Shown here piece after piece: positions 1-64,000 of a DNA stretch of 64,000 nucleotides. Source of the DNA: a virus (taxonomy: Duplodnaviria; Caudoviricetes); the IMG/VR virus record IMGVR_UViG_3300033062_002592, positions 1 to 64,000 of that record; one strand, given 5' to 3'. The position numbers and the translations under genes were made by a program. Position 1 is the stretch's first letter, and every line of letters begins with the position of its first letter. Under the pieces are notes generated by a model. It was not told the DNA's origin. It was given only the letters and a program-made list of their open reading frames with translations, and searched no databases.

Positions 1-48
1 ATCATGTATCGTAAGATATACGAATCAGCCGATCCGATCCACTCCGAC

Positions 49-117
49 TTTGCCTTGCCTTTGCCTAACCAATTTGCCTTGCCTTTGCCTAACCAATTTG
101 CCTTGCCTTTGCCTAAC
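49..117. repeat. Tandem repeat, about 3 x 24 bp (TTTGCCTTGCCTTTGCCTAACCAA)
   Basis: Units at 49-72, 73-96 and 97-117 (partial), preceded by CCGATCCGATCC. The same CCGATCCGATCC...TTTGCCTTTGCCTAA module recurs at about 496-533, and a degenerate TTTGCC pair occurs at about 818-835. Confidence 0.9.
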
Positions 118-178
118 AGAAAGATATATATTTTCCTTTATTTCAAGCATATTGAGAAAAACAAAGAAGTGAAAAAGA

Positions 179-466
179 ATGGGAAACGACCAAACAATTT
201 ACATCGTGAATCAAAAGCGATGTAAAGTAGGAAAAATCCACAGTCTGTATGCAAGAAACGATGTAATCGAAGAATTAGAGGAAAACCAAACTGAATACAA
301 CACAAACTTTAGCTGGAAAAACCTAGAACATAGAAATGCGTTTCATAGAGCAGGACTGAACCTTGAAATGTTTGAAAATTCAAGCGAATGCGCGGAAATG
401 CATGTTTCCTTGCTGCACTGTGTAGAATGTAAGGAAATCGTAGCAGTAGTAACGCACTGCTACTAA
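179..466 (+). CDS. Hypothetical protein (95 aa)
   Basis: ATG ORF downstream of a TATA-TCC promoter (about 121-136) and followed by a T-run (about 470-477). Confidence 0.6.
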   Translation: MGNDQTIYIVNQKRCKVGKIHSLYARNDVIEELEENQTEYNTNFSWKNLEHRNAFHRAGLNLEMFENSSECAEMHVSLLHCVECKEIVAVVTHCY

Positions 467-1043
467 ACCTTTTTTTTATTTCGCAAAGTTTGAACCGATC
501 CGATCCTTCAAGGATTGGATTTGCCTTTGCCTAATACGAATCTATATATGTTCCGATTTTCATGATTCATCAGTGATGAAACATGAAATGTCTAATAAAT
601 CCGAAACGTAAATGTGATGAAACCTTACATGAAATGTTCGGCTGCAGAGGCTGTTCATACCTTGCGAACCATCGTTAATTGCCCAAGCTGCCACAAAAAT
701 ATGGCGAAGCCTTTGTTTCATGATATGCTCAAGTGCCAACGTTGCAAAAGGATCTGGCTTAAGAAGCCAGAAATTATATAATTCCGGGGCCTCCGGGCTC
801 AAAAATGTGACAAAGATTTGCCCTGCTTTGCCCAATCCGAGATGAAATTGAGCTTGCCTGTCCGAATTTATATAATATAAAAACGGACCCCCTTCATATT
901 CTGTATGACCCTATATGTAAATATTTGGAAATACATATATATATTTCCATAATATATATAATATGGAATCTAAGGGTTTTTAGAGCACCGATTCGTATTT
1001 GGATGGGAATTCTTTGAGTTTGGGTGGAAAACAAATTATAATA

Positions 1044-1421
1044 TTATAAATCCGCTTTTTTCATGGATTGGAGCCTTGGACCAAAGACCTTGAAATTTAT
1101 GGGTGGTAGTACATACGTCATATTACCTATGTCATATTCCAAGCATATTGGAACATACCTGCTATGTTTCACCATATCCTGCTCACGAATATCATGGCCT
1201 TCGGCCGCCATCCTTTCAGCAATGTCTCCTGGCTCGTAATCCTTAATAGAGCAATGCTCCAGCATCTGCCTGCGCACATCCTCGCCCTTCACCTCAATTT
1301 TTCCCAGCTCCACAAATTCCTCGCCCTCTAAAGTCTCTACCAGCCATATCGTATCGGGAATCGAGCCTGCTTCGCCTTCCCACATTCTGCATTCCACATT
1401 CTGTTCCCTGAACTTCTTCAT
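1044..1421 (-). CDS. Hypothetical protein
   Basis: 125-aa ORF with a promoter motif at 1450-1470 on the minus strand. Confidence 0.65.
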   Translation of the reverse strand: MKKFREQNVECRMWEGEAGSIPDTIWLVETLEGEEFVELGKIEVKGEDVRRQMLEHCSIKDYEPGDIAERMAAEGHDIREQDMVKHSRYVPICLEYDIGNMTYVLPPINFKVFGPRLQSMKKADL

Positions 1422-1458
1422 ATTTCATCCCTCTGTTATGCTTATAGCTTCGGAGTAT

Positions 1459-1857
1459 TTATCTGTATCTATAAGTCACGGTGAGCCATTCTTTCCCTTC
1501 AACTATCCTTTTCTTGGTGGCATCCGCAACATCCCGTTTTTTTGCAACTTCATAAGCCCAGCCAATGGCTTCCCCCAAATGTTTTTCATCGCCCCAATTT
1601 AGGTCTGCCGTTGTTTCAAATTTGGTTCCATCCTCAGCTTCCCATTCTATGGAATTCTCCTGCTTCATCTTCTTGTCTTTCGGATTGAATTTCTTGTCCG
1701 TTTCAACCCATACATGGAATGAATAGCTGCCTGCAGCAGTTAGTTTAGCCGCATCATCTATAAATGTCTTGGTTTTCTCCTCGACAGCCCTTACCTTTAA
1801 TTCTTTTTTCTTTCCCATCATGCAACCACCTCCTCTGAAAACTTTGTCAAATTTCAT
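1459..1857 (-). CDS. Hypothetical protein (true start probably about 1822)
   Basis: Long ORF; GGAGGTGG SD-like site just before ATGATG. Confidence 0.6.
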   Translation of the reverse strand: MKFDKVFRGGGCMMGKKKELKVRAVEEKTKTFIDDAAKLTAAGSYSFHVWVETDKKFNPKDKKMKQENSIEWEAEDGTKFETTADLNWGDEKHLGEAIGWAYEVAKKRDVADATKKRIVEGKEWLTVTYRYR

Positions 1858-2318
1858 CAGCTACCCTCATCAGTTGCGGACCAGACATTCTGCGGGACGA
1901 ATAGCGGTTCCACCATGACACGCTGTTGCACAATGGTATCATATTCATCCTATCTGCATGTGGCTCTATAAGCCGCCATTCTTCATCATAGTCCTCGGCC
2001 CTGTACAGCGGTTCAAACCGCAGTTCAACCTTCTTCTTTTTCGTCCTCATTTTTAATCCTCGCCCTGAACAGTTCCACCGCAAGAACGGCGCGAGCCGCA
2101 TTATCTCCGTAGTTACCACCCGTTATTAGCTCCGAAGCATCGCTGTAAGCCTCTTTCAGCTTCTCCAGATATTCATCCTTCATTTCATCACCACCACTCA
2201 TCTTCACACGAATTGCATGAAAAGGCTGAACCTTGGTCTTCAATTTGAATTTCATCCTTTTTGCAAATTCCATCTTTACCGTGATGTTTGCATCCTTCTT
2301 TGTCACAGAAAACCTTAG

Positions 2319-2552
2319 TCATTGTATCACCTCATTTCCAATCAATTTCCCTTTTCTCGGTTTACTTCGTTTCACCACGTAAACAGTGTTGCGGCACCTA
2401 GGACTTTCATAACCTCCACGGGCCTGAGTACATGGAAAACATTCTGTGCAAATCCCTTTGACATTATGTGGATGGAAATGACATCTATTGTCCTGTTCAG
2501 ATAAACAGGTGAAATGTCGTCCACATTTTCGGCAAGTTAAAACCGTTTTCAT
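2319..2552 (-). CDS. Cys-rich small protein with conserved C-terminal tag (KPRKGKLIGNEVIQ)
   Basis: CxxC-x3-F-x-C...CxxC..C pattern; tag shared with 18 other ORFs; ATGA overlap with the upstream ORF. Confidence 0.8.
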   Translation of the reverse strand: MKTVLTCRKCGRHFTCLSEQDNRCHFHPHNVKGICTECFPCTQARGGYESPRCRNTVYVVKRSKPRKGKLIGNEVIQ

Positions 2553-2785
2553 TGGTAAACTTCGTCTCCTATCAATTTCCCTTTCCTAGGCTTACTTTCA
2601 GGTTTCTTAACATAGGATATGTTGCATTGTATGCCCACATAAAGCCTTGCAGTTGCTTTACATGCCATGCACAATTGGCAGTAGCTCTTAATGTCATGGG
2701 AACAATAATTGCATCCTCCACTATTTTCAGACAGACAAACATAGCTTCGCCCACATTCTATGCAGGTGAAAATGGTTTTAACCAT
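2549..2785 (-). CDS. Cys-rich small protein with C-terminal tag (KPRKGKLIGDEVYQ)
   Basis: Paralog of 2319-2552 (KT.xTCxxCGRxx.CLSE); carries the tag. Confidence 0.8.
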   Translation of the reverse strand: MVKTIFTCIECGRSYVCLSENSGGCNYCSHDIKSYCQLCMACKATARLYVGIQCNISYVKKPESKPRKGKLIGDEVYQ

Positions 2786-2955
2786 TTTTCATCTTTCACC
2801 TTTCAAGCTTTTCCTCATTTCATTTATGATTGGTGCAGGCAGCTTGATTCCATCATGAAATTCTCCATCAGCGCCGGCCCACCATTGAACCATTTCCCAT
2901 GTGAAATCCACGAATTCTTCTTCCAGCTCTAGCTCAAGCTCTGGCTCAGTTGGTT

Positions 2956-3165
2956 TCATGTCAAACACCTGTCAAATTCTAGGATTAGCCATTCTCCGGG
3001 ATACTTCGGGTTTTCAATGAAAATCTTCAAGATTTCACCTTCATCAAGTTCTTCGACCATCGTATTGACAGTGACCTCATCATATCCGAATAGTTTCGCA
3101 ATATGCTGAGGAGCTTTCAGCGATGCTTTACCTTTGAAGCCGTCCTTCAATTTGAATCCTTTCAT
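2956..3165 (-). CDS. Hypothetical protein
   Basis: ORF coupled to 3162-3428; GGAGG SD-like site. Confidence 0.55.
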   Translation of the reverse strand: MKGFKLKDGFKGKASLKAPQHIAKLFGYDEVTVNTMVEELDEGEILKIFIENPKYPGEWLILEFDRCLT

Positions 3166-3428
3166 ATTGCTTCCTCCCTTCTCAATGCGAATGTTCGGAA
3201 GACTCGCGTGTTTATCAATGTGCCGTTCATTATCATTCCGCCGTAGCTTTTGTCGTAAAATTCTTCATGTTTACACCACTGAGCCTCATGCTTCATTTTC
3301 CACACGAGTCCACAGTCGTTGCACCTCCAAGCATATTTGACAATTTCCTTCTTTTCATAGCGTGAGCCATCAGCAGTCGGCACACTGATGATGCACTTGA
3401 TTTTTTCCCTCATGGTTACGCTGTTCAC
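3162..3428 (-). CDS. Small Zn-binding protein
   Basis: CNDC...C.H motif; promoter at 3456-3472. Confidence 0.6.
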   Translation of the reverse strand: MNSVTMREKIKCIISVPTADGSRYEKKEIVKYAWRCNDCGLVWKMKHEAQWCKHEEFYDKSYGGMIMNGTLINTRVFRTFALRREEAI

Positions 3429-3630
3429 GTTCTCACATCGTGTTCATGATGTTATTCGGAATATATAAAGCTAGTGCTGATTATAGGATATGCTGTGGCA
3501 CTTCGGGCATGGAACATTATCTGCCAGCATATAAGAGTGGCACACGCTGCATGGAAAAGTTTTCTTCTCAAACCTTTTGAAGAAGCGGAGTAAACTTTGA
3601 CAAATCACTGAAAGTCGCCTCAAAAAAAGA

Positions 3631-4116
3631 TTATGGGGTGGTGGAAACTGTGAACACCAGTTCAGAGTCCCAATTCATGTTATCCATGTCGCCTATAGTC
3701 ACCACAAAGCTAATCGGTATCTCTTGAGTCGTGTTCCAGATTGCATAGTCTGTGTATAACCACTGCGCGCCGTTGAATTTCATTTCCAGATTAAGCCAGC
3801 TCACAGGCAAAATCGTGTATCCCCACCTCATATACACGTTGAGGTTGTAATTGCTTTTCTGCCTTAAAGTATATGTGAATGTGGTTACGCTCTGAGGCAT
3901 CAATCCTGCAAAATTAAAGTCCGCAACTTCCGTCCCATTCTCTGTGTACAATCCAAATCTCACATCAGGCAGCCTTCCCAAGCCAATTATGAAATGCGTT
4001 GGATAACTCTGTGTGCGCAACAGCGCCGCATATCCAATCAGCAACACAGCCGCGATTCCAATCACTGCAACAGCAGTCCCAATCTCAATTTTCCTTCTTC
4101 GATTCATGTTCATCAC
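3631..4116 (-). CDS. Membrane-anchored/secreted beta-rich protein
   Basis: Basic N-terminus plus hydrophobic helix (IGTAVAVIGIAAVLLIGYAALL), beta-strand-rich remainder; own promoter at 4134-4154. Confidence 0.65.
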   Translation of the reverse strand: MMNMNRRRKIEIGTAVAVIGIAAVLLIGYAALLRTQSYPTHFIIGLGRLPDVRFGLYTENGTEVADFNFAGLMPQSVTTFTYTLRQKSNYNLNVYMRWGYTILPVSWLNLEMKFNGAQWLYTDYAIWNTTQEIPISFVVTIGDMDNMNWDSELVFTVSTTP

Positions 4117-4176
4117 TGATTACATCAACGAAATCGGAAAATATAAATCTATCTGTTGGAAAATAGAAAAAAGGGC

Positions 4177-4815
4177 TCAGTTTACAGGCTGAGCCACTGT
4201 GGGTGGAACAAGTTCTTTCAGGACATACGAGAATGTTGTGCGTCTGCCGTTGGGATGAGGAATTTCCTCAACTTTCTTGGCTCTTGCTAGTTCTCTGAAC
4301 ACGGCTCTTACGATGTCGGACTGCGCGGGTCCACAGATGCTCAAAGCATCTATGATGTCACGGCAAGTAAATTCTGCGTTCTTTGGTTCTCTCTTAGCAT
4401 ACATCTCCTGCAACAGTGGCAGCAATCTTTCGCGGATCATTCCTGCTGTGTGGCTCGTCAAATGCGTCACCGTGTCCGGGTTGACTGTGTCCTGATGATA
4501 GTCTCTCATGTAGTACCGCTTCTCATAAGCAGTCTGCTCAGCCTCGGGCTTCTCCACAATCTTCGCTCTCTTCCCAAATTCTATCAGTTGAGGTCTTTCT
4601 TTCACTTCTGGTGCTGTTGTTGGAGTAATCTTTGCTGTTTCTGTTTTGACTTTCTTGGTTTTAACTGGCTTCGCTGTTTTCAACTCTGCGGCAAGCTTCT
4701 CGCTCCTAGCTTTCATGTCAAGCGGCTTCTCTGTGACTGCGGCTACTTCTGCGCTAACTCGTTCCAATATATCGCTCGCGTTTTCGGTTTTTTCTTTCAT
4801 ACTTATTTCCCTCAA
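4177..4815 (-). CDS. Protein with C-terminal winged-helix-like domain
   Basis: FTCRDIIDAL...VRAVFRELARAKKVEE...YVL wHTH pattern; Lys/Thr-rich linker; promoter at 4832-4851. Confidence 0.6.
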   Translation of the reverse strand: MREISMKEKTENASDILERVSAEVAAVTEKPLDMKARSEKLAAELKTAKPVKTKKVKTETAKITPTTAPEVKERPQLIEFGKRAKIVEKPEAEQTAYEKRYYMRDYHQDTVNPDTVTHLTSHTAGMIRERLLPLLQEMYAKREPKNAEFTCRDIIDALSICGPAQSDIVRAVFRELARAKKVEEIPHPNGRRTTFSYVLKELVPPTVAQPVN

Positions 4816-4855
4816 GCTATTTACAATTACTTCGGAGTATTTAAATGTTTCGGGC

Positions 4856-5092
4856 TTAATAGGTGACCCACCGGAGAGAACTTATCAGAACCGTAACACT
4901 TATCAACATTAGAATTCCACCCATGATAAGGAAAAATGGAGCCATGCTGATTTCCCATACAGTAAGTTTTCCTAACGATTCCAATGCTGTATTGGCAATA
5001 GGTAGAAACCAATAGAAAAAGAGAATCCACCATACGATGATGTATAATCCCGATAAAATGGCTGAAGCCAGATTTTGAGGAACGATTCTCAT
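4856..5092 (-). CDS. Small two-helix membrane protein
   Basis: Two hydrophobic segments; GGTGA SD-like site upstream. Confidence 0.55.
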   Translation of the reverse strand: MRIVPQNLASAILSGLYIIVWWILFFYWFLPIANTALESLGKLTVWEISMAPFFLIMGGILMLISVTVLISSLRWVTY

Positions 5093-5098
5093 CCTAAA

Positions 5099-5383
5099 TC
5101 ACCTACGTCTGGGTCGATAGACTGCTCTATAGGATTCGTAAAATGTTGTTTCTTTCATGGTTCTGAACTGCTCCAAAGTCATTGCATACATTTGGTCCCC
5201 TTCGAGGTAATGTCCATCGTAATAATTACCGCAGTAATTCACGAAATGGTAGAAACAATCGGCTTCTTCAAGTGATTCCAATGTGATGTGAATCGGTGAA
5301 AATCCCTGAACATCCGTGGAACCTACGAGTATGCCTTTGCGCTTTCTGTATTCGGAATCTTTTTCCGCTTTCATAGTTATCAC
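5099..5383 (-). CDS. Hypothetical protein
   Basis: ORF directly downstream of promoter 5406-5424. Confidence 0.55.
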   Translation of the reverse strand: MITMKAEKDSEYRKRKGILVGSTDVQGFSPIHITLESLEEADCFYHFVNYCGNYYDGHYLEGDQMYAMTLEQFRTMKETTFYESYRAVYRPRRR

Positions 5384-5464
5384 TTCGTTGTGAACATGAT
5401 GAATTTCGGATTATTTAAATCTTTTGATAAAAAAAAGGGAGTTGAATTGGTGCAAACTTTATGT

Positions 5465-5836
5465 CTAACAGTCTTTAACGGCTATCAGGTCTGTTGAGAG
5501 GCCATTCCAGACTTTGTTGATGGCTGCAATTTCTGACTCTGCATCTACTTCCCGGTACACTCTATATCGGTGAGTTTTTGGTTTCTCTTTTGGTAGAACC
5601 AAATAGGGCTGCACACAGTGTAGGAACATCAATGTTCCCGTTTCTTTACTTCCACTGCTTCCGATGCCTTCGACTTGTTCCGTTGAAACCATTATCGAGT
5701 AGCCGGCATTGGAAAATTCCTTCAGTCTTTCGATGATGTCCCTGACAAGCACGTGTTTCATTGTAATCTGGGTTCTGCACAGTTTCTCAACCGCTGTTGA
5801 GGATAATACCATTGGTACGCTTTTCATGTTAATCAC
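5465..5836 (-). CDS. Hypothetical protein
   Basis: Track ORF 5465-5863 overlaps promoter 5857-5876, so the start is more likely GTG 5836 or ATG 5827. Confidence 0.55.
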   Translation of the reverse strand: MINMKSVPMVLSSTAVEKLCRTQITMKHVLVRDIIERLKEFSNAGYSIMVSTEQVEGIGSSGSKETGTLMFLHCVQPYLVLPKEKPKTHRYRVYREVDAESEIAAINKVWNGLSTDLIAVKDC

Positions 5837-5897
5837 TTTTAAGTTGCTAACTGCAAAGGACAATATAAATGTTTCTGTTTAAAAAGGAGATAAGAGA

Positions 5898-5993
5898 GGC
5901 GGGCACCGCTTACAAAAGCCGCCAGAAGCATGACAAACTGGCTATGCTTGAAGCATTGGTGCCCGCCGCACATCTTTTGTGCTAACGATGTGC
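5898..5993 (-). ncRNA. Candidate structured small RNA
   Basis: Nested inverted repeats GGCGGGCACC/GGTGCCCGCC (5898-5907/5958-5967), GCTT/AAGC and AAGCAT/ATGCTT, plus hairpin GCACATC/GATGTGC. Own promoter at 6011-6030 and a downstream T-run. Confidence 0.5.
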
Positions 5994-6146
5994 AAAATTA
6001 AAATAGAAAAAGGAGAATATAAACGTTTCTATTGCTCTCGGTTCACTAATGTATTGACCGCAACGTGCTTTGGGCATTTCGTGCATTGGATGTAATCTTT
6101 GTTCGCACAGTTTTCACAGAGGAACTTACTGAGTTTCACCAACAGA

Positions 6147-6332
6147 TTAGAGGTGCTCATGTCTCATTCCAGCCTGCTCTTTGAGAATCTTTGGAATGTC
6201 TTTCAGCAGTACGGACTTTCGAAGCGGATGCTTCCTCACTTTCTCAAATCCGAATGTCTGTTGCACATCCGTGCTTCTCTGTATGTACTCTGGAACCCAG
6301 ACTTTCCCTTTAACCTTTGATTCTTTCGTCAT
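6147..6332 (-). CDS. Hypothetical small protein
   Basis: ORF after promoter 6360-6380. Confidence 0.5.
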   Translation of the reverse strand: MTKESKVKGKVWVPEYIQRSTDVQQTFGFEKVRKHPLRKSVLLKDIPKILKEQAGMRHEHL

Positions 6333-6380
6333 ATTTCATCACTGCACACATCAAATCATTCGGATTATATAAATCTATCT

Positions 6381-6543
6381 GATGAAATTCGGCTTACCAG
6401 AGGACTAGGCATACAGGCGGCACTGCCACTGATTTCTCACCTGCTACGCCTTAGCTGAGCAGGAGCTGTGGTCTGTGCCTCTGCCAACCCGAGTTCGGTA
6501 TCAAACTCAGATGTCTATCATCCCTTTCTGGGCCGATTTCATC
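6381..6543 (-). ncRNA. Candidate multi-stem ncRNA (about 165 nt)
   Basis: Terminal pairing GATGAAAT..CGGC/GCCG..ATTTCATC; internal stems CCAG/CTGG, AGGCA.ACAG/CTGTGCCT, CCTGCT/AGCAGG and GAGTT/AACTC. Promoter at 6575-6593; the ATG run near the expected start opens only 13 codons. Confidence 0.55.
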
Positions 6544-6721
6544 ATCATGTTAATAGTCACCAGATACTATCATTTCGGTATATAAATGTTTCTATCCCAG
6601 CGAAGCCATCTGGAGCTATGAATCTATGAAACGCAAAGTTTTCACCATTCCCATTTGGACAGATACATATATATGTTCCGCATGATTTTTACATCATGTG
6701 AAACACACACTGTAACGAGAG

Positions 6722-6973
6722 GTGATAAAAATGGTGAAAGAAACTCAGGGTGAAGAACTTGTGCAGGTTATCATCGAGGTTGATGACGAATCTTATGCGT
6801 ATAAGGTCGGTGCCTCTCTCAAAAAGCTTATTGGTGACATATTCCTTAATGATGATACTGAAGGCGCAGGATTTTGCGTCAGGGACTTCCTAGAATACTT
6901 GGCAACACATGATACTGTCGCCGTGAGAAAGATAGAAGCCACTGATGCTTCTATTTACCGCTTCACAGAGTAA
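6722..6973 (+). CDS. Hypothetical protein
   Basis: First ORF after promoter 6661-6680; GAGGTGA SD (likely start ATG 6731). Confidence 0.6.
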   Translation: MIKMVKETQGEELVQVIIEVDDESYAYKVGASLKKLIGDIFLNDDTEGAGFCVRDFLEYLATHDTVAVRKIEATDASIYRFTE

Positions 6974-7356
6974 AATCCGTCAGAAGCTTTGCCTCTCTCC
7001 TTTTTTTGTTTTTGTTTCTCAGGTCTAGGACCCGATGGAAGTTCGTGATTTCGATGCCGTTTAATCCAATTACAATTAGCACAAAGAACCTGATACCCAT
7101 CAGGGTTCTCCAAAATATGCTTATACATGGTATAATGATTACCATGTTTCTTTACATCTTGAATACCTCCCCCCTTTATATGGTCAATTTGCAAGGCTCT
7201 CTCATCAGAGAAACCACATATTGCGCATTTACCTCCCAGTTTAGTAATAGCCTTCATCCTCAATCCAGAAACCATTCTCTTAAAGGCTTGGTTCCCATGT
7301 ATTCGGAAGTATTCTCTCATATAGGTATTACGAGCTTCCTTATTCAAACCAATCAC
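6955..7356 (-). CDS. HNH endonuclease (free-standing, homing-endonuclease-like)
   Basis: CAICG...LQIDHI...VLCANCN HNH/Zn signature; antisense to its neighbours. Confidence 0.85.
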   Translation of the reverse strand: MIGLNKEARNTYMREYFRIHGNQAFKRMVSGLRMKAITKLGGKCAICGFSDERALQIDHIKGGGIQDVKKHGNHYTMYKHILENPDGYQVLCANCNWIKRHRNHELPSGPRPEKQKQKKERGKASDGFYSVKR

Positions 7357-7459
7357 CTTAATATAAGTTATATAACCTACACCTATATAAACCTTCTGGT
7401 TTATCTCCTCATAGAGAAACGTTTATTAAATCCTATAATTATATAATCTGTAACGTGAG

Positions 7460-7852
7460 ATGTTCGATGTGACCGACCTTAAAGATAAAGAGGTAATCGT
7501 GGATAAAAAAGGCAGGCATTTCCACTTTGTAGGCCTTGAAGAAACGGAGCTTGAAGCCATGAAACTCGTAGAAGAAGTGCAGGATGCGGGATTCATAGCC
7601 GCCATCTTCCAGCGGGAAGACAACAAATTCTTCGAAGTTTTCTCCAAGTTCACTGATGCCGAAGAATGTATATACTTCTGGGATCGCCACTACTGCGATG
7701 TTTGCCCACCAGAAACAAAGAGCAAATGCTCCGCCAAAACCTGTAAAATACAAATGAAAAAGGAAGACATTTTGTGGAAAGAAGAAAGGGGTTTCGTAAC
7801 GTTAATCCGCCATGAGTTGAAAAAGCTCCATGAACCTGGCATAGGTGGTTGA
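7460..7852 (+). CDS. Hypothetical protein
   Basis: First ORF after promoter 7415-7433; CxxC..C..C motif near the C-terminus. Confidence 0.6.
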   Translation: MFDVTDLKDKEVIVDKKGRHFHFVGLEETELEAMKLVEEVQDAGFIAAIFQREDNKFFEVFSKFTDAEECIYFWDRHYCDVCPPETKSKCSAKTCKIQMKKEDILWKEERGFVTLIRHELKKLHEPGIGG

Positions 7853-8112
7853 CAACTATGGAAAAATGTCCCATTTGTGAAGCTCCGCTTGAAACATTAA
7901 CATGGAGGGCATCATATACATCATTCGGTTTGCCTGCTCAGCCCAATCCCATGGTTTTCTTTGAATGCCATAATCCATCACATCCGCTTCATAATCATCA
8001 AAGGTTTCAATTCATCACTGTAAATGGACAAAACTATGTTTTTCAAGGTGGTTGGACACCTATTTTCCAGCGTAATAAAGGCATTTTCATTGGTAAAAGG
8101 GTGATACAATGA
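7849..8112 (+). CDS. Zn-ribbon small protein with C-terminal tag (RNKGIFIGKRVIQ)
   Basis: CPIC...C.N..H, aromatic hairpin, tag. Confidence 0.8.
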   Translation: MTTMEKCPICEAPLETLTWRASYTSFGLPAQPNPMVFFECHNPSHPLHNHQRFQFITVNGQNYVFQGGWTPIFQRNKGIFIGKRVIQ

Positions 8113-8381
8113 TAAAATGTCCACTCTGTGGCGGCGAGGCTTCACCATATCATGATCCTCCTACTGAAGGTTTGCCTTTTGGAGAATCTGTGCGGATATA
8201 TTACGGCTGCCAAAAATGCCACAACAAAGAGCCTTCCAATAGTTTTTACTTTCTCCACCTTGATAACGGAAAAATCTATTTTTGGAACTATACAGACAAA
8301 AATCACCATTGGAAATGGTATCCTCTCTCAAGTTTACCTAAAAGAAAAGGTCAATTAATTGGTGGAAGGGTTCTCCAATGA
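8109..8381 (+). CDS. Zn-ribbon small protein with C-terminal tag (KRKGQLIGGRVLQ)
   Basis: CPLC...CQKC, tag, ATGA coupling. Confidence 0.8.
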   Translation: MIKCPLCGGEASPYHDPPTEGLPFGESVRIYYGCQKCHNKEPSNSFYFLHLDNGKIYFWNYTDKNHHWKWYPLSSLPKRKGQLIGGRVLQ

Positions 8382-8620
8382 TTAACGTTGATGGTTTCTG
8401 CAAAAACTGTGGCAGATATCTATTTGGAGATTGTGAATGGTGTTCCACCTGTCATCAACCTATAAATGAAACTTCCGTTTACACAGTTTCTTCCAACGAA
8501 GAAAATAACATGGTTTATGACCTACCATTTTCAGACCGTTTGAAATACTTTCAGAAAAAATGCCTGCAGAAGCCCAGAAAAAAAGGTCATTTCATCGGTC
8601 CACGTGTGTACCAAATATGA
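8378..8620 (+). CDS. Zn-ribbon small protein with C-terminal tag (KPRKKGHFIGPRVYQI)
   Basis: CKNC...CSTC, tag, ATGA coupling. Confidence 0.8.
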   Translation: MINVDGFCKNCGRYLFGDCEWCSTCHQPINETSVYTVSSNEENNMVYDLPFSDRLKYFQKKCLQKPRKKGHFIGPRVYQI

Positions 8621-8744
8621 TGCGAATGTTTATATACTCCGTTCGTCATTGTCATACTGCGTGAGAATATGTGTGTACTAACCAACTGCATATCTCGAAC
8701 CGAGAAATGCAAAAAATACGTGGTATGCCCAAGAGCTTCCGAAT

Positions 8745-9023
8745 TTGTTGAAGATTCGGAGTTGTAAACCTATGGGCCGCAGAAAAAGTAAAAGCCTCTT
8801 GAAAGAAGGCTTCAAAAGACCCAGCAAAAAATTCTGGGTTAACACAGGTTTCGGCACAGGCCATTACATGTATCGTTCCACCCTAACTCTCAACGATGGC
8901 AGCACAGCACGGCTCTGCGAATCAAAAGATGGCATTGAGCAGTGGGAACATCCGGTGAAAACTTTGACACTTGACAAGTTCGGGCTCCGCAGAAATGAAT
9001 ATGGAAGGATTGTTCCAAAATGA
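8745..9023 (+). CDS. Basic hypothetical protein (likely start about 8772)
   Basis: ORF after promoter 8622-8641, coupled to 9020. Confidence 0.5.
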   Translation: MLKIRSCKPMGRRKSKSLLKEGFKRPSKKFWVNTGFGTGHYMYRSTLTLNDGSTARLCESKDGIEQWEHPVKTLTLDKFGLRRNEYGRIVPK

Positions 9024-9232
9024 GTAAACCAAAAAATTGGTCCAAAAAACTGTATGAAACTGTCGAGGATATCTATTCCGAGTGCAATATTTCTTGGAGT
9101 AGATTGGAGAGGTTAATTAATATGGCTCTTAAAGAAGGTCGTCAAGAAGTCCTAGATGATCCGAGAGCATTTGATTTGGTTTCACGGGACGAATGTCTAG
9201 GAGAACCCATGCGGGACGAAAGTCGTGATTAA
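9020..9232 (+). CDS. Hypothetical protein
   Basis: ATGA-coupled ORF. Confidence 0.55.
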   Translation: MSKPKNWSKKLYETVEDIYSECNISWSRLERLINMALKEGRQEVLDDPRAFDLVSRDECLGEPMRDESRD

Positions 9233-9492
9233 CATGAAATGCCCGTTTTGTCACGAGGAATTTGATGGTTACGAAATATACGAACCAAGAAACTTTAACC
9301 ATACAAATTTGCCTGTTCAAAAAACCTACACCCATTTCAATCACTCCTGTGAAAAATTTCATGGTGAATGCGTTGTCACCTTGTCAGGCAACCTTTACAC
9401 ATACAACAATAGAGAGTGGATATGTGTCTATAAAAGGGGTCCCAAAAAAACATCGCAAAGGCAAATTAATCGGAGCAGAGGTGTACCAATAA
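9225..9492 (+). pseudogene. Frameshifted tagged Zn-ribbon gene (A7 run at 9444-9450)
   Basis: The CPFC...C..H domain reads in the frame of 9225, but the tag PKKHRKGKLIGAEVYQ* is in the +1 frame. Removing one A of the A7 run restores the standard domain-plus-tag gene with TAATG coupling. Confidence 0.7.
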
Positions 9493-9788
9493 TGTCCGAA
9501 CTCATGCGATGCCCATTTTGTGGTGCAGAAATGGAACCAGACTTAAACCACTCAGGTGGGTGGTTAAGGGAAGATACTTTACCTGAAAATTTTATAGCTG
9601 ACCGAGTGCTAAGATGCACAAATAGAGGTCCCTGTGGTAAGCCTATTCTTCTTATTTCAGGCGTTTGGTACAAATGGGTGTATCACAACGGTGGTGATAT
9701 GTATTGGGAAGCTTTCGCTCCCATAAATGCTAAGCCTCGCAAGATTTCATCCAACTTCATCGGTGGAAAACAGGTGTTTCAAATATGA
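9492..9788 (+). CDS. Zn-ribbon small protein with C-terminal tag variant (KPRKISSNFIGGKQVFQI)
   Basis: ATG at 9492 overlapping TAA; CPFC...C.N..PC; aromatic hairpin; tag. Confidence 0.75.
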   Translation: MSELMRCPFCGAEMEPDLNHSGGWLREDTLPENFIADRVLRCTNRGPCGKPILLISGVWYKWVYHNGGDMYWEAFAPINAKPRKISSNFIGGKQVFQI

Positions 9789-10084
9789 CCAAGAAATGTC
9801 CACGGTGCGGAACAGAATCTCCAACTGAATATGCTGGACAAATTCCTTACTCAAGTACCACCATTACTGGTGGTTTACCGAGTCGAGATTCATGGAGGAA
9901 CTCTACAGGTCTCAGATGTCCGCGGTGTCAAACTGCTTCTAGCAGAGGAAATGGTTACTTTATGTTTCTTGAAGATGATTCAACTTACTATTTAAACTGT
10001 GATGGTGATTATGAATGGCATCTTTTCAAGCCGGTAAAGCCACGTAAAGGTATTTTAATTGGCAGAGAGGTGTTTCAACCATGA
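9785..10084 (+). CDS. Zn-ribbon small protein with C-terminal tag (KPRKGILIGREVFQP)
   Basis: CPRC...CPRC; tag. Confidence 0.8.
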   Translation: MTKKCPRCGTESPTEYAGQIPYSSTTITGGLPSRDSWRNSTGLRCPRCQTASSRGNGYFMFLEDDSTYYLNCDGDYEWHLFKPVKPRKGILIGREVFQP

Positions 10085-10374
10085 AATGTTTCATTTGCCA
10101 TCAAGATATTAGATGTGAGGGACGCCTTAGCTACGGAGGAGACAGACAGGGTCTTCCCATAAATACAGACTTTGAAGGATGGCTATCGTATAGATGTGGC
10201 TCATCTAACCATGAAATAGTACAGCTCCATGCTGTTTCACCCGATGGAGATATTTACATCTATGACGTTTCTGCTGGACATGACCACAGCTCTCAATGGA
10301 GATGGAGAAAACTTCAACAAAAAACGCGCAAAAAGGGCACTTTTGTGGGTGGCTCACAGGTGATGCAATTTTGA
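10081..10374 (+). CDS. Zn-ribbon small protein with C-terminal tag (RKKGTFVGGSQVMQF)
   Basis: CFIC...C...H; tag. Confidence 0.8.
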   Translation: MKCFICHQDIRCEGRLSYGGDRQGLPINTDFEGWLSYRCGSSNHEIVQLHAVSPDGDIYIYDVSAGHDHSSQWRWRKLQQKTRKKGTFVGGSQVMQF

Positions 10375-10658
10375 CAGATTACATCAGATACCTTTGCCCA
10401 ATCTGCGGTCGTCCTTTAGAAGAAAGAGCTCCTTGGAGCAATACTTTGGGTCTTTCAGAAAAGAAGGTTAGGGGGCGCAGAGCCTTTCATTGCCCACGAG
10501 GTGTAAACTACAAACACCCATATTCTTGTTTCCTTCTGCTTAGAGATGGTAGTTTTTACAAATTTAGTGGCAAAAGTTGGGTTCCTTCAGTTCTGAAAAC
10601 CAAAAAAGTTTCACGCAAAGGCAAAATTATCGGTGCGTGCCCTGTTTCACAATCCTAA
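10371..10658 (+). CDS. Zn-ribbon small protein with C-terminal tag (RKGKIIGACPVSQS)
   Basis: TTG start overlapping the upstream TGA; CPIC...C...H; tag. Confidence 0.75.
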   Translation: MTDYIRYLCPICGRPLEERAPWSNTLGLSEKKVRGRRAFHCPRGVNYKHPYSCFLLLRDGSFYKFSGKSWVPSVLKTKKVSRKGKIIGACPVSQS

Positions 10659-10919
10659 TCACAACGTTTATATACTCCGAATGCGCTATTATTCTTGCTG
10701 TTGATATTATGAATTTTATTCATTTCGCGGAAATGCTCAGCCACATCATGGCAACAAAAGTTCAACCAAATCCGAATCTTCCATACTACGGAGCCGCAAT
10801 AATATTAGGCACCGCCATCTTCATGGTGTTCTATTTATTGAAAGCTCATCCAGGCCATCGCCATCATCGATAGAAACATTTATATAATCCTTACTGCATT
10901 TATATTAGAGTGATTTGAC

Positions 10920-11447
10920 ATGAGAAAAATCAAAATAGTGGATCTTCCTGTTGTAACCGATGAACCCTACGAAAGCACTAACGAAGCTCTGAAGGCTTCT
11001 ATCAAAAAATGGGAAACTATCTTTGTACTTCATTGTGACAACAAGCTGGTCAGCAATTGGTTTGCCGACACCTGTGCGCTTTGCTCCCTATTTATCAAAA
11101 ATGATATTCTAGGCGAATGCGCTCACTGCCCAATTAAGAAAAAAACTGGTTCTACACAATGCAGAAACACTCCTTTCATTGCATATTCGGCTTATGCTTC
11201 GGAGTGCATTTATCAGGCCAACCGTGGCAACAATTACATGATAAACTTTCTCAAGCTTGCCAATTTAGCTCGTGCCGAAGTTGTTTTTCTGCGAAGTCTT
11301 TTACCGCAAAAATGGACAGTGGAACTTTCAGGGATGGTTCGCGGCATAGAAGCCGAAGATGAAGATGAAGCCAAGTCAATTGCCATGTTCGACATACTTG
11401 ACATCGAAAACGCAAATGACTGGACCGTGAAGGTGTATAGAGAATGA
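10920..11447 (+). CDS. Cys-rich hypothetical protein
   Basis: SIKKWE...CALC...CAHCP...C motif; promoter at 10872-10890. Confidence 0.65.
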   Translation: MRKIKIVDLPVVTDEPYESTNEALKASIKKWETIFVLHCDNKLVSNWFADTCALCSLFIKNDILGECAHCPIKKKTGSTQCRNTPFIAYSAYASECIYQANRGNNYMINFLKLANLARAEVVFLRSLLPQKWTVELSGMVRGIEAEDEDEAKSIAMFDILDIENANDWTVKVYRE

Positions 11448-11872
11448 AGTTCCTCAAGCGAAATGACAAAGGAGAATTGATGATGACCGAAGCTGAACCA
11501 GCAGATGCCGTTGATGTTTCAATAGTTATGCCAGAAGAACATTCGCCAATCGTGACCGAGGAAAACTTTCCAGTAGCCGCGGTAAAACCGGAGATGCCTA
11601 AGAAAGAAGAACTGGCAGCGTTTCTAATCAGCGAGGAAACTCTCCTAGCTGAGATGAAAAAGGCCGGTGGCAAAGACCTCACGACACACCAATTCGCAAT
11701 ACTGATAGCGAAGCCTGTCAAGAAATCAGAGGATCCCATTCTGCACCACAAATGGGATCAAGCCCACGGCGAAATCCGAAGCATGATGCGGAAACTTGAG
11801 AAAGCTGGAAAGGTTTCCTCAAGAAAAGACCCCAACTCGAAGAAACTCCGGTATCTTTACAGCCTAGTTTAA
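11444..11872 (+). CDS. Winged-helix-like DNA-binding protein
   Basis: LTTHQFA...IRSMMRKLEKAGKV...YSL; resembles the C-terminus of 4177-4815. Confidence 0.6.
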   Translation: MKFLKRNDKGELMMTEAEPADAVDVSIVMPEEHSPIVTEENFPVAAVKPEMPKKEELAAFLISEETLLAEMKKAGGKDLTTHQFAILIAKPVKKSEDPILHHKWDQAHGEIRSMMRKLEKAGKVSSRKDPNSKKLRYLYSLV

Positions 11873-11973
11873 TCACCTTCTAGTCTGCAAGCTGGACTTT
11901 CTTCCTTTTTTCTATTCCTTAGCGATAGCTATATATCTTCCATCATCATTGATGTAATCAGATGTGAGTATCT

Positions 11974-12153
11974 ATGAAAGTTTACCACCGAGTCTGCGGC
12001 GATCCTGGATGTAGGATGCAGTTCCTATGTTATGGTGAATGTAATCATCGTCCACGACTTAAAGACAAAACCTTCTGCTATTGTCCGATTCATTGTAAAA
12101 ACCACACTTTTATTATAGAACCACAAGCGAGGTGTAAATCCCGCTTTGGTTAG
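11974..12153 (+). CDS. Cys-rich small protein (59 aa, not in ORF track), untagged
   Basis: MKVYHRVCGDPGCRMQFLCYGEC...CYCPIHC...RCKSRFG; paralog of 12433-12648; promoter at 11921-11941. Confidence 0.7.
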   Translation: MKVYHRVCGDPGCRMQFLCYGECNHRPRLKDKTFCYCPIHCKNHTFIIEPQARCKSRFG

Positions 12154-12253
12154 TAAATCGGGAGAAGAAAGCATGAAGGAATTTCTTTTGCGGGTGAGAG
12201 TGGCAGACCTTTACAGCATGATGATGGAGCATAATAATCGAGGCGATTAATCC

Positions 12254-12418
12254 ATGTGTAGGTGTGATCCATTAGAAAAGCTCATAGCAACAAATTGGTC
12301 CTACTACCGTTGCCCTAAATGTGGAAAAGAATATTTCTCCGCTGGAAGGGCTAGAGTAATTGACAAAACAGATTTAGGTTCAATAAAGGAAAGAAAAAGG
12401 AAAGGAATTCCCTATTAA
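12254..12418 (+). CDS. Small Zn-ribbon protein (54 aa, not in ORF track)
   Basis: MCRC...RCPKCGKEY...KERKRKGIPY; the basic end resembles a truncated tag. Confidence 0.55.
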   Translation: MCRCDPLEKLIATNWSYYRCPKCGKEYFSAGRARVIDKTDLGSIKERKRKGIPY

Positions 12419-12432
12419 GGTGATGAATAACC

Positions 12433-12648
12433 TTGAGTAAAGCTGAAAAGTGCAAAGTTTTTCACCGCGTCTGCGCCAACTCTTTTTGTGAAATGCAGTT
12501 CATCTGTGATGGCTCATGCGAATTGCCCATGAATCTATATAATAAAAATGCCTGTGATTGTATCCTTCATTGTAAAACTCATGATTATATTGGAGAATTC
12601 AAAAGTATGTACTGTCGAGCCCGCTTTCCAGAGAGGTTCACTCAATGA
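12433..12648 (+). CDS. Cys-rich small protein, untagged
   Basis: KVFHRVC..C.MQF.C.G.C...C.C..HC; paralog of 11974-12153. Confidence 0.7.
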   Translation: MSKAEKCKVFHRVCANSFCEMQFICDGSCELPMNLYNKNACDCILHCKTHDYIGEFKSMYCRARFPERFTQ

Positions 12649-13027
12649 GTTTATTAACCAACTCTTCAAATTTAAGAGTATCCGCATACATAGCATACCA
12701 ATGTAATAAGATATGGCACTTACTACACAATGGTACAAAATCGTTAGGATGTGCATTGTAATATATATAGGTACAGGGATGCCATTTTCCATGAATTTCG
12801 TGATAATGAACCCAATTTGTATTAGTGCGTCCGCACAAATAACAAACAGTGCCAAGAAGGTTCATAGTTTTAATCCTTTGCGCCTTGTTCCAAGAATTGT
12901 GGAGTTTTCTACTAGATTCCAAATCAACCGCATATCTTTGCTTTCTATTCTCCCTAATCTTTTCCGAATGGTCTCTGTAATACTGTCTAAAATATTCGGT
13001 TCTATCCATGTTGTAATACACCTCCAA
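12638..13027 (-). CDS. HNH endonuclease (free-standing)
   Basis: CYLCG...HYHEI...PLCSKCH; N-terminal YFRQYY helix typical of viral HNH proteins; antisense to its neighbours. Confidence 0.8.
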   Translation of the reverse strand: MEVYYNMDRTEYFRQYYRDHSEKIRENRKQRYAVDLESSRKLHNSWNKAQRIKTMNLLGTVCYLCGRTNTNWVHYHEIHGKWHPCTYIYYNAHPNDFVPLCSKCHILLHWYAMYADTLKFEELVNKLIE

Positions 13028-13142
13028 TTAACTGCATTACAACATAACTTGACCAAATTCCTAAGTAAAAGCGCAAGATTTATATTCTCCGAAAGCATAT
13101 TGCATCTTGCTCTCATAAGCAACAAAAAAAGAGTAGATAAAG

Positions 13143-13361
13143 ATGCCACGAGCAATAGCCATAAAAATTGGTAGATTCGGCGGAGAAGCCCGCGAGTTTA
13201 TCCTCAACGAAAACGCCACCGTCAATGACGCATTGGCGATGTCGGGTGAGAAGCTGAAGAAAGGAGAGACTCTCTCTATCTTCGGTGACACCGTGAGGGG
13301 AACCCACGAGCTTTCTGAGGGTGACGTAATCGTCATTCAGCCGAGTACCACCGGCGCATAA
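13143..13361 (+). CDS. Ubiquitin-like beta-grasp protein (SAMP/MoaD/ThiS-like) ending TTGA
   Basis: 72 aa; ATVNDAL helix start and LSEGDVIVIQPSTTGA tail matching the L.dGD.v.i.Ppv.GG beta-grasp end; first gene of an operon with E2-like, JAB and E1 genes. Confidence 0.8.
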   Translation: MPRAIAIKIGRFGGEAREFILNENATVNDALAMSGEKLKKGETLSIFGDTVRGTHELSEGDVIVIQPSTTGA

Positions 13362-13366
13362 ACGCC

Positions 13367-13413
13367 AGGAAGTGCTTTATTGATGCGCATTTCCTCATCT
13401 CCCATCTTTTTTT
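13367..13413 (+). terminator. Hairpin plus U-tract after the Ubl gene
   Basis: AGGAAGTGC (13367-75) pairs with GCATTTCCT (13387-95), followed by T7 at 13407-13413. Confidence 0.5.
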
Positions 13414-13448
13414 GTTCTGTGAGATTAGCACCAAGGTGAAATGAAAAA

Positions 13449-14690
13449 ATGAAAGTAAAATTTGGAGATTTCGAGGAAGTCGAAAATGCCGACTATGTAA
13501 AGCAAAAGCTAACCGACTTTTTTAAGCCGACAAAATCCGACAAATTCAAGGAAATATTCATAGCATATCCACATCAATGCTTCTCCGAAGAATATGCACC
13601 GGCAGAGCCAGACAAAGAACTCCTAGAAATGTATATATACAGCATTCCAAAAGATGTAAAGGCTGATGCCGGCAGAACCGAAATACTGCGAATGAATGGT
13701 GTTAATTTAGCACCAGTGGGTGGTCAGCGTGATTGTCTGAAAGTGCATGAAGTTCCAAAAACGTATGATACCATTGAAGACGAAACCGGAAACGTGCTTG
13801 CCATTTTGAAAAACAATCACATTTGGGTCACAAACGACATTTGCCATGGAATGGTCTCTGGAAGTGATGGAGTTGACCAGATGTTCAACACATACATGGG
13901 TTTCGTGGGCGAAAACTTTTTGAATCCGCCAACACCAGAAGAACTTGAGGAAAGAGTTGCACAGTCCCTCAAGCTCATCATCGAGCGGAGCTTCAATGAA
14001 ACAACCAAAAAAATCGAATCCGAAGTACACTCACTCTCAACTGAGGTTGCATCAACCCAAACAAGATATACGGATTTAATTGCACAACTTTCCAGAAAAA
14101 GTGAAATACTTGAGTTGGCAAAGCAACGAAATATGCCGGATCCCAAAGTCCTGCTCAATAAAGTGAAAAAGTTTCCGTGGGTTGACCATCTCAATTTGAA
14201 ATCGGGGATGATTTCTGTGGAAACAAAGCCGATTTCAATTGGTCCATTTCTGTATGGATCTTGGAAGATTTCTTTGGCAAAAGAAGTTCCCATAATGAAA
14301 CATGAAGTGCAAGGCAAAACATTGCACCCATACGAATGGGATGAACACCATGGAAACAAATACTGTTTAGGGGGCTTCGCCCATGACTATACCCAAGCAT
14401 ATAACAGAGGAGACATAGTTGAAGCCTTCAGCATCTGCAAATTGGAAATTACCTCGTACAGCATAGACACAAAGATGACTCCAATTGAAAAGTTCTTCAC
14501 GGCAATCATGGGTAAGAAAGCTCTGGATAAAATCTTCGATGAAGTGTCAAAGGAAAACAAATTCAAAGAATCAGATGGTGTGCAAATCCTATCAATCAAC
14601 GGCCATGAAGTAACATATGTGGGATACAAACGTCTAGCAGACGGCACTAATGCTGTCAACCGAGAAAGGGCCGTGATAAACTATGAGTAA
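13449..14690 (+). CDS. Putative E2-like (UBC-fold) protein with central coiled coil
   Basis: HPY...G..YCLG (about 14325-14372) resembles the HP(N)...G.iCL E2 active-site motif; coiled-coil region; lies between the Ubl and JAB genes. Confidence 0.55.
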   Translation: MKVKFGDFEEVENADYVKQKLTDFFKPTKSDKFKEIFIAYPHQCFSEEYAPAEPDKELLEMYIYSIPKDVKADAGRTEILRMNGVNLAPVGGQRDCLKVHEVPKTYDTIEDETGNVLAILKNNHIWVTNDICHGMVSGSDGVDQMFNTYMGFVGENFLNPPTPEELEERVAQSLKLIIERSFNETTKKIESEVHSLSTEVASTQTRYTDLIAQLSRKSEILELAKQRNMPDPKVLLNKVKKFPWVDHLNLKSGMISVETKPISIGPFLYGSWKISLAKEVPIMKHEVQGKTLHPYEWDEHHGNKYCLGGFAHDYTQAYNRGDIVEAFSICKLEITSYSIDTKMTPIEKFFTAIMGKKALDKIFDEVSKENKFKESDGVQILSINGHEVTYVGYKRLADGTNAVNRERAVINYE

Positions 14691-15822
14691 TTCCATTCAC
14701 ATTCCCTTTGCAGTTTTCCAAAAAGTGAAAACCTACGCAGAGCTGGCGCACGAAGATGATGCTGAAATTGGCGGCTATGTTCAAATGACAGAGCTTCCTG
14801 ATGTCGGGTTAATGGTCAAGGACTTTTTGCTTCCAACTCAAGAAGTTTCAGGGGGAAGCATGAAAGTCGTTCCCGGCGGAGAATGGATGAAAACTCTGTC
14901 AACAGAAGACCTAAAAGAAATCAGGGGCTGGTGGCATTCTCATGGAAAAATGGGCACGTTTCACAGTGGCACCGATGATACAACATTGGACGACAAGTTT
15001 GATGGTGAAACAGCAGGTTCGCCGCCTTATGCAGTTTCCATAGTTTTCTCTCTACCAGATGAAATCAAAGCCAGACTTTCGTATTTCAAGCCAATCAAAA
15101 CCAAAATAATGGAAGTTCCAGTAGAAATCATCTATGAAAAGTGCCCTCACTGTGGCGGAGATATGGAAACTAAGCTACCTAAAGCAGACTTTGAGAAATA
15201 CTGTGAAGAGGTCAAAACTCGGGTTTTCAAAGAAATATACGGATATTGGCAGAATGATAAGCTAAAACGTCTCGGAACTAAGAAAAAGGAAACCACGACA
15301 AACCCTCGCAAAGGGGCTGCGGCGGATACGGACCAAAATTCTACCCAGGATTCGGAAACGGACCAGAATTCTTCGACTACTGACTCTGGTGTTCAAAGCC
15401 TAAGAACTTTTTTTCAAGAAGATTTCGAGGAAGCTGAATGGGAAATAGCCGAAAAAATCATAGATGATATCACCGGCATGAGCATGGCCGAACTAATTGA
15501 AAACGGTCAGTACGACCCAGAGTTATACGAAGACATTGAGGAAAAATATCAAGCCGAACTCAAGAAAGCCAAAGTGAAAGCCTTTATAGTTAAAGGCCGC
15601 TGCCCCCATCAATTCCTTAACGACAAGTTCCGCCCAATCTGCCATTTTCATGGCAAAAACTTTGACTGTAAAAACTGTAAGCACCTGCCGAAGGCTCCCG
15701 CCTTCAAGCGCAAGATGTCTGTGAGAGAGGCCTGCGAACAAACCACTTTAGCCGTCCAAAAAGAGAAAGACTTATCTAATCCTTCTTCATCTAAATCTAT
15801 GAAGAAGATTGTCATTGACTGA
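14683..15822 (+). CDS. JAB/MPN+ metallo-isopeptidase with Zn-binding and acidic extensions
   Basis: EIGG...QE...GWWHSHGKMGTFHSGTDD fits the E...HxH-x7-S-x2-D motif; CPHC and a C-terminal C/H cluster. Confidence 0.9.
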   Translation: MSNSIHIPFAVFQKVKTYAELAHEDDAEIGGYVQMTELPDVGLMVKDFLLPTQEVSGGSMKVVPGGEWMKTLSTEDLKEIRGWWHSHGKMGTFHSGTDDTTLDDKFDGETAGSPPYAVSIVFSLPDEIKARLSYFKPIKTKIMEVPVEIIYEKCPHCGGDMETKLPKADFEKYCEEVKTRVFKEIYGYWQNDKLKRLGTKKKETTTNPRKGAAADTDQNSTQDSETDQNSSTTDSGVQSLRTFFQEDFEEAEWEIAEKIIDDITGMSMAELIENGQYDPELYEDIEEKYQAELKKAKVKAFIVKGRCPHQFLNDKFRPICHFHGKNFDCKNCKHLPKAPAFKRKMSVREACEQTTLAVQKEKDLSNPSSSKSMKKIVID

Positions 15823-15834
15823 AGGTAGTAAACC

Positions 15835-16020
15835 ATGAAAAGCAATCCTTTACCCCACATTCTTGAAATTGCTAGAGATAACGAAGTTCCTAGAAAATTC
15901 ATAGTCAATAACCTGGAGTTTTTTATTGCCGAACTACGAGAAAGACAAAAACAATGGAAAGAAAAAGTTGAATCGAAGGTCTGCTATATTCCCATAGAAG
16001 AACTTTTAGGAGAGATGTAA
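15835..16020 (+). CDS. Small hypothetical protein in the Ubl operon
   Basis: 61-aa ORF between JAB and E1. Confidence 0.5.
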   Translation: MKSNPLPHILEIARDNEVPRKFIVNNLEFFIAELRERQKQWKEKVESKVCYIPIEELLGEM

Positions 16021-16021
16021 A

Positions 16022-16696
16022 TTGGCTGAATTCATTCGGCAACAAAGTTTGATAGACCAAGCGAAGCTTTCCGAGCTTCGCATAGCTATCATCGGTGCGG
16101 GAGCAATAGGCTCTTATACAGCCCTGACATTGACAAAAATGGGCTGTACGCACCTAACAGTTTGGGACAAAGACAACGTAGAGTTGCACAATATTTCCAA
16201 TCAGCTTTTCAACCGTGAATCGTTGGGAACCCCCAAAGTTGTGGCAGTTGAGCAGGAATGCAAGAGATACGCTCCAACAGGTGTTGATGTGGAAATTTAC
16301 AATGAATTCTATGAAGGTCAAACCCTAGACAAACATGATGTCGTGATAGCCTTGACAGATAATATTGAAGGGCGAGCCAAAGCGTTTGAAGCCGCATTTA
16401 AATCGCAGAAAGCCATGCTGTTCATAGATGGTCGAATGGGGGCTGAAACTCTGCGAACTTTCGTTTTCAATCCGAAGGATCCCGATGCTTCAAAGGAATA
16501 TTATGAAGATTACATCGAGGATGTTCAAAACGAAGAACTGCCATGCACTGCTAGGAGCATCATATACAATGTGCTGATGGCGGCTTCGCTGATTTCATCC
16601 TACGTAAAACGGTTCGTTCAAGGCGAGCCTGCGCCATTTCAAATCATCTACAATTTCAAAGATTACTCCCAATGCAAATCATTGGTGGTGACATAA
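16022..16696 (+). CDS. ThiF/MoeB/E1-family adenylyltransferase
   Basis: RQ...IIGAGAIGS, D.D.VE.HN..NQ, PKV, TDN..GR, IDGRMG; ELPCT is a candidate catalytic Cys; no CxxC Zn pairs. Confidence 0.92.
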   Translation: MAEFIRQQSLIDQAKLSELRIAIIGAGAIGSYTALTLTKMGCTHLTVWDKDNVELHNISNQLFNRESLGTPKVVAVEQECKRYAPTGVDVEIYNEFYEGQTLDKHDVVIALTDNIEGRAKAFEAAFKSQKAMLFIDGRMGAETLRTFVFNPKDPDASKEYYEDYIEDVQNEELPCTARSIIYNVLMAASLISSYVKRFVQGEPAPFQIIYNFKDYSQCKSLVVT

Positions 16697-17055
16697 TGCC
16701 ACATAATGCCAAAATTTGTGAACACTGTGGTTCTTTAGAATGGCAAGAAGAGTGGTCTGAAACTAGAAGTTCCAGGAAAACGTGGATGCCAAACGAAGAT
16801 GGAGAATATGAAGAAGAATGGGATGACGATGATTATGGTGGTTCTGATGGTGAACTTACTGGTACATTTTGTTCAGAGTGCGGCTCATCTCATCTCCTAG
16901 ATTTAGAAGCCTTGACAGAAGATGAAATTTTGGAACTTGATAACATAGCATCAGATGAGCGCGTTGCGGCTGCTAGAGCCATGTTAAATGGCTCATGGGA
17001 TGATGAGCCTGAAAGAAAAGGCAAATTAATCGGGAAGAGGGTGCGTCAAACTTGA
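16696..17055 (+). CDS. Acidic Zn-ribbon protein with C-terminal tag (PERKGKLIGKRVRQT)
   Basis: ATG overlaps the E1 TAA; CEHC...CSEC; tag. Confidence 0.8.
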   Translation: MPHNAKICEHCGSLEWQEEWSETRSSRKTWMPNEDGEYEEEWDDDDYGGSDGELTGTFCSECGSSHLLDLEALTEDEILELDNIASDERVAAARAMLNGSWDDEPERKGKLIGKRVRQT

Positions 17056-17333
17056 GTTTCTCGCGGAGCAATCTGAAAGTCGGAGACATCGTGCTGATAA
17101 ACCGTGGTAGTGCTTGTAGCCGACTTAATAATCCAAGTGGAAAAATCAAAGTTAAAATCCTAATGTTTCACGGTGATGCTAATTGGGGCGGAGGAAGTTA
17201 TGACTTCAAAGCCGATGCAACGATTTCCGGTGGTGAAGATTGGTATTACTATAACTTTTCGGAAATCCTCACAATTCCCAATCGGAAAAGAAAAACAAAA
17301 GGTAAACGTGTAGGAGAGTATTGGGCACAATGA
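17052..17333 (+). CDS. SH3/KOW-like small protein with tag variant (KTKGKRVGEYWAQ)
   Basis: NLKVGDIVLI...IKVKI...DF.A...YYNFSEI; paralog of 17330 and 18306. Confidence 0.75.
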   Translation: MSFSRSNLKVGDIVLINRGSACSRLNNPSGKIKVKILMFHGDANWGGGSYDFKADATISGGEDWYYYNFSEILTIPNRKRKTKGKRVGEYWAQ

Positions 17334-17593
17334 TTTTTAACCGTGGAAATTTGAAAAAAGGAAACATCGTACTGATTCGCTTTGGAAGGGGTCACAGCAG
17401 AAGCATGAATCCAAAAGGAAAAATCAAGGTAAGAATCACAAATTTTGTGAATGATGGCATGTATGATTTCAGGGCAAACGCCACAATGTCTAATGGTTTA
17501 TCTGACTATTACTACAACTTTTCTGAAATCCTCAAAATTTGCGAGGAACAAAAACATAAAGGAAAACGCGTAGGAGAGTTCTGGGCACAATGA
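17330..17593 (+). CDS. SH3/KOW-like small protein with tag variant (KHKGKRVGEFWAQ)
   Basis: Tandem paralog of 17052; ATGA coupling. Confidence 0.75.
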   Translation: MIFNRGNLKKGNIVLIRFGRGHSRSMNPKGKIKVRITNFVNDGMYDFRANATMSNGLSDYYYNFSEILKICEEQKHKGKRVGEFWAQ

Positions 17594-17925
17594 GCAAACC
17601 ATATCCCGATTTAGATGAGGAAACCCGAGCAAGAGTAATCAACCGCAGATTTGAATCCCAGCAAGTGCTAACAGCGGAAGAAACTTTGCGAATTATCGAA
17701 CACTTGAAAGCCGTGCAAAAGCTCGTGCCATTTGACAAACTTGCCGAGCTGTTCAAGATTCCATCATGGCGGCAGCACCAAATCTATTCAGCCCTGAAAA
17801 GGCGAAGCGATGTAAAGTTGCACTATAAGAAAGGTGAATGGTTTGCTGAATTTCACGAGGCTGCGCCTGCGTTGCTGACAACTCCTTTCAACACTGTAAA
17901 GGCGGAGGCTTCGCCAAATGAATAA
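17590..17925 (+). CDS. Untagged hypothetical protein, possible wHTH
   Basis: VPFDKLAELFKI...IYSALKR...GEWF pattern; translationally coupled. Confidence 0.6.
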   Translation: MSKPYPDLDEETRARVINRRFESQQVLTAEETLRIIEHLKAVQKLVPFDKLAELFKIPSWRQHQIYSALKRRSDVKLHYKKGEWFAEFHEAAPALLTTPFNTVKAEASPNE

Positions 17926-18115
17926 GCATAAATGCGGAAATTGCGGAAAGTATTTCGTTTGTTTAGCAGTCAGTTGCCCAAGTATTTCGGATTATCAAAA
18001 TAACGAAAAATCGACCTGTAATTGTGAACCTTGTGGCGGCGGCTGCAAAACAAGACCTTTCATTTTACCAAAACGAAAGAAAGGCACATTTATTGGTGAG
18101 AGGGTTTACCAATGA
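17918..18115 (+). CDS. Cys-rich small protein with C-terminal tag (KRKKGTFIGERVYQ)
   Basis: HKCGNCGKYFVCL...C.C..C...C.TRP; tag. Confidence 0.8.
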   Translation: MNKHKCGNCGKYFVCLAVSCPSISDYQNNEKSTCNCEPCGGGCKTRPFILPKRKKGTFIGERVYQ

Positions 18116-18309
18116 TAATTCATAAATGCGGAAATTGTGGTCAAAGATTCATCTGCTTAAATGGTGACTGTGTTGGAGAAGATTCAACCTGTTGGTGTTT
18201 GAACTGCACTAAAAAACCTGGAAGTCATAGAACACACTGTAGGACTAGACCCATTGAGGGTAAACCTCGTAAAAAAGGAACATTCATAGGGGAGCGTGTC
18301 TATCAATGA
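18112..18309 (+). CDS. Cys-rich small protein with C-terminal tag (KPRKKGTFIGERVYQ)
   Basis: Paralog of 17918; tag. Confidence 0.8.
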   Translation: MIIHKCGNCGQRFICLNGDCVGEDSTCWCLNCTKKPGSHRTHCRTRPIEGKPRKKGTFIGERVYQ

Positions 18310-18554
18310 CTGGTGAAAGACCGCCAAATCTGAAAGTAGGAGACTACGTTTGGATTAGAAATGGTAATGACTGTGGCAGAAGTCTCTTACCCATTAGACC
18401 CATAAAGGTTATGATAATAAGATTTGACTTTGGTAACTTCCAAGCTCATACTGATTTAGACCTAGTTACAGATTGGTGGTACGGCTACCATGAAATCTTC
18501 GAGCCCAAACCAAGAAAGAAAGGCAACTTCGTTGGGGAGAGGGTGATACAATGA
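18306..18554 (+). CDS. SH3/KOW-like small protein with C-terminal tag (KPRKKGNFVGERVIQ)
   Basis: NLKVGDYVWI...IKV.I; tag. Confidence 0.8.
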   Translation: MTGERPPNLKVGDYVWIRNGNDCGRSLLPIRPIKVMIIRFDFGNFQAHTDLDLVTDWWYGYHEIFEPKPRKKGNFVGERVIQ

Positions 18555-18745
18555 GTAGTTCTACCTCCTCTGTAACTAATCGACCACATTGGTCGATATG
18601 GTCAGGAACGACTCCAGAACCAGTATATTTCTGGATAGATGAAAATAGGATTGCCCATATATCTGTTTCCCCAGATGAAGAAAAGAAAGCTCCGCCGCCA
18701 AAAAGAGTTAAAGGCAAATATGTTGGAGAGAGGGTCATCCAATGA
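18551..18745 (+). CDS. Small protein with C-terminal tag (KRVKGKYVGERVIQ)
   Basis: ATGA-coupled; tag. Confidence 0.75.
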   Translation: MSSSTSSVTNRPHWSIWSGTTPEPVYFWIDENRIAHISVSPDEEKKAPPPKRVKGKYVGERVIQ

Positions 18746-18951
18746 TAATCACAAAAACCTGTGTAAAATGCGGCAGAAAATTTCAATGTGAGCCTGCTGA
18801 GAACTGTGGTTCTCGGTATACAGAAACTTGCGAATGTGGAATATGTTTAGGACATAAAGGTTCCTGTGAATACCTACTAAAGAAAAAACTGGTAGAGTTG
18901 AACCCGAGAAAAAAAGGAGAAATAATTGGAGAAAGGGTGGTACAACTATGA
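18742..18951 (+). CDS. Cys-rich small protein with C-terminal tag (PRKKGEIIGERVVQL)
   Basis: CVKCGRKFQC...C.C..C...C; tag. Confidence 0.8.
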   Translation: MIITKTCVKCGRKFQCEPAENCGSRYTETCECGICLGHKGSCEYLLKKKLVELNPRKKGEIIGERVVQL

Positions 18952-19214
18952 ATAATCCATGTGGAGCTGATCCAACACCAGCTCATCCTCAAAACTATTG
19001 TCAAGATGATAGGACTTGTTGTTATCACTGCGAAAAAATTAGAGAATGCCTCCCAACATGGGGAGGACCTTTGCTGGTTCATTACTGTTCAAAGCATAAC
19101 CTTTCAAGATTGTGTTCCGCTGTAGCTGAGAAAATTCGAGAAGATGGATTCCTAATTAAAATCTTTCCACCTAGAAAAAAGGGTACCTTCGTAGGAGCTA
19201 GAGTTTATCAATGA
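18948..19214 (+). CDS. Cys-rich small protein with C-terminal tag (PPRKKGTFVGARVYQ)
   Basis: C...C..CC..C...C...C...C; tag. Confidence 0.8.
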   Translation: MNNPCGADPTPAHPQNYCQDDRTCCYHCEKIRECLPTWGGPLLVHYCSKHNLSRLCSAVAEKIREDGFLIKIFPPRKKGTFVGARVYQ

Positions 19215-19996
19215 AATTCAATATGGAAGAAGCCTTAAAATCTGGTTTCTACATCAGCGGAACAACAGGCTGCGGTAAAACTGATGTCGGAATGTACTGT
19301 GCAGATGACTTGCGTTCACAAGGTATCACGGTGTTCGTCTTTGACCCTTCACAAGATTGGATTGAAAGATATCCAATTCGGAACAGAGTTAGTTTCAGCT
19401 TAATCACCGATGATATCGACCTAGGTTTCTCTGACTTAAAACTTGAGGATACAATCTTTGATACTTCGCGTTTAACAACCTTGCAATTTCAACAACTTGT
19501 GGAGAACTTTTCTAAGGCAATTTATTTACATCAAGCCGTTTTGAAAAAAGAGGAACGAAAATTCTGTTTTCCTATCTTTGAAGAGGCACACACTGTCTTG
19601 CCGGAAGGAGTTATGAAGTCCAAAACACTTCAAAACCTAGTGCGTTTAATCACTGTGGGTCGCAACTATAAAATACGAGTCGGCATGATAACGCAGTTTG
19701 CAGCCATGCTTGATAAGTCCGCGTTGAGGTATATGGGGCAAAGGTATTTTGGGTGGACTGACGAATACAACGATGTCCACAGAATTGGCACAATGATTGG
19801 TTTTGAAGAGTCTAAAGCCTTAAAATTTCTTAAATCAGGAGAATTTCTCTACTATTGTCCTTCTCTTCACATTCAAGAAAAGGTGTCAATTGAACCTTAT
19901 AAATCAATTCTTCCCATTATTAAAAGGGAGAAGAATCCTCCTCAAAAATCTCGCCTAGAATTTTCAAAGATAAACATCGTTACCAAATATTGGTGA
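19211..19996 (+). CDS. HerA/FtsK/VirB4-superfamily P-loop ATPase
   Basis: GTTGCGKT Walker A, VFDP, FEEAH Walker B, GR Arg finger, TQ motif; coupled to the last tagged ORF. Confidence 0.8.
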   Translation: MKFNMEEALKSGFYISGTTGCGKTDVGMYCADDLRSQGITVFVFDPSQDWIERYPIRNRVSFSLITDDIDLGFSDLKLEDTIFDTSRLTTLQFQQLVENFSKAIYLHQAVLKKEERKFCFPIFEEAHTVLPEGVMKSKTLQNLVRLITVGRNYKIRVGMITQFAAMLDKSALRYMGQRYFGWTDEYNDVHRIGTMIGFEESKALKFLKSGEFLYYCPSLHIQEKVSIEPYKSILPIIKREKNPPQKSRLEFSKINIVTKYW

Positions 19997-20006
19997 ATTC
20001 CATCCT

Positions 20007-20681
20007 TTAAACTTTTTCACAAATTTCAAGGTAATCTTTATAGGTGCTGACGGTCTGCCAACATCCTTTATATTTCTCGAAGCAAAGTTTTCTCCGCTGC
20101 GCAAGCTCAGGCAACAGGGTCTCCTCAAGATTTCCTTCCCTTGGAAAGTTCAAACCATTGTTCAGCCTATCCACATTAAAGGCATAGTGTCCACATGATA
20201 CATAATAATCCGCAAGAGGTTTTTCCTTGAATCCCAACACAAGTTCACCTCGGGTTTTCAACATACCAAAAGTGATTCTAGGCTTTGCCGCCAATAAAAC
20301 TGCCGGGAATTTTTCAGCCTTCAAAATCATGTGCATCGGCTCACTTTCAAGGACCAAATCGTCCACATTGCAAACATAGAAAATCTTTCCTTCGATGTTT
20401 GCCAAAACATTTGAAATTGCTCCCGCAGTACCTCGCCTTTCTTTCTCCACAAAAATTGAAATCATCGGCTTTGCTTTAGATTCCAAAATCCATTCATCAA
20501 TTCCATCAATTACATCCTGAGAAACCACGAGGTGGATTTTTTGGAAGCCTTTGCTTAAAAGCCATTTCGTCTGCAATGACAATAGGCTTTGTTTGCCAAT
20601 CTTCAAAAGCGGTTTGCAAACATTGGTATCCCATTTCAGGCGGTTGGAAAATCCGCCTGCAAGCACTATTGCATCCGTCAT
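20007..20681 (-). CDS. Sugar-1-phosphate nucleotidyltransferase
   Basis: AIVLAGG..NRL....KPLL, GTAGA, NVDD, FKEKP. Confidence 0.88.
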   Translation of the reverse strand: MTDAIVLAGGFSNRLKWDTNVCKPLLKIGKQSLLSLQTKWLLSKGFQKIHLVVSQDVIDGIDEWILESKAKPMISIFVEKERRGTAGAISNVLANIEGKIFYVCNVDDLVLESEPMHMILKAEKFPAVLLAAKPRITFGMLKTRGELVLGFKEKPLADYYVSCGHYAFNVDRLNNGLNFPREGNLEETLLPELAQRRKLCFEKYKGCWQTVSTYKDYLEICEKV

Positions 20682-20930
20682 TTAACAGGTCACCGGAACA
20701 TCCTGCGCATTTGAGGTTGTATAATAATCCGATTTGCCTGAGCATTGAGTTACACTTGTGGTGTACCATATATACGGCGGATTAGTATAAGGCCAAGTAT
20801 AAGGCCACCACCATGGATTTGGATATGGTCTTGGAACATAGTAATCTCTCTTTCCTTCATTGTTTGCGCAGCTTCCACATTTATCAGGGTAGCTGGTGCA
20901 TTTATCTCGGTATCTACATTCTATACACAT
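20682..20930 (-). CDS. Small Cys-rich protein with Pro/Trp/Tyr-rich tail
   Basis: CxxC...C...CxxC, then PYPNPWWWPYTWPY. Confidence 0.55.
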   Translation of the reverse strand: MCIECRYRDKCTSYPDKCGSCANNEGKRDYYVPRPYPNPWWWPYTWPYTNPPYIWYTTSVTQCSGKSDYYTTSNAQDVPVTC

Positions 20931-20931
20931 T

Positions 20932-21681
20932 TTATTCTTCCTCCTTCCTTGTTTTTTCCTTTACATATAATCGCGTCAACATCGCCAAGTTTGCCTCGGC
21001 CAATGTTGCCGAACCCGTAATTACTTTATGATAATCATCCAGATATGAATGCAATTTGCCAATAGTTTCAACAGCCTGCTCTTTGCTTGTGCTTCGCTCC
21101 AGCATCCTTGGAATGAACCATCCTTCGATGGAATCCAAATACTTATCCATGCTCATTTTAAGCTCGGCTTTGCGAGTTTCACCCATGATGCTCACGAAAG
21201 ACTTCTCCTGACTTTCCAGTTCTCGAATGGCTGAAAGAACCTTCATAGCAGTTTCCAGATATTTATTCTTGGAAGCTTCATCCTTAGAATTCTTCACGGA
21301 CTTGTAATTTTTCCATGTTTCCTTTAAAATGACTCTATGAGCCCGAAGCATGGAAATTTTTTCTTTCTCTTCTTTGTTGAATTCTTCATCCGTCTCTTCG
21401 GCTTCTCTAACCTCTTGGAGAATTTCGTTCTCGATTTCGGATTCACTTTTCTTGGCTTTCTTACCATATCTTTCCAAGATTAAATCCTTGTATTCTGGGG
21501 TGTACTTCTTGCGGTATGATGCGATATTCTGGGCTGTGATTCCGGAGATGAATGGAAATTTTTCATTAAAGACAGCTAAAATCTCAGAGTTTGTCAAATC
21601 CTCGCGCATCTTGCCTTCAAGCCAAAGTCTTATTTCGAGGCTCTGCGCAAGAATGGGATTCTGTTTAGGCTCTTTACTCAA
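20932..21681 (-). CDS. Helical protein with N-terminal HTH (terminase-small-subunit-like architecture possible)
   Basis: LTNSEILAVFNEKFP...ITAQNIASYRK HTH-like segment followed by coiled helices. Confidence 0.5.
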   Translation of the reverse strand: MSKEPKQNPILAQSLEIRLWLEGKMREDLTNSEILAVFNEKFPFISGITAQNIASYRKKYTPEYKDLILERYGKKAKKSESEIENEILQEVREAEETDEEFNKEEKEKISMLRAHRVILKETWKNYKSVKNSKDEASKNKYLETAMKVLSAIRELESQEKSFVSIMGETRKAELKMSMDKYLDSIEGWFIPRMLERSTSKEQAVETIGKLHSYLDDYHKVITGSATLAEANLAMLTRLYVKEKTRKEEE

Positions 21682-21701
21682 TGTAAATCATCTATAAAAA
21701 T

Positions 21702-21834
21702 TGGGCTGAAGCAAGGTAAAAAGAGAACTTGTACGCCAGTGACCCAGAGAGTTCCATACCAAAAACACCGTTACACACGGTTCTCCCCCAGGTTTGGAAG
21801 CCTCAGAGCTAATCATAATCCTTGCTTCAGCCCA
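21702..21834 (-). ncRNA. Candidate about 133-nt ncRNA closed by a perfect 15-bp stem
   Basis: TGGGCTGAAGCAAGG (21702-16) pairs with CCTTGCTTCAGCCCA (21820-34); minus-strand TATA at about 21858-21865; T-run right after the stem. Confidence 0.6.
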
Positions 21835-21919
21835 TTATATTTATATATGGTTCACCTTTATAAAGTTTTTGGTTTTAGTCCGCAAACTTTATATACGCCT
21901 AATGCATCATATAGTTAAT

Positions 21920-22200
21920 GCTAACTCTCTCTCAGAGTTTGCTGAACGCCCGAAACTGCCTTGGGATTTAAGATATGTATTAAAGTTTCCTCGAAGGCTT
22001 TGACCAATCTTTGAGGAACCCCAAAGTGGAAAGCCCACGGAAACAGGCACAGAAACGGTAGAAACAGAAACCGCTCGCGGGATAACCACATTCCCAACAA
22101 AGGCAGCGGGATCCGTTCAATGTAGAAAGGGACGCCTGTGGTTGCCTTGGCTCAAGGTAGGCAGTAAAACTTAGTATCTTGAGTGACCCTAGCCCAGCTA
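21920..22200 (+). ncRNA. Candidate large structured RNA or 5' leader (about 280 nt)
   Basis: Long-range nested pairing TGAACG-CCCG-CTGCC-TTGGGA (21943-66) with TCCCAA-GGCAG-CGGG-CGTTCA (22092-119); hairpins at 21987-22018 and 22151-22183 with G-U pairs favouring the plus strand; promoter at about 21881-21899. Confidence 0.55.
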
Positions 22201-22228
22201 CGTCTCCTACAAAAGTCATGTGATAAAT

Positions 22229-22375
22229 ATGCCTGAAGAAAAGTGCGCAAACCCCTTCAAGAGGACGAAATGTAACAACACTGATGTGGTCTGTTACATC
22301 ACCAACGACAGGATTCCAATCTGTGAGAAATGTTGGAAAGAAATTTGCGACAAAGATTACTGTTGGGATCCATAA
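22229..22375 (+). CDS. Small Zn-finger protein (48 aa, not in track)
   Basis: MPEEKCANP...C...ICEKCW; TAATG coupled to the next ORF. Confidence 0.55.
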   Translation: MPEEKCANPFKRTKCNNTDVVCYITNDRIPICEKCWKEICDKDYCWDP

Positions 22376-22500
22376 TGAATTGCCCATCCTGTAATTCCTC
22401 AAATACTGAATTACAATGGGTCGAAAATAGCTTGAAGTTCTACAAATGCCATGCTTGCCTCAGGATATTTACAATCGCTGAGACCGATAAGCTTAAATAG
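22375..22500 (+). CDS. Small Zn-ribbon protein (41 aa, not in track)
   Basis: MNCPSCNS...YKCHAC. Confidence 0.55.
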   Translation: MNCPSCNSSNTELQWVENSLKFYKCHACLRIFTIAETDKLK

Positions 22501-22522
22501 AATGTTGTAATTATATAAATCA

Positions 22523-23008
22523 GTGAACTCTATGACTGTCAAAATCGATTCCTCAGAACTCTTAAGGATTATATCTCGAATGGACAAGGATGCCGAAGGC
22601 TGGGCTGATTTCAAAGAATTTCTCCTCAGAGCCTCCGAAGACAACCATTGCACAGTTTTGACCATTCGCAGCTATGTAAATAAGTATCCTGATTTATTTG
22701 AACATCGGCACAGCCAAATTCGCGCCAAAAAAATCAGCCCTTTGCCCGACCAAGTTAAGCAGAATGAAGAATTCAATAAATGGCAAGAACAACGAGAAGC
22801 CATTCTTAACGAATGCCTTGAATTTCTCAAAGTTCAGACGCCTACACCATACATAGAAAATATATTGGTGCAAATTGCCTCAGTGCGGGAAGAACTTCGC
22901 AGTTATACCGACACAAAATTGTCATCGCTGATAATGGATCTTCAAAGAGAGTTTAACTTTACCCCAAAGAATTTGCCTGAAATAAGTGAGGTGACTCCAA
23001 GTGCCTAG
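22523..23008 (+). CDS. Hypothetical protein
   Basis: 161-aa ORF coupled to 23001. Confidence 0.6.
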   Translation: MNSMTVKIDSSELLRIISRMDKDAEGWADFKEFLLRASEDNHCTVLTIRSYVNKYPDLFEHRHSQIRAKKISPLPDQVKQNEEFNKWQEQREAILNECLEFLKVQTPTPYIENILVQIASVREELRSYTDTKLSSLIMDLQREFNFTPKNLPEISEVTPSA

Positions 23009-23525
23009 CCCCAAAGATTGTTGGGTTGAAGCTAATATATTTATCAAGCCAAAATCTAAATATGTATTGCCTGCATTTGTGAAGCCTTTAATTCAAAATC
23101 TCAAGAAAAACTTTGAAGTGAAATCTTGGCATTTCTTCCAAGAACCAAATTACGAGATACGTTTCCGAGTTTTAACGACCACTAAAGATTCTGAACATAT
23201 TAAAGATGTACTTATGCTTCTTCCATCAGATAAAAAAATCTCCAAATTTGTGAAAAAAATTGAATTCACTGATTACAATGGAGAATCAAAGCTTTTTGGA
23301 AAAGATGGTTGGCCAATTGCTTTCAGAATGTTTGAAGTCAATTCGGATTGGGCACTTGCCTATAATGATCCTACAGTCAAAAAGGGTGTTAGATTCAGAT
23401 TGGCTGATTTTAACCACTTTTTACTTAATGTTAATAACTTTGGTGTTGAAGAAGAAATAGAGGTTCTTGCGTATATGATTAAAGAACGGGCCTTAATGAT
23501 GGCACAAATTTACAGTGTGAGGTGA
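23001..23525 (+). CDS. Stand-alone lantibiotic-dehydratase C-terminal (SpaB_C/thiopeptide-type) domain-like protein
   Basis: WHFFQEP..EIRFRV...Y.GE..LFG...A..MFE..S..AL...H..LN pattern. Confidence 0.55.
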   Translation: MPSPKDCWVEANIFIKPKSKYVLPAFVKPLIQNLKKNFEVKSWHFFQEPNYEIRFRVLTTTKDSEHIKDVLMLLPSDKKISKFVKKIEFTDYNGESKLFGKDGWPIAFRMFEVNSDWALAYNDPTVKKGVRFRLADFNHFLLNVNNFGVEEEIEVLAYMIKERALMMAQIYSVR

Positions 23526-23695
23526 AACAAAATGTATGATGTATATGATAGTGAAACTCTTGCCATTCCAAAGAAACTTTCAAAAAGATTTTGGAAAGTT
23601 AAGGAACAATTCGGTAATCTTTCAGATAGCACCTATGATATTTTCATAGATGATGTTATCACGGCGATGGAAAATAGGATCAAGGTGCTTCGCCA

Positions 23696-24277
23696 ATGAA
23701 AATTGCCATTGTAGGACCCGAACTTTCAAAATGGAAATCTAAAGAGCAGATAGAGAAAGTCAAACAAGAAATAAGCAATATTTTATTGGATTATCATGTT
23801 ATTCCAGTAAATGAGAAATTTAGCTCATATAAACATGAGATTCTTGTTTCAGGTCATTGTCCTAAAGGTGGAGTTGACATCTGGGCTGAAGAAATTGCCG
23901 ATGAATTAGGCATAAAGAAGGAAATCTATCCAACAGAAGTGAATCAATGGGAAGATAAGAATTATGGACCAAGAATAATTATAAACCCTTCAGATATTGG
24001 TAAGGATAATGTGCTGAAAGGTTACAAATCCAGAAACATCCAGATAGCAGAAGCATGTGACATGTTATATTGCATTGTTCCAAGAACAACTTTGGATAAC
24101 ATCAAATCATGCTATGATGGTTGTGGAGCTTTTGATACATGTGGACTTCCACTTAAAGATTGCAATCAATATTGTATTCATTGTAAAGAGAGAGGACACC
24201 AAACCAACGGTGGTTGTTGGACTATGAAGTATGCAAAGAAACTTGGAAAGGAAACTCATCTTGTGGTGATAGAATGA
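23696..24277 (+). CDS. SLOG-superfamily (YspA/DprA-like) protein
   Basis: IAIVG...VSGHCPKGGVDIWAEEIA...RNIQIA..CD...GG..T..YAKKLGK. Confidence 0.75.
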   Translation: MKIAIVGPELSKWKSKEQIEKVKQEISNILLDYHVIPVNEKFSSYKHEILVSGHCPKGGVDIWAEEIADELGIKKEIYPTEVNQWEDKNYGPRIIINPSDIGKDNVLKGYKSRNIQIAEACDMLYCIVPRTTLDNIKSCYDGCGAFDTCGLPLKDCNQYCIHCKERGHQTNGGCWTMKYAKKLGKETHLVVIE

Positions 24278-24540
24278 AAGTCCGAGAAATGGATGAACTT
24301 GTGTTCCTTTGGGAAGAATATGCTAAAGCTTCTGATATGAAATTAACTGAAGGTGCTCAAGACCTCAAATATAGAGTCCGAGAATTTGTAAAGTCATTAC
24401 CAACATTTAAGGAGTGATGAAATTTGCCACATTGTTCAGTTTGCCTTGACCGTAAAGATTTGAAATTCTATAAAGGTAGATGGTACTGCAAGCATTGCAA
24501 ACCAAAGAGCCCTGAAGAATTTGTGAAACATGGTGAATGA

Positions 24541-24999
24541 TTGGTCGAACTTCGAAACGGTTACCAAAGGATGTTGTTGGTTGACGATAGAGAACCACTT
24601 CGGATAGTTGAAATGATTGCCCAAAATTGCTCAATTCCAATTGATTTTCGCAGATTAAAGACTGGAGATTACATCTCTGATGATATGGAAGTAGGAATTG
24701 AACGTAAACAGATAAAGGACTTTGCCTCTTCCTTAATTTCTAAGAAGAAACGTTTATGGAAGCAGTTCGATAGATTGAAGAAAGAATTTAAACACCCATT
24801 TATTTTAATCAGCGGAAAGCTCTCGGATTTAGATATGAACGTCAGTAACCATGCTATACTAGGAGCCATCGCTTATTTGGCGACCAATGGCATAACAGTT
24901 GTCAAGGTAGATTCGGATGAAGATTTGGCCTATTTAATTTTAAAGGTTTTTGAGAGATATGGGAAGCTTAAAATGCCAAATGAATTACATAATATATAA
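24541..24999 (+). CDS. ERCC4/XPF-family nuclease domain
   Basis: VDDRE, GDY, ERKxxxD motifs. Confidence 0.88.
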   Translation: MVELRNGYQRMLLVDDREPLRIVEMIAQNCSIPIDFRRLKTGDYISDDMEVGIERKQIKDFASSLISKKKRLWKQFDRLKKEFKHPFILISGKLSDLDMNVSNHAILGAIAYLATNGITVVKVDSDEDLAYLILKVFERYGKLKMPNELHNI

Positions 25000-25034
25000 A
25001 AAATAGGGAAATTTATTTAGTTCACACATCTAAA

Positions 25035-25289
25035 TTATGGATGTGGTTCGCCATAATGATAAGCAAGAGTAACTAGGTCTGAAAGTCCCACGGCGCCATT
25101 GCCGTCTAGGTCGCATCTAGCGTCCCACTTTGCCTCACCAGGCCTACTACCATAAGCTCCTGCAAGTAGGACAGCATCTTTAAGATCCACTTTGCCGTCT
25201 CCATTGATATCACCAATTGTTGCAAAGGCCGGAGCAACGAAAAACAGCGCAAGCAAAGCTATGATGGCAATGATTATTAGCTTGTTCAT
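25035..25289 (-). CDS. Secreted dockerin-only mini-protein
   Basis: Signal peptide MNKLIIIAIIALLALFFVAPAFA, then two EF-hand-like dockerin repeats GDINGDGKVDLKD / CDLDGNGAVGLSD...YG. Confidence 0.85.
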   Translation of the reverse strand: MNKLIIIAIIALLALFFVAPAFATIGDINGDGKVDLKDAVLLAGAYGSRPGEAKWDARCDLDGNGAVGLSDLVTLAYHYGEPHP

Positions 25290-25418
25290 TTCCTTCACCC
25301 CCATAATATACTGTATCAATTGAAAAGTAAAAACTTTTTGGTTTTTCCAATCAATTGATTCTCAATAATCTATGATTCATTTGCCGTTGAAAAAATTTAC
25401 ATCAAGTTAGAACCAAAA

Positions 25419-26291
25419 TTGAATCTGTTGACAATCCAAAAAGTTTATATACTCCTTTGTAGCATATGTATTTGTGAAAAAGTATTGCGCCCATTTCTTT
25501 TAATGGGCTCAGACAAGCTCTGTTATGACCATGCCTTGTCTGTCGCTCAAAAAAATGGTTGGCATTTTATCTCCCTAAATGCTAAAGATTTTGCCGCATA
25601 CGAAAAAGATTTCTATACTTCGTCACTTGATGGTGCAATATGCGTTTTCTATCTCAGCGATGCTCAGTTGCTAACCATACCTGAATCAGAAATTTTTGTC
25701 AAACTTATTGAAGATTCTCCCCATAGGTTTATGCTAGGAGCCTCAGAGCCAGTTAATTGGGTTTTGAAGAAATTTGGCCTTGCCACACCTCTCGGTTCTA
25801 CTGAAAGTGAGTTGACCTCTTCCCTCAAAATTTTGTTAGGTGAACCCGACCGAGATGTGGCAAGGCTTGCTTTGCAGAGTCAGGATCCCAAACATTTATT
25901 CCATATCTTGAAGTTTGGTGCTTGGCAGCATGAACCATCATTGGATGAAATGATTAAAATCAGCCGAAATCTTTATATTTGCCATAGTGATTATATACTA
26001 TCAATGCTTGCGTTTGCTTTAGCTCCCAAAACATTTGCAACATTTCATAAGAAGAAAGAGGAAAACCCTTTGCAGAAATCTATAAAGTTCAAGTTAGAAA
26101 AGTCGTTACCAAACTATAACAAAACAGAAATTGCAGATGTCTATCTGTTGGCTGGTAGCGCAAAATTCATTCCTCCATATCTGGATTTGTCTGACGAAGA
26201 AAAGAAATTCCTAGGAGTTTTAGAGCAACCCGAGCCAAAGCAGCCGCAAGCAGTTTTTCTGAAAAGTGTAAACCTAAGTGACTATCTATGA
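25419..26291 (+). CDS. Degenerate clamp-loader large subunit (RFC-L-like); true start likely about 25485-25503
   Basis: GWHFISLNAKD resembles the RFC ELNASD box; no Walker A; C-terminal PIP-like SVNLSDYL; upstream of rfcS; promoter motif at 25438-25455 lies inside the track ORF start. Confidence 0.55.
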   Translation: MNLLTIQKVYILLCSICICEKVLRPFLLMGSDKLCYDHALSVAQKNGWHFISLNAKDFAAYEKDFYTSSLDGAICVFYLSDAQLLTIPESEIFVKLIEDSPHRFMLGASEPVNWVLKKFGLATPLGSTESELTSSLKILLGEPDRDVARLALQSQDPKHLFHILKFGAWQHEPSLDEMIKISRNLYICHSDYILSMLAFALAPKTFATFHKKKEENPLQKSIKFKLEKSLPNYNKTEIADVYLLAGSAKFIPPYLDLSDEEKKFLGVLEQPEPKQPQAVFLKSVNLSDYL

Positions 26292-26528
26292 GAAATAATC
26301 CAGATGATTTTAGAATTAGAGTAGCTATAACTTGTAAATTAGAAAACATTAGTAATTGGCCAGCTATAGAAACAGTTGATGAATGTGCAACAGGTGTTAC
26401 ATTTACTGGTCTTCTTTTAGCAGATAATTTAGAAGAAATAGAAAAAGATGTTCTTGTTAGGTCAATTGAATCTATTCGCAAGTATTGGGAAAAAAATTGG
26501 TTTAAAAAAATGGGTATAAAAATTAAAG

Positions 26529-27503
26529 ATGATAAAAATGACTGCACTTCTCACCGAAAAGTATAGACCTTCTAAGCGCGAAGAAATAGTCGGCAACAAA
26601 AATGAAATTGACAGACTGTTTACCATGTCGCAGTCTGGCGCATTAACTCATTGCATCCTTGAAGGTCCGCCCGGCACAGGCAAAACAACCTGCGCAATAG
26701 TGCTTGCCAAAAAACTTTTCGGTGAGTTTTTCCGCTCAAACTTTCTAGAGCTTAATGCCTCGGACACAAGAAAAATAGATGATGTTCGGGGTCCCATAAA
26801 AACATTCATCAAGACAGCTCCCTTCAATGCCAACTTCAAAATACTTTTGTTGGATGAAGGCGAAGACATGTCCGATGAAGCTCAGAATGCCTTGCGCCGT
26901 TTAATGGAAAAACATTCAGACATTACATTGATAATCTTCGCGGTAAATACTTCCGAGAAAATCATAGATGCAATCAAATCAAGGTGCGAAATTTTCCATT
27001 TTGCTCCTCTTTCAAACGATGATATTACTGAAAGGCTTATACATGTTTATCTTTCAGAAAAATCTCCTTCATATCCTGGCGGAGAACCTAGAGTTTTAGA
27101 TAAAGCTTTAACGGAACCACTTTATAAAATTGCAGAGTTTGCCCAAGGCGACATGCGCAAGGCTCTCAACCACTTACAGGTGTTATTGGCATCGGGAGAA
27201 CCTCTTACGGCGGGAACGGTTGAAACTATTCGTCCTGTGGACTATGGTAAAATGATTTTTGATTCTTTGCAGAAAGGAAGATTTTTTGAAGCTCGTCAAA
27301 ATCTCTATAAAGCCTGGGAATTAGGCTATGCCCCCCGATATATCTTGACGTTAATCCATAACATTTATATTCAGGAAGACATAGATGTATTACAAAAGAG
27401 AGATGCAATATTTGCTTTGGCTGAATGCGATTATCGGCTCGTGCTTGGCGTTGACAAAATATTGGCATTCGACAAATTATTATTGGAGTTGCTGAAAAAA
27501 TGA
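26529..27503 (+). CDS. rfcS: Replication factor C small subunit (clamp loader)
   Basis: EKYRP, GPPGTGKTT, ELNASD, LLDEGE, AQNALRR, SRC, GDMRKALN. Confidence 0.95.
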   Translation: MIKMTALLTEKYRPSKREEIVGNKNEIDRLFTMSQSGALTHCILEGPPGTGKTTCAIVLAKKLFGEFFRSNFLELNASDTRKIDDVRGPIKTFIKTAPFNANFKILLLDEGEDMSDEAQNALRRLMEKHSDITLIIFAVNTSEKIIDAIKSRCEIFHFAPLSNDDITERLIHVYLSEKSPSYPGGEPRVLDKALTEPLYKIAEFAQGDMRKALNHLQVLLASGEPLTAGTVETIRPVDYGKMIFDSLQKGRFFEARQNLYKAWELGYAPRYILTLIHNIYIQEDIDVLQKRDAIFALAECDYRLVLGVDKILAFDKLLLELLKK

Positions 27504-27899
27504 AGAAACAATGGGTTTGCCCTGTTAAAAACAATCCATGTCCCTATGATTATGATGCATGTTATGATAAAAAAAAGTTTTGTAGAGCTATAGAAGATAC
27601 GCCGGAACATTTTGAAAAAATGTTAAGGATGAAAAAATGAATCAAAGAAATAAAGAACAAATAGGTATTATTTATGATAGATTACTTGAAGCAGCCATTG
27701 AAAATAATCATTCAAACTTTACAGATATGAAGCAAATTATTGTTGGAGTTGTTAAAAAAATGAGTGAAAAGGAAGAATTAAAAAAGTTAAAAACTCAGGT
27801 AGCTGAACTTAAAGAAGAAGTGAAACAACTTAAAAGCGTAGCTCACAGTCGTTCCGAGCGTGAGTTGGAAGAACTTTTTGAATATTCGTGGCCGTGAAA

Positions 27900-28117
27900 A
27901 AATGAGCAAGAAAGAAAAAGAAAAGAAGTTAACCATACCATGTTGCGTGTGCGGCGCAAAAGTATATTTAACTCCTCAAGAGCTAGAGGAAGACAAGGCC
28001 TACGGCCAGTACATTCTTCGCAGTGGTGAAGACAATGCCTTGACAGCCATTCAAGCCGGCACTTTATGTGAATCATGTTTATCAAAACCGTTAGAAAACA
28101 GAGTTGTAAAAAAATGA
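27900..28117 (+). CDS. Small Zn-finger protein
   Basis: CCVC...CESC; likely ATG near 27902. Confidence 0.45.
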
Positions 28118-28405
28118 TACAAGAAAAGAAAATACCAATCTGCCCAAATTGTCAAAGTTCTAATTTTAAAGAAACATGGGTAAAAAAATCCGATGAAACA
28201 AAGACTAAACTTATAACTTTTGAAGAACATTCCAAAGAAAAAATTAAATCCCCCCCTCAAGTATATATAATTATGTCTGGTACTTATGATTCTATATTTT
28301 ACCCAACATATATTCAATATGTTTTAACTTGCGCAGATTGTGGTTATACAGTTATCAGTATGATAACATCAGACAGTAAAAATAAAAAATAAGGAGTGAG
28401 AAAAA

Positions 28406-29554
28406 ATGTCTATAATATCAGAAGAGGAATTCTTCAAGAAACTTTCAGAAAAGACTTCGGAAACTATAGAAGACCTTAAAGCACAATTTGAATTGGTTCT
28501 CAAAGAAGTTAAAGCCGATGAAAAGTTTAAAGGCTTCACAGAGCAACAGTATCGTGACAATGCAAGAAACCGTTTCGGAACCCGAAAGATGCGTGAATCC
28601 GCATCGAATGCCATCTCATGGGAAGGCATAATTCTTGGCTCAGGAGACCTCATAGATACAGTCGCAAAGCAGAAAGCCGCCACGATTGCCGCATTCAAGA
28701 TTGATCCAATGAAGACAGTCAAAGGTTGGAAGCATAATGAAATCTTGGTCAAAGCGACAGCCGATGGTGTTCCAGTTTACCCTGAAACTGATGGTAACAA
28801 GAGATTTGGTAGAGCAAACAAGCCTTTGCCAGAACACAGTTGGCTTAGAACATTGTATTTCTTTGCAAGACCTATTGATCCAAAAACAAAACAGCCGGGT
28901 GAACCAAAGCTTGCCACAATGAGTTTGAACGACAAATTTGCGATAGATGTTTTGAGTTTGCCTTTAATGCAGAAAATCAAATTTAAAGGCATCAACAAAA
29001 CAGGCGATGAAGACCGCAAAGCTGGCGTTTATAGAATAAATCATTCAACCTTCACAAAATTTGAACCCATAGAAATCACAGATATGCCACCCATCGAAAA
29101 GCTTTTGCCAAGTTTGCCACTATACAAACAACTTGTGCAACTCGATGAGTACCACAATGCCAATGCAGAGAACAAAACTCGTTGGACTATTACAGAAGGC
29201 TCTGTCACCACATTGAATCTTGAGCCAAATGCAAAAACAGGCAATAGATACATGATAATCACTGATGAATCATTGATGTTTGGCGGTGGAGACAAAACTG
29301 GTGTCATGTGCTGGATTCCAGGCGACAGAAACATTGTCATTGACTTCGGTCAAGAATCAAGAGTCTTCGTAGTTGGTAAAACAAATAGAGGCAAAGCCAG
29401 AGATCCCGTCACAGGTGACTTCCTAGAAGGCGTACCGGGAGATGTGTCACTAAACGTTTATGGCATCTATGCTCCAGAAATCTTCAAAGTTGCACCATCG
29501 CTTCCAGTAACTGAAAGTTCTGTAACACCAAAACCAGATGAGCAGAAGTGGTAG
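28406..29554 (+). CDS. Putative ssDNA-binding (RPA/OB-fold-like) protein
   Basis: Helical N-terminus, beta-rich OB-like segments (EGSVTT...IITDES...FVVGK), acidic/aromatic tail; lies next to the Sak4-like ATPase. Confidence 0.5.
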   Translation: MSIISEEEFFKKLSEKTSETIEDLKAQFELVLKEVKADEKFKGFTEQQYRDNARNRFGTRKMRESASNAISWEGIILGSGDLIDTVAKQKAATIAAFKIDPMKTVKGWKHNEILVKATADGVPVYPETDGNKRFGRANKPLPEHSWLRTLYFFARPIDPKTKQPGEPKLATMSLNDKFAIDVLSLPLMQKIKFKGINKTGDEDRKAGVYRINHSTFTKFEPIEITDMPPIEKLLPSLPLYKQLVQLDEYHNANAENKTRWTITEGSVTTLNLEPNAKTGNRYMIITDESLMFGGGDKTGVMCWIPGDRNIVIDFGQESRVFVVGKTNRGKARDPVTGDFLEGVPGDVSLNVYGIYAPEIFKVAPSLPVTESSVTPKPDEQKW

Positions 29555-30393
29555 CAATGCCAGAACAACAGCCAGCCTCATCATGGAAAGTTGTGCAGGA
29601 TCAGCAAAAGAAGGCTGCTCCAGCAACAGATGAGGCTACCATAATTTTTCAAAAGCTTTCTGCAGCAGAACCCGTCAGATACTACAAAGTTGCTTTGCAC
29701 GGTCAACAAAAATCAGGAAAAACCCGTGGTTCATTAACATTCCCAGATCCTATCTATGTAATTGCCACAGAACCAGGATTGCGCCCATTGATAAAGCTTT
29801 TTCCAAACAAAGAGATATACTTCGTGGATGTATATGAAGTTGATCCAAATGGCGTCTTTGAAGTGGAACCAACCAAAACTTTAGCTAAAATTGACGCAGC
29901 AGTGAAGCTCGTTCGACAAAAGGCGTGTGAAAACCCAGCCAATGTTGGCACCGTGGTGGTTGATTCGGTCACGGATATATGGAAGTGGGTCCAAGAATGG
30001 ATGAAGATGGATATTCTAAAAATCGACAAAACCGCCCGAGTTCGCCAACAATGGGACTGGGGCTATGCCAACTCAAAATACCAGAATATCATCATGCAAC
30101 TTTTAAGCTTGCCATGTCATCTTGTACTCACAGCACAGGACAAAGAAGAATATGCTGGTCCTGGCGAAGGTTCAGGTGTGTATTCACCGCGTTGGATGGC
30201 TCAAACACCATATTGGGTTGACATCATCATTGGTTTGGTAAAACTTCACGATCCCAAAACTGGTGTCACGCGATACATGGCTAACATCGAAGACTCACGC
30301 CATATGGATGAAGCTTTAAATCCAATCGCAGGAAAAGACTTTGAGAATTTCGATTTCAATAAGCTGAAAGAATTGATTGAAAAGAAGTCGTGA
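29548..30393 (+). CDS. AAA_24/Sak4-like RecA-fold ATPase (recombinase/annealase)
   Basis: GQQKSGKT, IATEPG, VVVDSVTD, DWG, LVLTAQ. Confidence 0.75.
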   Translation: MVAMPEQQPASSWKVVQDQQKKAAPATDEATIIFQKLSAAEPVRYYKVALHGQQKSGKTRGSLTFPDPIYVIATEPGLRPLIKLFPNKEIYFVDVYEVDPNGVFEVEPTKTLAKIDAAVKLVRQKACENPANVGTVVVDSVTDIWKWVQEWMKMDILKIDKTARVRQQWDWGYANSKYQNIIMQLLSLPCHLVLTAQDKEEYAGPGEGSGVYSPRWMAQTPYWVDIIIGLVKLHDPKTGVTRYMANIEDSRHMDEALNPIAGKDFENFDFNKLKELIEKKS

Positions 30394-30524
30394 TACAATG
30401 GATGAAGATGAAGACTGGATCGAACCAGAAGCAGATGAAGATGATGAATGGCTAGATGGAATTGATCCAGATAGTCCCTAATTTTTTTTAAGCCGTATTT
30501 AACAATTATGGAGGTGTATGAAAA

Positions 30525-30827
30525 ATGGTCACTGAAACATTAAGTTTAGCAATCGTAGCTGTCTCTGCAATTTTTGGTGCAATACTTTCAGGCACTCTAG
30601 GTTGGTTTGATTCAGGAGAAGCTTTTTATGGTCGCAAATTTGCCTCAACTATTATCAGAGCTGTCATAGCAGGTATAATTATTGCAGTTGGATTCAATTA
30701 TATACCTGATGCAAACATATTACTTGAAGCTTTCGTAGCATTAATAGCTGGAGCAGGTATTGATGTATTAGGCCACAGAGCTGCAGGCGCAGTTACTCCA
30801 AAGGTTGTAGAAGCAGCACCTGCATAA
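30525..30827 (+). CDS. Small three-helix membrane protein (holin-like)
   Basis: Three hydrophobic helices in 100 aa; strong GGAGGTG SD. Confidence 0.55.
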   Translation: MVTETLSLAIVAVSAIFGAILSGTLGWFDSGEAFYGRKFASTIIRAVIAGIIIAVGFNYIPDANILLEAFVALIAGAGIDVLGHRAAGAVTPKVVEAAPA

Positions 30828-30872
30828 ATCCTAAAGGTTTATTTCATGCAGTAAAAAAATATATTGCAGGGG

Positions 30873-30959
30873 GTGAAGAGCCTGAAGAACTACAAGTACA
30901 TTGCTCTAGGAGTTATTGCGGCTGTTTTGCTCGTGTTCAGTGCTTTTGGAATACATTAA
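30873..30959 (+). CDS. 28-aa single-helix membrane peptide (not in track)
   Basis: GTG start after a G-rich SD-like site; MKSLKNYKYIALGVIAAVLLVFSAFGIH. Confidence 0.4.
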   Translation: MKSLKNYKYIALGVIAAVLLVFSAFGIH

Positions 30960-31137
30960 ATCCATTAGTTTATTTAACAAGTGCATCAATGGTAGATGAA
31001 ATGGTTCTTACAAACTTTAACGACAAAGTTACTGCACATATGTATCAGTTGTGTCACGCTTTCTCCGCTGAACAAGATTCAATGAAATGCAGTAACAAAG
31101 GAACCGCAAATATACAAAAAATTGGAGGTGAAGTGGA

Positions 31138-31371
31138 GTGAGAAAACTATGGGACCTACTTGCCCTATTCGTGTCTTTCATATTCAGCATTATACTGTGG
31201 TTCACATTCTTCAAAGGTACATTTACAATAAGCACAGTGATTGATACATCTATCGTATGGATTCTTGGTGTTGCTATAATCTCGATAGGCGCAAAGTTTA
31301 TTGGCTGGATACTTGGCTTCTTTGACATTGCCTATGTTAAGGCAAAAGCAATGCTAGAAGAGGAAGATTAA
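31138..31371 (+). CDS. Small two-helix membrane protein
   Basis: Two hydrophobic helices; GGAGGTGA SD. Confidence 0.6.
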   Translation: MRKLWDLLALFVSFIFSIILWFTFFKGTFTISTVIDTSIVWILGVAIISIGAKFIGWILGFFDIAYVKAKAMLEEED

Positions 31372-31604
31372 AATCCGGCCTCATAGACATATCACCCATT
31401 TTTGAACTCCGATGACCCGCATTTATGCGCTGAGAGGACCCGTAAAGTCGGGATGCGGGCCAATAAAATGGCCCAAATTAAGTATATATAATATGAAGGT
31501 TTCCCCCATGAATCAAACAGATTTAGAGTTTGAAATTGAACTTTCAGAGTATCTTTGTTGGAAAAATATTTATTTAAAGAAACTCTTAGAATATAAAATC
31601 CAAA

Positions 31605-32111
31605 ATGTTTATAAGTAAAAACTCTCTATATATTAATGTGATTAAAATGTATTTAAACAATTTAAATCTAGTCAACCATCCCGAAACAGAGTTTTCGGGT
31701 TATACCCCAGAACCAACAGATATAAAAAATTTGCATAGGAAAGCAGGAAAAGGATACAACGCACTTAACCTCGATAATGTTGAATATCGTAAAGATAGAG
31801 GCATCGTAGCTTATGTTGATAATTGTAGGATAACAACAAAAGATGATATTTTAGTCAGACTTGAACAAAAAATTTTTACTAATGGAATATATTGGTTACA
31901 CGCAGATGTTATGTCTAATATTAACCAAAAATTATTAACTGGAAAAATTGTACCTCAACATAAGGTTTACGCTTATAATATTTTCTATACCCATAGAGGT
32001 GAATATTGGCACTTCTGGATTTTTGAAGTTATTTCACCTTTAGGTAAAACTGAGTTTGTAAAAGAATTAGATGGAGAGGACACATATCTCAATTTTATTA
32101 AAGGAATGTAA
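31605..32111 (+). CDS. Hypothetical protein
   Basis: 168-aa AT-rich ORF. Confidence 0.55.
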   Translation: MFISKNSLYINVIKMYLNNLNLVNHPETEFSGYTPEPTDIKNLHRKAGKGYNALNLDNVEYRKDRGIVAYVDNCRITTKDDILVRLEQKIFTNGIYWLHADVMSNINQKLLTGKIVPQHKVYAYNIFYTHRGEYWHFWIFEVISPLGKTEFVKELDGEDTYLNFIKGM

Positions 32112-32113
32112 AG

Positions 32114-32410
32114 ATGATAAAAATGTCGAAAAGAATAAATATTAATGAATCTGCAAATGTAGAAATTTTAATTTCTAAAGCTCCAGATGATTCAGAAGAA
32201 CGTAAAAAATGGGCTTATCAATTGATGCGAATACAGGTTGCCATGTGGGTCGATGGTATCAGCAAATGCAACCAATGCGGGCATATTTATACAACTGTTG
32301 ATGATTTTTTAGAGAGGAATCCTAGGAGCGGTGGATTTGATAAAAACGATAAACTAATATTTGTTGATGATAAGTGTTTTGAAGAGTGGAGTAAAAATCA
32401 TGAAGTTTAA
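32114..32410 (+). CDS. Small Zn-binding protein
   Basis: CNQC...D..C. Confidence 0.55.
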   Translation: MIKMSKRININESANVEILISKAPDDSEERKKWAYQLMRIQVAMWVDGISKCNQCGHIYTTVDDFLERNPRSGGFDKNDKLIFVDDKCFEEWSKNHEV

Positions 32411-33221
32411 ATGTAAAATTTCCGACCTTCAAACAATTTGTCAACTCGTGTCACTGAAAGGTAAAAATATTCAAGGCAAAGATTATAGAGCCATTTTAGA
32501 TTGCCTCGCAACTGTTGACCAAGGAAAATTAATAATTCAAGCAATGGATATTCAAGGAACCTTCGCAGTTAAATTAGAGTATCAACTTGATAAACTTTCT
32601 CCAATTGAAGCAGGAACATTGCCAATTGGTGATATCGAACACTTCGAAGAATTTCTAGCAAGATTCGAAACATCTAATGATGTCACGGTTTCAATTGAAG
32701 GCAACAAAATTGTTATTGAAAGAACTTTACCCCATAAAATTGCACGTATTCCCATGGCTGATATATCAACAATTACTTCAAAAGAAACGCCAGCCCTTAC
32801 AAAGCTGCAATTTTCTCAATATGGATTTCCAACAGCCGGAAAAACCTCTTTAAATCTTTCTATAACTATAGATGCTGAATCAATCAAAAACATCTTCGAA
32901 GATGGCAATGTTATCAAACAGAGAATTCTTCCTTGGAAAGTTGATAATAATCAACTGCGAGTTTCTATAGGTTCAGAGCAGTTTGGCGAGTTTGAAACCG
33001 AAGTTGCACTTGAAGACCTTCAAAGCGACCCTGAAAAGCCTGGCTTAAAGCATACTCAAGCAGCTTTCGGCAACGGTTTAGACAACATCTTTGCCAATCT
33101 ATCGGGTAAAGTGAAAATCTTCTTAGCTGATGAAGTTGAAAACGGCATCATGGTTGTGACTCAAGAAACTGATAAGTACAAATTCCTTGCCATGTTGGCA
33201 CCACATGCAACGAAGGAATAA
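32400..33221 (+). CDS. DNA sliding clamp (PCNA-like)
   Basis: About 273 aa, two-fold repeated clamp-like pattern (LIIQAMD, VTVSIEGNKIVI, YKFLAMLAP); RFC and PIP-bearing PolB nearby. Confidence 0.7.
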   Translation: MKFKCKISDLQTICQLVSLKGKNIQGKDYRAILDCLATVDQGKLIIQAMDIQGTFAVKLEYQLDKLSPIEAGTLPIGDIEHFEEFLARFETSNDVTVSIEGNKIVIERTLPHKIARIPMADISTITSKETPALTKLQFSQYGFPTAGKTSLNLSITIDAESIKNIFEDGNVIKQRILPWKVDNNQLRVSIGSEQFGEFETEVALEDLQSDPEKPGLKHTQAAFGNGLDNIFANLSGKVKIFLADEVENGIMVVTQETDKYKFLAMLAPHATKE

Positions 33222-33274
33222 TTGTTGGGAATCTATCATACTGCGCTCGGTTCTAATTTTAGAGGAATATATAA

Positions 33275-34213
33275 ATGGTTCTTAAGTGCATAAGCTGTGG
33301 GCGTGAATTTCCTGAAGTATTTAATTACATCAGTTGCCCTCATTGTAGCACGGATGAAATTCATAATTGGTTGTATTCTACAAGCCTAAAAGTTTTTCCT
33401 TTCAAAGAATCTCCTCTGCAAAAAATAGACAAGACAAATGATTTGGGCAAAGAATTTTGGCTCAAGCGCGAAGATAAAAATCCTTTTGGAACTTTTAAAG
33501 ACCGCAAGTCAAATTACATCAAATGCAAATTCAGATCCATAGAGGCTGGACATGAATATGAGAAAATCCAGAAATTTGCTCTAGCCTCCAGTGGTAATAT
33601 GGCAATTTCTTTTGGTTCTATAAACTCTAGTCATCCTTGTTTTACACGCTTGTTTGTTTCTCCTCATATTAATTTAAAGAAATTACAAGCTTTACAAAAA
33701 TTGAATTACCGAGAAATCAATTTTACAGATAAAATATTGACAACTGATGAACTTACAAATGATGAATCCGATAGGTGGAACATCACGAATGGAATGGATC
33801 CCATAGGCGCTTCAGCCTACTATAGCCTTGGTTTAGAGTTAGAACCATATGATTTTGACAACATCATTGTGCCCTGCGGCTCAGGAGAATTGTATTCGGC
33901 TTTAGCAATTTATTTCCACATTCTACGAGGAAAAGATAGGCCATATATTTATCCTATAACAAGTAATCGCCCAGAAGCCGATGCCATAAGAACAAGTTTT
34001 GTTGCTTCAGAGCCTTTAATTTATAATCTTAATTCGTATGATTGGGGTGACACAAGTATAGATGGAGTGGAATCATATGATGATGCCGAAAGACTTAAAT
34101 ACTTTAGTGACTGCTATAATTGTGAATATTCATCTGCTGTAGTATTTGCAGCATTTGAAAAATTGGAATTGAAAGGCAAAACTTGCCTGATTGTAACAGG
34201 TGCCAAAAAATGA
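33275..34213 (+). CDS. PLP-dependent fold-II enzyme (threonine-synthase-like)
   Basis: N-terminal CxxC/CxxC, LKREDKNPFGTFKDR (PLP Lys), ASSGN, VPCGSGEL, E.SSA, IVTG. Confidence 0.85.
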   Translation: MVLKCISCGREFPEVFNYISCPHCSTDEIHNWLYSTSLKVFPFKESPLQKIDKTNDLGKEFWLKREDKNPFGTFKDRKSNYIKCKFRSIEAGHEYEKIQKFALASSGNMAISFGSINSSHPCFTRLFVSPHINLKKLQALQKLNYREINFTDKILTTDELTNDESDRWNITNGMDPIGASAYYSLGLELEPYDFDNIIVPCGSGELYSALAIYFHILRGKDRPYIYPITSNRPEADAIRTSFVASEPLIYNLNSYDWGDTSIDGVESYDDAERLKYFSDCYNCEYSSAVVFAAFEKLELKGKTCLIVTGAKK

Positions 34214-34533
34214 AAGGCAAAAAACTATTTTCGGGATGGGTTGGCAATATTAAATCGTGGGCAACTTTCAGAGTAAATGAATCGAAACCAGTAATGATTT
34301 TTGTTTATTCAGATAGAATTGAACTTTGGGTTCAAACATTTGACGGAAAAAACCTCAAAACAGAAATGAAAAAATTTGACTACCGAGATTTAATCTTAAT
34401 GAACGATACTTTGAATAAAATTATGAGGCCCATAAATGAAAAAAACCATTAAATGTGATATATGCGGAGAAGAAATCCCCCTTAAAAATTTTGATAAACA
34501 TTATGAACTTTGTAAATGGTGGAGAAGCTCTGA

Positions 34534-35475
34534 TTGAAAGATGATTATAAAACCTCAGTTCCCAAAGCGGAGCTTCAAGACTCTAAAGACACTAGAGAAA
34601 GACTTTTGGCGAAATGGGGTTTCGAACCCCTTAGCATGATGTGGATGAATAAAATCCATGAAAGAACGCTCGATGTTTTAGTCGAAGATACCTTAGCGCA
34701 AGGCAGTTATGAAACACATAATTACAACATCAGAGATGGTGCGCTTGCGCAAACTCCCACTATTTTAGTTGAAAGATTAATTAAATTCTACACAGAACCA
34801 GGCGACACTATTTTAAATCCAATGTGTGAACGGGCTCCGCATTTATTAATTGCCAATTATCTCAAAAGACATGCCATCGGTCAAGACATCTGCGAAAAAT
34901 TTATTCGTCACGATGTTGAAAAGGTTAAGAAAAGAATTTTGGCTGCCCAAAGTTTAAATCCTGATGACAATAAAATCTTGGTAGAAACTGAAAATCTTTT
35001 CATTTCAGCCTACAACGGTTTGCAATTTGCTCTTATAAAAGGTGATAGCCGTCATATAGATTTACCCAATAATTCAATAGACTTCATTATAACTTCGCCG
35101 CCTTATTGGAATCTTGGCATCTACGGAGATGAACCCGAGCAGGCTGGCTCAGGAACTATGGCGGGTAAAGGTGATACTCCAACTTTTGTAGAATTTCTTG
35201 CAGCCATGAAAGATATCTATGCAGAATGTTATAGAGTCTTGAAACCTGGAAAATACATGGCAGTTCAAGTAAATGATTTTCGCAAAGGTGGAAAATTCTA
35301 TAATTACCATTGTGCTACAATTAATACTCTTGAAGATGTTGGCTTCAATCTGCATGATATCATCATATATAACACATCTTTACATCCTTTGGCTGCAATT
35401 TTCACGAGTCAACTCGCGGAACGCCGAATTTTCGCAAAAAATCATGAATACAATATAACAGTAAGGAAAGATTAG
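34534..35475 (+). CDS. DNA amino-methyltransferase (N4/N6)-like protein with atypical SAM motif
   Basis: TSPPY motif IV, RVLKPGKY, HEY, LVERLIKFYTEPGDTIL; motif I reads NPMCERAP instead of DPFxGSGT. Confidence 0.8.
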   Translation: MKDDYKTSVPKAELQDSKDTRERLLAKWGFEPLSMMWMNKIHERTLDVLVEDTLAQGSYETHNYNIRDGALAQTPTILVERLIKFYTEPGDTILNPMCERAPHLLIANYLKRHAIGQDICEKFIRHDVEKVKKRILAAQSLNPDDNKILVETENLFISAYNGLQFALIKGDSRHIDLPNNSIDFIITSPPYWNLGIYGDEPEQAGSGTMAGKGDTPTFVEFLAAMKDIYAECYRVLKPGKYMAVQVNDFRKGGKFYNYHCATINTLEDVGFNLHDIIIYNTSLHPLAAIFTSQLAERRIFAKNHEYNITVRKD

Positions 35476-35478
35476 TAT

Positions 35479-36102
35479 TTGCAATGTTTAGTTTGTGGTA
35501 ATAATTTTATTCCAACAAATCCTAATCATTTTCCTAAACAAATTTATTGTAGTAAAAAATGCCGCGTTAAATTACAGAATAAACGAACCCATAATAAACA
35601 TTTAAAACCAAAAACAACAAAATTTTGTTTGTTTTGTGGTAAAGAATTTATGCCATTATTATTTCATCAAACAGAACAAAAATTTTGTTGTTTAGAATGT
35701 GGTAGAAAGCATTGGAGATTAAATAATAAAGATAAATTTAAAATATACCAAAAACGTTTTAAAGAAAAGCATGGAAAGAGAATAAGAGCGATAAAAAGAA
35801 AAACAACTCTTGGTGCTTCTATAAATGGTAAAGTTGTTTATTATAAAAACGTTATAAAAAGAGATTTTCCTTTAGATAATTTATGTGAACTTTGTCACAC
35901 AAAACCTCCTAAAGGATATCATCATTGGAGAGATTCTGATATAGAAGAATCTCAAAGGGAAAGAAAAATTATAGCAGGATTGTGGCTTTGTAATCGTTGT
36001 CATACATTGGTTGAAGATTTTGAAAATGAATCTGTACAAAAAATTTTATTGATTTACCTTTGTAAAAAAGAATTAATCGATAAAAAATTGGGGTATATTT
36101 GA
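35479..36102 (+). CDS. HNH endonuclease with N-terminal Zn-finger repeats
   Basis: Two CxxCG..F...(Y/F)C..C repeats; CELC...YHHW...LCNRCH; sits between the MTase-like gene and polB. Confidence 0.75.
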   Translation: MQCLVCGNNFIPTNPNHFPKQIYCSKKCRVKLQNKRTHNKHLKPKTTKFCLFCGKEFMPLLFHQTEQKFCCLECGRKHWRLNNKDKFKIYQKRFKEKHGKRIRAIKRKTTLGASINGKVVYYKNVIKRDFPLDNLCELCHTKPPKGYHHWRDSDIEESQRERKIIAGLWLCNRCHTLVEDFENESVQKILLIYLCKKELIDKKLGYI

Positions 36103-38432
36103 AACTCACGACTTTGGATTACATTGAAGTCAATAAAGAGCCAGTGCTTGCCCTGTTCGTTAGAAATGGTAAACAAAGAGAGATGCACATTGTTAAAGAC
36201 TTCAAGCCCTATTTTTATGTTCCATCCCTAGAGCTTGGAGAAGGTTTCCAGGCTATAGATGGTATGCTTGTTAAAAAAATCTATACAAAACTTCCTCAGG
36301 ACGTTGAACATGAAAGACGAGATTATGATAAACATTGGGAAGCTGATGTTCATTTTTCAACCCGATACCTCATTGATTGCGTGCCACATATTGAGAAATC
36401 CGAACTTCGAGTTCAATATACTGATATTGAAAAAGATCCAGCTTCAAATAGAATTATATCCATCAGTGTGTATGACAATTATCTTCAGAAATGCATAGCA
36501 TTTGCCTGGCGCGAAGATTTATCTGAATCACGCAAAGACACTGTATATACATTTCCTTCTGGATATAAATTTAACGCTAGTATTCACTTATATAATTCAA
36601 GAGTTAAAATGCTTCAAAATTACATTAACTTCGTTAAAGATACCGATCCTGATATATTAACTGGATGGTTCTTTGTAAAATACGATGCTAAAGAATTGAT
36701 TCAAGAAATCAATTCTGTTGGACTCAAAGCATCTGATTTGTCACCATTGCATCGGGCATATATTATCGGTGAAGAAGTTTCAAAGATTGAATCCAACATT
36801 GCCATAAAAGGCAGAGTTCTCTGGGATATGCTTCATGCATATTCGGCTTTGCAACCTGGCCGTTTGCCTGATTATAGTTTAGAATCTGTAGCACAAAAAG
36901 AATTAGGTGAAGGTAAACATGCACATAAGCCGTTTAGTGAGTTATGGAGTGACATCGAAGAACTTGTTAATTATAATTGCAAGGACGCTGTCTTGGTCTA
37001 TCGTATCGACCAGAAACGTCATCTATTGGAATATTTCGATACCCTTAGGAGATTCGTTGGTTGTGAGTGGAACTCTCTTTTTCATGAAACGCTTTTGTGG
37101 GATACGTATATCCTGCGCAAGCTTCATAATACATTGGTTCTTCCCTCAAAAAATAGAAGGAAGAGTGAACGTTTTAAGGGAGCTAGAGTTCTCCAACCCA
37201 TTTCTAAAGGTATCCATAGGAACATCATTTTAATAGACCTCAAAAGTCTATATCCGTCAATAATCATTACATTCAACATGAGTCCCGAAACACTTGTTAA
37301 AAATAACGATTATAACAATTGTTACAAATTACCCAACGGTATAGCATTTAAAAAAGGCAAAATTGGAATCGTTCCTGAAGTTCTCTTAGAGCTTATGAAA
37401 CTTAGAGTTGAATTTAAAACAGAGATGAAGAAATATCCTTTTGGAGTCAGCGAATATGAATCATTATATCAGCAGCAGGAAGCTATCAAAATTTTGTTAA
37501 ATGCATTATATGGAGCGTTAGCGTATGAAAATTTCAGACTTGTTACCCCTGAAATTGCATCTGCTATACCATATGTTGGACGACATGTTCTTGAATTCAT
37601 TGTTAAAGAAGTCCAAGACCTCGGGTTCAAAGTATTATATGGTGACACAGATTCTATATTTATATGTGCGAATTCAGATGTTCCTAAAGAAAGTGTAAGG
37701 CAAATGCTCAGCATTTGCGAACATTTAAATGCTTCCCTTCCAAAATTTGCCAAAGATTTCGGCAACGCTGATAATTGTACTATAAGAATTGAGCCCAAAA
37801 AAATCTACAAATCATTGATGATTAGTGAAAAGAAATCTGGTGAAGTTGCAACTGCCAAAAAGCGCTATGGAGGCATCATTATGTGGGCCAATAATGAATA
37901 TATTGATATGAATTCTGAAAAAGCTCTAGAAATCATGGGCTTTGAATCCAAGCGTAGTGACAGCAGTGCCTTCTCAAGAGAGCTTCAGAAAAAAGTCATA
38001 CGTATGCTTTTAGAGGGTAAGTCGAAGACAGACCTAAAGCTTTATATAGAGGGATGCATCAATAGTATTAGCGGCAAAGATATTGATTACGAATATGTGG
38101 GAATTCCGAAAGGTCTGTCTCAAAGCCTCGAAAGCTATAAGACAGACAACCCACATCGCCGCGCCGCTCTTTATTCAAACAAATATTTAGGGATGAAATT
38201 TGGTATTGCTGATAAACCCAAAATCTTGTATGTTCGTGCTACTGGTAAATACCCACGAACCGATGTTGTTGCATTTTCATCGAATGAGGATCTTCCATCA
38301 GATTTTAAAATGGATGTAGATACCATGATTGACAAATCCATACGAATGAAAATAGAGCATATTTTGGATGCAGCAAATCTTGACTTCAACGAAATATTGC
38401 ATCCTTCTTCAAAGTTGTCAGAATTCATTTAA
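36099..38432 (+). CDS. polB: Family B DNA polymerase with 3'-5' exonuclease
   Basis: DIE exo I, YNCKD exo III, DLKSLYPSII, KILLNALYG, YGDTDS, KKRY; C-terminal PIP-like SKLSEFI. Confidence 0.97.
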   Translation: MKLTTLDYIEVNKEPVLALFVRNGKQREMHIVKDFKPYFYVPSLELGEGFQAIDGMLVKKIYTKLPQDVEHERRDYDKHWEADVHFSTRYLIDCVPHIEKSELRVQYTDIEKDPASNRIISISVYDNYLQKCIAFAWREDLSESRKDTVYTFPSGYKFNASIHLYNSRVKMLQNYINFVKDTDPDILTGWFFVKYDAKELIQEINSVGLKASDLSPLHRAYIIGEEVSKIESNIAIKGRVLWDMLHAYSALQPGRLPDYSLESVAQKELGEGKHAHKPFSELWSDIEELVNYNCKDAVLVYRIDQKRHLLEYFDTLRRFVGCEWNSLFHETLLWDTYILRKLHNTLVLPSKNRRKSERFKGARVLQPISKGIHRNIILIDLKSLYPSIIITFNMSPETLVKNNDYNNCYKLPNGIAFKKGKIGIVPEVLLELMKLRVEFKTEMKKYPFGVSEYESLYQQQEAIKILLNALYGALAYENFRLVTPEIASAIPYVGRHVLEFIVKEVQDLGFKVLYGDTDSIFICANSDVPKESVRQMLSICEHLNASLPKFAKDFGNADNCTIRIEPKKIYKSLMISEKKSGEVATAKKRYGGIIMWANNEYIDMNSEKALEIMGFESKRSDSSAFSRELQKKVIRMLLEGKSKTDLKLYIEGCINSISGKDIDYEYVGIPKGLSQSLESYKTDNPHRRAALYSNKYLGMKFGIADKPKILYVRATGKYPRTDVVAFSSNEDLPSDFKMDVDTMIDKSIRMKIEHILDAANLDFNEILHPSSKLSEFI

Positions 38433-38445
38433 ATGAGGTGATAAA

Positions 38446-39156
38446 ATGTTAAAAGGCGAAGAAAAGAATGAATGGACTAAAGATGAAATAAAAATTCTAC
38501 AAAAATATTATCCAGCCTTAGGCTCAAGAATGCAAGACTTTTTACCACAAAGAACCCCCTCTTCAATAGGTCATAAAGCATCAAGGTTAGGTCTTAGATT
38601 CCAAGACTTGGCTCAAGGTAAAGTTGGCTTTCTCGACATAGAATCCTCGGGTCTACAAGGAGACTTCGGATTCATGTATTCATGGTGTGTTAAAACCATG
38701 GGTGATTCTGAATTACATTATGGACTCATAACTGCTGATGAAATCAGATCCGGCGTTCTTGACAAACGTATAATTGAAGAACTTGTAGAAACTTTGAAAC
38801 AATATAAGAGAATCTATACATATTACGGATCCAGATTTGATGTGCCGTTTGCAAGAACACGAGCTTTGGCCCATGGATTAGAATTCGTTCCCTATGGACT
38901 TGTACAACATAAAGACATTTGGTTTTTAGCTCGAAGAGTTCTAAAATTACACCGAAACAGACTTGAAAATGTCTGTGACCTTCTAGGCATCAAAGGCAAG
39001 ACACATCTTGAACCCCATATTTGGGTCATGGCTAATACCGGAAACACAGAATCTTTGAAATATATATTAGAACATAATATGGCTGACGTTGAAATTCTTG
39101 AGAAAGTTTATAGGAAACTTCAAGAATATGAAGCAATAAGCAGAAGGTACATGTAA
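38446..39156 (+). CDS. Myb-like HTH fused to RNase H-like DEDD exonuclease (YprB-like)
   Basis: WTKDEIKIL...RT..SI..KA.RLGL; FLDIESSG, YYGSRFDVPF, HNMADV. Confidence 0.8.
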   Translation: MLKGEEKNEWTKDEIKILQKYYPALGSRMQDFLPQRTPSSIGHKASRLGLRFQDLAQGKVGFLDIESSGLQGDFGFMYSWCVKTMGDSELHYGLITADEIRSGVLDKRIIEELVETLKQYKRIYTYYGSRFDVPFARTRALAHGLEFVPYGLVQHKDIWFLARRVLKLHRNRLENVCDLLGIKGKTHLEPHIWVMANTGNTESLKYILEHNMADVEILEKVYRKLQEYEAISRRYM

Positions 39157-39367
39157 ATGGAACTAAAATGTGATTGGCGAGGATGCAAAAATCCCGCCTT
39201 TGCAGAGGTTGATTGGGATGCCAAAGATGGAAATTGGTATTGGAGCAATCTTTGCTTTCCGCATTTTTTTCTTGAAAGATATATTCGTAGAAGAGAGTTA
39301 GGATGGTGTCTTTCTCAAGTTTGGTATTCCCATTTTTGGAATTCAGTATGGCAGGTTATAGTAAAAT

Positions 39368-40114
39368 ATGTTCCTTTCTAAATCATCTTTAAATACTTGG
39401 CTACAATGTCCAGCCAAGTTTAAATATATATATATTGATAAGTGTAGACCAGAAACTTCTCCTCAAGCTCAACGCGGTATAGAAGTTCATGACTTTTGTA
39501 ACCACTTCTATGATAATATCAGCTTTAAAAATGGAGATGTCATTGTTGACCGAGACTTCCTAGAGCCTTATCTAGAAATGTGTATGGAAGAAACAAAAGA
39601 ACAAATCAATAATTTCATAGAATTTGAACAACAAAGATGGCGCATCTGTAGAAGCCTTTGTCCCAAAAATCCTAGAAAATTGTTTCTCCCGCTTTTAAGG
39701 GAAGAAAAATTTGTATCAGAAAAGCTGCAGCAAGTTACCATTGTTGATAGGATGGATCAGAGGCTCGATGGTAACTATACACTTGTAGAATACAAATCTG
39801 AAAGATTTCAAGAAAAAGAATGGAAGAAAACCGAGTTTCGCAGAGAAATGATGTTTGAAAAAATCACATGCGAAACTACGCCGGATTTCCAAGCCCGTTT
39901 CCCATATAATATCGTTGAATTCGTAGTTTACTTTCCCCGATCCAATGATGTGATGATGGAGAATTTCAATTACCGCACGGCTTCAGCTTTGAAGAAATCT
40001 ATAGAGCGAATGCGGATTGCCATCGAGAATTCGTATTATCCATGCAATGTGGAATATCATTGCAGATTTTGCGCGTTCAGCCTTGGACTATGTCCGATGG
40101 AGTTTGAAAAATAA
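39368..40114 (+). CDS. Cas4/AddB-like PD-(D/E)xK nuclease with Fe-S cysteines
   Basis: S.SSL..W..CP.KF, GIEVH, VDRMD...VEYKS, C-terminal CxxC...C. Confidence 0.85.
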   Translation: MFLSKSSLNTWLQCPAKFKYIYIDKCRPETSPQAQRGIEVHDFCNHFYDNISFKNGDVIVDRDFLEPYLEMCMEETKEQINNFIEFEQQRWRICRSLCPKNPRKLFLPLLREEKFVSEKLQQVTIVDRMDQRLDGNYTLVEYKSERFQEKEWKKTEFRREMMFEKITCETTPDFQARFPYNIVEFVVYFPRSNDVMMENFNYRTASALKKSIERMRIAIENSYYPCNVEYHCRFCAFSLGLCPMEFEK

Positions 40115-40418
40115 TGGTTATTTGGTGTGAAAACAGAAATTGCGATTTCTGCGTTGATGATTATACACATTGTTGTTTAGAGGACGCAAATATTGATAAA
40201 TATGGAAAATGCGCAAAATTTAAAAGGAGGAATAAATATAAAAAAGACCAAAATGAAATGCGGCAATTGCGGCAGTATTGATGTTGTTGAAAGTCTCTAC
40301 GATAATCCTGATATAGATTGGGAATCATATGATGCAAAACCATTAAGTCCTAAAGAACGTGAATACACAATAACATGTAATGAATGCGGGCATGTAACCC
40401 ATTTCAGGAAATGATATT

Positions 40419-41420
40419 ATGTGGTTGGGTCCTTTTGCCGATTTTCCTCGTGAAATGGGATACCCGGCCCGTTCTGGAATAGTTTACTCCATGAAAGAGT
40501 TTCTTGAAAAAATCAATTTACATAATCAAAAGACCAATGTATTCACAACTCTCTACAGTTTTGATTCTATAAATTCGAATGGCAAACCAGATTATGATTC
40601 TACAAGGATTGAGCATATATTCTTTGACTTAGATAATGGTAATGCTAATGAAAACATATTCAAATTACACAATTACCTTTTAGATAAAGATTTATTTCAT
40701 ACAATATTTTTTAGTGGTGGTGGATTTCATTGTTACATTGCCTGTATATATCCAAACTTTTTGAAGAATAAAAAAGCTGCAATTTTCAATGCTGTCACAG
40801 ATATTTCTGACAAAAACGGATTTAAAATCGGTATAAATGAACATTCTGATATTGATGCGCATACTATTGGTAATATTGCTCAGCTTGTTAGAGTTCCAAA
40901 TACATTTAATTTAAAGCGCAAACTTTTCTGTATCCCAATTTTGGATGATGACCTCTTTGAAAATATGGAATACATTAAAGAAAAGGCAAAGAAGCAATCA
41001 AATTTATTTACAGTTTATGGGCATCATTATTTAGATTTAATGCCTTATGATAGAGAATCAGTTGAAAGATATAAGATACCTTCAATAGAAATGGGAGATT
41101 CCAGCAATGGCATTGAAAATATTGATGTCGAAAAATTTCATCCTTGTGTCAAAGCTCTTTTGACCAAAAGACTTATAAAGCACAGAGAGCGTTATATAGT
41201 TATCACGTATTGTAAAGAAATCGGGCTCCCTATAAAGGATACGATTTTATTGTTAAAAAAACATCTTGAACCTAGAGTATTGAATCATTGTGTGTTTGAA
41301 GAACATCAACCAATGTTCATTTACCGCCGAGCCGATTTGGGATTTCCAAGTTGTGAAAAACTTCGTCAAGAGGGATTATGTGTCGAAAAAGAAGGAAATA
41401 GATGTAATCTTCGAACTTGA
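40419..41420 (+). CDS. Archaeo-eukaryotic primase with fused PriL-like Fe-S domain
   Basis: FFDLD, FSGGGFH, D...RVPNT; C-terminal HPC...H.ER...C...PSCEKL..GLC. Confidence 0.85.
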   Translation: MWLGPFADFPREMGYPARSGIVYSMKEFLEKINLHNQKTNVFTTLYSFDSINSNGKPDYDSTRIEHIFFDLDNGNANENIFKLHNYLLDKDLFHTIFFSGGGFHCYIACIYPNFLKNKKAAIFNAVTDISDKNGFKIGINEHSDIDAHTIGNIAQLVRVPNTFNLKRKLFCIPILDDDLFENMEYIKEKAKKQSNLFTVYGHHYLDLMPYDRESVERYKIPSIEMGDSSNGIENIDVEKFHPCVKALLTKRLIKHRERYIVITYCKEIGLPIKDTILLLKKHLEPRVLNHCVFEEHQPMFIYRRADLGFPSCEKLRQEGLCVEKEGNRCNLRT

Positions 41421-41518
41421 AAAGCTTCGAGCAAAAACCAATCGTCTTGAAAGATATTATCATAGTAATTTGAAATATATAAAAATCCTATTTGCAGAAA
41501 TAGATAAGTTGAAGAAAA

Positions 41519-42796
41519 ATGGCAATTGTAGCACCGGATAAAAATTTCCTAGAGCAGTTTTCAACTTCCTTTGAAATGTTCAGCTATAATAATGACCTCT
41601 ATGGTAGGCTTTGCGCCCATGTGCTACTAGGCCAAATTCTCAAAAATGTTAAAATTTATTTCGGTCCAATTTTTGTAGATGCAAGAATTTCATTGTTTTT
41701 CATTCAGCCTAGCGGCACAGGCAAAAGCACACCTTGGGGATTTATAAAACAAGTTGGACAAAAATCGGGACTTCGCATGAATGACATTGATATTGCTACA
41801 GATGCCGCTCTTGTAGGAACTGAAGAAGCTGAAGAAGTTGTTGACCCCGAAACCAAAACAAAAACCATCGTTCACAACGTTATCAAAGGCAAGCTCGCTC
41901 AGGCTGATGTGTTACATTATGATGAAGGTCAAATGCTCATTAAACGTGGAACATACGCAGAAAATACATTGGCATTATTTCAAAAGGCCCTGAATCCCAT
42001 TGGCAGCGGACTTAATAATATTACGAAAAATTTGGCGCATCAGGATATTGAAATCGAACCAACTTGTAGTCTGATAATAACATCCCATGAAATAGAAAAT
42101 CTTTTAGACACGGTTTTGAATACAGGATTCTTCCAGAGAATCGTTTTGTATCCAAGATATGTTCCCATTCCTGAACGTAAAAGAAATGAATTTATTAGAT
42201 GTGACAGGTTTGGAAAAAGGTCTTTTATGCAAATAGATGTTGAAACTATGGCTGAAAAACTTTTAAGAACAGCACAAGCCAACGAAAAGTTTGAAGTTGT
42301 AGTTAATAAAGATGTTTATCCTGTGGCAAAGCAGGGAATTGACAATATATATAAATTAACGGATTCATCCCATGAACGTGTGCGCGACATTATGGCAACG
42401 TTTGCGCCAAGATATGATAATTTGATGTATATTTTTGCAATACATCATTGTTGTGCTGAATACAAAAAAGAAGTTGATATTAAAGATATCAAATATGGAA
42501 TTTGGATGACTTCAAAATTATTCAGTGAAGTTATGGCATGGGTTGAAGAAAATATTCATTTATCCAAATTATCATCGAAAGACCAAAGTTATCTCAATAG
42601 CGCCTTCCAAATTTATACCATGATGCAGAAAGATTCAAATGGATATGTATATCTGCAGGCGCTTATTGAAAATTGTAGTAACAGATGGAGAATTACAAAA
42701 CCTTCGGTGGCGAGAAAATTGGAAAGATTTGGTGGATATAATAAATTAAAAAGAATAAGACAAAATACGACAGATTTAGTAAAAATTGAATTATAA
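41519..42796 (+). CDS. Divergent MCM-like AAA+ helicase
   Basis: PSGTGKS Walker A, TDAALVG, GKLAQAD, YDEG Walker B, GFFQR Arg finger; C-terminal wHTH-like end; follows the primase gene. Confidence 0.6.
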   Translation: MAIVAPDKNFLEQFSTSFEMFSYNNDLYGRLCAHVLLGQILKNVKIYFGPIFVDARISLFFIQPSGTGKSTPWGFIKQVGQKSGLRMNDIDIATDAALVGTEEAEEVVDPETKTKTIVHNVIKGKLAQADVLHYDEGQMLIKRGTYAENTLALFQKALNPIGSGLNNITKNLAHQDIEIEPTCSLIITSHEIENLLDTVLNTGFFQRIVLYPRYVPIPERKRNEFIRCDRFGKRSFMQIDVETMAEKLLRTAQANEKFEVVVNKDVYPVAKQGIDNIYKLTDSSHERVRDIMATFAPRYDNLMYIFAIHHCCAEYKKEVDIKDIKYGIWMTSKLFSEVMAWVEENIHLSKLSSKDQSYLNSAFQIYTMMQKDSNGYVYLQALIENCSNRWRITKPSVARKLERFGGYNKLKRIRQNTTDLVKIEL

Positions 42797-42810
42797 ATTG
42801 AGGTGAAAAA

Positions 42811-44070
42811 ATGGAAAAAACAAAAATAATGCTGATGACTGATTCAAATACAAGAACTGGATTTGGCGGCGTTTCACATAATATAGCCATAGGCTTGGCT
42901 GAAAACAATTTCGATGTATCTTGGCTTGGCTGGGGTTTTCATGCTGACGGTCCAATGCCCCGCGCTAATTATATATTATTGCCATCTGGTCAAGCTCCCT
43001 TTGGTGAAGACATTCTACCATATTATCTTCAAGTTATAAAACCAGAAGTTTTCATGACTCAAGCCGACACAAGAATGGTAATGAATATTCCTCAAGCCCT
43101 AAAGCAAGTTCCTAATAAGCCAGCGTGGGTATTCTACGTAGTCATAGATGGTTCGACTTGGGATTATAAAGGCGAAAACAAGAAATGGCCCACAAACTGG
43201 CTCAATTGCATCAAGCAAGCCGACAAAGTTGTAACCATGACAAAGTTTGGTCAAGATATACTACAGGCGAATGGCGTAGAGTCTCAAGTGATTTATCACG
43301 GCGTAGAGACTTCTCGTTATACCCCAATATCAGAAGAAAATAAACGCAAGCTGAAAGCCTCGTCCGGCCTTCAAGAGGATCTATTCATCTTTGGTGGAGT
43401 CTTCAAAAACATGGCGCGCAAATGTCCAGAAAAATATCTTCAAGCGTTCAAAATTTTTTACGAAAGCTTAAACGAAGCACAGCAAAGCAAAGTTGCACTT
43501 CTTTTACACACAAATCCTGGACCTGGTCCCTCTGGAGAATTTGACCTAGTTGAACAATGTGTGGATTATGGATTAACGCCAGGAAAAAATGTAATCTTTA
43601 GTATGCAAAACGTTCCACCAGATTTAATGCAACTTGTTTATCAATCAATGGATGTCTATCTACACCTTGGTACAATGGAAGGCTTTGGACTGCCAATTAT
43701 AGAGGCAATGTCCTGCGGCATTCCCAGCATTGGTATCAACAGTTGTACGATGCCCGAATTAATTGGAGACTGCGGCATACTTTCAGAAGTTCCCCGCTAT
43801 AACAAGACTCATAAGATAAGCTTCGGCTCATACAATGGCGTTGAATGCGACATAGTTGATCCTTGGGATATTGCAAAAAAGATGCAGAAGCTCTATGAAA
43901 GTGAAGCCCTCAGAAAAGAACTTGGCTTTAAATCTACAGAACGCGCAGTAAAAACTTTTGATTGGTCAATAATCCGAAAGCAGTGGGTTGATTTAATGAA
44001 GTCATTGGTAATCACAGAAGATAAAATCCCTGAAGAGTGGCAAAAGCTTTATGCCGAGACAAAAGTCTAA
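42811..44070 (+). CDS. Glycosyltransferase family 4
   Basis: TGFG.V, IYHGV, EGFGLPIIEAMSCG. Confidence 0.9.
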   Translation: MEKTKIMLMTDSNTRTGFGGVSHNIAIGLAENNFDVSWLGWGFHADGPMPRANYILLPSGQAPFGEDILPYYLQVIKPEVFMTQADTRMVMNIPQALKQVPNKPAWVFYVVIDGSTWDYKGENKKWPTNWLNCIKQADKVVTMTKFGQDILQANGVESQVIYHGVETSRYTPISEENKRKLKASSGLQEDLFIFGGVFKNMARKCPEKYLQAFKIFYESLNEAQQSKVALLLHTNPGPGPSGEFDLVEQCVDYGLTPGKNVIFSMQNVPPDLMQLVYQSMDVYLHLGTMEGFGLPIIEAMSCGIPSIGINSCTMPELIGDCGILSEVPRYNKTHKISFGSYNGVECDIVDPWDIAKKMQKLYESEALRKELGFKSTERAVKTFDWSIIRKQWVDLMKSLVITEDKIPEEWQKLYAETKV

Positions 44071-44170
44071 ACCAAAAGTTTGCAAAGAAAAAAACTGCAA
44101 AAAATGCATGGAACATTTTCATGTTGAAATACTTTGGTATTGTCCTTATGGTAAAAGAAGGCAAGATTAA

Positions 44171-44518
44171 ATGAAAAGCAAAAGTAGTGAATACCAACCC
44201 TTAGTATTACCAGATAAATTAGATGAATTATTTAAGATGCAAAGAGAATTCCAAGATGAACATGGATACTGGCCCGATTTACACCATGTTTGTGCCGCCG
44301 GTGCTGCAGAGTTTTTAGAACTTTGGGCAAAAAGCGGTGGCAAATGGTGGAAGAAACACAAAGTTGCACTTAAAGAAGAACAAGTAGAGGAACTCGTTGA
44401 TGTTCTCCATTTCTTTCTTTTGGCCTGTTTAAAACTTGAGATTACTCCCCTAGAACTGTTTGACGCTTATAAGGAAAAATTAAACGTCAATATTGAAAGA
44501 GCAAAAAACAATTATTAG
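44171..44518 (+). CDS. Dimeric dUTPase/MazG-like all-alpha NTP pyrophosphatase
   Basis: AEFLEL...KWWK...EELVDVLHF...Y.EK..VN.ER. Confidence 0.8.
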   Translation: MKSKSSEYQPLVLPDKLDELFKMQREFQDEHGYWPDLHHVCAAGAAEFLELWAKSGGKWWKKHKVALKEEQVEELVDVLHFFLLACLKLEITPLELFDAYKEKLNVNIERAKNNY

Positions 44519-44530
44519 GAGATTTTTATT

Positions 44531-46279
44531 ATGACAGAAGATTTTAAACTTATCGAAGAATATCTCGCAAATCACAATTGGAGAATAAGTGAAAACTCAA
44601 ATACAACTTACAGCTTCTCAGGATTAAAATCCTATTTAGATTCGCATATCTTGGCCGATTTTGCATTATCTAAATTGCCAGAAGAAATCCGTAAAGCCCA
44701 TAAAAATGGAGATTTCCACATTCACAATTTAGAATCTGGAAATCTTATCAGATATTGCAGCGGTAACTCGTTGCAAATGTTATTACTGAAGGGCTTGTGG
44801 ACTCCTTCTCTGATTTCTAAACCCGCAAAACATTTTAGCGCCGTTGTTGACCATGTGATGAATTATCTTTACATGATTCAAATGGAAACTGCGGGTGCTG
44901 TTGCATTTAATGATGTAGATACCTTGTTAGCACCGTTTATCAGACATGACAAACTTGATTTCAATCACGTAAAACAGGACATTCAAAGATTAATCTTTAA
45001 CTTGAATTTTACATTGCGCTCAGCCTCTCAAACGCCCTTCAGCAATGTTTCATTAAACTTCGGCGTTCCTAAATATCTTAAGAACAGCCCCGCCATAATA
45101 GGCGGCGAAGTTAAAGACAATCCATGTTACAGCGATTATGAAAAAGAGATTGAAATGTTTGATATAGCTTTCTCAGAGATTCTCATGGATCGCGATGGCA
45201 AAATGCGCCCCTTTACATTTCCCATTCCCACAATTAATCTTACTAAAGCCATAAATTGGGATTCTGAAGCCATTAGAATGATGCTCATAGAAGACATTAC
45301 ATTGGGATCATTTTATTTCATGAATTATATTGGCTCAGGCATTTCAGAAGAAACCGTTAGAGCCATGTGTTGCAGATTGAATATTGATACATCAGAATTG
45401 TCTTCTGCTGGTGGACTATGGAACATGGGTGATTCCACAGGCAGCCTCGGAGTTGTTACACTTAATCTCGCAAGAATTGGATATCTCTCAAAAACAGAGG
45501 ATGAAATTTATGAACGTCTTACAGCTTTGCTAAAGCTCGCTGTTGAAGAATTATTAATTAAAGAGCAGATGATACGCAAAGGTTATGAAGCGGGTCTTTC
45601 TCCCTTTTCAGAATACTATGATTTGAATCTAGACCATTACTTTAGAACAATTGGTATAGTAGGACTTAACGAGCTTTGCTTAAACTTTACAGGCAAAGGC
45701 TTGATAGATAATGCAGAGCTAGGCTACAAAATACTATCATTCTTGAGAGGTAAAATCAAAGAAATTCAGAAAGAAACTAAAAAGCTGTTTAATCTTGAAA
45801 TGACTCCAGCTGAAGGTAGTTCATACCGATTAGCCAAGAAAGACTTGGAGAAGTATGCTAACATTAAAACTTTGGGAACAAAGGAAGCACCATATTATAC
45901 ATCGTTGTTGATTCCACCATCTGAAGCCATGGACGTTTGGGAACGTTTGAAAATCGAAGAAAAGTTATTACCACTATTCTCAGGCGGAACAGTCTTCCGA
46001 GTTTTCGTTGGCGATGAAACAGATGATATTAACAGCGTAAAAAAATTGATTCAAACTATAGCTGCTTCGAAGATTCCATATTTTGACATTACAAGAACCT
46101 TTTCAGTCTGCGCAGGTGAAGGTAAGTTCTACAACGGAGAGGTTGAAATCTGCCCAAGCTGTGGTAAGCGAACTGAAGTATTTTCAAGAGTTGTGGGATA
46201 TTATCGACCAGTAAATAAATGGAATATTGGAAAGCAACAAGAATTTAAAGAAAGAAAATACGTTAAAATTGGCGGATGA
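44531..46279 (+). CDS. nrdD: Anaerobic (class III) ribonucleotide reductase
   Basis: ENSN, HIHNL, QTPFSN, FTFPIP, AMCCRL, TPAEG, SRVVGYY glycyl-radical loop. Confidence 0.95.
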   Translation: MTEDFKLIEEYLANHNWRISENSNTTYSFSGLKSYLDSHILADFALSKLPEEIRKAHKNGDFHIHNLESGNLIRYCSGNSLQMLLLKGLWTPSLISKPAKHFSAVVDHVMNYLYMIQMETAGAVAFNDVDTLLAPFIRHDKLDFNHVKQDIQRLIFNLNFTLRSASQTPFSNVSLNFGVPKYLKNSPAIIGGEVKDNPCYSDYEKEIEMFDIAFSEILMDRDGKMRPFTFPIPTINLTKAINWDSEAIRMMLIEDITLGSFYFMNYIGSGISEETVRAMCCRLNIDTSELSSAGGLWNMGDSTGSLGVVTLNLARIGYLSKTEDEIYERLTALLKLAVEELLIKEQMIRKGYEAGLSPFSEYYDLNLDHYFRTIGIVGLNELCLNFTGKGLIDNAELGYKILSFLRGKIKEIQKETKKLFNLEMTPAEGSSYRLAKKDLEKYANIKTLGTKEAPYYTSLLIPPSEAMDVWERLKIEEKLLPLFSGGTVFRVFVGDETDDINSVKKLIQTIAASKIPYFDITRTFSVCAGEGKFYNGEVEICPSCGKRTEVFSRVVGYYRPVNKWNIGKQQEFKERKYVKIGG

Positions 46280-46621
46280 AATGAACAAAGTTTTTTGCGA
46301 TTATTGCCATAATGAGATTCCTCCAGATAAAGTTTATGAAGTAATCTTGAGATATCCCGGAGAAATTTGTGGAACTTGGGACGCCTGTGAAAATTGCTTC
46401 AAAGTTATTGAATCAAAATTGGGATTGAAAAAATGAAATGTCATTGCGGATCCGAGCTTAAAGCCGAAGATAGTAAAAGTGGAGAAATCTGGGTCTGCCC
46501 CAAATGTGAATGCAAATTCAGGTTTACTTTAGTAAAATGGCAGAACAAATGCTATGCAAAGTTTCACAAAGACCAAAATACTTAAATACTTGTATTGCTT
46601 ATATGTATATGAGATGTTTTT

Positions 46622-46963
46622 TTGCTGATAGACAATACAAGAGTCCAAGTTATGCAATTTGAAAACCTTCGAGAATTTATTAAGCCAAGTTCAAGTTGCT
46701 ATGTTTTAAAGTATGAACTCGGCGATGAAGATGCTGTCTATTACACCATCGCTGATGGTTCAAACTTTGCATTATTGGCATTCTGTCTTGATAAAAATTT
46801 TAAAACGGAAAACGTCAAGATTGAAGGAGATAAGATTATAGAAGCTACAGGCCCCTCAGGAACCACAGTTGTTCTTGCAAATGTTATTAATGATACATTC
46901 TTAGAAGCCGTTCTTGATGAATATTTTGGGAAAAAACCTAGGAAAAAGAAAAATGAAAATTAA
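46622..46963 (+). CDS. Hypothetical protein
   Basis: ORF after a TATA-like element at about 46581-46590. Confidence 0.55.
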   Translation: MLIDNTRVQVMQFENLREFIKPSSSCYVLKYELGDEDAVYYTIADGSNFALLAFCLDKNFKTENVKIEGDKIIEATGPSGTTVVLANVINDTFLEAVLDEYFGKKPRKKKNEN

Positions 46964-47870
46964 AACTGTAGCACTTTGCGGCTCAAATATTGGTGATTAT
47001 CTTTTCGACATTGTGGCAGAGGGTATGGTTTATTTATTGGGCCGAAAAAACGTTTATATAAAAGATTTGTATATTGCGCCCAATGATCCAAACCAAGATT
47101 TACATGGTGGTTATTCATATACAAACGAATTTTTGCGAGAGCCAAATGAAATTTCTTCATTGTTTGACTGTGATGTTTTAATTAATAATTACGCTAGAGC
47201 GCCAGGAGATATAGGTGAACATAAAGAGGCACCGGAATTCAAAAAATCTGGAAAAACCGTTGTTATAATTGATGGCGGCGATTTTCCGAATATGTGGTAC
47301 CATATTCCCCATGATTTATATTTTAAAAAGGAATATTATATCAATCAAACTTATCCCAAAGATGTATTTAATTTGCCCTTTGCTGCAAAAATGTTTAAAT
47401 ATGATTTTCCCAACATAGAAAAAACAGGAGATATAAGTCTTTTTGGTAGTCTTGGTGCAAACCCTTTGCGTGGCCAACTTATGGAAGCATTTAAAAAGAC
47501 AAGTTTTAAATGTAATTTTGGTGGGCATTCTCTTCAATATATGAAATATCTTGAAGAAGTGCGCAGGCATTGGCTTTGTCTTTCAACTCCAAGCGCTAGT
47601 TGGGATACTTACAGATATTGGGAATTACCCTATTTTGCTTGCCCCATGTTATGTAGTCGCCCAATGATAAAAATAGATAATGATTTTGTTGATAAAGAAA
47701 GTTGTTTAAAATTTGACACTGCTGAAGAAGCGGTTAAAATTGCAGAAGAGTATCTTCCTCAAAAAGAAGTTTTGTTAAAAATTGGAGAAAAGGCAAGAGA
47801 AGTTTCCCTGAAATATAATTTGTCTATACATCGAGCGCAAAAAGTTTTGGATGAAGTTGAAAAATTATGA
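46914..47870 (+). CDS. GT-B glycosyltransferase (CgeB/Glyco_trans_1_2-like)
   Basis: IIDGGD, YFKKEY, WDTYRYWE, LKIGEKARE...RA. Confidence 0.7.
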   Translation: MMNILGKNLGKRKMKIKTVALCGSNIGDYLFDIVAEGMVYLLGRKNVYIKDLYIAPNDPNQDLHGGYSYTNEFLREPNEISSLFDCDVLINNYARAPGDIGEHKEAPEFKKSGKTVVIIDGGDFPNMWYHIPHDLYFKKEYYINQTYPKDVFNLPFAAKMFKYDFPNIEKTGDISLFGSLGANPLRGQLMEAFKKTSFKCNFGGHSLQYMKYLEEVRRHWLCLSTPSASWDTYRYWELPYFACPMLCSRPMIKIDNDFVDKESCLKFDTAEEAVKIAEEYLPQKEVLLKIGEKAREVSLKYNLSIHRAQKVLDEVEKL

Positions 47871-48433
47871 AGTGGCAAGATTTAACAAAAGAAGATTATG
47901 AAACAAGTTGGGGCGTTGCCAACTATTTAGATAAAATTGTTTTAGACGTTGGCGCAGATGTTGGAAGCACTGCATTATTTTTCATAGAAAGAGGAGCAAA
48001 AAACATTATTTGTGTGGATACAGATACTTCAGGATTAACAAAAAATGCTCAAGAGATTCCTCAAATAAGCAAAATTGTAAATGTTAATATCCAAGATAAA
48101 TATACAATGGAGCGAGTTCTTTTAGAAACGGCGGATATTGTAAAGATGGATATAGAAGGAGCTGAAATGTGGCTATTAGAAGTTGATCCACGAATATTGC
48201 AGCAACATAAAGAATATATTATTGAGATTCATGGTAGTTGTATTCATCATACTCCTGTTTGTGATCCACAATGTCTTTACACTTATATTAAAGATATGTT
48301 TTTGAAAAATAACTTTGAAATTTTGGATGATTTCATATTTTATTGGAATCCTGTTTATTGTTCAGAATATAAAGGAGAACGCAATAGTCCCGAAAATAAA
48401 GGATTACATATTGTTTACTGCAGGAGAAAATAA
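47867..48433 (+). CDS. FkbM-like SAM methyltransferase
   Basis: VLDVGADVG, KMDIEGAE, IEIH. Confidence 0.8.
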   Translation: MKWQDLTKEDYETSWGVANYLDKIVLDVGADVGSTALFFIERGAKNIICVDTDTSGLTKNAQEIPQISKIVNVNIQDKYTMERVLLETADIVKMDIEGAEMWLLEVDPRILQQHKEYIIEIHGSCIHHTPVCDPQCLYTYIKDMFLKNNFEILDDFIFYWNPVYCSEYKGERNSPENKGLHIVYCRRK

Positions 48434-49366
48434 ATGAAGATTTTTATAACCGGAGGAACAGGGTTTATTGGAGAAAACCTTGTAAATAAACTGTTAGAAC
48501 GAAACCATGAAATATATGTATTATGTAGAAATGTTACAGACCGCAAAATTACACTTCCCCAAGGCACCAATATTGTTTATGGAGACCTTATTGATGGGCA
48601 TTTTCTAAAGAAATCCTTAAAGGAAATAAATCCCGATGTGGTAGTTCATCTTGCTTCAGTCTCTTCGGTCGCTTATGGGCATCAACATGCTCAAGAAAAT
48701 TTTGAAATTACATTTCTTGGAACAGTAAATATTCAAAAAGCCTGTGAAGGATTATCAAACTTGCAAAAATTTATTTTTGCGGGAACTTCTGAAGAATATG
48801 GCAATCAAACACAATTTCCAATAAAAGAAAATGCTCCTCTTTTTCCCAATCAACCATATGCCATAGCCAAAGTTGCTTCAGATTATTATCTTGATTATTG
48901 TAAAATAGCAAATGGTTTTCCATCAGTTATTCTACGCCCGTTCAATACATATGGTAGAACAAAGAATTTTACATTTGTAACTGAAAGCATTATATATCAA
49001 ATGCTTACAAAAGATAAGGTTATCTTGGGAAATCCCGATGCAACTAGAGATTTGCTCTATGTGGATGACCATGTTAATGGATATATCAAAGCAATTGAAA
49101 CAACAAAAGACCTTGAAAAATGCAGAGCCATAAACTTATGCACTGGAATCGGAACATCTATAAAAACTCTTGCTGAAAAAATTCAAAAAATTGCCGATTT
49201 TAAAGGCGAAATAATTTGGAATATAAAAATTCGCCCAACTGAAATTAATAAGCTCGTTGGAGATTGGGGTCCAGCCTTTGATTATTTAGAATGGCGCCCA
49301 CAAACCTCATTAGATGAGGGTTTAAGTTTAGCAACTTATAAGATAAAATCTTTGGTGGTGAAATAG
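48434..49366 (+). CDS. NDP-sugar epimerase/4,6-dehydratase (extended SDR)
   Basis: TGGTGFIG, HLAS, TSEEYG, YAIAK, RPFNTYG. Confidence 0.9.
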   Translation: MKIFITGGTGFIGENLVNKLLERNHEIYVLCRNVTDRKITLPQGTNIVYGDLIDGHFLKKSLKEINPDVVVHLASVSSVAYGHQHAQENFEITFLGTVNIQKACEGLSNLQKFIFAGTSEEYGNQTQFPIKENAPLFPNQPYAIAKVASDYYLDYCKIANGFPSVILRPFNTYGRTKNFTFVTESIIYQMLTKDKVILGNPDATRDLLYVDDHVNGYIKAIETTKDLEKCRAINLCTGIGTSIKTLAEKIQKIADFKGEIIWNIKIRPTEINKLVGDWGPAFDYLEWRPQTSLDEGLSLATYKIKSLVVK

Positions 49367-49954
49367 ATGAAGATAAGTAATGAAGAATGGGAAACTTTAA
49401 AAACCTTTTTTATGTTTCAAAAAGGTTTAAGTATGCAAGAAGATATATTGATACTATATAATTTTTCTAAAAACATGGGGTTTAACCATATTCTTGAACT
49501 TGGAATAGGAGTAGAGGCAAATGCAACAAAAGCTTTCGCCTTTGCTAAAGCACAGTTGCCAAGTACATCCTTTACAAGCGTTGATTTCAGCGAAGAAAAT
49601 ATTAAAATTTCCAGAAAAATTCTTGAAGATTTTCATCTTGATAAATATGTTGAATTAATACATTCAGATTCGGTGGAATTTCTAAAAAACGCTCCTAAAA
49701 ACTATTATGATTTAATATTTATAGATACAAGCCATTCATTTGAACATACTGTTGCAGAAATTGAGTTGTCAACAGAAAAATTCGATCCTGCTGGATACAT
49801 ATTTTTGCATGATACAAGACAAATAGGAGTAAAAAATGCCATAGATTATTTTGTGCAGAAAAATCCATTATTCATACACACAGAGTTTAATACTGTAGCT
49901 GGGTTGGGTTCCCTTGCAAAAAAATCTTATGAAAAACAATTGAAAGAAATTTAG
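49367..49954 (+). CDS. Methyltransf_24-like SAM methyltransferase
   Basis: ILELG, DLIFIDTSHSFE, FLHDT. Confidence 0.8.
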   Translation: MKISNEEWETLKTFFMFQKGLSMQEDILILYNFSKNMGFNHILELGIGVEANATKAFAFAKAQLPSTSFTSVDFSEENIKISRKILEDFHLDKYVELIHSDSVEFLKNAPKNYYDLIFIDTSHSFEHTVAEIELSTEKFDPAGYIFLHDTRQIGVKNAIDYFVQKNPLFIHTEFNTVAGLGSLAKKSYEKQLKEI

Positions 49955-49976
49955 TCATTAAAATATACGTGATTAT

Positions 49977-50834
49977 ATGAATCAAAAAAAGATAGCTATT
50001 ATGGGCGCCAGGGGGCATGTTGCAACAAATATTTACTGGCAATTACGAGATAATAATGAAATTTACCAATTTTCTAGGGAACAAATTGAAGATCCTCAAG
50101 GAGGATATCTTGTTTATCCTTATTCAGATTTTTTCAACTATGATTATGATTTAATTATAAATTGTGTTGGCTTTGGAAATCCAGAGGAGATTGAAACCGC
50201 TGGAGTGCAGTTATTTCTTGTAACCGAAGAATATGATAATAAAGTCCTAAGTTATTTAAATGAACATCCAAACACAAGATATATTTTTATCAGTTCTGGT
50301 GCTGTTCATAATCAATTTTTTGTTGATGACCTTCAAAAAAAGAATTTTTATCAGATTTCAAAGATAAATGCCGAAGCAAAACACAGGTCTCTTCCAGCTT
50401 TAAATATAGTTGATATTAGATTGTATTCATTTTTTACTCGTTTTACAAATCTTGATTCCAAATTTTTTATGAGTGCTTTGATAAAGGCAATTTTAACTAA
50501 AACGGTATTTGTAACAAACGAGAGAGAAATGATTAGGGACTATATAAATCCAAAAGACCTTATTAATCTTATAGAGTTATCCCTTAAACCAAAACATTTA
50601 AATGAAGGATTTGATATATACAGTCTAAGTCCCATTTCAAAGTTTGAAATACTTCGGTATTTTCAAGATAAATGTAGATTAAAGGTAAAATTCGATAACA
50701 GATATAAAAGCTTTAGTTCTGTGGGTAAAGATATTTATGCTTCAACTTTTAAAAGGAAAGCAGCGATTCTCGGTTACAAACCAAAATATACATCTCTGAA
50801 AACCATAAAGGAAGAATCTGCATGTCTCCTATGA
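49977..50834 (+). CDS. NDP-sugar reductase/epimerase (SDR)
   Basis: MGARGHVA, INCVG, ISSGAV, YQISK, RDYI. Confidence 0.8.
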   Translation: MNQKKIAIMGARGHVATNIYWQLRDNNEIYQFSREQIEDPQGGYLVYPYSDFFNYDYDLIINCVGFGNPEEIETAGVQLFLVTEEYDNKVLSYLNEHPNTRYIFISSGAVHNQFFVDDLQKKNFYQISKINAEAKHRSLPALNIVDIRLYSFFTRFTNLDSKFFMSALIKAILTKTVFVTNEREMIRDYINPKDLINLIELSLKPKHLNEGFDIYSLSPISKFEILRYFQDKCRLKVKFDNRYKSFSSVGKDIYASTFKRKAAILGYKPKYTSLKTIKEESACLL

Positions 50835-52612
50835 AAACTTCAGAATATATTGTAAAATATTTACATGAATATGGAATCGAATATATATTCATGATTCCGG
50901 GTGGCGGAGCCATGTTTCTCAACGATGCGGTTGGTTATGGACCCATAAAATACGTCTGTACACATGGCGAACAAGCTGCGACCATGGCTGCTAAAGCTTA
51001 CGCACAATACAGTGGCAAACTTGGAGTTGTCTGTGTAACAACAGGTTGCGGCGGCACAAATACAATAACTGGAGTTTTGGATGCATATCAAGATAACGCT
51101 CCAATTCTAATTATTTCAGGTAACAACAACCTTTGGGAAACAATCAAAGGCTCGGGTCTTAAACTAAAACAATTTGGTGGACAAGAAGCCGATATATTAT
51201 CAATTGTTGAACCCATCACAAAATATGCTAAAATGGTTGAAAAGCCAGAAGATATAAAATATGAATTACAAAAGGCAATTCATGTTGCAACCCATGGAAG
51301 TCCGGGACCCGTGTGGCTTGACATACCTATGAATATTCAATGTGCCCAAATTGATGAAACAAAACTTTCAGAGTTTGTACCATCCAGAGAAGTATTGAAA
51401 CCTATTAGTGAAGAAATTTCAAAAATGGTGATGATGTTTCAACAAGCTTCAAGACCTATAGTTTTGGTTGGACAAGGAGTTCGACTTGCTAAATCTATAT
51501 CCGAATTTAAAAAATTCATAGAAGAAAACAATCTTCCAGTAGTTGCCTCTAAGTTAGGAATTGACATTCTTGAATATGATAATCCATTATATATTGGTAA
51601 TATTGGAACTAAAGGTGACCGTGCAGGAAATTTTGCGATTCAAAATTCGGATTTAGTTTTAGTTTTAGGTTCAAGACTTGCAGTTAGTTCCACAAGCCAG
51701 AGGTTTAATTGGTTTGCCAGAGAAGCCAAAAAAATTGTAGTTGATATAAATTCTATTGAGCACCAAAAGAAAACTGTTAAAATAGATTTATTTATTGAAT
51801 GTGATTTGAAAAAATTTTTTGAAATGATGAATTATATTTGTTTAAAGACAGCAAAATCTTCTTGGGTTGAAATATGCCAACATTGGAAAGAAATCTTCAA
51901 AACATATTCACCAAGCTTTGCAGAAAGCGAAAAAATCAATCTGTATTACTTTGCAGAAATACTTTCTCAAAAACTGCGTCCAAACAATGCTATTGTAGGC
52001 GATGCAGGATCAAATATGTTTATTCCCGCCCAAGGAATTCATATTAGTGGTTCCCAAAGATTCATTTTTAGTGCGGCTCAAACGACCATGGGATTCACGC
52101 TTCCAGCTTGTGTGGGCGTCAGCTTAGCAAAAAATAAAGGAGAAGTCATAGGCATCTGCGGCGATGGCTCTTTCCAATTTAACATTCATGAATTGCAAAC
52201 AATAAAACATCATAATTTACCAGTTAAAATTTTTGTCTGGAATAATGGAGGGTATCTCACAATGAGAAATACTCAAATGAACTTTTTCAAAAGGCTTAAT
52301 GCTTGCACCCCAGAAACTGGCGTTTCATTTCCAGATACATCAAAGATAGCTAATGCCTATGATATAATGTATTTCAAGGCTGATAACAGTAAATCTCTTC
52401 CAAGAATTATAGATGATGTTTTAAATCATAAAGGACCAGTAATATGTGAAGTTATGTGTCTTTATAACCAACCAATTTTAACAGTGCTTGGAAAGCAAAA
52501 TCCAGATGGTTCGTTTACATCAAGACCGCTTGAAGATATGTATCCATTTTTAGATAGAAAAATATTCTTTAAGGAAATGATAATAAACCCGGTTGAAACT
52601 TCTTATGATTAA
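50822..52612 (+). CDS. TPP-dependent acetolactate-synthase-like enzyme (YerE-like in sugar context)
   Basis: HGEQAA, TTGCGG, GPVWLDIP, GDGSFQFNIHEL...NNGGY. Confidence 0.88.
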   Translation: MSPMKTSEYIVKYLHEYGIEYIFMIPGGGAMFLNDAVGYGPIKYVCTHGEQAATMAAKAYAQYSGKLGVVCVTTGCGGTNTITGVLDAYQDNAPILIISGNNNLWETIKGSGLKLKQFGGQEADILSIVEPITKYAKMVEKPEDIKYELQKAIHVATHGSPGPVWLDIPMNIQCAQIDETKLSEFVPSREVLKPISEEISKMVMMFQQASRPIVLVGQGVRLAKSISEFKKFIEENNLPVVASKLGIDILEYDNPLYIGNIGTKGDRAGNFAIQNSDLVLVLGSRLAVSSTSQRFNWFAREAKKIVVDINSIEHQKKTVKIDLFIECDLKKFFEMMNYICLKTAKSSWVEICQHWKEIFKTYSPSFAESEKINLYYFAEILSQKLRPNNAIVGDAGSNMFIPAQGIHISGSQRFIFSAAQTTMGFTLPACVGVSLAKNKGEVIGICGDGSFQFNIHELQTIKHHNLPVKIFVWNNGGYLTMRNTQMNFFKRLNACTPETGVSFPDTSKIANAYDIMYFKADNSKSLPRIIDDVLNHKGPVICEVMCLYNQPILTVLGKQNPDGSFTSRPLEDMYPFLDRKIFFKEMIINPVETSYD

Positions 52613-53597
52613 TGCCCCACCTTTAGTTTTTTTCAAAATAAATCAAATTGATTATTCGCAATTAAATTCAAAAAAGGTCTCTATAGTCTTAGTAACTTTC
52701 AGAAAAACCCCCAAATATGAAATGCTCTATGAATCACTGTCACACCAAACAATCAAAAATTTTGAAGTTGTGTTAATAGAGGAACAATATGAATTGCATA
52801 AAGAACTTGTAAAAAATCTTTCTAAAAAATTCAATATTTCAACAACCCATGTTTATTGTGAGTCAACGGTACCCGAAAATGCAAAGGCTTTGAACGAAGG
52901 AATTGTCCACAGCACAGGCGATTATATTATGAATATCAACGACTGTATGTATTTTCCTTATAGGTGGCTTGAAAAACATTTGCTTGTTGCTTCAAAGGAT
53001 TTTCTAAGTTTGGGCGCTCGCTATTTTACATATTCAACAAATTTTCCAATCGAAAAATATTTATCGGGAATAATTGAAATTCCCAAAGAACAAGATAAAA
53101 ACATTTCAAAGTTTTTAGAAGAAAAAAGTGGAATAAAAGATTATTTGAACATCCATTTCGGTGAACATATAGTATCAAGTCCTCAAGATTATAGGCTTTT
53201 GGGGCTTCCAACAGATATATTCAAAGAAGATAATCTTATTTTAGAAGCATTGCCAGGATGGAATTATGGTGGAAACTCGATGGCTCCTACAGAAATGTTT
53301 CTTGAAATAAATGGGTTTGATGAAAGATTTGATAATGGTTATGGTTGGACAGATTGCGAAATTGGCATTAGAATGTATAATAAAGGACATAAAGCATTTA
53401 TTAATCTATCAAATTGGTCTCTTGAAATTCAAGATAAAGACCATGTTGATGTTATAGAATTAAAAGCAGATTTAAAGGATAAAAACAAATCTGATAATAA
53501 CTGGAAACTTTATGAGGAAGCTTGTGATAAAAAATTAACTTTTGTTAATCCAAACAAAAATTTGAGGGAAATAAAAGAAAAAAATAAGGGAAAGTAA
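52593..53597 (+). CDS. Glycosyltransferase family 2
   Basis: VSIVLVT, QT...FEV, LNEGI, NGFDERF..GYG..D.E.G.R. Confidence 0.8.
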   Translation: MKLLMINAPPLVFFKINQIDYSQLNSKKVSIVLVTFRKTPKYEMLYESLSHQTIKNFEVVLIEEQYELHKELVKNLSKKFNISTTHVYCESTVPENAKALNEGIVHSTGDYIMNINDCMYFPYRWLEKHLLVASKDFLSLGARYFTYSTNFPIEKYLSGIIEIPKEQDKNISKFLEEKSGIKDYLNIHFGEHIVSSPQDYRLLGLPTDIFKEDNLILEALPGWNYGGNSMAPTEMFLEINGFDERFDNGYGWTDCEIGIRMYNKGHKAFINLSNWSLEIQDKDHVDVIELKADLKDKNKSDNNWKLYEEACDKKLTFVNPNKNLREIKEKNKGK

Positions 53598-53599
53598 AA

Positions 53600-54652
53600 A
53601 TGTCTTCCTTAGAAATTTATAAAAATAAAAAGGTGCTTATAACCGGCAACACTGGGTTTAAGGGTTCGTGGCTATCTTTATGGCTGCAGTCTCTTGGAGC
53701 AAATGTGTATGGATATTCTCTTCCTCCTCCAACAGAACCCAATATGTTTAATATTTTAAATTTAAGCACAAAAATTGATACACATTTTGATGATATAAAA
53801 GATTTTGCTTCCTTGCTTTATTTTTTCAAGATAATTGACCCAGAAATTGTTATTCATCTTGCCGCGCAACCAATTGTTAAAGAATCTTATATGAATCCTA
53901 AATTAACATTTGAGACAAATGTTATGGGAACAATTAACGTTCTTGAATCAATTAAAAGAACAGACGGTATTAAGGCTGCAATCATAATAACAACAGACAA
54001 AGTTTATGAAGATAAATATCCTTATATTTATAAAGAAACAGACAAATTGGGAGCAAATGATCCATATAGTTCAAGTAAAGCTTGTGCTGAAATCGTTACA
54101 GATTCTTATAGGCGTGCATTTTTTAAATCAAAAAATATACAAGTAGCCACTGCACGAGCTGGAAACATTCTTGGGGGAGGAGATTGGGCGGTAAGAATAA
54201 TTCCAGAAACAATTAAAAAATTGCAAAGAGGAGAAAAGGCAACAACATATATGCCAGAAGCTGTTAGACCATGGCAGTTTATTATGGATCCCCTTTATGG
54301 ATATTTATTACTTGGATCAAAATTGTTAGAAGGCCCAAAATATTCGGATGCATGGAATTTTGGTCCTCCAGAAACAAATTATCTTACGGTTGAAGAGTTG
54401 ATTAAAAAAATTATTCGTTATTGGGGTTCTGGAGACTACATTACAATTGATTCAGATAAAACAATGCCAGAGTCCGAGCTTTTAAAGCTGGATTGTGAAA
54501 AATCTAAAAAATTGCTAGGTTGGAAAGGAAAATATTCCATAGATGAGACTTTAGAAAAAACTGTTTTATGGTATAAGAATTATTATTCAGGAAAAACAAA
54601 TATGTATAAATACACATTAAGTCAAATAAAGGAGTACGATTCAATAAGATGA
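53600..54652 (+). CDS. rfbG: CDP-glucose 4,6-dehydratase
   Basis: TGNTGFKGSWL, HLAAQPIV, TTDKVY, DPYSSSK, RAGNILGGGDW, RPWQ, WNFGP. Confidence 0.92.
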   Translation: MSSLEIYKNKKVLITGNTGFKGSWLSLWLQSLGANVYGYSLPPPTEPNMFNILNLSTKIDTHFDDIKDFASLLYFFKIIDPEIVIHLAAQPIVKESYMNPKLTFETNVMGTINVLESIKRTDGIKAAIIITTDKVYEDKYPYIYKETDKLGANDPYSSSKACAEIVTDSYRRAFFKSKNIQVATARAGNILGGGDWAVRIIPETIKKLQRGEKATTYMPEAVRPWQFIMDPLYGYLLLGSKLLEGPKYSDAWNFGPPETNYLTVEELIKKIIRYWGSGDYITIDSDKTMPESELLKLDCEKSKKLLGWKGKYSIDETLEKTVLWYKNYYSGKTNMYKYTLSQIKEYDSIR

Positions 54653-55221
54653 GTGATGAATCAGATTCACTCTTTACATATAATCAAAATAATATTGAAA
54701 TAAATGCAATTGAATATATAGAGCATTATACAAGCGATTATAAAAAAGAAGGAAAAATTCTTTATGATACAATTTTAGAACTTAATGCTAAAATCATTGT
54801 AGATTTAGGGATTCGCGGTGGTTGTTCAACAAGAGTATGCCTCTTAGGAGCTAAAGAAACAAATGGAGAAGTTTATAGCTGCGATATAATTTTCCCAGAA
54901 AAATCACTTAAAGATTTTATAGAAAAGTATGGGTTAAAAAAATATTGGCATCTTCATATTGGTGATGATATAGAGTTTGCATCACAAATAGATAAAAAAA
55001 TAGATATTCTGCTTTTAGATTCGAATCATGAAACTCAGCATGTTATAGCACAATTAGTTTGTTATCCTGAAAAGGTTTCTCCATTAGGTAGAATATTTAT
55101 ACATGATTCAAAGTATCAAAGTGTAGAAGATGCCATTAACGCTTTTATGTTAAATAATAACAAATGGATTAAAATAGAGCATGACACAACTCTTGGTTAT
55201 GCTGAGTTTAGGAGAATATAA
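54649..55221 (+). CDS. Methyltransf_24-like SAM methyltransferase
   Basis: IVDLGIRGGCST, LLLDSNH, FIHDS; paralog of 49367. Confidence 0.8.
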   Translation: MSDESDSLFTYNQNNIEINAIEYIEHYTSDYKKEGKILYDTILELNAKIIVDLGIRGGCSTRVCLLGAKETNGEVYSCDIIFPEKSLKDFIEKYGLKKYWHLHIGDDIEFASQIDKKIDILLLDSNHETQHVIAQLVCYPEKVSPLGRIFIHDSKYQSVEDAINAFMLNNNKWIKIEHDTTLGYAEFRRI

Positions 55222-55225
55222 CTAA

Positions 55226-56362
55226 ATGAAAGTTGGAATGGTCAGTCCTTTTCGGGTTCAATGCGGCAACGCTCAGCACACAGAAAATCTTGTCATAGAA
55301 CTTGTAAAACAAGTTGATTCTTTTAAAATATTCGCAGAAAATGTTATTCCTCCTGAAACAGAAATTGGGCCAATAAATAAAAATATTCATATCGATTACG
55401 AAAGATGTTGGCAGCGTGGTCAAGGATTCGAAATTTTAGAAAGAAAAATCAAGGAATATTCACCAAATGTAATACATATACAATTTGTTGGTGGCTTATT
55501 CAATGAATTATCTTATGATCCAAATAGCGCATTTCAAAAAATTATTGAAAATTTGAGAAATGTTGGAATAAAAATTATTTTATACATGCATGATGTACCA
55601 GAATACTTCCCAGATGAAAAACAAATATATAATTGGTATAAAAATTTGCAAGCAATATTTTTTGTTGCAAATCCATCAACTAAAAATGGAATTAAAAAAT
55701 GGTTTCCAGAAGCTCAAGTATATATTATCCCTCTAGGAACTCCAAATGTAACTATTACCGACAAACTTTTAGCAAGACAAAAACTGGGTTTAAACGAAAA
55801 AGATTTTATATTGATGCAACCTGGATTTTATGGTAAAAACAAAGGCATGAAAGAAATCATTGATAATATTCAGCATATTCATATACCGAATTTTAAAATG
55901 GTTTTTGCGGGAACAATGCATCCTTTTTCAATGGATTTAGATAAGGTTTATATGAAAGAATGTATTAAATCTGCACTTAAAGTTAAAGATAGAGTAATTT
56001 TCGTAAATAAATTTTTAACAAAAGATGAAATAGATTTGTATTGTTCCGCTGCAGATTTCTTTATTTCCAACCAATCAATGATATTTGGCTATGCTGGTAC
56101 AGCAAGCGTTCATGGCTTATTGCCATTTGGTAAACCCCTAATATTGAGTACAAGCCCCAAATTATCTGCCTTTACAGATAATGTAGATTGTAAAAAATTT
56201 GCTCCAAATCATCTTGTAGAAACTATAATGGATCTTTATACAAAAACTGAAATTCAAAAACAACTTTCAAATGGTGCTCTTGAATTGGCTGAAAAAACAA
56301 GCTGTAAAAATGTTTCAAAACAATGTGTAGAAATCTATAATAAGGTGTGCAAAATAAAATGA
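55226..56362 (+). CDS. Glycosyltransferase family 4
   Basis: MVSPF..QCG.A.HT, HIQF, PGFYGKNKG; paralog of 58079 and 59209. Confidence 0.8.
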   Translation: MKVGMVSPFRVQCGNAQHTENLVIELVKQVDSFKIFAENVIPPETEIGPINKNIHIDYERCWQRGQGFEILERKIKEYSPNVIHIQFVGGLFNELSYDPNSAFQKIIENLRNVGIKIILYMHDVPEYFPDEKQIYNWYKNLQAIFFVANPSTKNGIKKWFPEAQVYIIPLGTPNVTITDKLLARQKLGLNEKDFILMQPGFYGKNKGMKEIIDNIQHIHIPNFKMVFAGTMHPFSMDLDKVYMKECIKSALKVKDRVIFVNKFLTKDEIDLYCSAADFFISNQSMIFGYAGTASVHGLLPFGKPLILSTSPKLSAFTDNVDCKKFAPNHLVETIMDLYTKTEIQKQLSNGALELAEKTSCKNVSKQCVEIYNKVCKIK

Positions 56363-57168
56363 CAGAAGAAAAACTTTTAAACATAATCATAGTAAATCAT
56401 AATAATTGGAGATATTTGGCAGGTTGTTTAGCCTCAATTTTTCAAAATACAATTTCAAAAACTGAATATGAAATAATAGTTGTTGATAATGCTTCTACAG
56501 ACATATCCTTAAAGCTTTTGGAATATTTACATGAACAAGGAGAGCCAGTTAAAATCATTAAAAATACAGAAAATTTGAATTATGTACTAGGTAATAATAT
56601 TGGATTGAAAAATACAAATTCAAAATACATACTATTTTTAAATAATGATACAATTTTAGATAAAAATTGTCTTAAAGAAATGTTGAATGTATTTACATTA
56701 GAACCAAAGGCTGGAATGGTTGGAGCAATACAATATTCTCCTTCTGGAACTTTAGCGTGCCCACCTCTTGGTAAATTTAATAGGAATCCTGAAGATTGGA
56801 GTTCTGTTGGATTTGACCCATGTGACAATCCGGAAAAGCTTCCTAAACCATTTGTAGAAGTTGATAATACAAATACCGCGTGCGCAATGATTTCTAAAGA
56901 GGTTTTAAACAAAATAGGATATATGGATGAAGAATTTTGTCCATGTATGTATGAAGCTGAAGATTATATTATGCGAATAAAAGTTGCAGGATTTAAAATT
57001 TTGGTATGTACAACAGCAAAATTGGTTCATTATGTTGCTGCAACCACAAATATTACGCAAGATACGCAACGATATTATACCTATGTAGTATTGCCAAAAA
57101 ACCGAAAAGTTTTTATTAAGAAATGGGGAAAATATTTTGAGGAAGAAAAAAAATGTCAAAAATACTAA
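56347..57168 (+). CDS. Glycosyltransferase family 2
   Basis: IIIVNHN, VVDNASTD, LNNDT, G.MDE.F...YE..D. Confidence 0.88.
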   Translation: MQNKMTEEKLLNIIIVNHNNWRYLAGCLASIFQNTISKTEYEIIVVDNASTDISLKLLEYLHEQGEPVKIIKNTENLNYVLGNNIGLKNTNSKYILFLNNDTILDKNCLKEMLNVFTLEPKAGMVGAIQYSPSGTLACPPLGKFNRNPEDWSSVGFDPCDNPEKLPKPFVEVDNTNTACAMISKEVLNKIGYMDEEFCPCMYEAEDYIMRIKVAGFKILVCTTAKLVHYVAATTNITQDTQRYYTYVVLPKNRKVFIKKWGKYFEEEKKCQKY

Positions 57169-57677
57169 ATCCTTTTGAAAACGTAGAAGCTCATTACAAT
57201 ACAAAACTTATTGGTGCATCATATGAAAATAAAATCATCTTGGACTTGGGTGCATCCAATGGAGACTCCGCAGAATATTTTCTAAATAATGGAGCAAAGT
57301 TTGTTATAGCAGTTGAAGGAAATTTCAATTTTCAAGGAAGAAATGTTTTTGCAGAATTGCTAGAAAACAGTAAATTATTTAATGGAAAAATAATTCCAAT
57401 TTTTATGTGGATAGATAATCCCAAACAAATAGAAAATTTAATTATTGCATATAAACCAGATATTGTGAAAAGCGATATTGAAGGAGCTGAAATACACCTG
57501 TTTAATATTCGAGATGAAGTTTGGCAGTTAGTACCAGAATATATTGTTGAAACTCATGAAGGTTATTTACATGACGATTCAAATAAAATTATGTATTTAA
57601 AGTGTGAAAAAAATAAATATAAAATTATGACTGATACGTGTATTGTTGCCCATGTTATATATACAAAAAGGGAGTGA
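57153..57677 (+). CDS. FkbM-like SAM methyltransferase
   Basis: ILDLGASNGDS, KSDIEGAE, VETH; paralog of 47867. Confidence 0.78.
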   Translation: MSKILNPFENVEAHYNTKLIGASYENKIILDLGASNGDSAEYFLNNGAKFVIAVEGNFNFQGRNVFAELLENSKLFNGKIIPIFMWIDNPKQIENLIIAYKPDIVKSDIEGAEIHLFNIRDEVWQLVPEYIVETHEGYLHDDSNKIMYLKCEKNKYKIMTDTCIVAHVIYTKRE

Positions 57678-57683
57678 TAAAAA

Positions 57684-58079
57684 ATGAAAGAAAATCCAAA
57701 TGTAGAATGGATTAAAAGAAGAAAAGAACTTTTGGAAAATATCAAAGGATTTGGAATCAAAGGAGACAGAATTCAAATAACAACACAGTTAAGCTACATA
57801 CATAGTTCAATGTATGAATCTATGGTTGGCTGGCAAAATTGGATCAATGGATGGATTTCTATTGAACTTAATAAAAAAATTAATGTTGCAGATTCAAATG
57901 TGCTAATTCTTTCCGACATAGAACTAAAAGATTTACATGAAAAATTCAAAGATTTTGCTACGAAATTCATAGAACTTGACATAAAATTCACAGAAATTGT
58001 AACCAAAAAAATGAATAAGAAAAAACTCAAAGAGTTTCAACAAGGCCTCGATGATAATATGAAAAGGATGATTGTTTAA
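57684..58079 (+). CDS. DUF2153-like archaeal helical protein
   Basis: W.K...LLE...DR...S..GW..W...EL..L...FIELDI.FT pattern, recognised from memory of the family. Confidence 0.55.
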   Translation: MKENPNVEWIKRRKELLENIKGFGIKGDRIQITTQLSYIHSSMYESMVGWQNWINGWISIELNKKINVADSNVLILSDIELKDLHEKFKDFATKFIELDIKFTEIVTKKMNKKKLKEFQQGLDDNMKRMIV

Positions 58080-59218
58080 TGAAAATAGCAATGGTAACCA
58101 CATGGCGCACAGCCTGTGGAGTTGCAAAATATACTGAAGAATTATGCAACGAGCTTTCCAAACTTTGTGAATTGAGGATTTTTGCAGAACATACCCAAAA
58201 AGAGCTTGAGCCAATAAACAAAGATGCAAACATTTTTTATAAACGATGCTATATTAGAGGAGGCTCTTATCAAGAAGAACTCGAAGAAATATTGGATTAT
58301 AAGCCAGACCTAGTTCATGTACAATTCGAATCATCTATGTATAGTGAATCTTATAACCCAAACAGTCTTCATCTTAAATTTTTGGATACATTACATATAA
58401 ATGGTATAAGAACCTGTATGACCTTTCACAATGTATTACCATTTCCAAATTTCGTAAACAATGAGGTGCAGCAAATTGCATTATGGTACAGTAGCTTGAA
58501 CAACAAAGTTATTGTTGGCAACGAAACCACTAAAAACGAATTTTTGAAATGGAATAAAAATATAGATATATCTGTAATACCTCTAGGTTCAACAATTTTT
58601 GATTCTATTACAAAAGAAGAAGCTCTTAAAAAACTGGGTCTTTCCAATAAAATTTACATAATACAGCCAGGATTCTATGGAGCCGACAAAGGAATGGTTC
58701 AACTTGTTAAATTGATGCCTGAATTGCTTCAGAAATTCCCAAATATTCATCTAGTTTTTGCTGGTGGACTTCATCCATTGGCTCCAGATGCTTGGAAAAT
58801 TCACACAAAAGAATGTCTCAAAGAAATCATCAAATTAAACCTAATCAAATATGTATATCCTTTAGGAAAGTTTCTTTCAGAAGATGAATTAAATGTTTGG
58901 CTAGGGTTATCTGACATAGTGATGCTAAATTACCACTGGGTTTCCGGTTTATATAGCGCATCAGCATCCGGCCATCGAGTCCTATGCACTAACAGACCCA
59001 TAATCATGAATTCTCAAGATGTGCGCCTTTCAGAGTTTCAGGATGGCATTCAATGCTGCAAAGCTGATGATGCCCATATGGTAGAAGCCATTTCGAAATG
59101 CTTATCTGATAAACTTTATGCTGATAAAATAGCTAAAGGCGCTATTGACTATGCCCACGAAACATCATTTGAATCTATAGCAAAAAAACATATGGAGATT
59201 TATGAAAAATGCAATTAG
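58079..59218 (+). CDS. Glycosyltransferase family 4
   Basis: MVTTW..CGVAKYT, HVQFE, PGFYGADKG, SASASG. Confidence 0.85.
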   Translation: MKIAMVTTWRTACGVAKYTEELCNELSKLCELRIFAEHTQKELEPINKDANIFYKRCYIRGGSYQEELEEILDYKPDLVHVQFESSMYSESYNPNSLHLKFLDTLHINGIRTCMTFHNVLPFPNFVNNEVQQIALWYSSLNNKVIVGNETTKNEFLKWNKNIDISVIPLGSTIFDSITKEEALKKLGLSNKIYIIQPGFYGADKGMVQLVKLMPELLQKFPNIHLVFAGGLHPLAPDAWKIHTKECLKEIIKLNLIKYVYPLGKFLSEDELNVWLGLSDIVMLNYHWVSGLYSASASGHRVLCTNRPIIMNSQDVRLSEFQDGIQCCKADDAHMVEAISKCLSDKLYADKIAKGAIDYAHETSFESIAKKHMEIYEKCN

Positions 59219-60300
59219 GATTAGTTTCAACCTTCGGAGTTAAATGTGGCCTTTCAACCTATAGTACGTATCTCGGCAACGCTCTGCAAAATTCAAAAAT
59301 TTCTGTCACAGGATTATCAGAATTTCCTTTTCCAGATGAAAAAGCTATTACTCCGGATTTTCAACCCAAATTTCCATTCTTCAATTGTTGGAAAAGAACA
59401 GAGTTCTATGATAGATTAATCAAAGAAAGTCATAACTATGATATAATTCATATTCAACATCAGTTTGGATTGTTCAACAATACCTATGCTTGGATACAGC
59501 TTTTGCAAAAGATTAAAAAGCCCATTCTTACAATCCATGATATAGTTCCACCAAATGAGCAGCTTTCAACCTATTTCACAGAAACATTTCACCATGCTGA
59601 TAGGCTCATAGTACATACGAATACTTGCAAAAATATGCTTGAAAGTTGGAACTGTCCAAAAGATAAAATCGAATTGATTCCGCATGGCACAAAACTCATA
59701 GATGTTCCCACCAAAACTGAAGCTCGTAAGGAGCTTCAACTTCCAGAAAATGCAAAGATAATTTTATCATGGGGATTTATTTGGGAATCCAAAGGCTTGC
59801 TAGAGCTAACGAATATTCTTTCAGAAGTTAAAAAAACTTATCCAGAAGCAATTTTAATTCATGCCGGCGGCGTTCACCCTATATTGCAGAAATCGCAATA
59901 TGTTGCGAACATTTTAAAAGCCGCAATAAAATCTGGGCTTGGACCAAAAGATTTAATTATAACCCAGTGGGTTCCAGAAGATAAAGTGCCAACATGGTTC
60001 GGCGCTGCAGATGTAATTGTTTTGAACTATATGAGAGGCAGTGCCTCAGCCAGCGGTGCCGCGCACAGAGCTATGGCTGGTCATCGACCAATTATAAAAA
60101 CAGATGATCCATGTGTTGAAGATATTACAGGTTATACCGTTGCGCGTTTCGATATTAATGCTCTCTATAATGCGATATTGAAAGTTCTACAGGATGAAGT
60201 TTTGCAGAAAACTTTGGTTGAACAGGCAGAAAAAGCTTCCATAGAAACTTCGTGGCAAAACGTTGCTTTGAAGCACAAAAAGCTCTATGGAATGTTTTGA
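59209..60300 (+). CDS. Glycosyltransferase family 4
   Basis: VSTF..KCGLSTYS, HIQHQ, IPHG, WGF...KG, SASGA. Confidence 0.85.
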   Translation: MQLGLVSTFGVKCGLSTYSTYLGNALQNSKISVTGLSEFPFPDEKAITPDFQPKFPFFNCWKRTEFYDRLIKESHNYDIIHIQHQFGLFNNTYAWIQLLQKIKKPILTIHDIVPPNEQLSTYFTETFHHADRLIVHTNTCKNMLESWNCPKDKIELIPHGTKLIDVPTKTEARKELQLPENAKIILSWGFIWESKGLLELTNILSEVKKTYPEAILIHAGGVHPILQKSQYVANILKAAIKSGLGPKDLIITQWVPEDKVPTWFGAADVIVLNYMRGSASASGAAHRAMAGHRPIIKTDDPCVEDITGYTVARFDINALYNAILKVLQDEVLQKTLVEQAEKASIETSWQNVALKHKKLYGMF

Positions 60301-62102
60301 GGCATTCCAGGTATTCCCGGAAATAAACGTTTTCTAAGCCATTCCCAAAAGTTCCATTGATGTTGAGATGCCATAACTGGATAGTTTATTATTGGAATAA
60401 CATTTCCTAATTCAACTTTATTTGTAAAAGTACATATCGATGTATAACCTTGACTATCAAATTTATGTTCTAAATCTATAAGCGCCAAATTTGCAGGAGT
60501 AAATCCTTCTGAACCTATATTTATTAAATACATATTTCCGACTTGTAAACCTGGACTTCCTGTTACAGTTATGGTTGTTTGAATTATTGGATCTTTTTGT
60601 CTTATAATTAACGTATCTGCAATATTTTGGCAATATAGATTACTATTATATGTATTTGAATTTTCTATCTGCGGCCTAAATCCATATAAATTTTGACTTG
60701 TAATATTACTTCCAATTGCTTGAAATTTTGTTCCAATATAAAGTCCATCAAGAAATATGTTTGCCTGTCCAACAGCACCGCCATTCCAAGACCCACTTGT
60801 AAGAAATGTAATTGAATTTATATTAAACCAATCTGGATACCCTATTCTTTTCCAACGGTAGGATCCTGTTGTGGAGTCTTGACTTCCTATCTGACTAAAC
60901 CCTTCATATTCTGGCCCAAGAAATAAAGTATATTCTAAATATCCTGCATATCCCCCACCAATTCCCCACCATTTATAATGGTCTTCTATTCTTGATTCAA
61001 AATAATTGTTTGAATCAGTTTCAAGCCTAACATAACATTTTACTGGAGTTTCTAATGCCCACAAAGTTCCGTAATATACATGCAAAAAGTCTCCATTTGT
61101 AACGAACAAAGTTTTTGGTAATGTTTTAGTTGCGGTAAATACCACATTATCTCCATTTTGAAATCCTGGATTTCCAATGTAAAAATCAATAGAATAAGAT
61201 CCAGAAATTTTATTAATGTCATCATAAATACGTGTTGAGCCAGTGTCAATTCCACGTATGACATCTGTAACTCTTGAAGTCCAACTGCTTCCTGTGGTTT
61301 CACTTCCAGTTTCAGTCCAAATATCGTGGTCTTGGGGCCAATCACTACCAGTCCAACTTGGATCCCTCTGCCCAAAAGCATAAACTTGGTTTATAACATG
61401 TGATAATTCTCTATCTACCCTGTAATCTTTAATATTTGCACCAGTTGTGAAGACTTCTGCTCCAGCTACACTATCTCTTGGAAGCCAATGTAATTTTTTA
61501 TTAACATCAACATAAAAATCATAGGCTACAAAATCACTAATAGTTTTCATAATATTAAAAACTTTTTCATTTTCTACACTCGAAGGATATTCTGTAGCTG
61601 AAGCCACAATATATGCATCATCTGTACTTAGATTTCCTTTTGTAGAGCCAGTACAAAGATTTCTTAAACTTTTTACAATATTATCAGCAGCATCATCCTC
61701 AGGAAATAAATCATCATGATAATATCCACGACTTTGTAAGATTCTATCCATGCATTCTTTATAATCTCTACCTATAAAAGTTCTTAACCAACCATTTCTT
61801 GCAGAAAATTCGCTTCTTATTGTTTCAATTTTTCCCGCAAATTGGTTCGTGCTACCAGTGATATCATATCCATACCAAATTTTTACATCTTCAAAAACAT
61901 TAATATCTTTAAAAGCTCCGGGCACACCAAGTATAGCTGTTGTATCTGGTATTATAATTTCAAAAGATCCAATTGTGCTTGTTAAGCCCTGTTTTACACT
62001 TAATGAAGTCACATAATTTGTGGCGCCATAACCGAAAGCATATTTAAGAGTTGAGCCACTCCAAAATTCAACTCTGTAAACTGGAATTGCTGGAGCAGAC
62101 AT
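60285..62102 (-). CDS. Phage tail-tip/baseplate hub-like protein with inserted beta-rich domain
   Basis: VKIWYGY...FAGKI...GRDY, YDFYVD..K.LH, I..Y......N.V...G, S..LYG, ITVTG...G..Y, .EHK......T hub pattern; adjacent to tape-measure-like gene. Confidence 0.65.
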   Translation of the reverse strand: MSAPAIPVYRVEFWSGSTLKYAFGYGATNYVTSLSVKQGLTSTIGSFEIIIPDTTAILGVPGAFKDINVFEDVKIWYGYDITGSTNQFAGKIETIRSEFSARNGWLRTFIGRDYKECMDRILQSRGYYHDDLFPEDDAADNIVKSLRNLCTGSTKGNLSTDDAYIVASATEYPSSVENEKVFNIMKTISDFVAYDFYVDVNKKLHWLPRDSVAGAEVFTTGANIKDYRVDRELSHVINQVYAFGQRDPSWTGSDWPQDHDIWTETGSETTGSSWTSRVTDVIRGIDTGSTRIYDDINKISGSYSIDFYIGNPGFQNGDNVVFTATKTLPKTLFVTNGDFLHVYYGTLWALETPVKCYVRLETDSNNYFESRIEDHYKWWGIGGGYAGYLEYTLFLGPEYEGFSQIGSQDSTTGSYRWKRIGYPDWFNINSITFLTSGSWNGGAVGQANIFLDGLYIGTKFQAIGSNITSQNLYGFRPQIENSNTYNSNLYCQNIADTLIIRQKDPIIQTTITVTGSPGLQVGNMYLINIGSEGFTPANLALIDLEHKFDSQGYTSICTFTNKVELGNVIPIINYPVMASQHQWNFWEWLRKRLFPGIPGMPQNIP

Positions 62103-62992
62103 TATATTACCTCAATTACATCTAAAGTGAAACTTCTTTCCTGAGGTCTTCCACCTCGGTCTTCAAAATCGATTTTTGAAAAGAATACATTTGTTATAGG
62201 TATTATATTATATCCTCTTTCATCAATATAATTTATTGAACCAGTTGTTCCAGGCAAAGCTCTAAGCCATGCTGAACCTGAATCATTATACGTATAACCC
62301 TTAATAGCGAAAACTCTGTTTTTTGTTCCCATACTTTGTATAACATCAAAGTTAGCCATTGGAATATCGTGTACTACCGTTCTTTGAATTTTTTGTTCCG
62401 TAATTTGATTGGCAATTCCAGATTTTAAGGGTGTACCAATAATTCTAAAGTTGAAGTTTTTATATGTTGGAATATATGCCAACCAACTGCCTCCTCCATC
62501 GGTTGAATAATATCCATCTTCTTGCCATGTTGCTCCACTATAAACACCCGGACTTACTCCCATCCAATATATACAATTAGATGTGTCTCCTGTACCTAAA
62601 ACTGGTCTTACAACAATATTATATGTAATGCCCGGTCTCAATATTATATTTGGAATCACTCTAATATCATACCAGCTCCCCGTGGTGTTTGAAGTTATAT
62701 CTGCCGAAGCAAACGCCCCGCTAGATATAACCAATCCTGAAGGAAAGCCAAGAGATGAATTATAGATACATGCCCATATTGAGGGTGGAACACCAACTTT
62801 AAAAAGCTTAAGTTGTATAGACCATATATTGATACTTTTTCCTAAACCAAAGTCTCCAAGAGCAAAGCTTTCAGAAAGCCAGTTTGTGCCAAAAATGCTT
62901 CCCGAAGCATTATAAGAATCCTCATAGTATTCAATTTTCTGAGGAAAATATGGAAAGAGTTCTCTTATGTTATTATAAATTTTGATTACCAT
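62102..62992 (-). CDS. Distal-tail-like protein with carbohydrate-binding-type beta domain
   Basis: W.S.SF...I.SIQL.L.K.G.P...Y.IVV beta domain; C-terminal HDIP...QSMG...F.I.G...F.L..IEV resembles Dit/DNA-circularisation-type domains. Confidence 0.55.
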   Translation of the reverse strand: MVIKIYNNIRELFPYFPQKIEYYEDSYNASGSIFGTNWLSESFALGDFGLGKSINIWSIQLKLFKVGVPPSIWACIYNSSLGFPSGLVISSGAFASADITSNTTGSWYDIRVIPNIILRPGITYNIVVRPVLGTGDTSNCIYWMGVSPGVYSGATWQEDGYYSTDGGGSWLAYIPTYKNFNFRIIGTPLKSGIANQITEQKIQRTVVHDIPMANFDVIQSMGTKNRVFAIKGYTYNDSGSAWLRALPGTTGSINYIDERGYNIIPITNVFFSKIDFEDRGGRPQERSFTLDVIEVI

Positions 62993-64000
62993 TTATCTGC
63001 CGCCTCTTCTTCGAGCTTCCTGAGCCATTCTCCAAGCTACAGTATCCATCATGTTATCAATATCTACAGTTGATGAAACAGGTCCAGTATTCAAAGTAAT
63101 ATTTATATTATTTAAATTAGTTCCAGCAGGTGTTTGTATTATTGGTTCACTTTTTTGCGTATATACATTTACTCCCATTGGTGGAACAACTTCGTTTTTA
63201 TAGTTATACATATTTGCTATCATTGTTGATGTATTTGTAGTTGTATTTGAGGACGGAAAAACTTCATTTTTATAAATTGGGGGATTTCCCACTGTTAATG
63301 GACTGGGCATTTCTTTTTGCATAAACGTATTTGTGTTTGCCGTTGTAAAGTTATATATATTCATTCCTTCTGGTATAACAGTTTCACCTTTATGTACAAG
63401 CGCAAGGCCTGTTTTTGTAACAACTCCTCCTTTTTGTAGATATGCTATTGTTGATACTATTGGTGCATAAGTTGCCACAGCTCCTGCAACGCCTCCCGCA
63501 GCCGCAGCAGCAGTTTCAGCAGCAGTTGCAGCCCACGCAGCGGAAGCAACATGGGTATAAGAAGTCGCCAGTGCCTCATTTGATATAACCTTTTGAGCAT
63601 CTCCAATTAAACCAAGTTCTTGTGCTATCCTAAACAAATCTACAGCAGTTACAACAATCCTCATTGCAGCACCAACTCCATAAACTGTTGCTGTAACTAA
63701 TTTCAAAACTTCATTATGGTTGAAAAAATAATTATTAAGAACTGATAAGGCTCTGCCCATAAGCATGAAATCCCAGCTTGCGCTGCGAAGAGGAGCTATT
63801 CTTTCCTGTAAAGTTTCTGTATTTTCTCGATTAGCTCTCGAAAAATCCATCGTTGTTGTTGCAGTTATTTTTGTAGCGCCTTGTAAATCCGCCAATCCAC
63901 TTTTTGTTATTTCAATGCCAGAGGTGTCAGCATCCGATGTAACATTGATTCTTATCTCTATGGTATCTCCAGCTCCCCACCCACTTGTAAATGTTCCTCC
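62993..64000 (-). CDS. Tape-measure-like tail protein (5' end outside the window)
   Basis: Frame is open from 64000 to 62993; Ala-rich amphipathic region; LQKGGVV..TGLALVHKGETVIP is typical of tape-measure C-termini. Confidence 0.7.
   Translation of the reverse strand, partial: GGTFTSGWGAGDTIEIRINVTSDADTSGIEITKSGLADLQGATKITATTTMDFSRANRENTETLQERIAPLRSASWDFMLMGRALSVLNNYFFNHNEVLKLVTATVYGVGAAMRIVVTAVDLFRIAQELGLIGDAQKVISNEALATSYTHVASAAWAATAAETAAAAAGGVAGAVATYAPIVSTIAYLQKGGVVTKTGLALVHKGETVIPEGMNIYNFTTANTNTFMQKEMPSPLTVGNPPIYKNEVFPSSNTTTNTSTMIANMYNYKNEVVPPMGVNVYTQKSEPIIQTPAGTNLNNINITLNTGPVSSTVDIDNMMDTVAWRMAQEARRRGGR

Follow-up and report, generated by a model that had tools for sequence, protein, structure and literature searches.

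Unrelated small proteins with a common C-terminal tail, encoded around a ubiquitin-like module in a lineage of head-tailed viruses

Tailed genes and their heads

The window, a 64,000-nucleotide stretch of a 106,319-bp viral genome, encodes 19 small ORFs whose products finish in the same kind of short peptide, in all 19 cases 0 or 1 residues before the stop codon. In the ORF listing and a six-frame regular-expression scan, 18 of the tails strictly matched G-x-Φ-[IV]-G-x2-3-[VWA]-x-Q, and a 19th (9489-9788, KPRKISSNFIGGKQVFQI) fits more loosely; all the ORFs described in the earlier note were present, in four clusters of two, three, five and nine. The six-frame scan of the whole genome showed no further tails, and the chance expectation over 100 shuffles was a mean of 0.03 matches.

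The first cluster is on the minus strand and holds two members of head family A, an 8-Cys Zn finger, at 2319..2552 (tail KPRKGKLIGNEVIQ) and 2549..2785 (KPRKGKLIGDEVYQ); the remaining tailed genes are on the plus strand. In the second cluster, a gene with a Zn-ribbon head (7849..8112, QRNKGIFIGKRVIQ) is followed by a member of family B, likewise a Zn ribbon (8109..8381, PKRKGQLIGGRVLQ), and by a third tailed ORF (8378..8620, KPRKKGHFIGPRVYQI). The third cluster opens with a frameshifted gene (9225..9492): its head, a Zn ribbon, uses the frame of 9225, and the tail KKHRKGKLIGAEVYQ (9460-9489) is in the +1 frame, within an ORF at 9262-9492. There is an A7 run at the head/tail junction, where one A fewer would fuse both frames, and the frameshifted state recurs in a second assembly, L001. 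Three genes of family B come next, at 9489..9788 (the looser tail, of the long type; orthologue in L002 at 5866-6150), 9785..10084 (KPRKGILIGREVFQP) and 10081..10374 (long type, TRKKGTFVGGSQVMQF), and then an ORF of uncertain start (10296..10658, VSRKGKIIGACPVSQS). The fourth cluster begins with an acidic double Zn ribbon (16672..17055, PERKGKLIGKRVRQT), a gene located directly 3' of the E1 gene in five viruses. It continues with two members of family C, which is Cys-free and SH3-like, at 17052..17333 (variant tail KTKGKRVGEYWAQ) and 17321..17593 (KHKGKRVGEFWAQ; likely start, the ATG at 17330), and two of family A, at 17918..18115 (KRKKGTFIGERVYQ) and 18112..18309 (PRKKGTFIGERVYQ). The last four are of family C (18306..18554, PRKKGNFVGERVIQ), a singleton head (18551..18745, PKRVKGKYVGERVIQ), family A (18742..18951, PRKKGEIIGERVVQL) and the CC-rich family D (18948..19214, PRKKGTFVGARVYQ). 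As had been claimed, the identical RKKGTFIGERVYQ tails of the genes at 17918 and 18112 differ synonymously at 9 of 13 codons. In an AF2 model, in which confidence is low, the tail is predicted to lack secondary structure.

By BLAST clustering the heads form five multi-member families plus singletons, so that the previous count of at least four N-terminal families was conservative. The hhalign probability between head families was at most 11%, and the number of Cys per head goes from 0 to 9 across families. In addition, family A includes untailed members in L003 and L012, which carry the alternative end ...C[KR][ST]RFP.G.P. The tail is a modular element, since one tail is found on heads without detectable relationship and a single family occurs both with and without it. 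Two more plus-strand ORFs were noted by eye as candidate untailed relatives of family A, one with similar Cys spacing (11974..12153) and one ending in ...CRARFPERFTQ (12433..12648); both are absent from the matches listed in the search that gave the untailed members of L003 and L012. The C-terminus of the former, ...CKSRFG, resembles the alternative end of those members.

The ubiquitin-like module and the ATPase

Among the tailed genes, on the plus strand, lie four genes of a ubiquitin-like (Ubl) conjugation module. The Ubl itself (13143..13361, 72 aa) has a weak match to ThiS and the C-terminus STTGA, which is the same in all seven related viruses. The next gene, E2x (13449..14690, 413 aa), belongs to no curated family. 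Its product comprises a flavodoxin/GATase1-like N-terminal domain with invariant PHQC, D130 and H133, a coiled coil, and a UBC/RWD-like domain with an invariant HPYE...C306-x-GG. It may be called E2-like only by its predicted fold topology (an RWD match with a Z of 7.5, in the middling range) and the HPx...C motif; at the sequence level it gave no match to E2s. A JAB/MPN+ metalloprotease (14683..15822) follows, with a complete JAMM motif (E28, H85-S-H87, S95, D98) and a C-terminal C4 zinc finger, and then an E1-like ThiF adenylyltransferase (16022..16696, 224 aa), which matches ThiF at 1.5e-28 and also Cap2 E1 modules at 1e-15. Judged by its sequences, the module looks enzymatically competent, because the JAMM motif of JAB is full, the E1 matches ThiF and E2x contains two Cys centres that are invariant. 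No ligase of the Dop/PafA type could be detected among the operon genes. The run of tailed genes is closed by a HerA/FtsK-type P-loop ATPase (19211..19996, plus strand).

The tail in related viruses

Seven related viruses encode about 80 tailed small ORFs, with a load of about 10-20 tailed proteins per genome. The tail is spread across the whole of this lineage of ~100-kb head-tailed viruses, which are probably archaeal. A common core, [RK]-K-G-K-Φ-I-G-x4/5-Q, is found across viruses, with the core Gly invariant (80/80 tails), and in all of them the tail lies within 0-3 residues of the C-terminus. His takes the place of Gln in 7 of the 80, the Gln is followed by 1-3 further residues in 31, and the tail end (Gln or His) is 5-9 residues past the invariant Gly. 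Each virus uses one dialect, common to its different head families; some dialects end in P-I-Q or P-C-Q, and a penultimate Tyr is present in a minority of tails in the virus studied here. The tail matches no curated family and literature searches found no description of it, in agreement with the earlier view that it could not be recognised from described families.

The gene order Ubl, E2x, JAB, E1, tailed genes, ATPase is kept in every relative, most ORFs of the E1-to-ATPase interval are tailed, and tailed genes always flank the Ubl/E2x/JAB/E1 operon. Tails were found in all eight E2x-bearing loci but in none of four comparison loci, three with the ATPase alone and one with JAB and E1 alone (11-21 kb of each of these four genomes covered), with a false-positive rate of about 0.26 regex matches per shuffled 20-kb locus. 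The suggested co-occurrence with Ubl, E2-like, JAB and E1 genes thus held in every relative examined; the HerA-like ATPase is linked to the tails less closely than suggested, as members of the same ATPase family (35-49% identity) turn up in other viruses, and in an integrated element, that have no tail within 15-21 kb. Furthermore, the loci with E2x all come from a single viral clade, and the co-occurrence is confounded by shared ancestry. The tails could lie beside the Ubl operon because of a common position or timing and not a common function, since tailed genes are much of this small-gene region anyway.

Selection on the tail acts at the protein level, as had been proposed. Synonymous sites are saturated (pS 0.55-0.88) while pN/pS is 0.02-0.26 at the core (Φ-I-G plus Q); the tails at operon ends, which have no overlapping downstream start, retain the motif and use CAG besides CAA; and among untailed NTGA-coupled genes only 1 of 43 ends in Gln.

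Possible readers of the tail

We tentatively propose, at somewhat less than an even chance, that the tail is a portable recognition peptide coupling small binder proteins to the virus's own Ubl module. Other readings have to be weighed against the same evidence. The tail could act in translation, as a nascent peptide at termination or as a by-product of a Shine-Dalgarno-like (SD-like) signal plus stop/start that aids coupling to the next gene. The constant distance to the stop and the NTGA overlaps at most tail ends would agree with this, as would the terminal His of L010, which is CAT-TGA in 5 of 7 cases and gives a TTGA overlap. In this virus an SD-like signal overlies the last five tail codons, with a bias to GAG-AGG-GTG: AGG makes up 9 of 12 Arg codons (13% genome-wide) and GTG 10 of 17 Val codons (15% genome-wide), and Gln is CAA without exception. 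The condition under which the earlier note would have given up the tag, conservation due only to such DNA signals, is therefore partly relevant to these five codons, but it fails as a general explanation. Operon-end tails keep the motif, the 43 untailed genes are equally well coupled without it, the post-Gly part of other dialects does not look SD-like, pN/pS indicates amino-acid constraint at non-SD positions, and a reader as conserved as the ribosome tunnel would not be expected to yield virus-specific dialects; we consider this reading highly improbable. We give equally little credit to a generic nucleic-acid-binding or structural tail, that is, an AT-hook-like arm or a part of one diverged family. 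The basic patch P-R-K-G-K is loosely like AT-hook cores and many heads are Zn ribbons, but electrostatic binding would not call for anything as specific as an invariant Φ-I-G-x4-Q with virus-specific dialects, the heads show no relationship by BLAST or hhalign and differ widely in Cys content, and the low-confidence AF2 model does not pack the tail on the head.

Docking to a host hub (clamp, proteasome, unfoldase or polymerase), with the Ubl operon a mere neighbour, seems unlikely to us, although several observations would suit it. Some tailed genes are distant from the operon (those at 7849-10658 and, on the opposite strand, 2319-2785) or, in relatives, downstream of the ATPase; host takeover is a typical role of small early proteins with Zn fingers; and dialects could follow different hosts. 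However, the archaeal PIP box and the HbYX motif both misfit the tail, in which a penultimate Tyr is the minority case, hubs evolve slowly whereas dialects differ sharply between viruses with E1 about 65% identical, and the four loci without E2x contain no tails. The ATPase as reader of a sorting or packaging signal, by which the small proteins would be transported, into the capsid for instance, is very unlikely in our opinion. In favour of it, the protein is of the FtsK/HerA/TrwB-like class, and C-terminal signals are read by T4SS coupling proteins and by EccC; the ATPase gene and the last of the tailed genes are coupled by ATGA, and the tailed run ends at the ATPase in every relative. Against this, the tail-free relatives of the ATPase have already been mentioned, the protein evolves slowly (53-64% identity among long contigs of the lineage) while the tail dialects diverge, and canonical TerL and portal are encoded elsewhere in the genome. 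A docking motif alone, our own proposal included, leaves the constant extreme C-terminal position unexplained. This position, and the invariant Gly, would be accounted for if the tail were a pro-sequence that JAB cuts after I-G, with E1 adenylating the Gly and E2x forming a thioester, so that the small non-β-grasp proteins themselves end up covalently attached to targets. In such a scheme E1, itself well conserved, would recognise the conserved half that ends in I-G, and the fast-evolving JAB the dialect half behind it; the hydrophobic, basic P-side is reminiscent of LRLRGG or Atg8 F-G, and the Ubl itself ends in G-A. There is a precedent in Type II CBASS, to whose Cap2 modules the E1 is similar: Cap2 (E1/E2) activates the C-terminal Gly/Ala of a non-β-grasp cGAS, and Cap3 (JAB) cleaves the peptide bond immediately past it (PMC10097602). 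Nevertheless, the post-Gly x4/5-Q is nearly as conserved as the pre-Gly part, which is not usual for a propeptide that is to be discarded, none of the tailed ORFs has I-G as its very end, E1 would have to take both ...STTGA and ...KΦIG tails, and a bona fide β-grasp Ubl is already in the operon, all of which makes this scheme doubtful, and quite unlikely on balance.

With respect to known systems, CBASS also has E1-, E2- and JAB-type enzymes encoded beside non-β-grasp clients, whose C-terminal residues are conserved only where the enzymes are present (PMC10097602). However, its clients end exactly in Gly/Ala, there is one per operon, and it is a host defence, whereas the viral system has many clients, ends its tails in Gln/His well past the Gly and has a separate β-grasp Ubl. 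In archaeal sampylation (SAMP1-3, UbaA, HvJAMM1), too, a ThiF-type E1 and a JAMM protease accompany a small β-grasp Ubl, and the four components of the viral module are those encoded by bacterial Bil operons (Ubl-E2-JAB-E1); the viral Ubl differs in its invariant G-A instead of G-G, and E2x in its size, its extra N-terminal domain and coiled coil, and its lack of an E2 family by sequence. To our knowledge, no tailed client repertoire accompanies SAMP or Bil. The function of Pup (C-terminal GGQ/GGE), also a small protein, depends on a C-terminal Gln motif; the tails have no GG before the Gln, may carry His or further residues, and have no Dop/PafA-type ligase detected beside them. Ankyrin-PRANC proteins of poxviruses and chloroviruses (with a C-terminal F-box-like element) and SOCS/BC-box proteins share the design of variable heads, one constant C-terminal element and multigene expansion. 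There the constant element plugs into ubiquitin-type ligase machinery, as we would propose by analogy here. Their box is helical and of 40-50 residues, compared with a peptide of roughly 13 that is predicted to be unstructured; the heads here are tiny Zn fingers or SH3-like domains, and the machinery that we presume is encoded by the virus itself and is prokaryotic in type (ThiF E1, JAB, a non-canonical E2-like protein).

Returning to the recognition peptide, the tail consists of a basic patch and G-K-Φ-I-G, then four or five residues that vary with the virus, and a Gln at or next to the C-terminus, and it would couple a repertoire of Zn fingers, Zn ribbons and SH3-like domains to one virus-encoded partner. 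We infer that this partner is most likely the Ubl-conjugation module (Ubl, E2x, JAB and E1) encoded among the tailed genes, and the events after binding are suggested with the same caution. The virus-specific dialects fit co-evolution with a fast-evolving partner, to judge from sequence identity, because E2x and JAB are 30-43% identical between viruses, compared with 59-68% for E1. The variable head of each small protein would bind a different host or viral target, and the constant tail would engage either JAB or E2x, in whose N-terminal domain Cys, His and Asp residues are invariant. On this view the small proteins would serve as adaptors that bring substrates to Ubl conjugation, or would be the substrates that it prefers.

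The tail and the proteins that carry it

A six-frame scan of the window virus recovered the 19 C-terminal tails described in the earlier note, 18 of them strict matches and one looser, all ending 0-1 residues from the stop codon and falling in four clusters. Outside these clusters the motif was not found in the 106 kb, where shuffles yield 0.03. The tail has the core [RK]-K-G-K-Φ-I-G-x4/5-Q, and in this virus it takes the form PRKKGtFIGeRVyQ, with V-Y-Q as the last three residues in only 6 of the 19. One of the 19 ORFs proves to be a frameshifted gene (9225-9492), with a Zn-ribbon head from 9225 and a tail ending at 9489 in a different frame; a shift of 1 nt at an A7 run (about 9445-9451) separates the two. 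Deleting one A from this run gives an intact tailed protein, and the shifted frame continues into 9489-9788 to form a 187-aa ORF with two heads and one tail. The same state is present in L001, a second assembly of the virus with 99.96% identity, and it could represent a real mutation, a fusion or slippage.

The N-terminal heads had been said to belong to at least four different families, a conservative count, since BLAST clustering gave five multi-member groups and 13 singletons. Family A, a finger with 8-9 Cys, has 30 members in six viruses, and the 22 members of family B are Zn ribbons that contain a 'GLP' motif. An acidic double Zn ribbon has five members and directly follows E1 in five viruses; the CC-rich family D has four members. 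The Cys-free, SH3-like family C has five members by BLAST and nine profile hits, eight tailed and one cut at the contig end of L003, a relative. Profile-profile probabilities between families did not exceed 11%, and only CxxC knuckles were matched. Furthermore, two relatives encode untailed members of family A (L003, 2630-2944; L012, 3392-3856) with another conserved C-terminus, ...C[KR][ST]RFP[DNE]G.P, which may be a second tail type. Two window ORFs outside the profile matches listed (11974-12153 and 12433-12648) look by eye like the same untailed subfamily, to judge by how their Cys are spaced and by their RF-type ends. Modelled with AF2 from 25 sequences, family A reached a pLDDT of 56, too low for a fold search; the tail received no helix or other secondary structure, which is weakly consistent with a flexible linear motif.

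Direct searches with the tail were misleading, since the relatives have tails that are too weak in score or that belong to uncalled ORFs. When an alignment of the 18 tailed proteins served as query for a word-index search, nothing but proteins of the window virus came back, and an exhaustive HMMER search of 1.84 billion representatives with a tail profile added one spurious repeat protein (P0009). That the tail is unique to one genome was ruled out by relatives located through the neighbouring genes E2x (relatives with 36-44% identity) and the HerA/FtsK-type ATPase (about 50 relatives, with several contigs near 100 kb in length). By profile and by regex, about 80 tailed small ORFs were found in seven viruses: the window virus, L002, L003, L009, L010, L012 (the same virus as L020) and L014. 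On shuffled 20-kb loci the regex gives 0.26 false hits each. In the fetched loci of the relatives the tails lie on the strand of the Ubl operon, except for one minus-strand tail in L020. Scans of IMG/VR and other collections with E2x, an E2x profile and two degenerate DNA patterns gave nothing real; an E1 profile matched only L020 and a distant JAB+E1 locus that is free of tails. The sole match of a metagenome scan was the already known L004, and a GTDB scan gave none.

When 80 tails were anchored on I-G, the Gly at position +1 was present in all 80, and it lies 5-9 residues from the C-terminal end. It is preceded by I (72) or V (8) at position 0, by L (37), F (20) or I (10) at -1, by K (56) or R (4) at -2, by G (58) at -3, by K (40) at -4 and by R (42) or K (12) at -5; position +2 holds mainly G (37), E (15) or D (10). 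The spacer to the final Q (73) or H (7) measures four residues in 57 tails, five in 21 and three in two, and beyond it stand no residue (49), one (26) or two to three (5). In every virus one dialect is common to all head families: PRKGKLIGGxxIQ in L009, KR[VIF]GKLIG[DEG]YxxQ/H in L010, RKxnFIGGxQVxQ in L012 and L003, and RLKGK[IL]IGxxKxQ[W] in L014. Decayed tails were also observed, in L009 (6565-6822) and L002 (5093-5401), with PRKGKMILTELIQLG and RIGSPIGNLVVQTSRKKL before the stop codon; the tail can thus disappear by mutation while the head persists.

Selection on the peptide and on the DNA

In the window virus, and only there, the last five tail codons are biased towards GAG-AGG-GTG. Among the tail Arg codons 9 of 12 are AGG, compared with 13% in the whole genome, and among the tail Val codons 10 of 17 are GTG, compared with 15%; the Gln codon is always CAA, mostly running into an ATGA overlap. 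This bias shows that the tail also carries, superimposed on it, a Shine-Dalgarno-like signal directed at the next gene. The earlier note had placed the conservation at the protein level and had named a Shine-Dalgarno or stop-start signal as what might explain it instead; such a signal alone fails as the explanation, on four grounds. Of 43 untailed NTGA-coupled genes in this genome, a single one has Gln as its last residue, and at their sixth-from-end position, which was compared with the tail Gly, the six commonest residues do not include Gly. Operon-end tails of the relatives have no overlapping start, yet the motif is complete in them and its Gln is encoded by CAG as well as by CAA. Beyond the Gly, dialects such as G-K-L-I-G-D-Y-P-C-Q do not resemble a Shine-Dalgarno sequence. 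Finally, paralogous tails within each genome have a saturated pS (0.55-0.88) and a pN/pS of 0.02-0.26 at Φ-I-G plus Q, far below 1. It was also confirmed that two identical tails of the window virus differ at 9 of 13 codons. A role of the tail at the level of translation, for which the superimposed bias of the window virus speaks, is on these same observations hardly credible.

Both levels seem to meet in L010, where five of the seven terminal His codons are read as CAT-TGA and produce a TTGA overlap with the TTG start of the next gene. In this virus, whose tails include 7209-7658, 7816-8079 and 7977-8378, the last base looks tuned to the start codon that follows, and both this codon and the protein motif seem to have a say in the last tail residue.

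The Ubl operon, the ATPase and the virus

All relatives arrange these genes as Ubl, E2x, JAB, E1, tailed genes and ATPase, with further tails upstream of Ubl and often also downstream of the ATPase. The Ubl (window 13143-13361; L002 8359-8571; L003 3533-3742; L009 4023-4247; L010 3800-4036; L012 3923-4132; L014 3516-3701) ends in S-T-[TS]-G-A in seven of seven viruses, so that the conserved last residue is Ala and the end is not Gly-Gly. E1 (16022-16696) matches ThiF at 1.5e-28 and Cap2 E1 modules at 1e-15, and JAB (14683-15822) has a complete JAMM motif and a C4 finger at its C-terminus. ThiF/E1 genes are common accessory genes of archaeal viruses (PMC8276007), and the literature also places them in Asgard viruses.

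E2x (413 aa, 13449-14690) matched no curated family, Pfam or PADLOC entry, neither the whole protein nor its C-terminal domain had a sequence match in the PDB, and a BFVD search gave no significant match. Its AF2 model (pLDDT 71) consists of an N-terminal domain, a long coiled coil and a C-terminal domain. The modelled C-terminal domain is UBC/RWD-like (Knl1 RWD, Z 7.5) and contains H293-P-Y-E...C306-x-G-G, invariant in eight viruses and mirroring the HPN...Cys signature of E2 enzymes. From this fold and the HPYE...C motif only, with no sequence match, E2x is likely E2-like. The N-terminal domain (residues 1-160, window 13449-13930) resembles flavodoxin/GATase1 folds in repeated weak matches in PDB and BFVD; identity as a GATase1 was set aside, the match being too weak (Foldseek E 6e-4, TM 0.2-0.4; VIA Z about 7). 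This domain has its own invariants in the eight viruses (P-H-Q-C44, D130 and H133) and may form another catalytic centre, of an E3-like, peptidase or amidase kind.

The earlier note had proposed to test whether the tails co-occur with Ubl/E2/JAB/E1 and HerA-like genes, and the two links fared differently. Tails are present in eight of eight E2x loci, an association confounded by common descent. No tails were found in three loci having only a distant homologue of the ATPase (L015, L016 and L017) or in L021, which has JAB and E1 only, all four comparison loci being short. These tail-free loci weaken the ATPase (19211-19996) as the specific reader of the tail, that is, its presumed protein partner, and are compatible with E2x or JAB in that role. 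In head-tailed viruses of smaller size, members of the ATPase family adjoin genes for portal, Mu-F and PolB; the family occurs also in an integrase-flanked element on a 331-kb contig with cellular metabolic genes (PFOR, H+-PPase). These contexts come from L015, L017 and L016. The small HerA-like ATPase looks like a widespread core gene of these viruses.

The window virus is a novel head-tailed virus, assembled as a single contig of 106,319 bp whose two ends overlap by 141 bp and of which the window is the first 64 kb. It encodes a family-B DNA polymerase, NrdD, a portal protein and a T4-type large terminase; a tRNA search of the genome found none. The top-listed terminase match is a haloarchaeal myovirus (26% identity, 92% coverage), with lower E-values for shorter alignments to a few bacterial phages. 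This match, together with several archaeal-type DUF and HTH families in the relatives, makes an archaeal host probable. The G+C content is 40-43% in 1-22000, which holds the small genes, the tails and the Ubl operon, and 29-38% in 22000-60000, which holds replication and nucleotide metabolism. In addition, a 24-nt unit (TTTGCCTTGCCTTTGCCTAACCAA-like) is repeated three to four times within the terminal overlap (window 40-125 and genome end 106178-106319) and may mark an origin, a packaging site or terminal-redundancy repeats.

What the tail may do

A constant C-terminal element on variable heads, in a paralogous repertoire of about 80 tails, recalls F-box, PRANC and SOCS-box adaptors. Their boxes are, however, helical and of about 40-50 residues, while the tail has about 13 residues, no predicted helix and no Pfam match. 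Type II CBASS encodes E1, E2 and JAB activities together with the client; in the viral operon the E1 is clear and the JAMM motif intact, and E2x is a candidate E2 through its RWD/UBC-like fold and HPYE...C motif. CBASS clients end in Gly or Ala, as does the viral Ubl (G-A), whereas the tails end in Q or H plus 0-3 residues, and the tailed proteins would acquire a Gly/Ala end only after a hypothetical trim. As to the β-grasp body of a modifier, the sequences of the heads suggest Cys-rich Zn fingers or SH3-like domains, the AF2 confidence for family A being too low to assign a fold. In the precursors of Ub, SUMO, Atg8 and QbsE the short propeptide after the processing-site Gly is poorly conserved; in the tails the Gly is invariant, but the x4/5-Q after it is strongly conserved within each virus.

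Several known motifs were considered and rejected. A Pup-type modifier (G-G-Q/E) does not fit, as there is no GG before the Gln and Q-to-H variants occur; a PafA/Dop-type ligase was not matched among the scanned operon proteins. The HbYX proteasome-gate motif, with hydrophobic-Tyr-any at the very end, was discarded given the few V-Y-Q ends and the P-I-Q, P-C-Q or Q-W ends of other dialects, and the archaeal PIP box (Q-x-x-[LIVM]-x-x-[FWY]-[FWYL]) because the Gln is last in the motif, not first, and no aromatic pair follows. Gln-directed chemistry, transglutaminase-like or Pup-like, is unlikely in view of the tails with His or with 1-3 residues beyond the Gln. A specific acceptor Lys is likewise unlikely, no Lys position being invariant, even if one or more Lys lie nearby in 79 of the 80 tails.

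We tentatively favour, at somewhat less than even chances, that the tail plugs these mini-binders into the Ubl/E1/E2-like/JAB machinery. The constant tail would engage the virus-encoded conjugation machinery, and the mini-binders would serve as its adaptors or preferred substrates. A co-evolving, virus-encoded reader is suggested by the selection at the protein level, the dialects without gene conversion, the unrelated-looking heads and the embedding in the Ubl operon, as well as by the fast evolution of E2x and JAB (30-43% identity among relatives) compared with E1 (59-68%). That the tail instead docks on a host protein, a hub of the cell, is unlikely, if still worth serious thought. Less probable again is that the tailed proteins are themselves donors, JAB trimming after the invariant I-G, E1 activating the new C-terminal Gly and E2x transferring the mini-protein. 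By analogy with its type II CBASS precedent (PMC10097602), this would account for the C-terminal position and the invariant Gly, but the residues beyond the Gly are strongly conserved. If it were true, each virus would have about 10-20 different mini-proteins, none with a β-grasp fold, that become covalently attached to host or viral targets, and the 'enzyme-as-ubiquitin' chemistry of CBASS would extend to a whole virus-encoded effector repertoire. Sorting of the tailed proteins by the ATPase has little to recommend it, with a distant homologue of this gene in three tail-free loci, and we give slightly less credence still to a generic basic or structural tail.

The finding is classed here as a viral adaptor/client repertoire with one common C-terminal element, linked to ubiquitin-type machinery; neither a shared C-terminal tail nor a client repertoire turned up in the literature searches. 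If the adaptor or substrate reading is true, the mini-binders, about 20 per genome, would be the first known adaptor/client repertoire of a prokaryote-type ubiquitin-like system, and would mirror, on the offensive side of a virus, the conjugation defences Bil and CBASS of bacteria. The tail would then offer a 13-residue handle for pulling out the machinery, for finding the host targets modified by archaeal viruses, and for examining how E2-like enzymes select substrates without RING or HECT ligases. Should the reader be a host hub instead, the tail would still unite many otherwise unannotatable small viral proteins as one functional class.

Follow-up and report, generated by a model that had tools for sequence, protein, structure and literature searches.

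To our knowledge, the conjugation of ubiquitin-like proteins (Ubls) in prokaryotes has so far been a tool of the host, serving sulfur transfer, SAMPylation, and CBASS, Bil and Bub defence. Prokaryotic operons encoding Ubl, E2, E1 and JAB proteins were described by Iyer, Burroughs and Aravind in 2006 (PMC1779556), and their characterised defence forms are the Bil systems. In type II CBASS, Cap2 uses the C-terminal Gly or Ala of a non-Ubl protein for conjugation, and Cap3 cleaves at this same end (PMC10097602). The Bub pathway uses oxyester intermediates, no catalytic cysteines and a serine protease (PMC11601596). Among archaeal viruses and virus-like elements, the Nidhogg viruses of Helarchaeota carry ThiF/E1 genes, and Borgs carry JAMM deSAMPylases (bioRxiv 10.1101/2021.07.29.454249; PMC12660748).

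We analysed a stretch of 64,000 nucleotides (hereafter the window) from the 106-kb genome of a tailed virus whose host is plausibly archaeal. One plus-strand locus encodes, in order, a beta-grasp-like protein, a 413-aa protein, a JAMM/JAB protease, a ThiF-type E1, small ORFs and a HerA-type ATPase (Table 1). As a set of genes, this viral module, predicted to conjugate a Ubl, is real, and its companion, a family of small proteins sharing a short peptide tag, is undescribed. All ORFs that the initial annotation had placed at 13143‒19996 were found, including ten that lie between E1 and the ATPase, nine of them tagged. The gene chain it described also holds, with neighbours from JAB to the ATPase overlapping by 4‒25 nt or lying 1‒12 nt apart.

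Table 1. Features of the conjugation locus and of the other tagged genes in the window.
Feature	Position	Strand	Basis or remark
Putative archaeal promoter	13071..13091	+	Ahead of the Ubl gene; read from sequence
Ubl-like protein, 72 aa (beta-grasp, ThiS/SAMP-like)	13143..13361	+	Weak family matches; profile match to SAMP2
E2-like protein, 413 aa	13449..14690	+	AF2 models, structure matches, invariant residues
JAMM/JAB metalloprotease, 379 aa, Rpn11-like	14683..15822	+	Prok-JAB and Rpn11 matches; JAMM residues
61-aa ORF, lineage-specific filler	15835..16020	+	Comparison with relatives
Minimal E1, 224 aa (ThiF/UBA5/MoeB-like), invariant Cys175	16022..16696	+	Pfam ThiF, PADLOC, solved structures
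Tagged double zinc-ribbon acidic protein, 127 aa (start 16672)	16672..17055	+	Relatives, tblastn
Two tagged paralogues, 93 and 90 aa, Trp-Ala-Gln tag variant (starts 17052, 17321)	17052..17593	+	
Untagged ORF, 111 aa	17590..17925	+	Weak TFIIE_beta match
Six tagged small ORFs	17918..19214	+	8-Cys family: starts 17918, 18112, 18742; others: 18306, 18551, 18948
HerA/FtsK-type P-loop ATPase, 261 aa, core domain only	19211..19996	+	Closes the gene chain
Two further tagged 8-Cys proteins	2319..2785	-	
Three tagged zinc-ribbon ORFs, overlapping run	7849..8620	+	
Four to five tagged ORFs	9225..10658	+	

The putative promoter contains a TATA-like element, TTTATAT, at 13080‒13086. The 61-aa ORF is absent or unrelated at the same position in the related lineages L002, L003, L018, L019 and L020. 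In several related lineages, the 127-aa zinc-ribbon protein is kept in the interval from E1 to the ATPase, with a tblastn match in L019. The untagged 111-aa ORF has a tblastn match in L018 at 2e-17 and is possibly a DNA-binding (winged-helix) protein, as suggested by its TFIIE_beta match. The alignment of the 8-Cys family comprises 21 members. In the run of four to five tagged ORFs, ORFs 1 and 2 are fused in frame, and the tag of ORF 1 follows an A7 run in a different frame.

The E1 matches Pfam ThiF at 1.5e-28 and the PADLOC E1-E2 models at 1e-15, scoring best on Cap2-type models, and the solved structures nearest to it are UBA5, MoeB, ThiF and PaaA. It is 64‒70% identical across lineages with invariant nucleotide-binding, Asp-Asn (Mg) and Cys motifs, and a comparison of 7 orthologues shows no change in the Gly-x-Gly-x-x-Gly, Asp-Asn and Arg residues. 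The catalytic Cys assigned in the initial annotation is present as the invariant Cys175 of a Leu-Pro-Cys-Thr motif, from which its role is predicted. The Ubl of this genome has weak matches to ThiS and RnfH, all below threshold. Among its 11 orthologues, four match Ub-Mut7C (above the cutoff in one relative) and four match ThiS, and the best match of the Ubl profile to solved structures is SAMP2, over the full length at E 0.023. Its C-terminus, Ser-Thr-Thr-Gly-Ala, is invariant, and the terminal Gly-Ala, rather than Gly-Gly, is kept in 11 of 11 orthologues. The JAB profile matches Rpn11 at E 2.6e-6, and Prok-JAB is matched by 7 of 9 orthologues. The identity proposed for this protein is confirmed by an intact JAMM motif, in which Glu28, His85-x-His87, Ser95 and Asp98 are invariant in 9 orthologues. 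The JAB also carries a conserved C-terminal Cys/His zinc domain.

The E2-like protein is predicted to consist of an N-terminal alpha/beta domain (residues 1‒160), a 65-residue helix (163‒226), a UBC-fold domain (about 228‒355) and a C-terminal beta-sheet. Its AF2 models have pLDDT values of 93 and 91, the latter for the UBC domain. All 50 best VIA matches of the UBC domain model are E2, UEV or RWD folds with modest Z scores of 4.7‒6.5, and most of the top Foldseek matches are E2s, with E values of only 0.05‒0.3. The matched structures include the Cap2 E2 domain, a Bub pathway complex (9eav, Z 5.6) and CdnG-E2. As judged from the predicted model, the C-terminal domain of the 413-aa protein is a UBC/E2 fold, and these searches bear out the fold originally proposed for it. 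The Cys named in that proposal is Cys306, the sole invariant Cys of the family; it forms with Gly308 a Cys-x-Gly motif present in all 35 homologues, while His293 and Pro294 occur in 34 of the 35, followed by Tyr or His at position 295. The protein in the window has no Pfam match at E up to 0.1 and no PADLOC or PHROG match, and its 35 homologues have no Pfam match at E up to 0.01. Since the curated E2 models (Pfam UQ_con and Prok-E2_A to E; PADLOC) are unmatched, we consider the E2-like protein a separate UBC-like family. Its long helix probably drives oligomerisation. Even E2-like homologues that share only about 20% identity have a Ub-Mut7C protein, a Prok-JAB protein or both next to them.

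The module ends in the ATPase, which is conserved at this position. Solved HerA chains match its profile at E 5e-11, and the protein matches PADLOC mad8 at 6e-9. DUF87 is matched by 14 of 25 homologues, and the Gly-x-Gly-Lys and Phe-Glu-Glu-Ala motifs (Walker A and B) are invariant. The HerA/FtsK-like assignment of the initial annotation holds for the P-loop core and the HerA profile similarity but not for the full HerA architecture, which comprises an N-terminal HAS barrel and a helical insert over about 500 aa. The ATPase has only 236‒261 aa and aligns only with the C-terminal core of HerA chains (residues about 290‒535).

The gene order Ubl, E2-like, JAB, E1, small genes and ATPase holds in L018, L019 and L020, where the ATPase lies 2.5‒3 kb downstream of the E1 gene, and L002, L003, L008‒L011, L013 and L014 have those module parts for which their contigs have room. 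The module order recurs in at least six related viral lineages, each with the tag family. Every module-bearing contig of about 4 kb or more also has tagged ORFs; co-occurrence was scored on contigs of at least about 4 kb, the contigs of the distant E2-like homologues being too short to score. In all related viruses with sufficient sequence, the operon, the tag family and the ATPase are co-inherited, as the synteny check proposed with the initial annotation demanded. The informative relatives all come from one virus group, and the co-occurrence could reflect the shared ancestry of one syntenic early region and not function.

The tag is a peptide of 12 residues, consisting of a basic residue, Gly, any residue, a hydrophobic residue, Ile-Gly, four or five further residues and Gln. 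It is borne by about 20 small, structurally unrelated proteins per genome. In the first 22 kb of the 106-kb genome, it is enriched about 15-fold over the rest. A loose C-terminal pattern matches 20 of 417 frames in these 22 kb, as against 4 of 1276, all unconvincing, in the other 84 kb. Control loci give 0‒1 match each, and the shuffled whole genome gives about 5 matches located anywhere, whereas the real tags all lie 0‒1 residue from the stop. The consensus of the tag shifts by lineage. In the L003/L011/L020 lineage, the tags are N-terminal, and some of the proteins bearing them have orthologues in the window that lack the tag. The enrichment, the lineage-specific consensus and the N-terminal tags therefore favour a portable docking peptide over a conjugated C-terminus.

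The tag is under selection at the peptide level. Conservation amounts to 1.11 bits at codon positions 1 and 2 and 0.51 at position 3, and for the codon of the invariant Gly to 2.0/2.0/0.3 by codon position. Such codon periodicity, with freely varying synonymous sites, contradicts the tag as a nucleotide-level element, that is, as a signal for ribosome binding or translational coupling at the overlapping gene that follows, and we give this reading almost no credence. Its Glu-Arg-Val-Ile codons do resemble a Shine-Dalgarno sequence 8‒10 nt before the next ATG, and the Gln codons of the tags in this genome are all CAA, but both Gln codons occur in L018, and the tag persists at N-termini and on genes that end a run. 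A sulfur-carrier system is also very improbable. Here, the beta-grasp protein and E1 would be a ThiS/MoaD-like pair and the JAB a CysO/Mec-type trimmer, with no protein conjugation, which would suit the minimal E1, closest to UBA5, MoeB and ThiF, and the best family matches of the Ubl, ThiS and SAMP2; SAMPs are dual-function. However, a UBC-fold protein with an invariant Cys always lies between Ubl and JAB, distant homologues included, and the scanned operon proteins included no rhodanese, ThiG or MoaE-type partner. The initial annotation had offered another model, in which the tag C-terminus is exposed and conjugated or the tag lysines are Ubl acceptors. The latter variant is weakened by the replacement of tag lysines by Arg. 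In its CBASS-like form, the JAB would cut the tag after Ile-Gly, and E1 and E2 would conjugate the small proteins through the new C-terminal Gly. Gly is indeed the sole invariant residue of the tag, the end after its Gln varies by 0‒4 residues, and JAMM enzymes cleave after a C-terminal Gly, with Cap2/Cap3 as precedent (PMC10097602). Nevertheless, the N-terminal tags keep the entire motif, Gln and the stretch beyond Gly included, and cleavage there would only release a heptapeptide; moreover, the operon already has a dedicated putative Ubl with a tail unlike the tag. We consider this reading improbable.

It is somewhat less doubtful, though still unlikely, that the Ubl module is real while the tag is read outside it, by the HerA-type ATPase, by a host factor such as a chaperone, protease or clamp, or by a virion-loading route akin to the targeting peptide that T4 internal proteins have in common, the adjacency arising from early-gene clustering. 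Tag genes are found on both strands, as far as 10 kb to either side of the module, and in relatives also occur downstream of the ATPase, but the structural half of the genome has no tags, and tag and module occur together in every lineage seen. For the ATPase, its conserved place in the module, its weak TrwB/VirD4-like similarity and the overlap of its start with the last tagged gene speak in favour of tag reading, as an earlier model had supposed. However, in viruses with ATPase homologues of 41‒45% identity, tags are absent and no module is detectable within 10 kb, and that model is therefore weaker. The locus is probably best explained as a conserved early-region Ubl-conjugation module of approximately 100-kb archaeal tailed viruses, with the tag as its docking signal. 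Docking is the most likely role of the tag, and of the models first put forward, docking on the conjugation machinery fits best. The receptor is more likely the E2-like protein or the JAB than E1 or the ATPase. More specifically, we tentatively suggest that the tag recruits its bearers to the viral E2 (or JAB), the approximately 20 proteins being interchangeable E3-less adaptors that steer the Ubl to various host proteins, or reversibly Ubl-switched proteins, although this is rather uncertain.

By analogy with E1/E2 systems, the minimal E1 would adenylate the C-terminus of the 72-aa beta-grasp protein, with the Gly-Ala end used unchanged or after the JAB has trimmed the Ala. The Ubl would be loaded on Cys175 of E1 and handed to Cys306 of the new 400-aa E2 family, and the Rpn11-like JAB protease may process or reverse the linkage. 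The tag would dock the small proteins onto this machinery, which would modify them or use them as exchangeable adaptors for aiming the Ubl at other proteins. Because every part is small and looks soluble, direct expression and testing should be possible.

The locus provides an apparently complete virus-owned Ubl set, conserved across a family of large archaeal viruses, with an E2 family matched by no library. The tag family is the more unusual part, with one short peptide on unrelated small proteins, at either end and drifting by lineage, a pattern that suggests a compact recognition code. Should the tag dock on E2 or JAB, substrates would be chosen without E3 ligases. That would be relevant to how ubiquitin signalling evolved early on and might offer a small orthogonal tagging system; the host targets could include defence proteins. 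Poxvirus ankyrin/PRANC (F-box-like) proteins and the T4 internal proteins, which have a common capsid-targeting peptide, likewise carry a shared short module on many bodies. The likeness is a functional analogy only, that of a conserved terminal module that would connect many fast-evolving viral proteins with unrelated bodies to a common machine. There is no sequence relationship, and the tag has only 12 residues and is found at either terminus. If the docking model is true, the locus would offer a minimal, peptide-based equivalent of the F-box/PRANC adaptors and the first virus-owned archaeal conjugation system with its own substrate code.

With the Ubl-E2-E1-JAB operons and Bil systems (PMC1779556), the locus shares a putative beta-grasp modifier, the UBC fold with a candidate catalytic Cys, the ThiF-type E1 and the JAMM peptidase. 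However, it belongs to an archaeal virus and not to a bacterial defence island. Its E2, outside the Pfam and PADLOC families, is extended by a long helix and an N-terminal alpha/beta domain, its Ubl ends in Gly-Ala, and about 20 tagged proteins and a HerA-type ATPase stand alongside. Type II CBASS (PMC10097602) offers a parallel in E1/E2/JAB chemistry that may act here, too, via a short conserved terminal tail, in line with the Cap2-type PADLOC scores of E1 and the alignment of the E2 domain with that of Cap2. On the other hand, E1 and E2 are separate genes here, with no E1-E2 fusion and no effector, the modifier is predicted to be a true Ubl, the tag is not strictly C-terminal, and no CD-NTase was found among the operon proteins scanned. 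Bub (PMC11601596) is a diverged bacterial E1/E2/Ubl pathway, whose complex 9eav matches the E2-like domain, but the Cys residues are invariant here and the peptidase is a JAMM enzyme. The SAMP2 match, the Rpn11-like JAB and the plausibly archaeal host recall the archaeal SAMP/UbaA/HvJAMM1 systems and the E1-E2-RING-Rpn11 cassettes of Caldiarchaeum and Asgard archaea (PMC4443979, PMC3082918, PMC5654768). SAMP systems have no E2, whereas an E2-like protein is present here, and the E2 of the Caldiarchaeum cassette is canonical and accompanied by a RING E3; a tag family is absent from both. The Nidhogg viruses and Borgs also carry single components of Ubl pathways, but theirs are an isolated E1 or JAMM thought to act on host systems, whereas the virus described here has the whole set, with its own putative Ubl and E2.

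The 413-aa product of the second module gene has no match in Pfam, PHROGs or PADLOC, and scans of viral contigs for this E2-like protein and for the E1, with a single protein or a four-sequence query, returned nothing. Profile search retrieved 110 homologues of the E2-like protein, 23 of them below 1e-30, and the ESM Atlas gave unnamed viral clusters only. One match, to a 3224-aa protein, was discarded as a cadherin-repeat artefact. In an alignment of 35 sequences, Cys306 and Gly308 are the only invariant residues, His293 and Pro294 are near-invariant, and position 295 is Tyr or His. Cys306 is the residue that the initial annotation had put forward as catalytic.

The AlphaFold2 model of the whole protein (pLDDT 93) consists of an N-terminal α/β domain (residues 1‒160), one 65-residue helix and a C-terminal domain. 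Since the long helix swamped the VIA list of the full-length model, the C-terminal domain was modelled separately (pLDDT 91) and compared with about 48,000 solved chains. All 50 of the best 50 structural matches are UBC-superfamily folds (canonical E2s, UEV and RWD domains). The matches include the E2 domain of Cap2 (7to3; Z 6.0, 97 residues, rmsd 3.4), the Bub pathway complex 9eav (Z 5.6) and CdnG-E2, and the Foldseek list is nearly all E2s, at E 0.05‒0.3. A sequence-profile search of solved structures gave coiled-coil noise only. Despite the modest scores, we assign the domain to the UBC fold, as had been suspected, because the match list is uniform and the elements follow a UBC-like order, namely a helix, a four-stranded sheet, a His-Pro loop, the Cys and then helices.

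By fold, the N-terminal domain resembles flavodoxins or class I glutamine amidotransferases (Z ~7), and Foldseek with the full-length model found only low-TM glutamine-amidotransferase-like matches, all to this domain. Gln93, Asp95, Asp111, Asn123, Trp126, Asp130 and His133 are kept, with no conserved Cys. We rejected the idea of an amidotransferase or transglutaminase with a Cys nucleophile for the tag Gln, because Cys44 occurs in just 12 of 35 homologues. With this candidate nucleophile not conserved, the modelled domain more likely serves for binding than for catalysis; it is a candidate receptor for the tag. Among longer homologues (570‒700 aa), no Pfam domain accounts for it.

E1 has a firm ThiF-family match (1.5e-28), with UBA5, MoeB, ThiF and PaaA as its nearest solved relatives. 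Its seven viral orthologues share 64‒70% identity and invariantly keep the nucleotide-binding glycines, the Asp-Asn Mg site and Cys175. The JAB protein scores weakly alone, and a Prok-JAB match is found in seven of nine orthologues; the family profile retrieves Rpn11 among solved structures (2.6e-6). The Glu, His-x-His, Ser and Asp residues do not vary among the orthologues, which also keep a C-terminal Cys/His cluster. For the 72-aa Ubl-like protein, the ThiS and RnfH matches are both sub-threshold; four of its 11 orthologues match Ub-Mut7C and four ThiS, and the best solved match of the profile is SAMP2, over the full length (E 0.023). Ser-(Thr/Ser)-(Thr/Ser)-Gly-Ala forms the C-terminus of all 11 orthologues. 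The E1-E2 enzyme of CBASS tolerates Ala as the last residue (PMC10097602).

Coordinates of the module, its surroundings and related features
Feature	Locus	Position	Strand	Remark
HNH-like endonuclease ORF	window	6955-7356	-	adjoins module
Joined zinc-ribbon genes	window	9225-9788		187-aa frame
142-aa ORF	window	11444-11872		upstream of Ubl gene
Cys-rich protein, untagged	window	11974-12153
Cys-rich protein, untagged	window	12433-12648
HNH-like endonuclease ORF	window	12638-13027	-	adjoins module
TATA-like element	window	13080-13086		read from sequence
Ubl-like	window	13143-13361
T-rich run	window	13405-13417		within 13362-13448
E2-like	window	13449-14690		N-terminal domain 13449-13930
JAB	window	14683-15822
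E1	window	16022-16696
Nine ORFs with common basic tail	window	16672-19214		one ORF without tail, 17590-17925
ATPase	window	19211-19996
LAGLIDADG-like ORF	L003	2998-3474
HNH-like endonuclease ORF	L003	3775-4263	-	between Ubl and E2-like genes
ATPase homologue, frameshifted	L021	9740-10769		Bathyarchaeota MAG
ATPase homologue, distant	L024	9992-10840		hydrophobic C-terminal stretch
ATPase homologue, distant	L025	9992-10831		hydrophobic C-terminal stretch

All ORFs of the initial annotation were found where it had placed them. From the JAB gene through the ATPase, adjacent genes overlap by 4‒25 nt or stand 1‒12 nt apart. The E2-like gene occurs on eleven further contigs, and the order Ubl, E2-like, JAB, E1 is kept wherever the contig is long enough. 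Around homologues of only about 20% identity, the neighbouring genes still code for a Ub-Mut7C protein (28.9 bits, above cutoff), a Prok-JAB protein (44.5 bits) or both. On three viral contigs of 104, 41 and 101 kb, ATPase homologues, retrieved independently of the E2-like search, lie 2.5‒3 kb downstream of the same module's E1. The core of four genes is therefore old and conserved as a unit, and the ATPase is its fixed last companion in this virus group.

The 142-aa ORF is kept in all related loci (L002, L003, L008, L009, L011, L013, L018 and L019), and therefore the whole ~17-kb early region is syntenic. The T-rich run lies 3' of the Ubl stop codon and 5' of the good ribosome-binding site of the E2-like gene; it could be a partial terminator, giving an excess of Ubl transcript over enzyme transcripts. 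The HNH-like and LAGLIDADG-like ORFs near the module look like homing-endonuclease insertions.

The genome holds 19‒20 tagged ORFs, all in its first 19 kb and each with the motif 0‒1 residue from the stop. A loose tag pattern matches 20 of 417 frames in the first 22 kb versus 4 of 1276, unconvincing, in the remaining 84 kb, and 0‒1 frame in each control locus. The tag is present on every module-bearing contig of at least ~4 kb, with a consensus specific to each lineage; ~20 copies lie within 20 kb of the related locus L018, and 14 C-terminal copies are found in L020. Across lineages, the core starts with one or more basic residues, often has Gly next, continues with a hydrophobic residue, Ile-Gly and a further four or five residues, and closes with Gln (or His). 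Some proteins of the L003/L011/L020 lineage carry the 12-mer N-terminally, straight after Met, and among these are orthologues of the two Cys-rich proteins listed above, which lack the tag in the window. These untagged proteins finish in Cys-(Lys/Arg)-(Ser/Ala)-Arg-Phe, and their L011 and L020 counterparts carry the N-terminal tag, as if a free C-terminus were required. Two tagged zinc-ribbon genes of the window are joined in one frame; the tag and stop codon of the first lie in another frame, right after a run of seven A. Either an indel in the assembly or a slippery sequence could account for this frame break; with the shift, the stop codon again overlaps the start of the gene that follows, as is usual here.

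In the codons of the tag, positions 1+2 average 1.11 bits and position 3 averages 0.51; for the invariant Gly the three values are 2.0/2.0/0.3, and the L018 tags have the same codon pattern. Selection therefore acts on the peptide and not on a ribosome-binding site. On this periodicity, a Shine-Dalgarno or translational-coupling element was rejected; we give hardly any credence to a nucleotide-level signal, which it contradicts. A proteasome HbYX motif and a PCNA PIP box were rejected by inspection: the penultimate Tyr and free terminus are not conserved, the tag has N-terminal copies, and Gln-x-x-hydrophobic-x-x-aromatic is lacking. A likeness to the first β-hairpin of the Ubl was dropped for want of co-variation across lineages. 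Because it can function at an N- or a C-terminus and is kept before as well as after the Gly, the tag is most readily understood as a portable docking peptide. The same features make an adenylated tail a poorer fit, and the exchange of Lys and Arg at the basic positions does so for a fixed acceptor lysine. Of the models proposed earlier, docking would agree best with these features, and it seems improbable that JAB exposes the tag Gly so that the small proteins are themselves conjugated.

A reader outside the enzymes, whether the ATPase, a host factor or a virion-loading route, is the strongest competitor, although we consider it unlikely. The ATPase has a HerA-type P-loop core (profile against HerA structures, 5e-11; DUF87 match in 14 of 25 homologues) without the remaining HerA architecture. 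On three other viral contigs with ATPase homologues (41‒45% identity), two of which carry a hydrophobic, membrane-helix-like C-terminal stretch, no tags, Ubl, E2-like, JAB or E1 were detected within 10 kb of the homologue, and so the tag tracks the Ubl module, not the ATPase family, in the sample available. Across lineages, E1 (64‒70% identity) and the ATPase (55‒64%) evolve more slowly than the E2-like protein (35‒42%) and JAB (30‒42%), which weakly hints that the co-evolving receptor of the tag may be one of the latter two. A sulfur-carrier system, in keeping with the ThiS-like matches of the Ubl but not with the UBC-fold partner, is very improbable. We favour, as the probable explanation, a working viral Ubl-conjugation cascade to which the tag recruits small proteins as substrates or adaptors.

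The window covers the initial 64 kb of a linear 106-kb IMG/VR record (78% complete by CheckV). Its other products include a family-B DNA polymerase, an RFC-like clamp loader, an anaerobic ribonucleotide reductase and many glycosyltransferases. The best deposited relatives of the polymerase are haloarchaeal tailed viruses (27‒29% identity). A Bathyarchaeota MAG chromosome (559-kb contig) carries a frameshifted ATPase homologue among ordinary cellular genes; this gene may be left over from a relative that had integrated there, and it hints at the host. Since the polymerase resembles those of haloarchaeal viruses and this MAG holds an ATPase homologue, an archaeal host, possibly of the Bathyarchaeia, is plausible. 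No E2-like homologue was found in the deposited phage collection or in the species genomes searched, and papers on Bathyarchaeia viruses do not mention the module genes.

Prokaryotic operons of Ubl, E2, E1 and JAB are already known (PMC1779556); CBASS (PMC10097602) and Bub (PMC11601596) are the ones whose role in defence has been characterised. Our literature search found no description of a complete virus-owned Ubl set, of the E2-like family or of the tag family. Reports on archaeal viruses and Borgs describe single genes for an E1 or a JAMM enzyme (10.1101/2021.07.29.454249; PMC12660748), whereas the present virus carries a complete set. The module appears to be a variant of the known Ubl/E2/E1/JAB operons, to which it would add a tag without a described counterpart.
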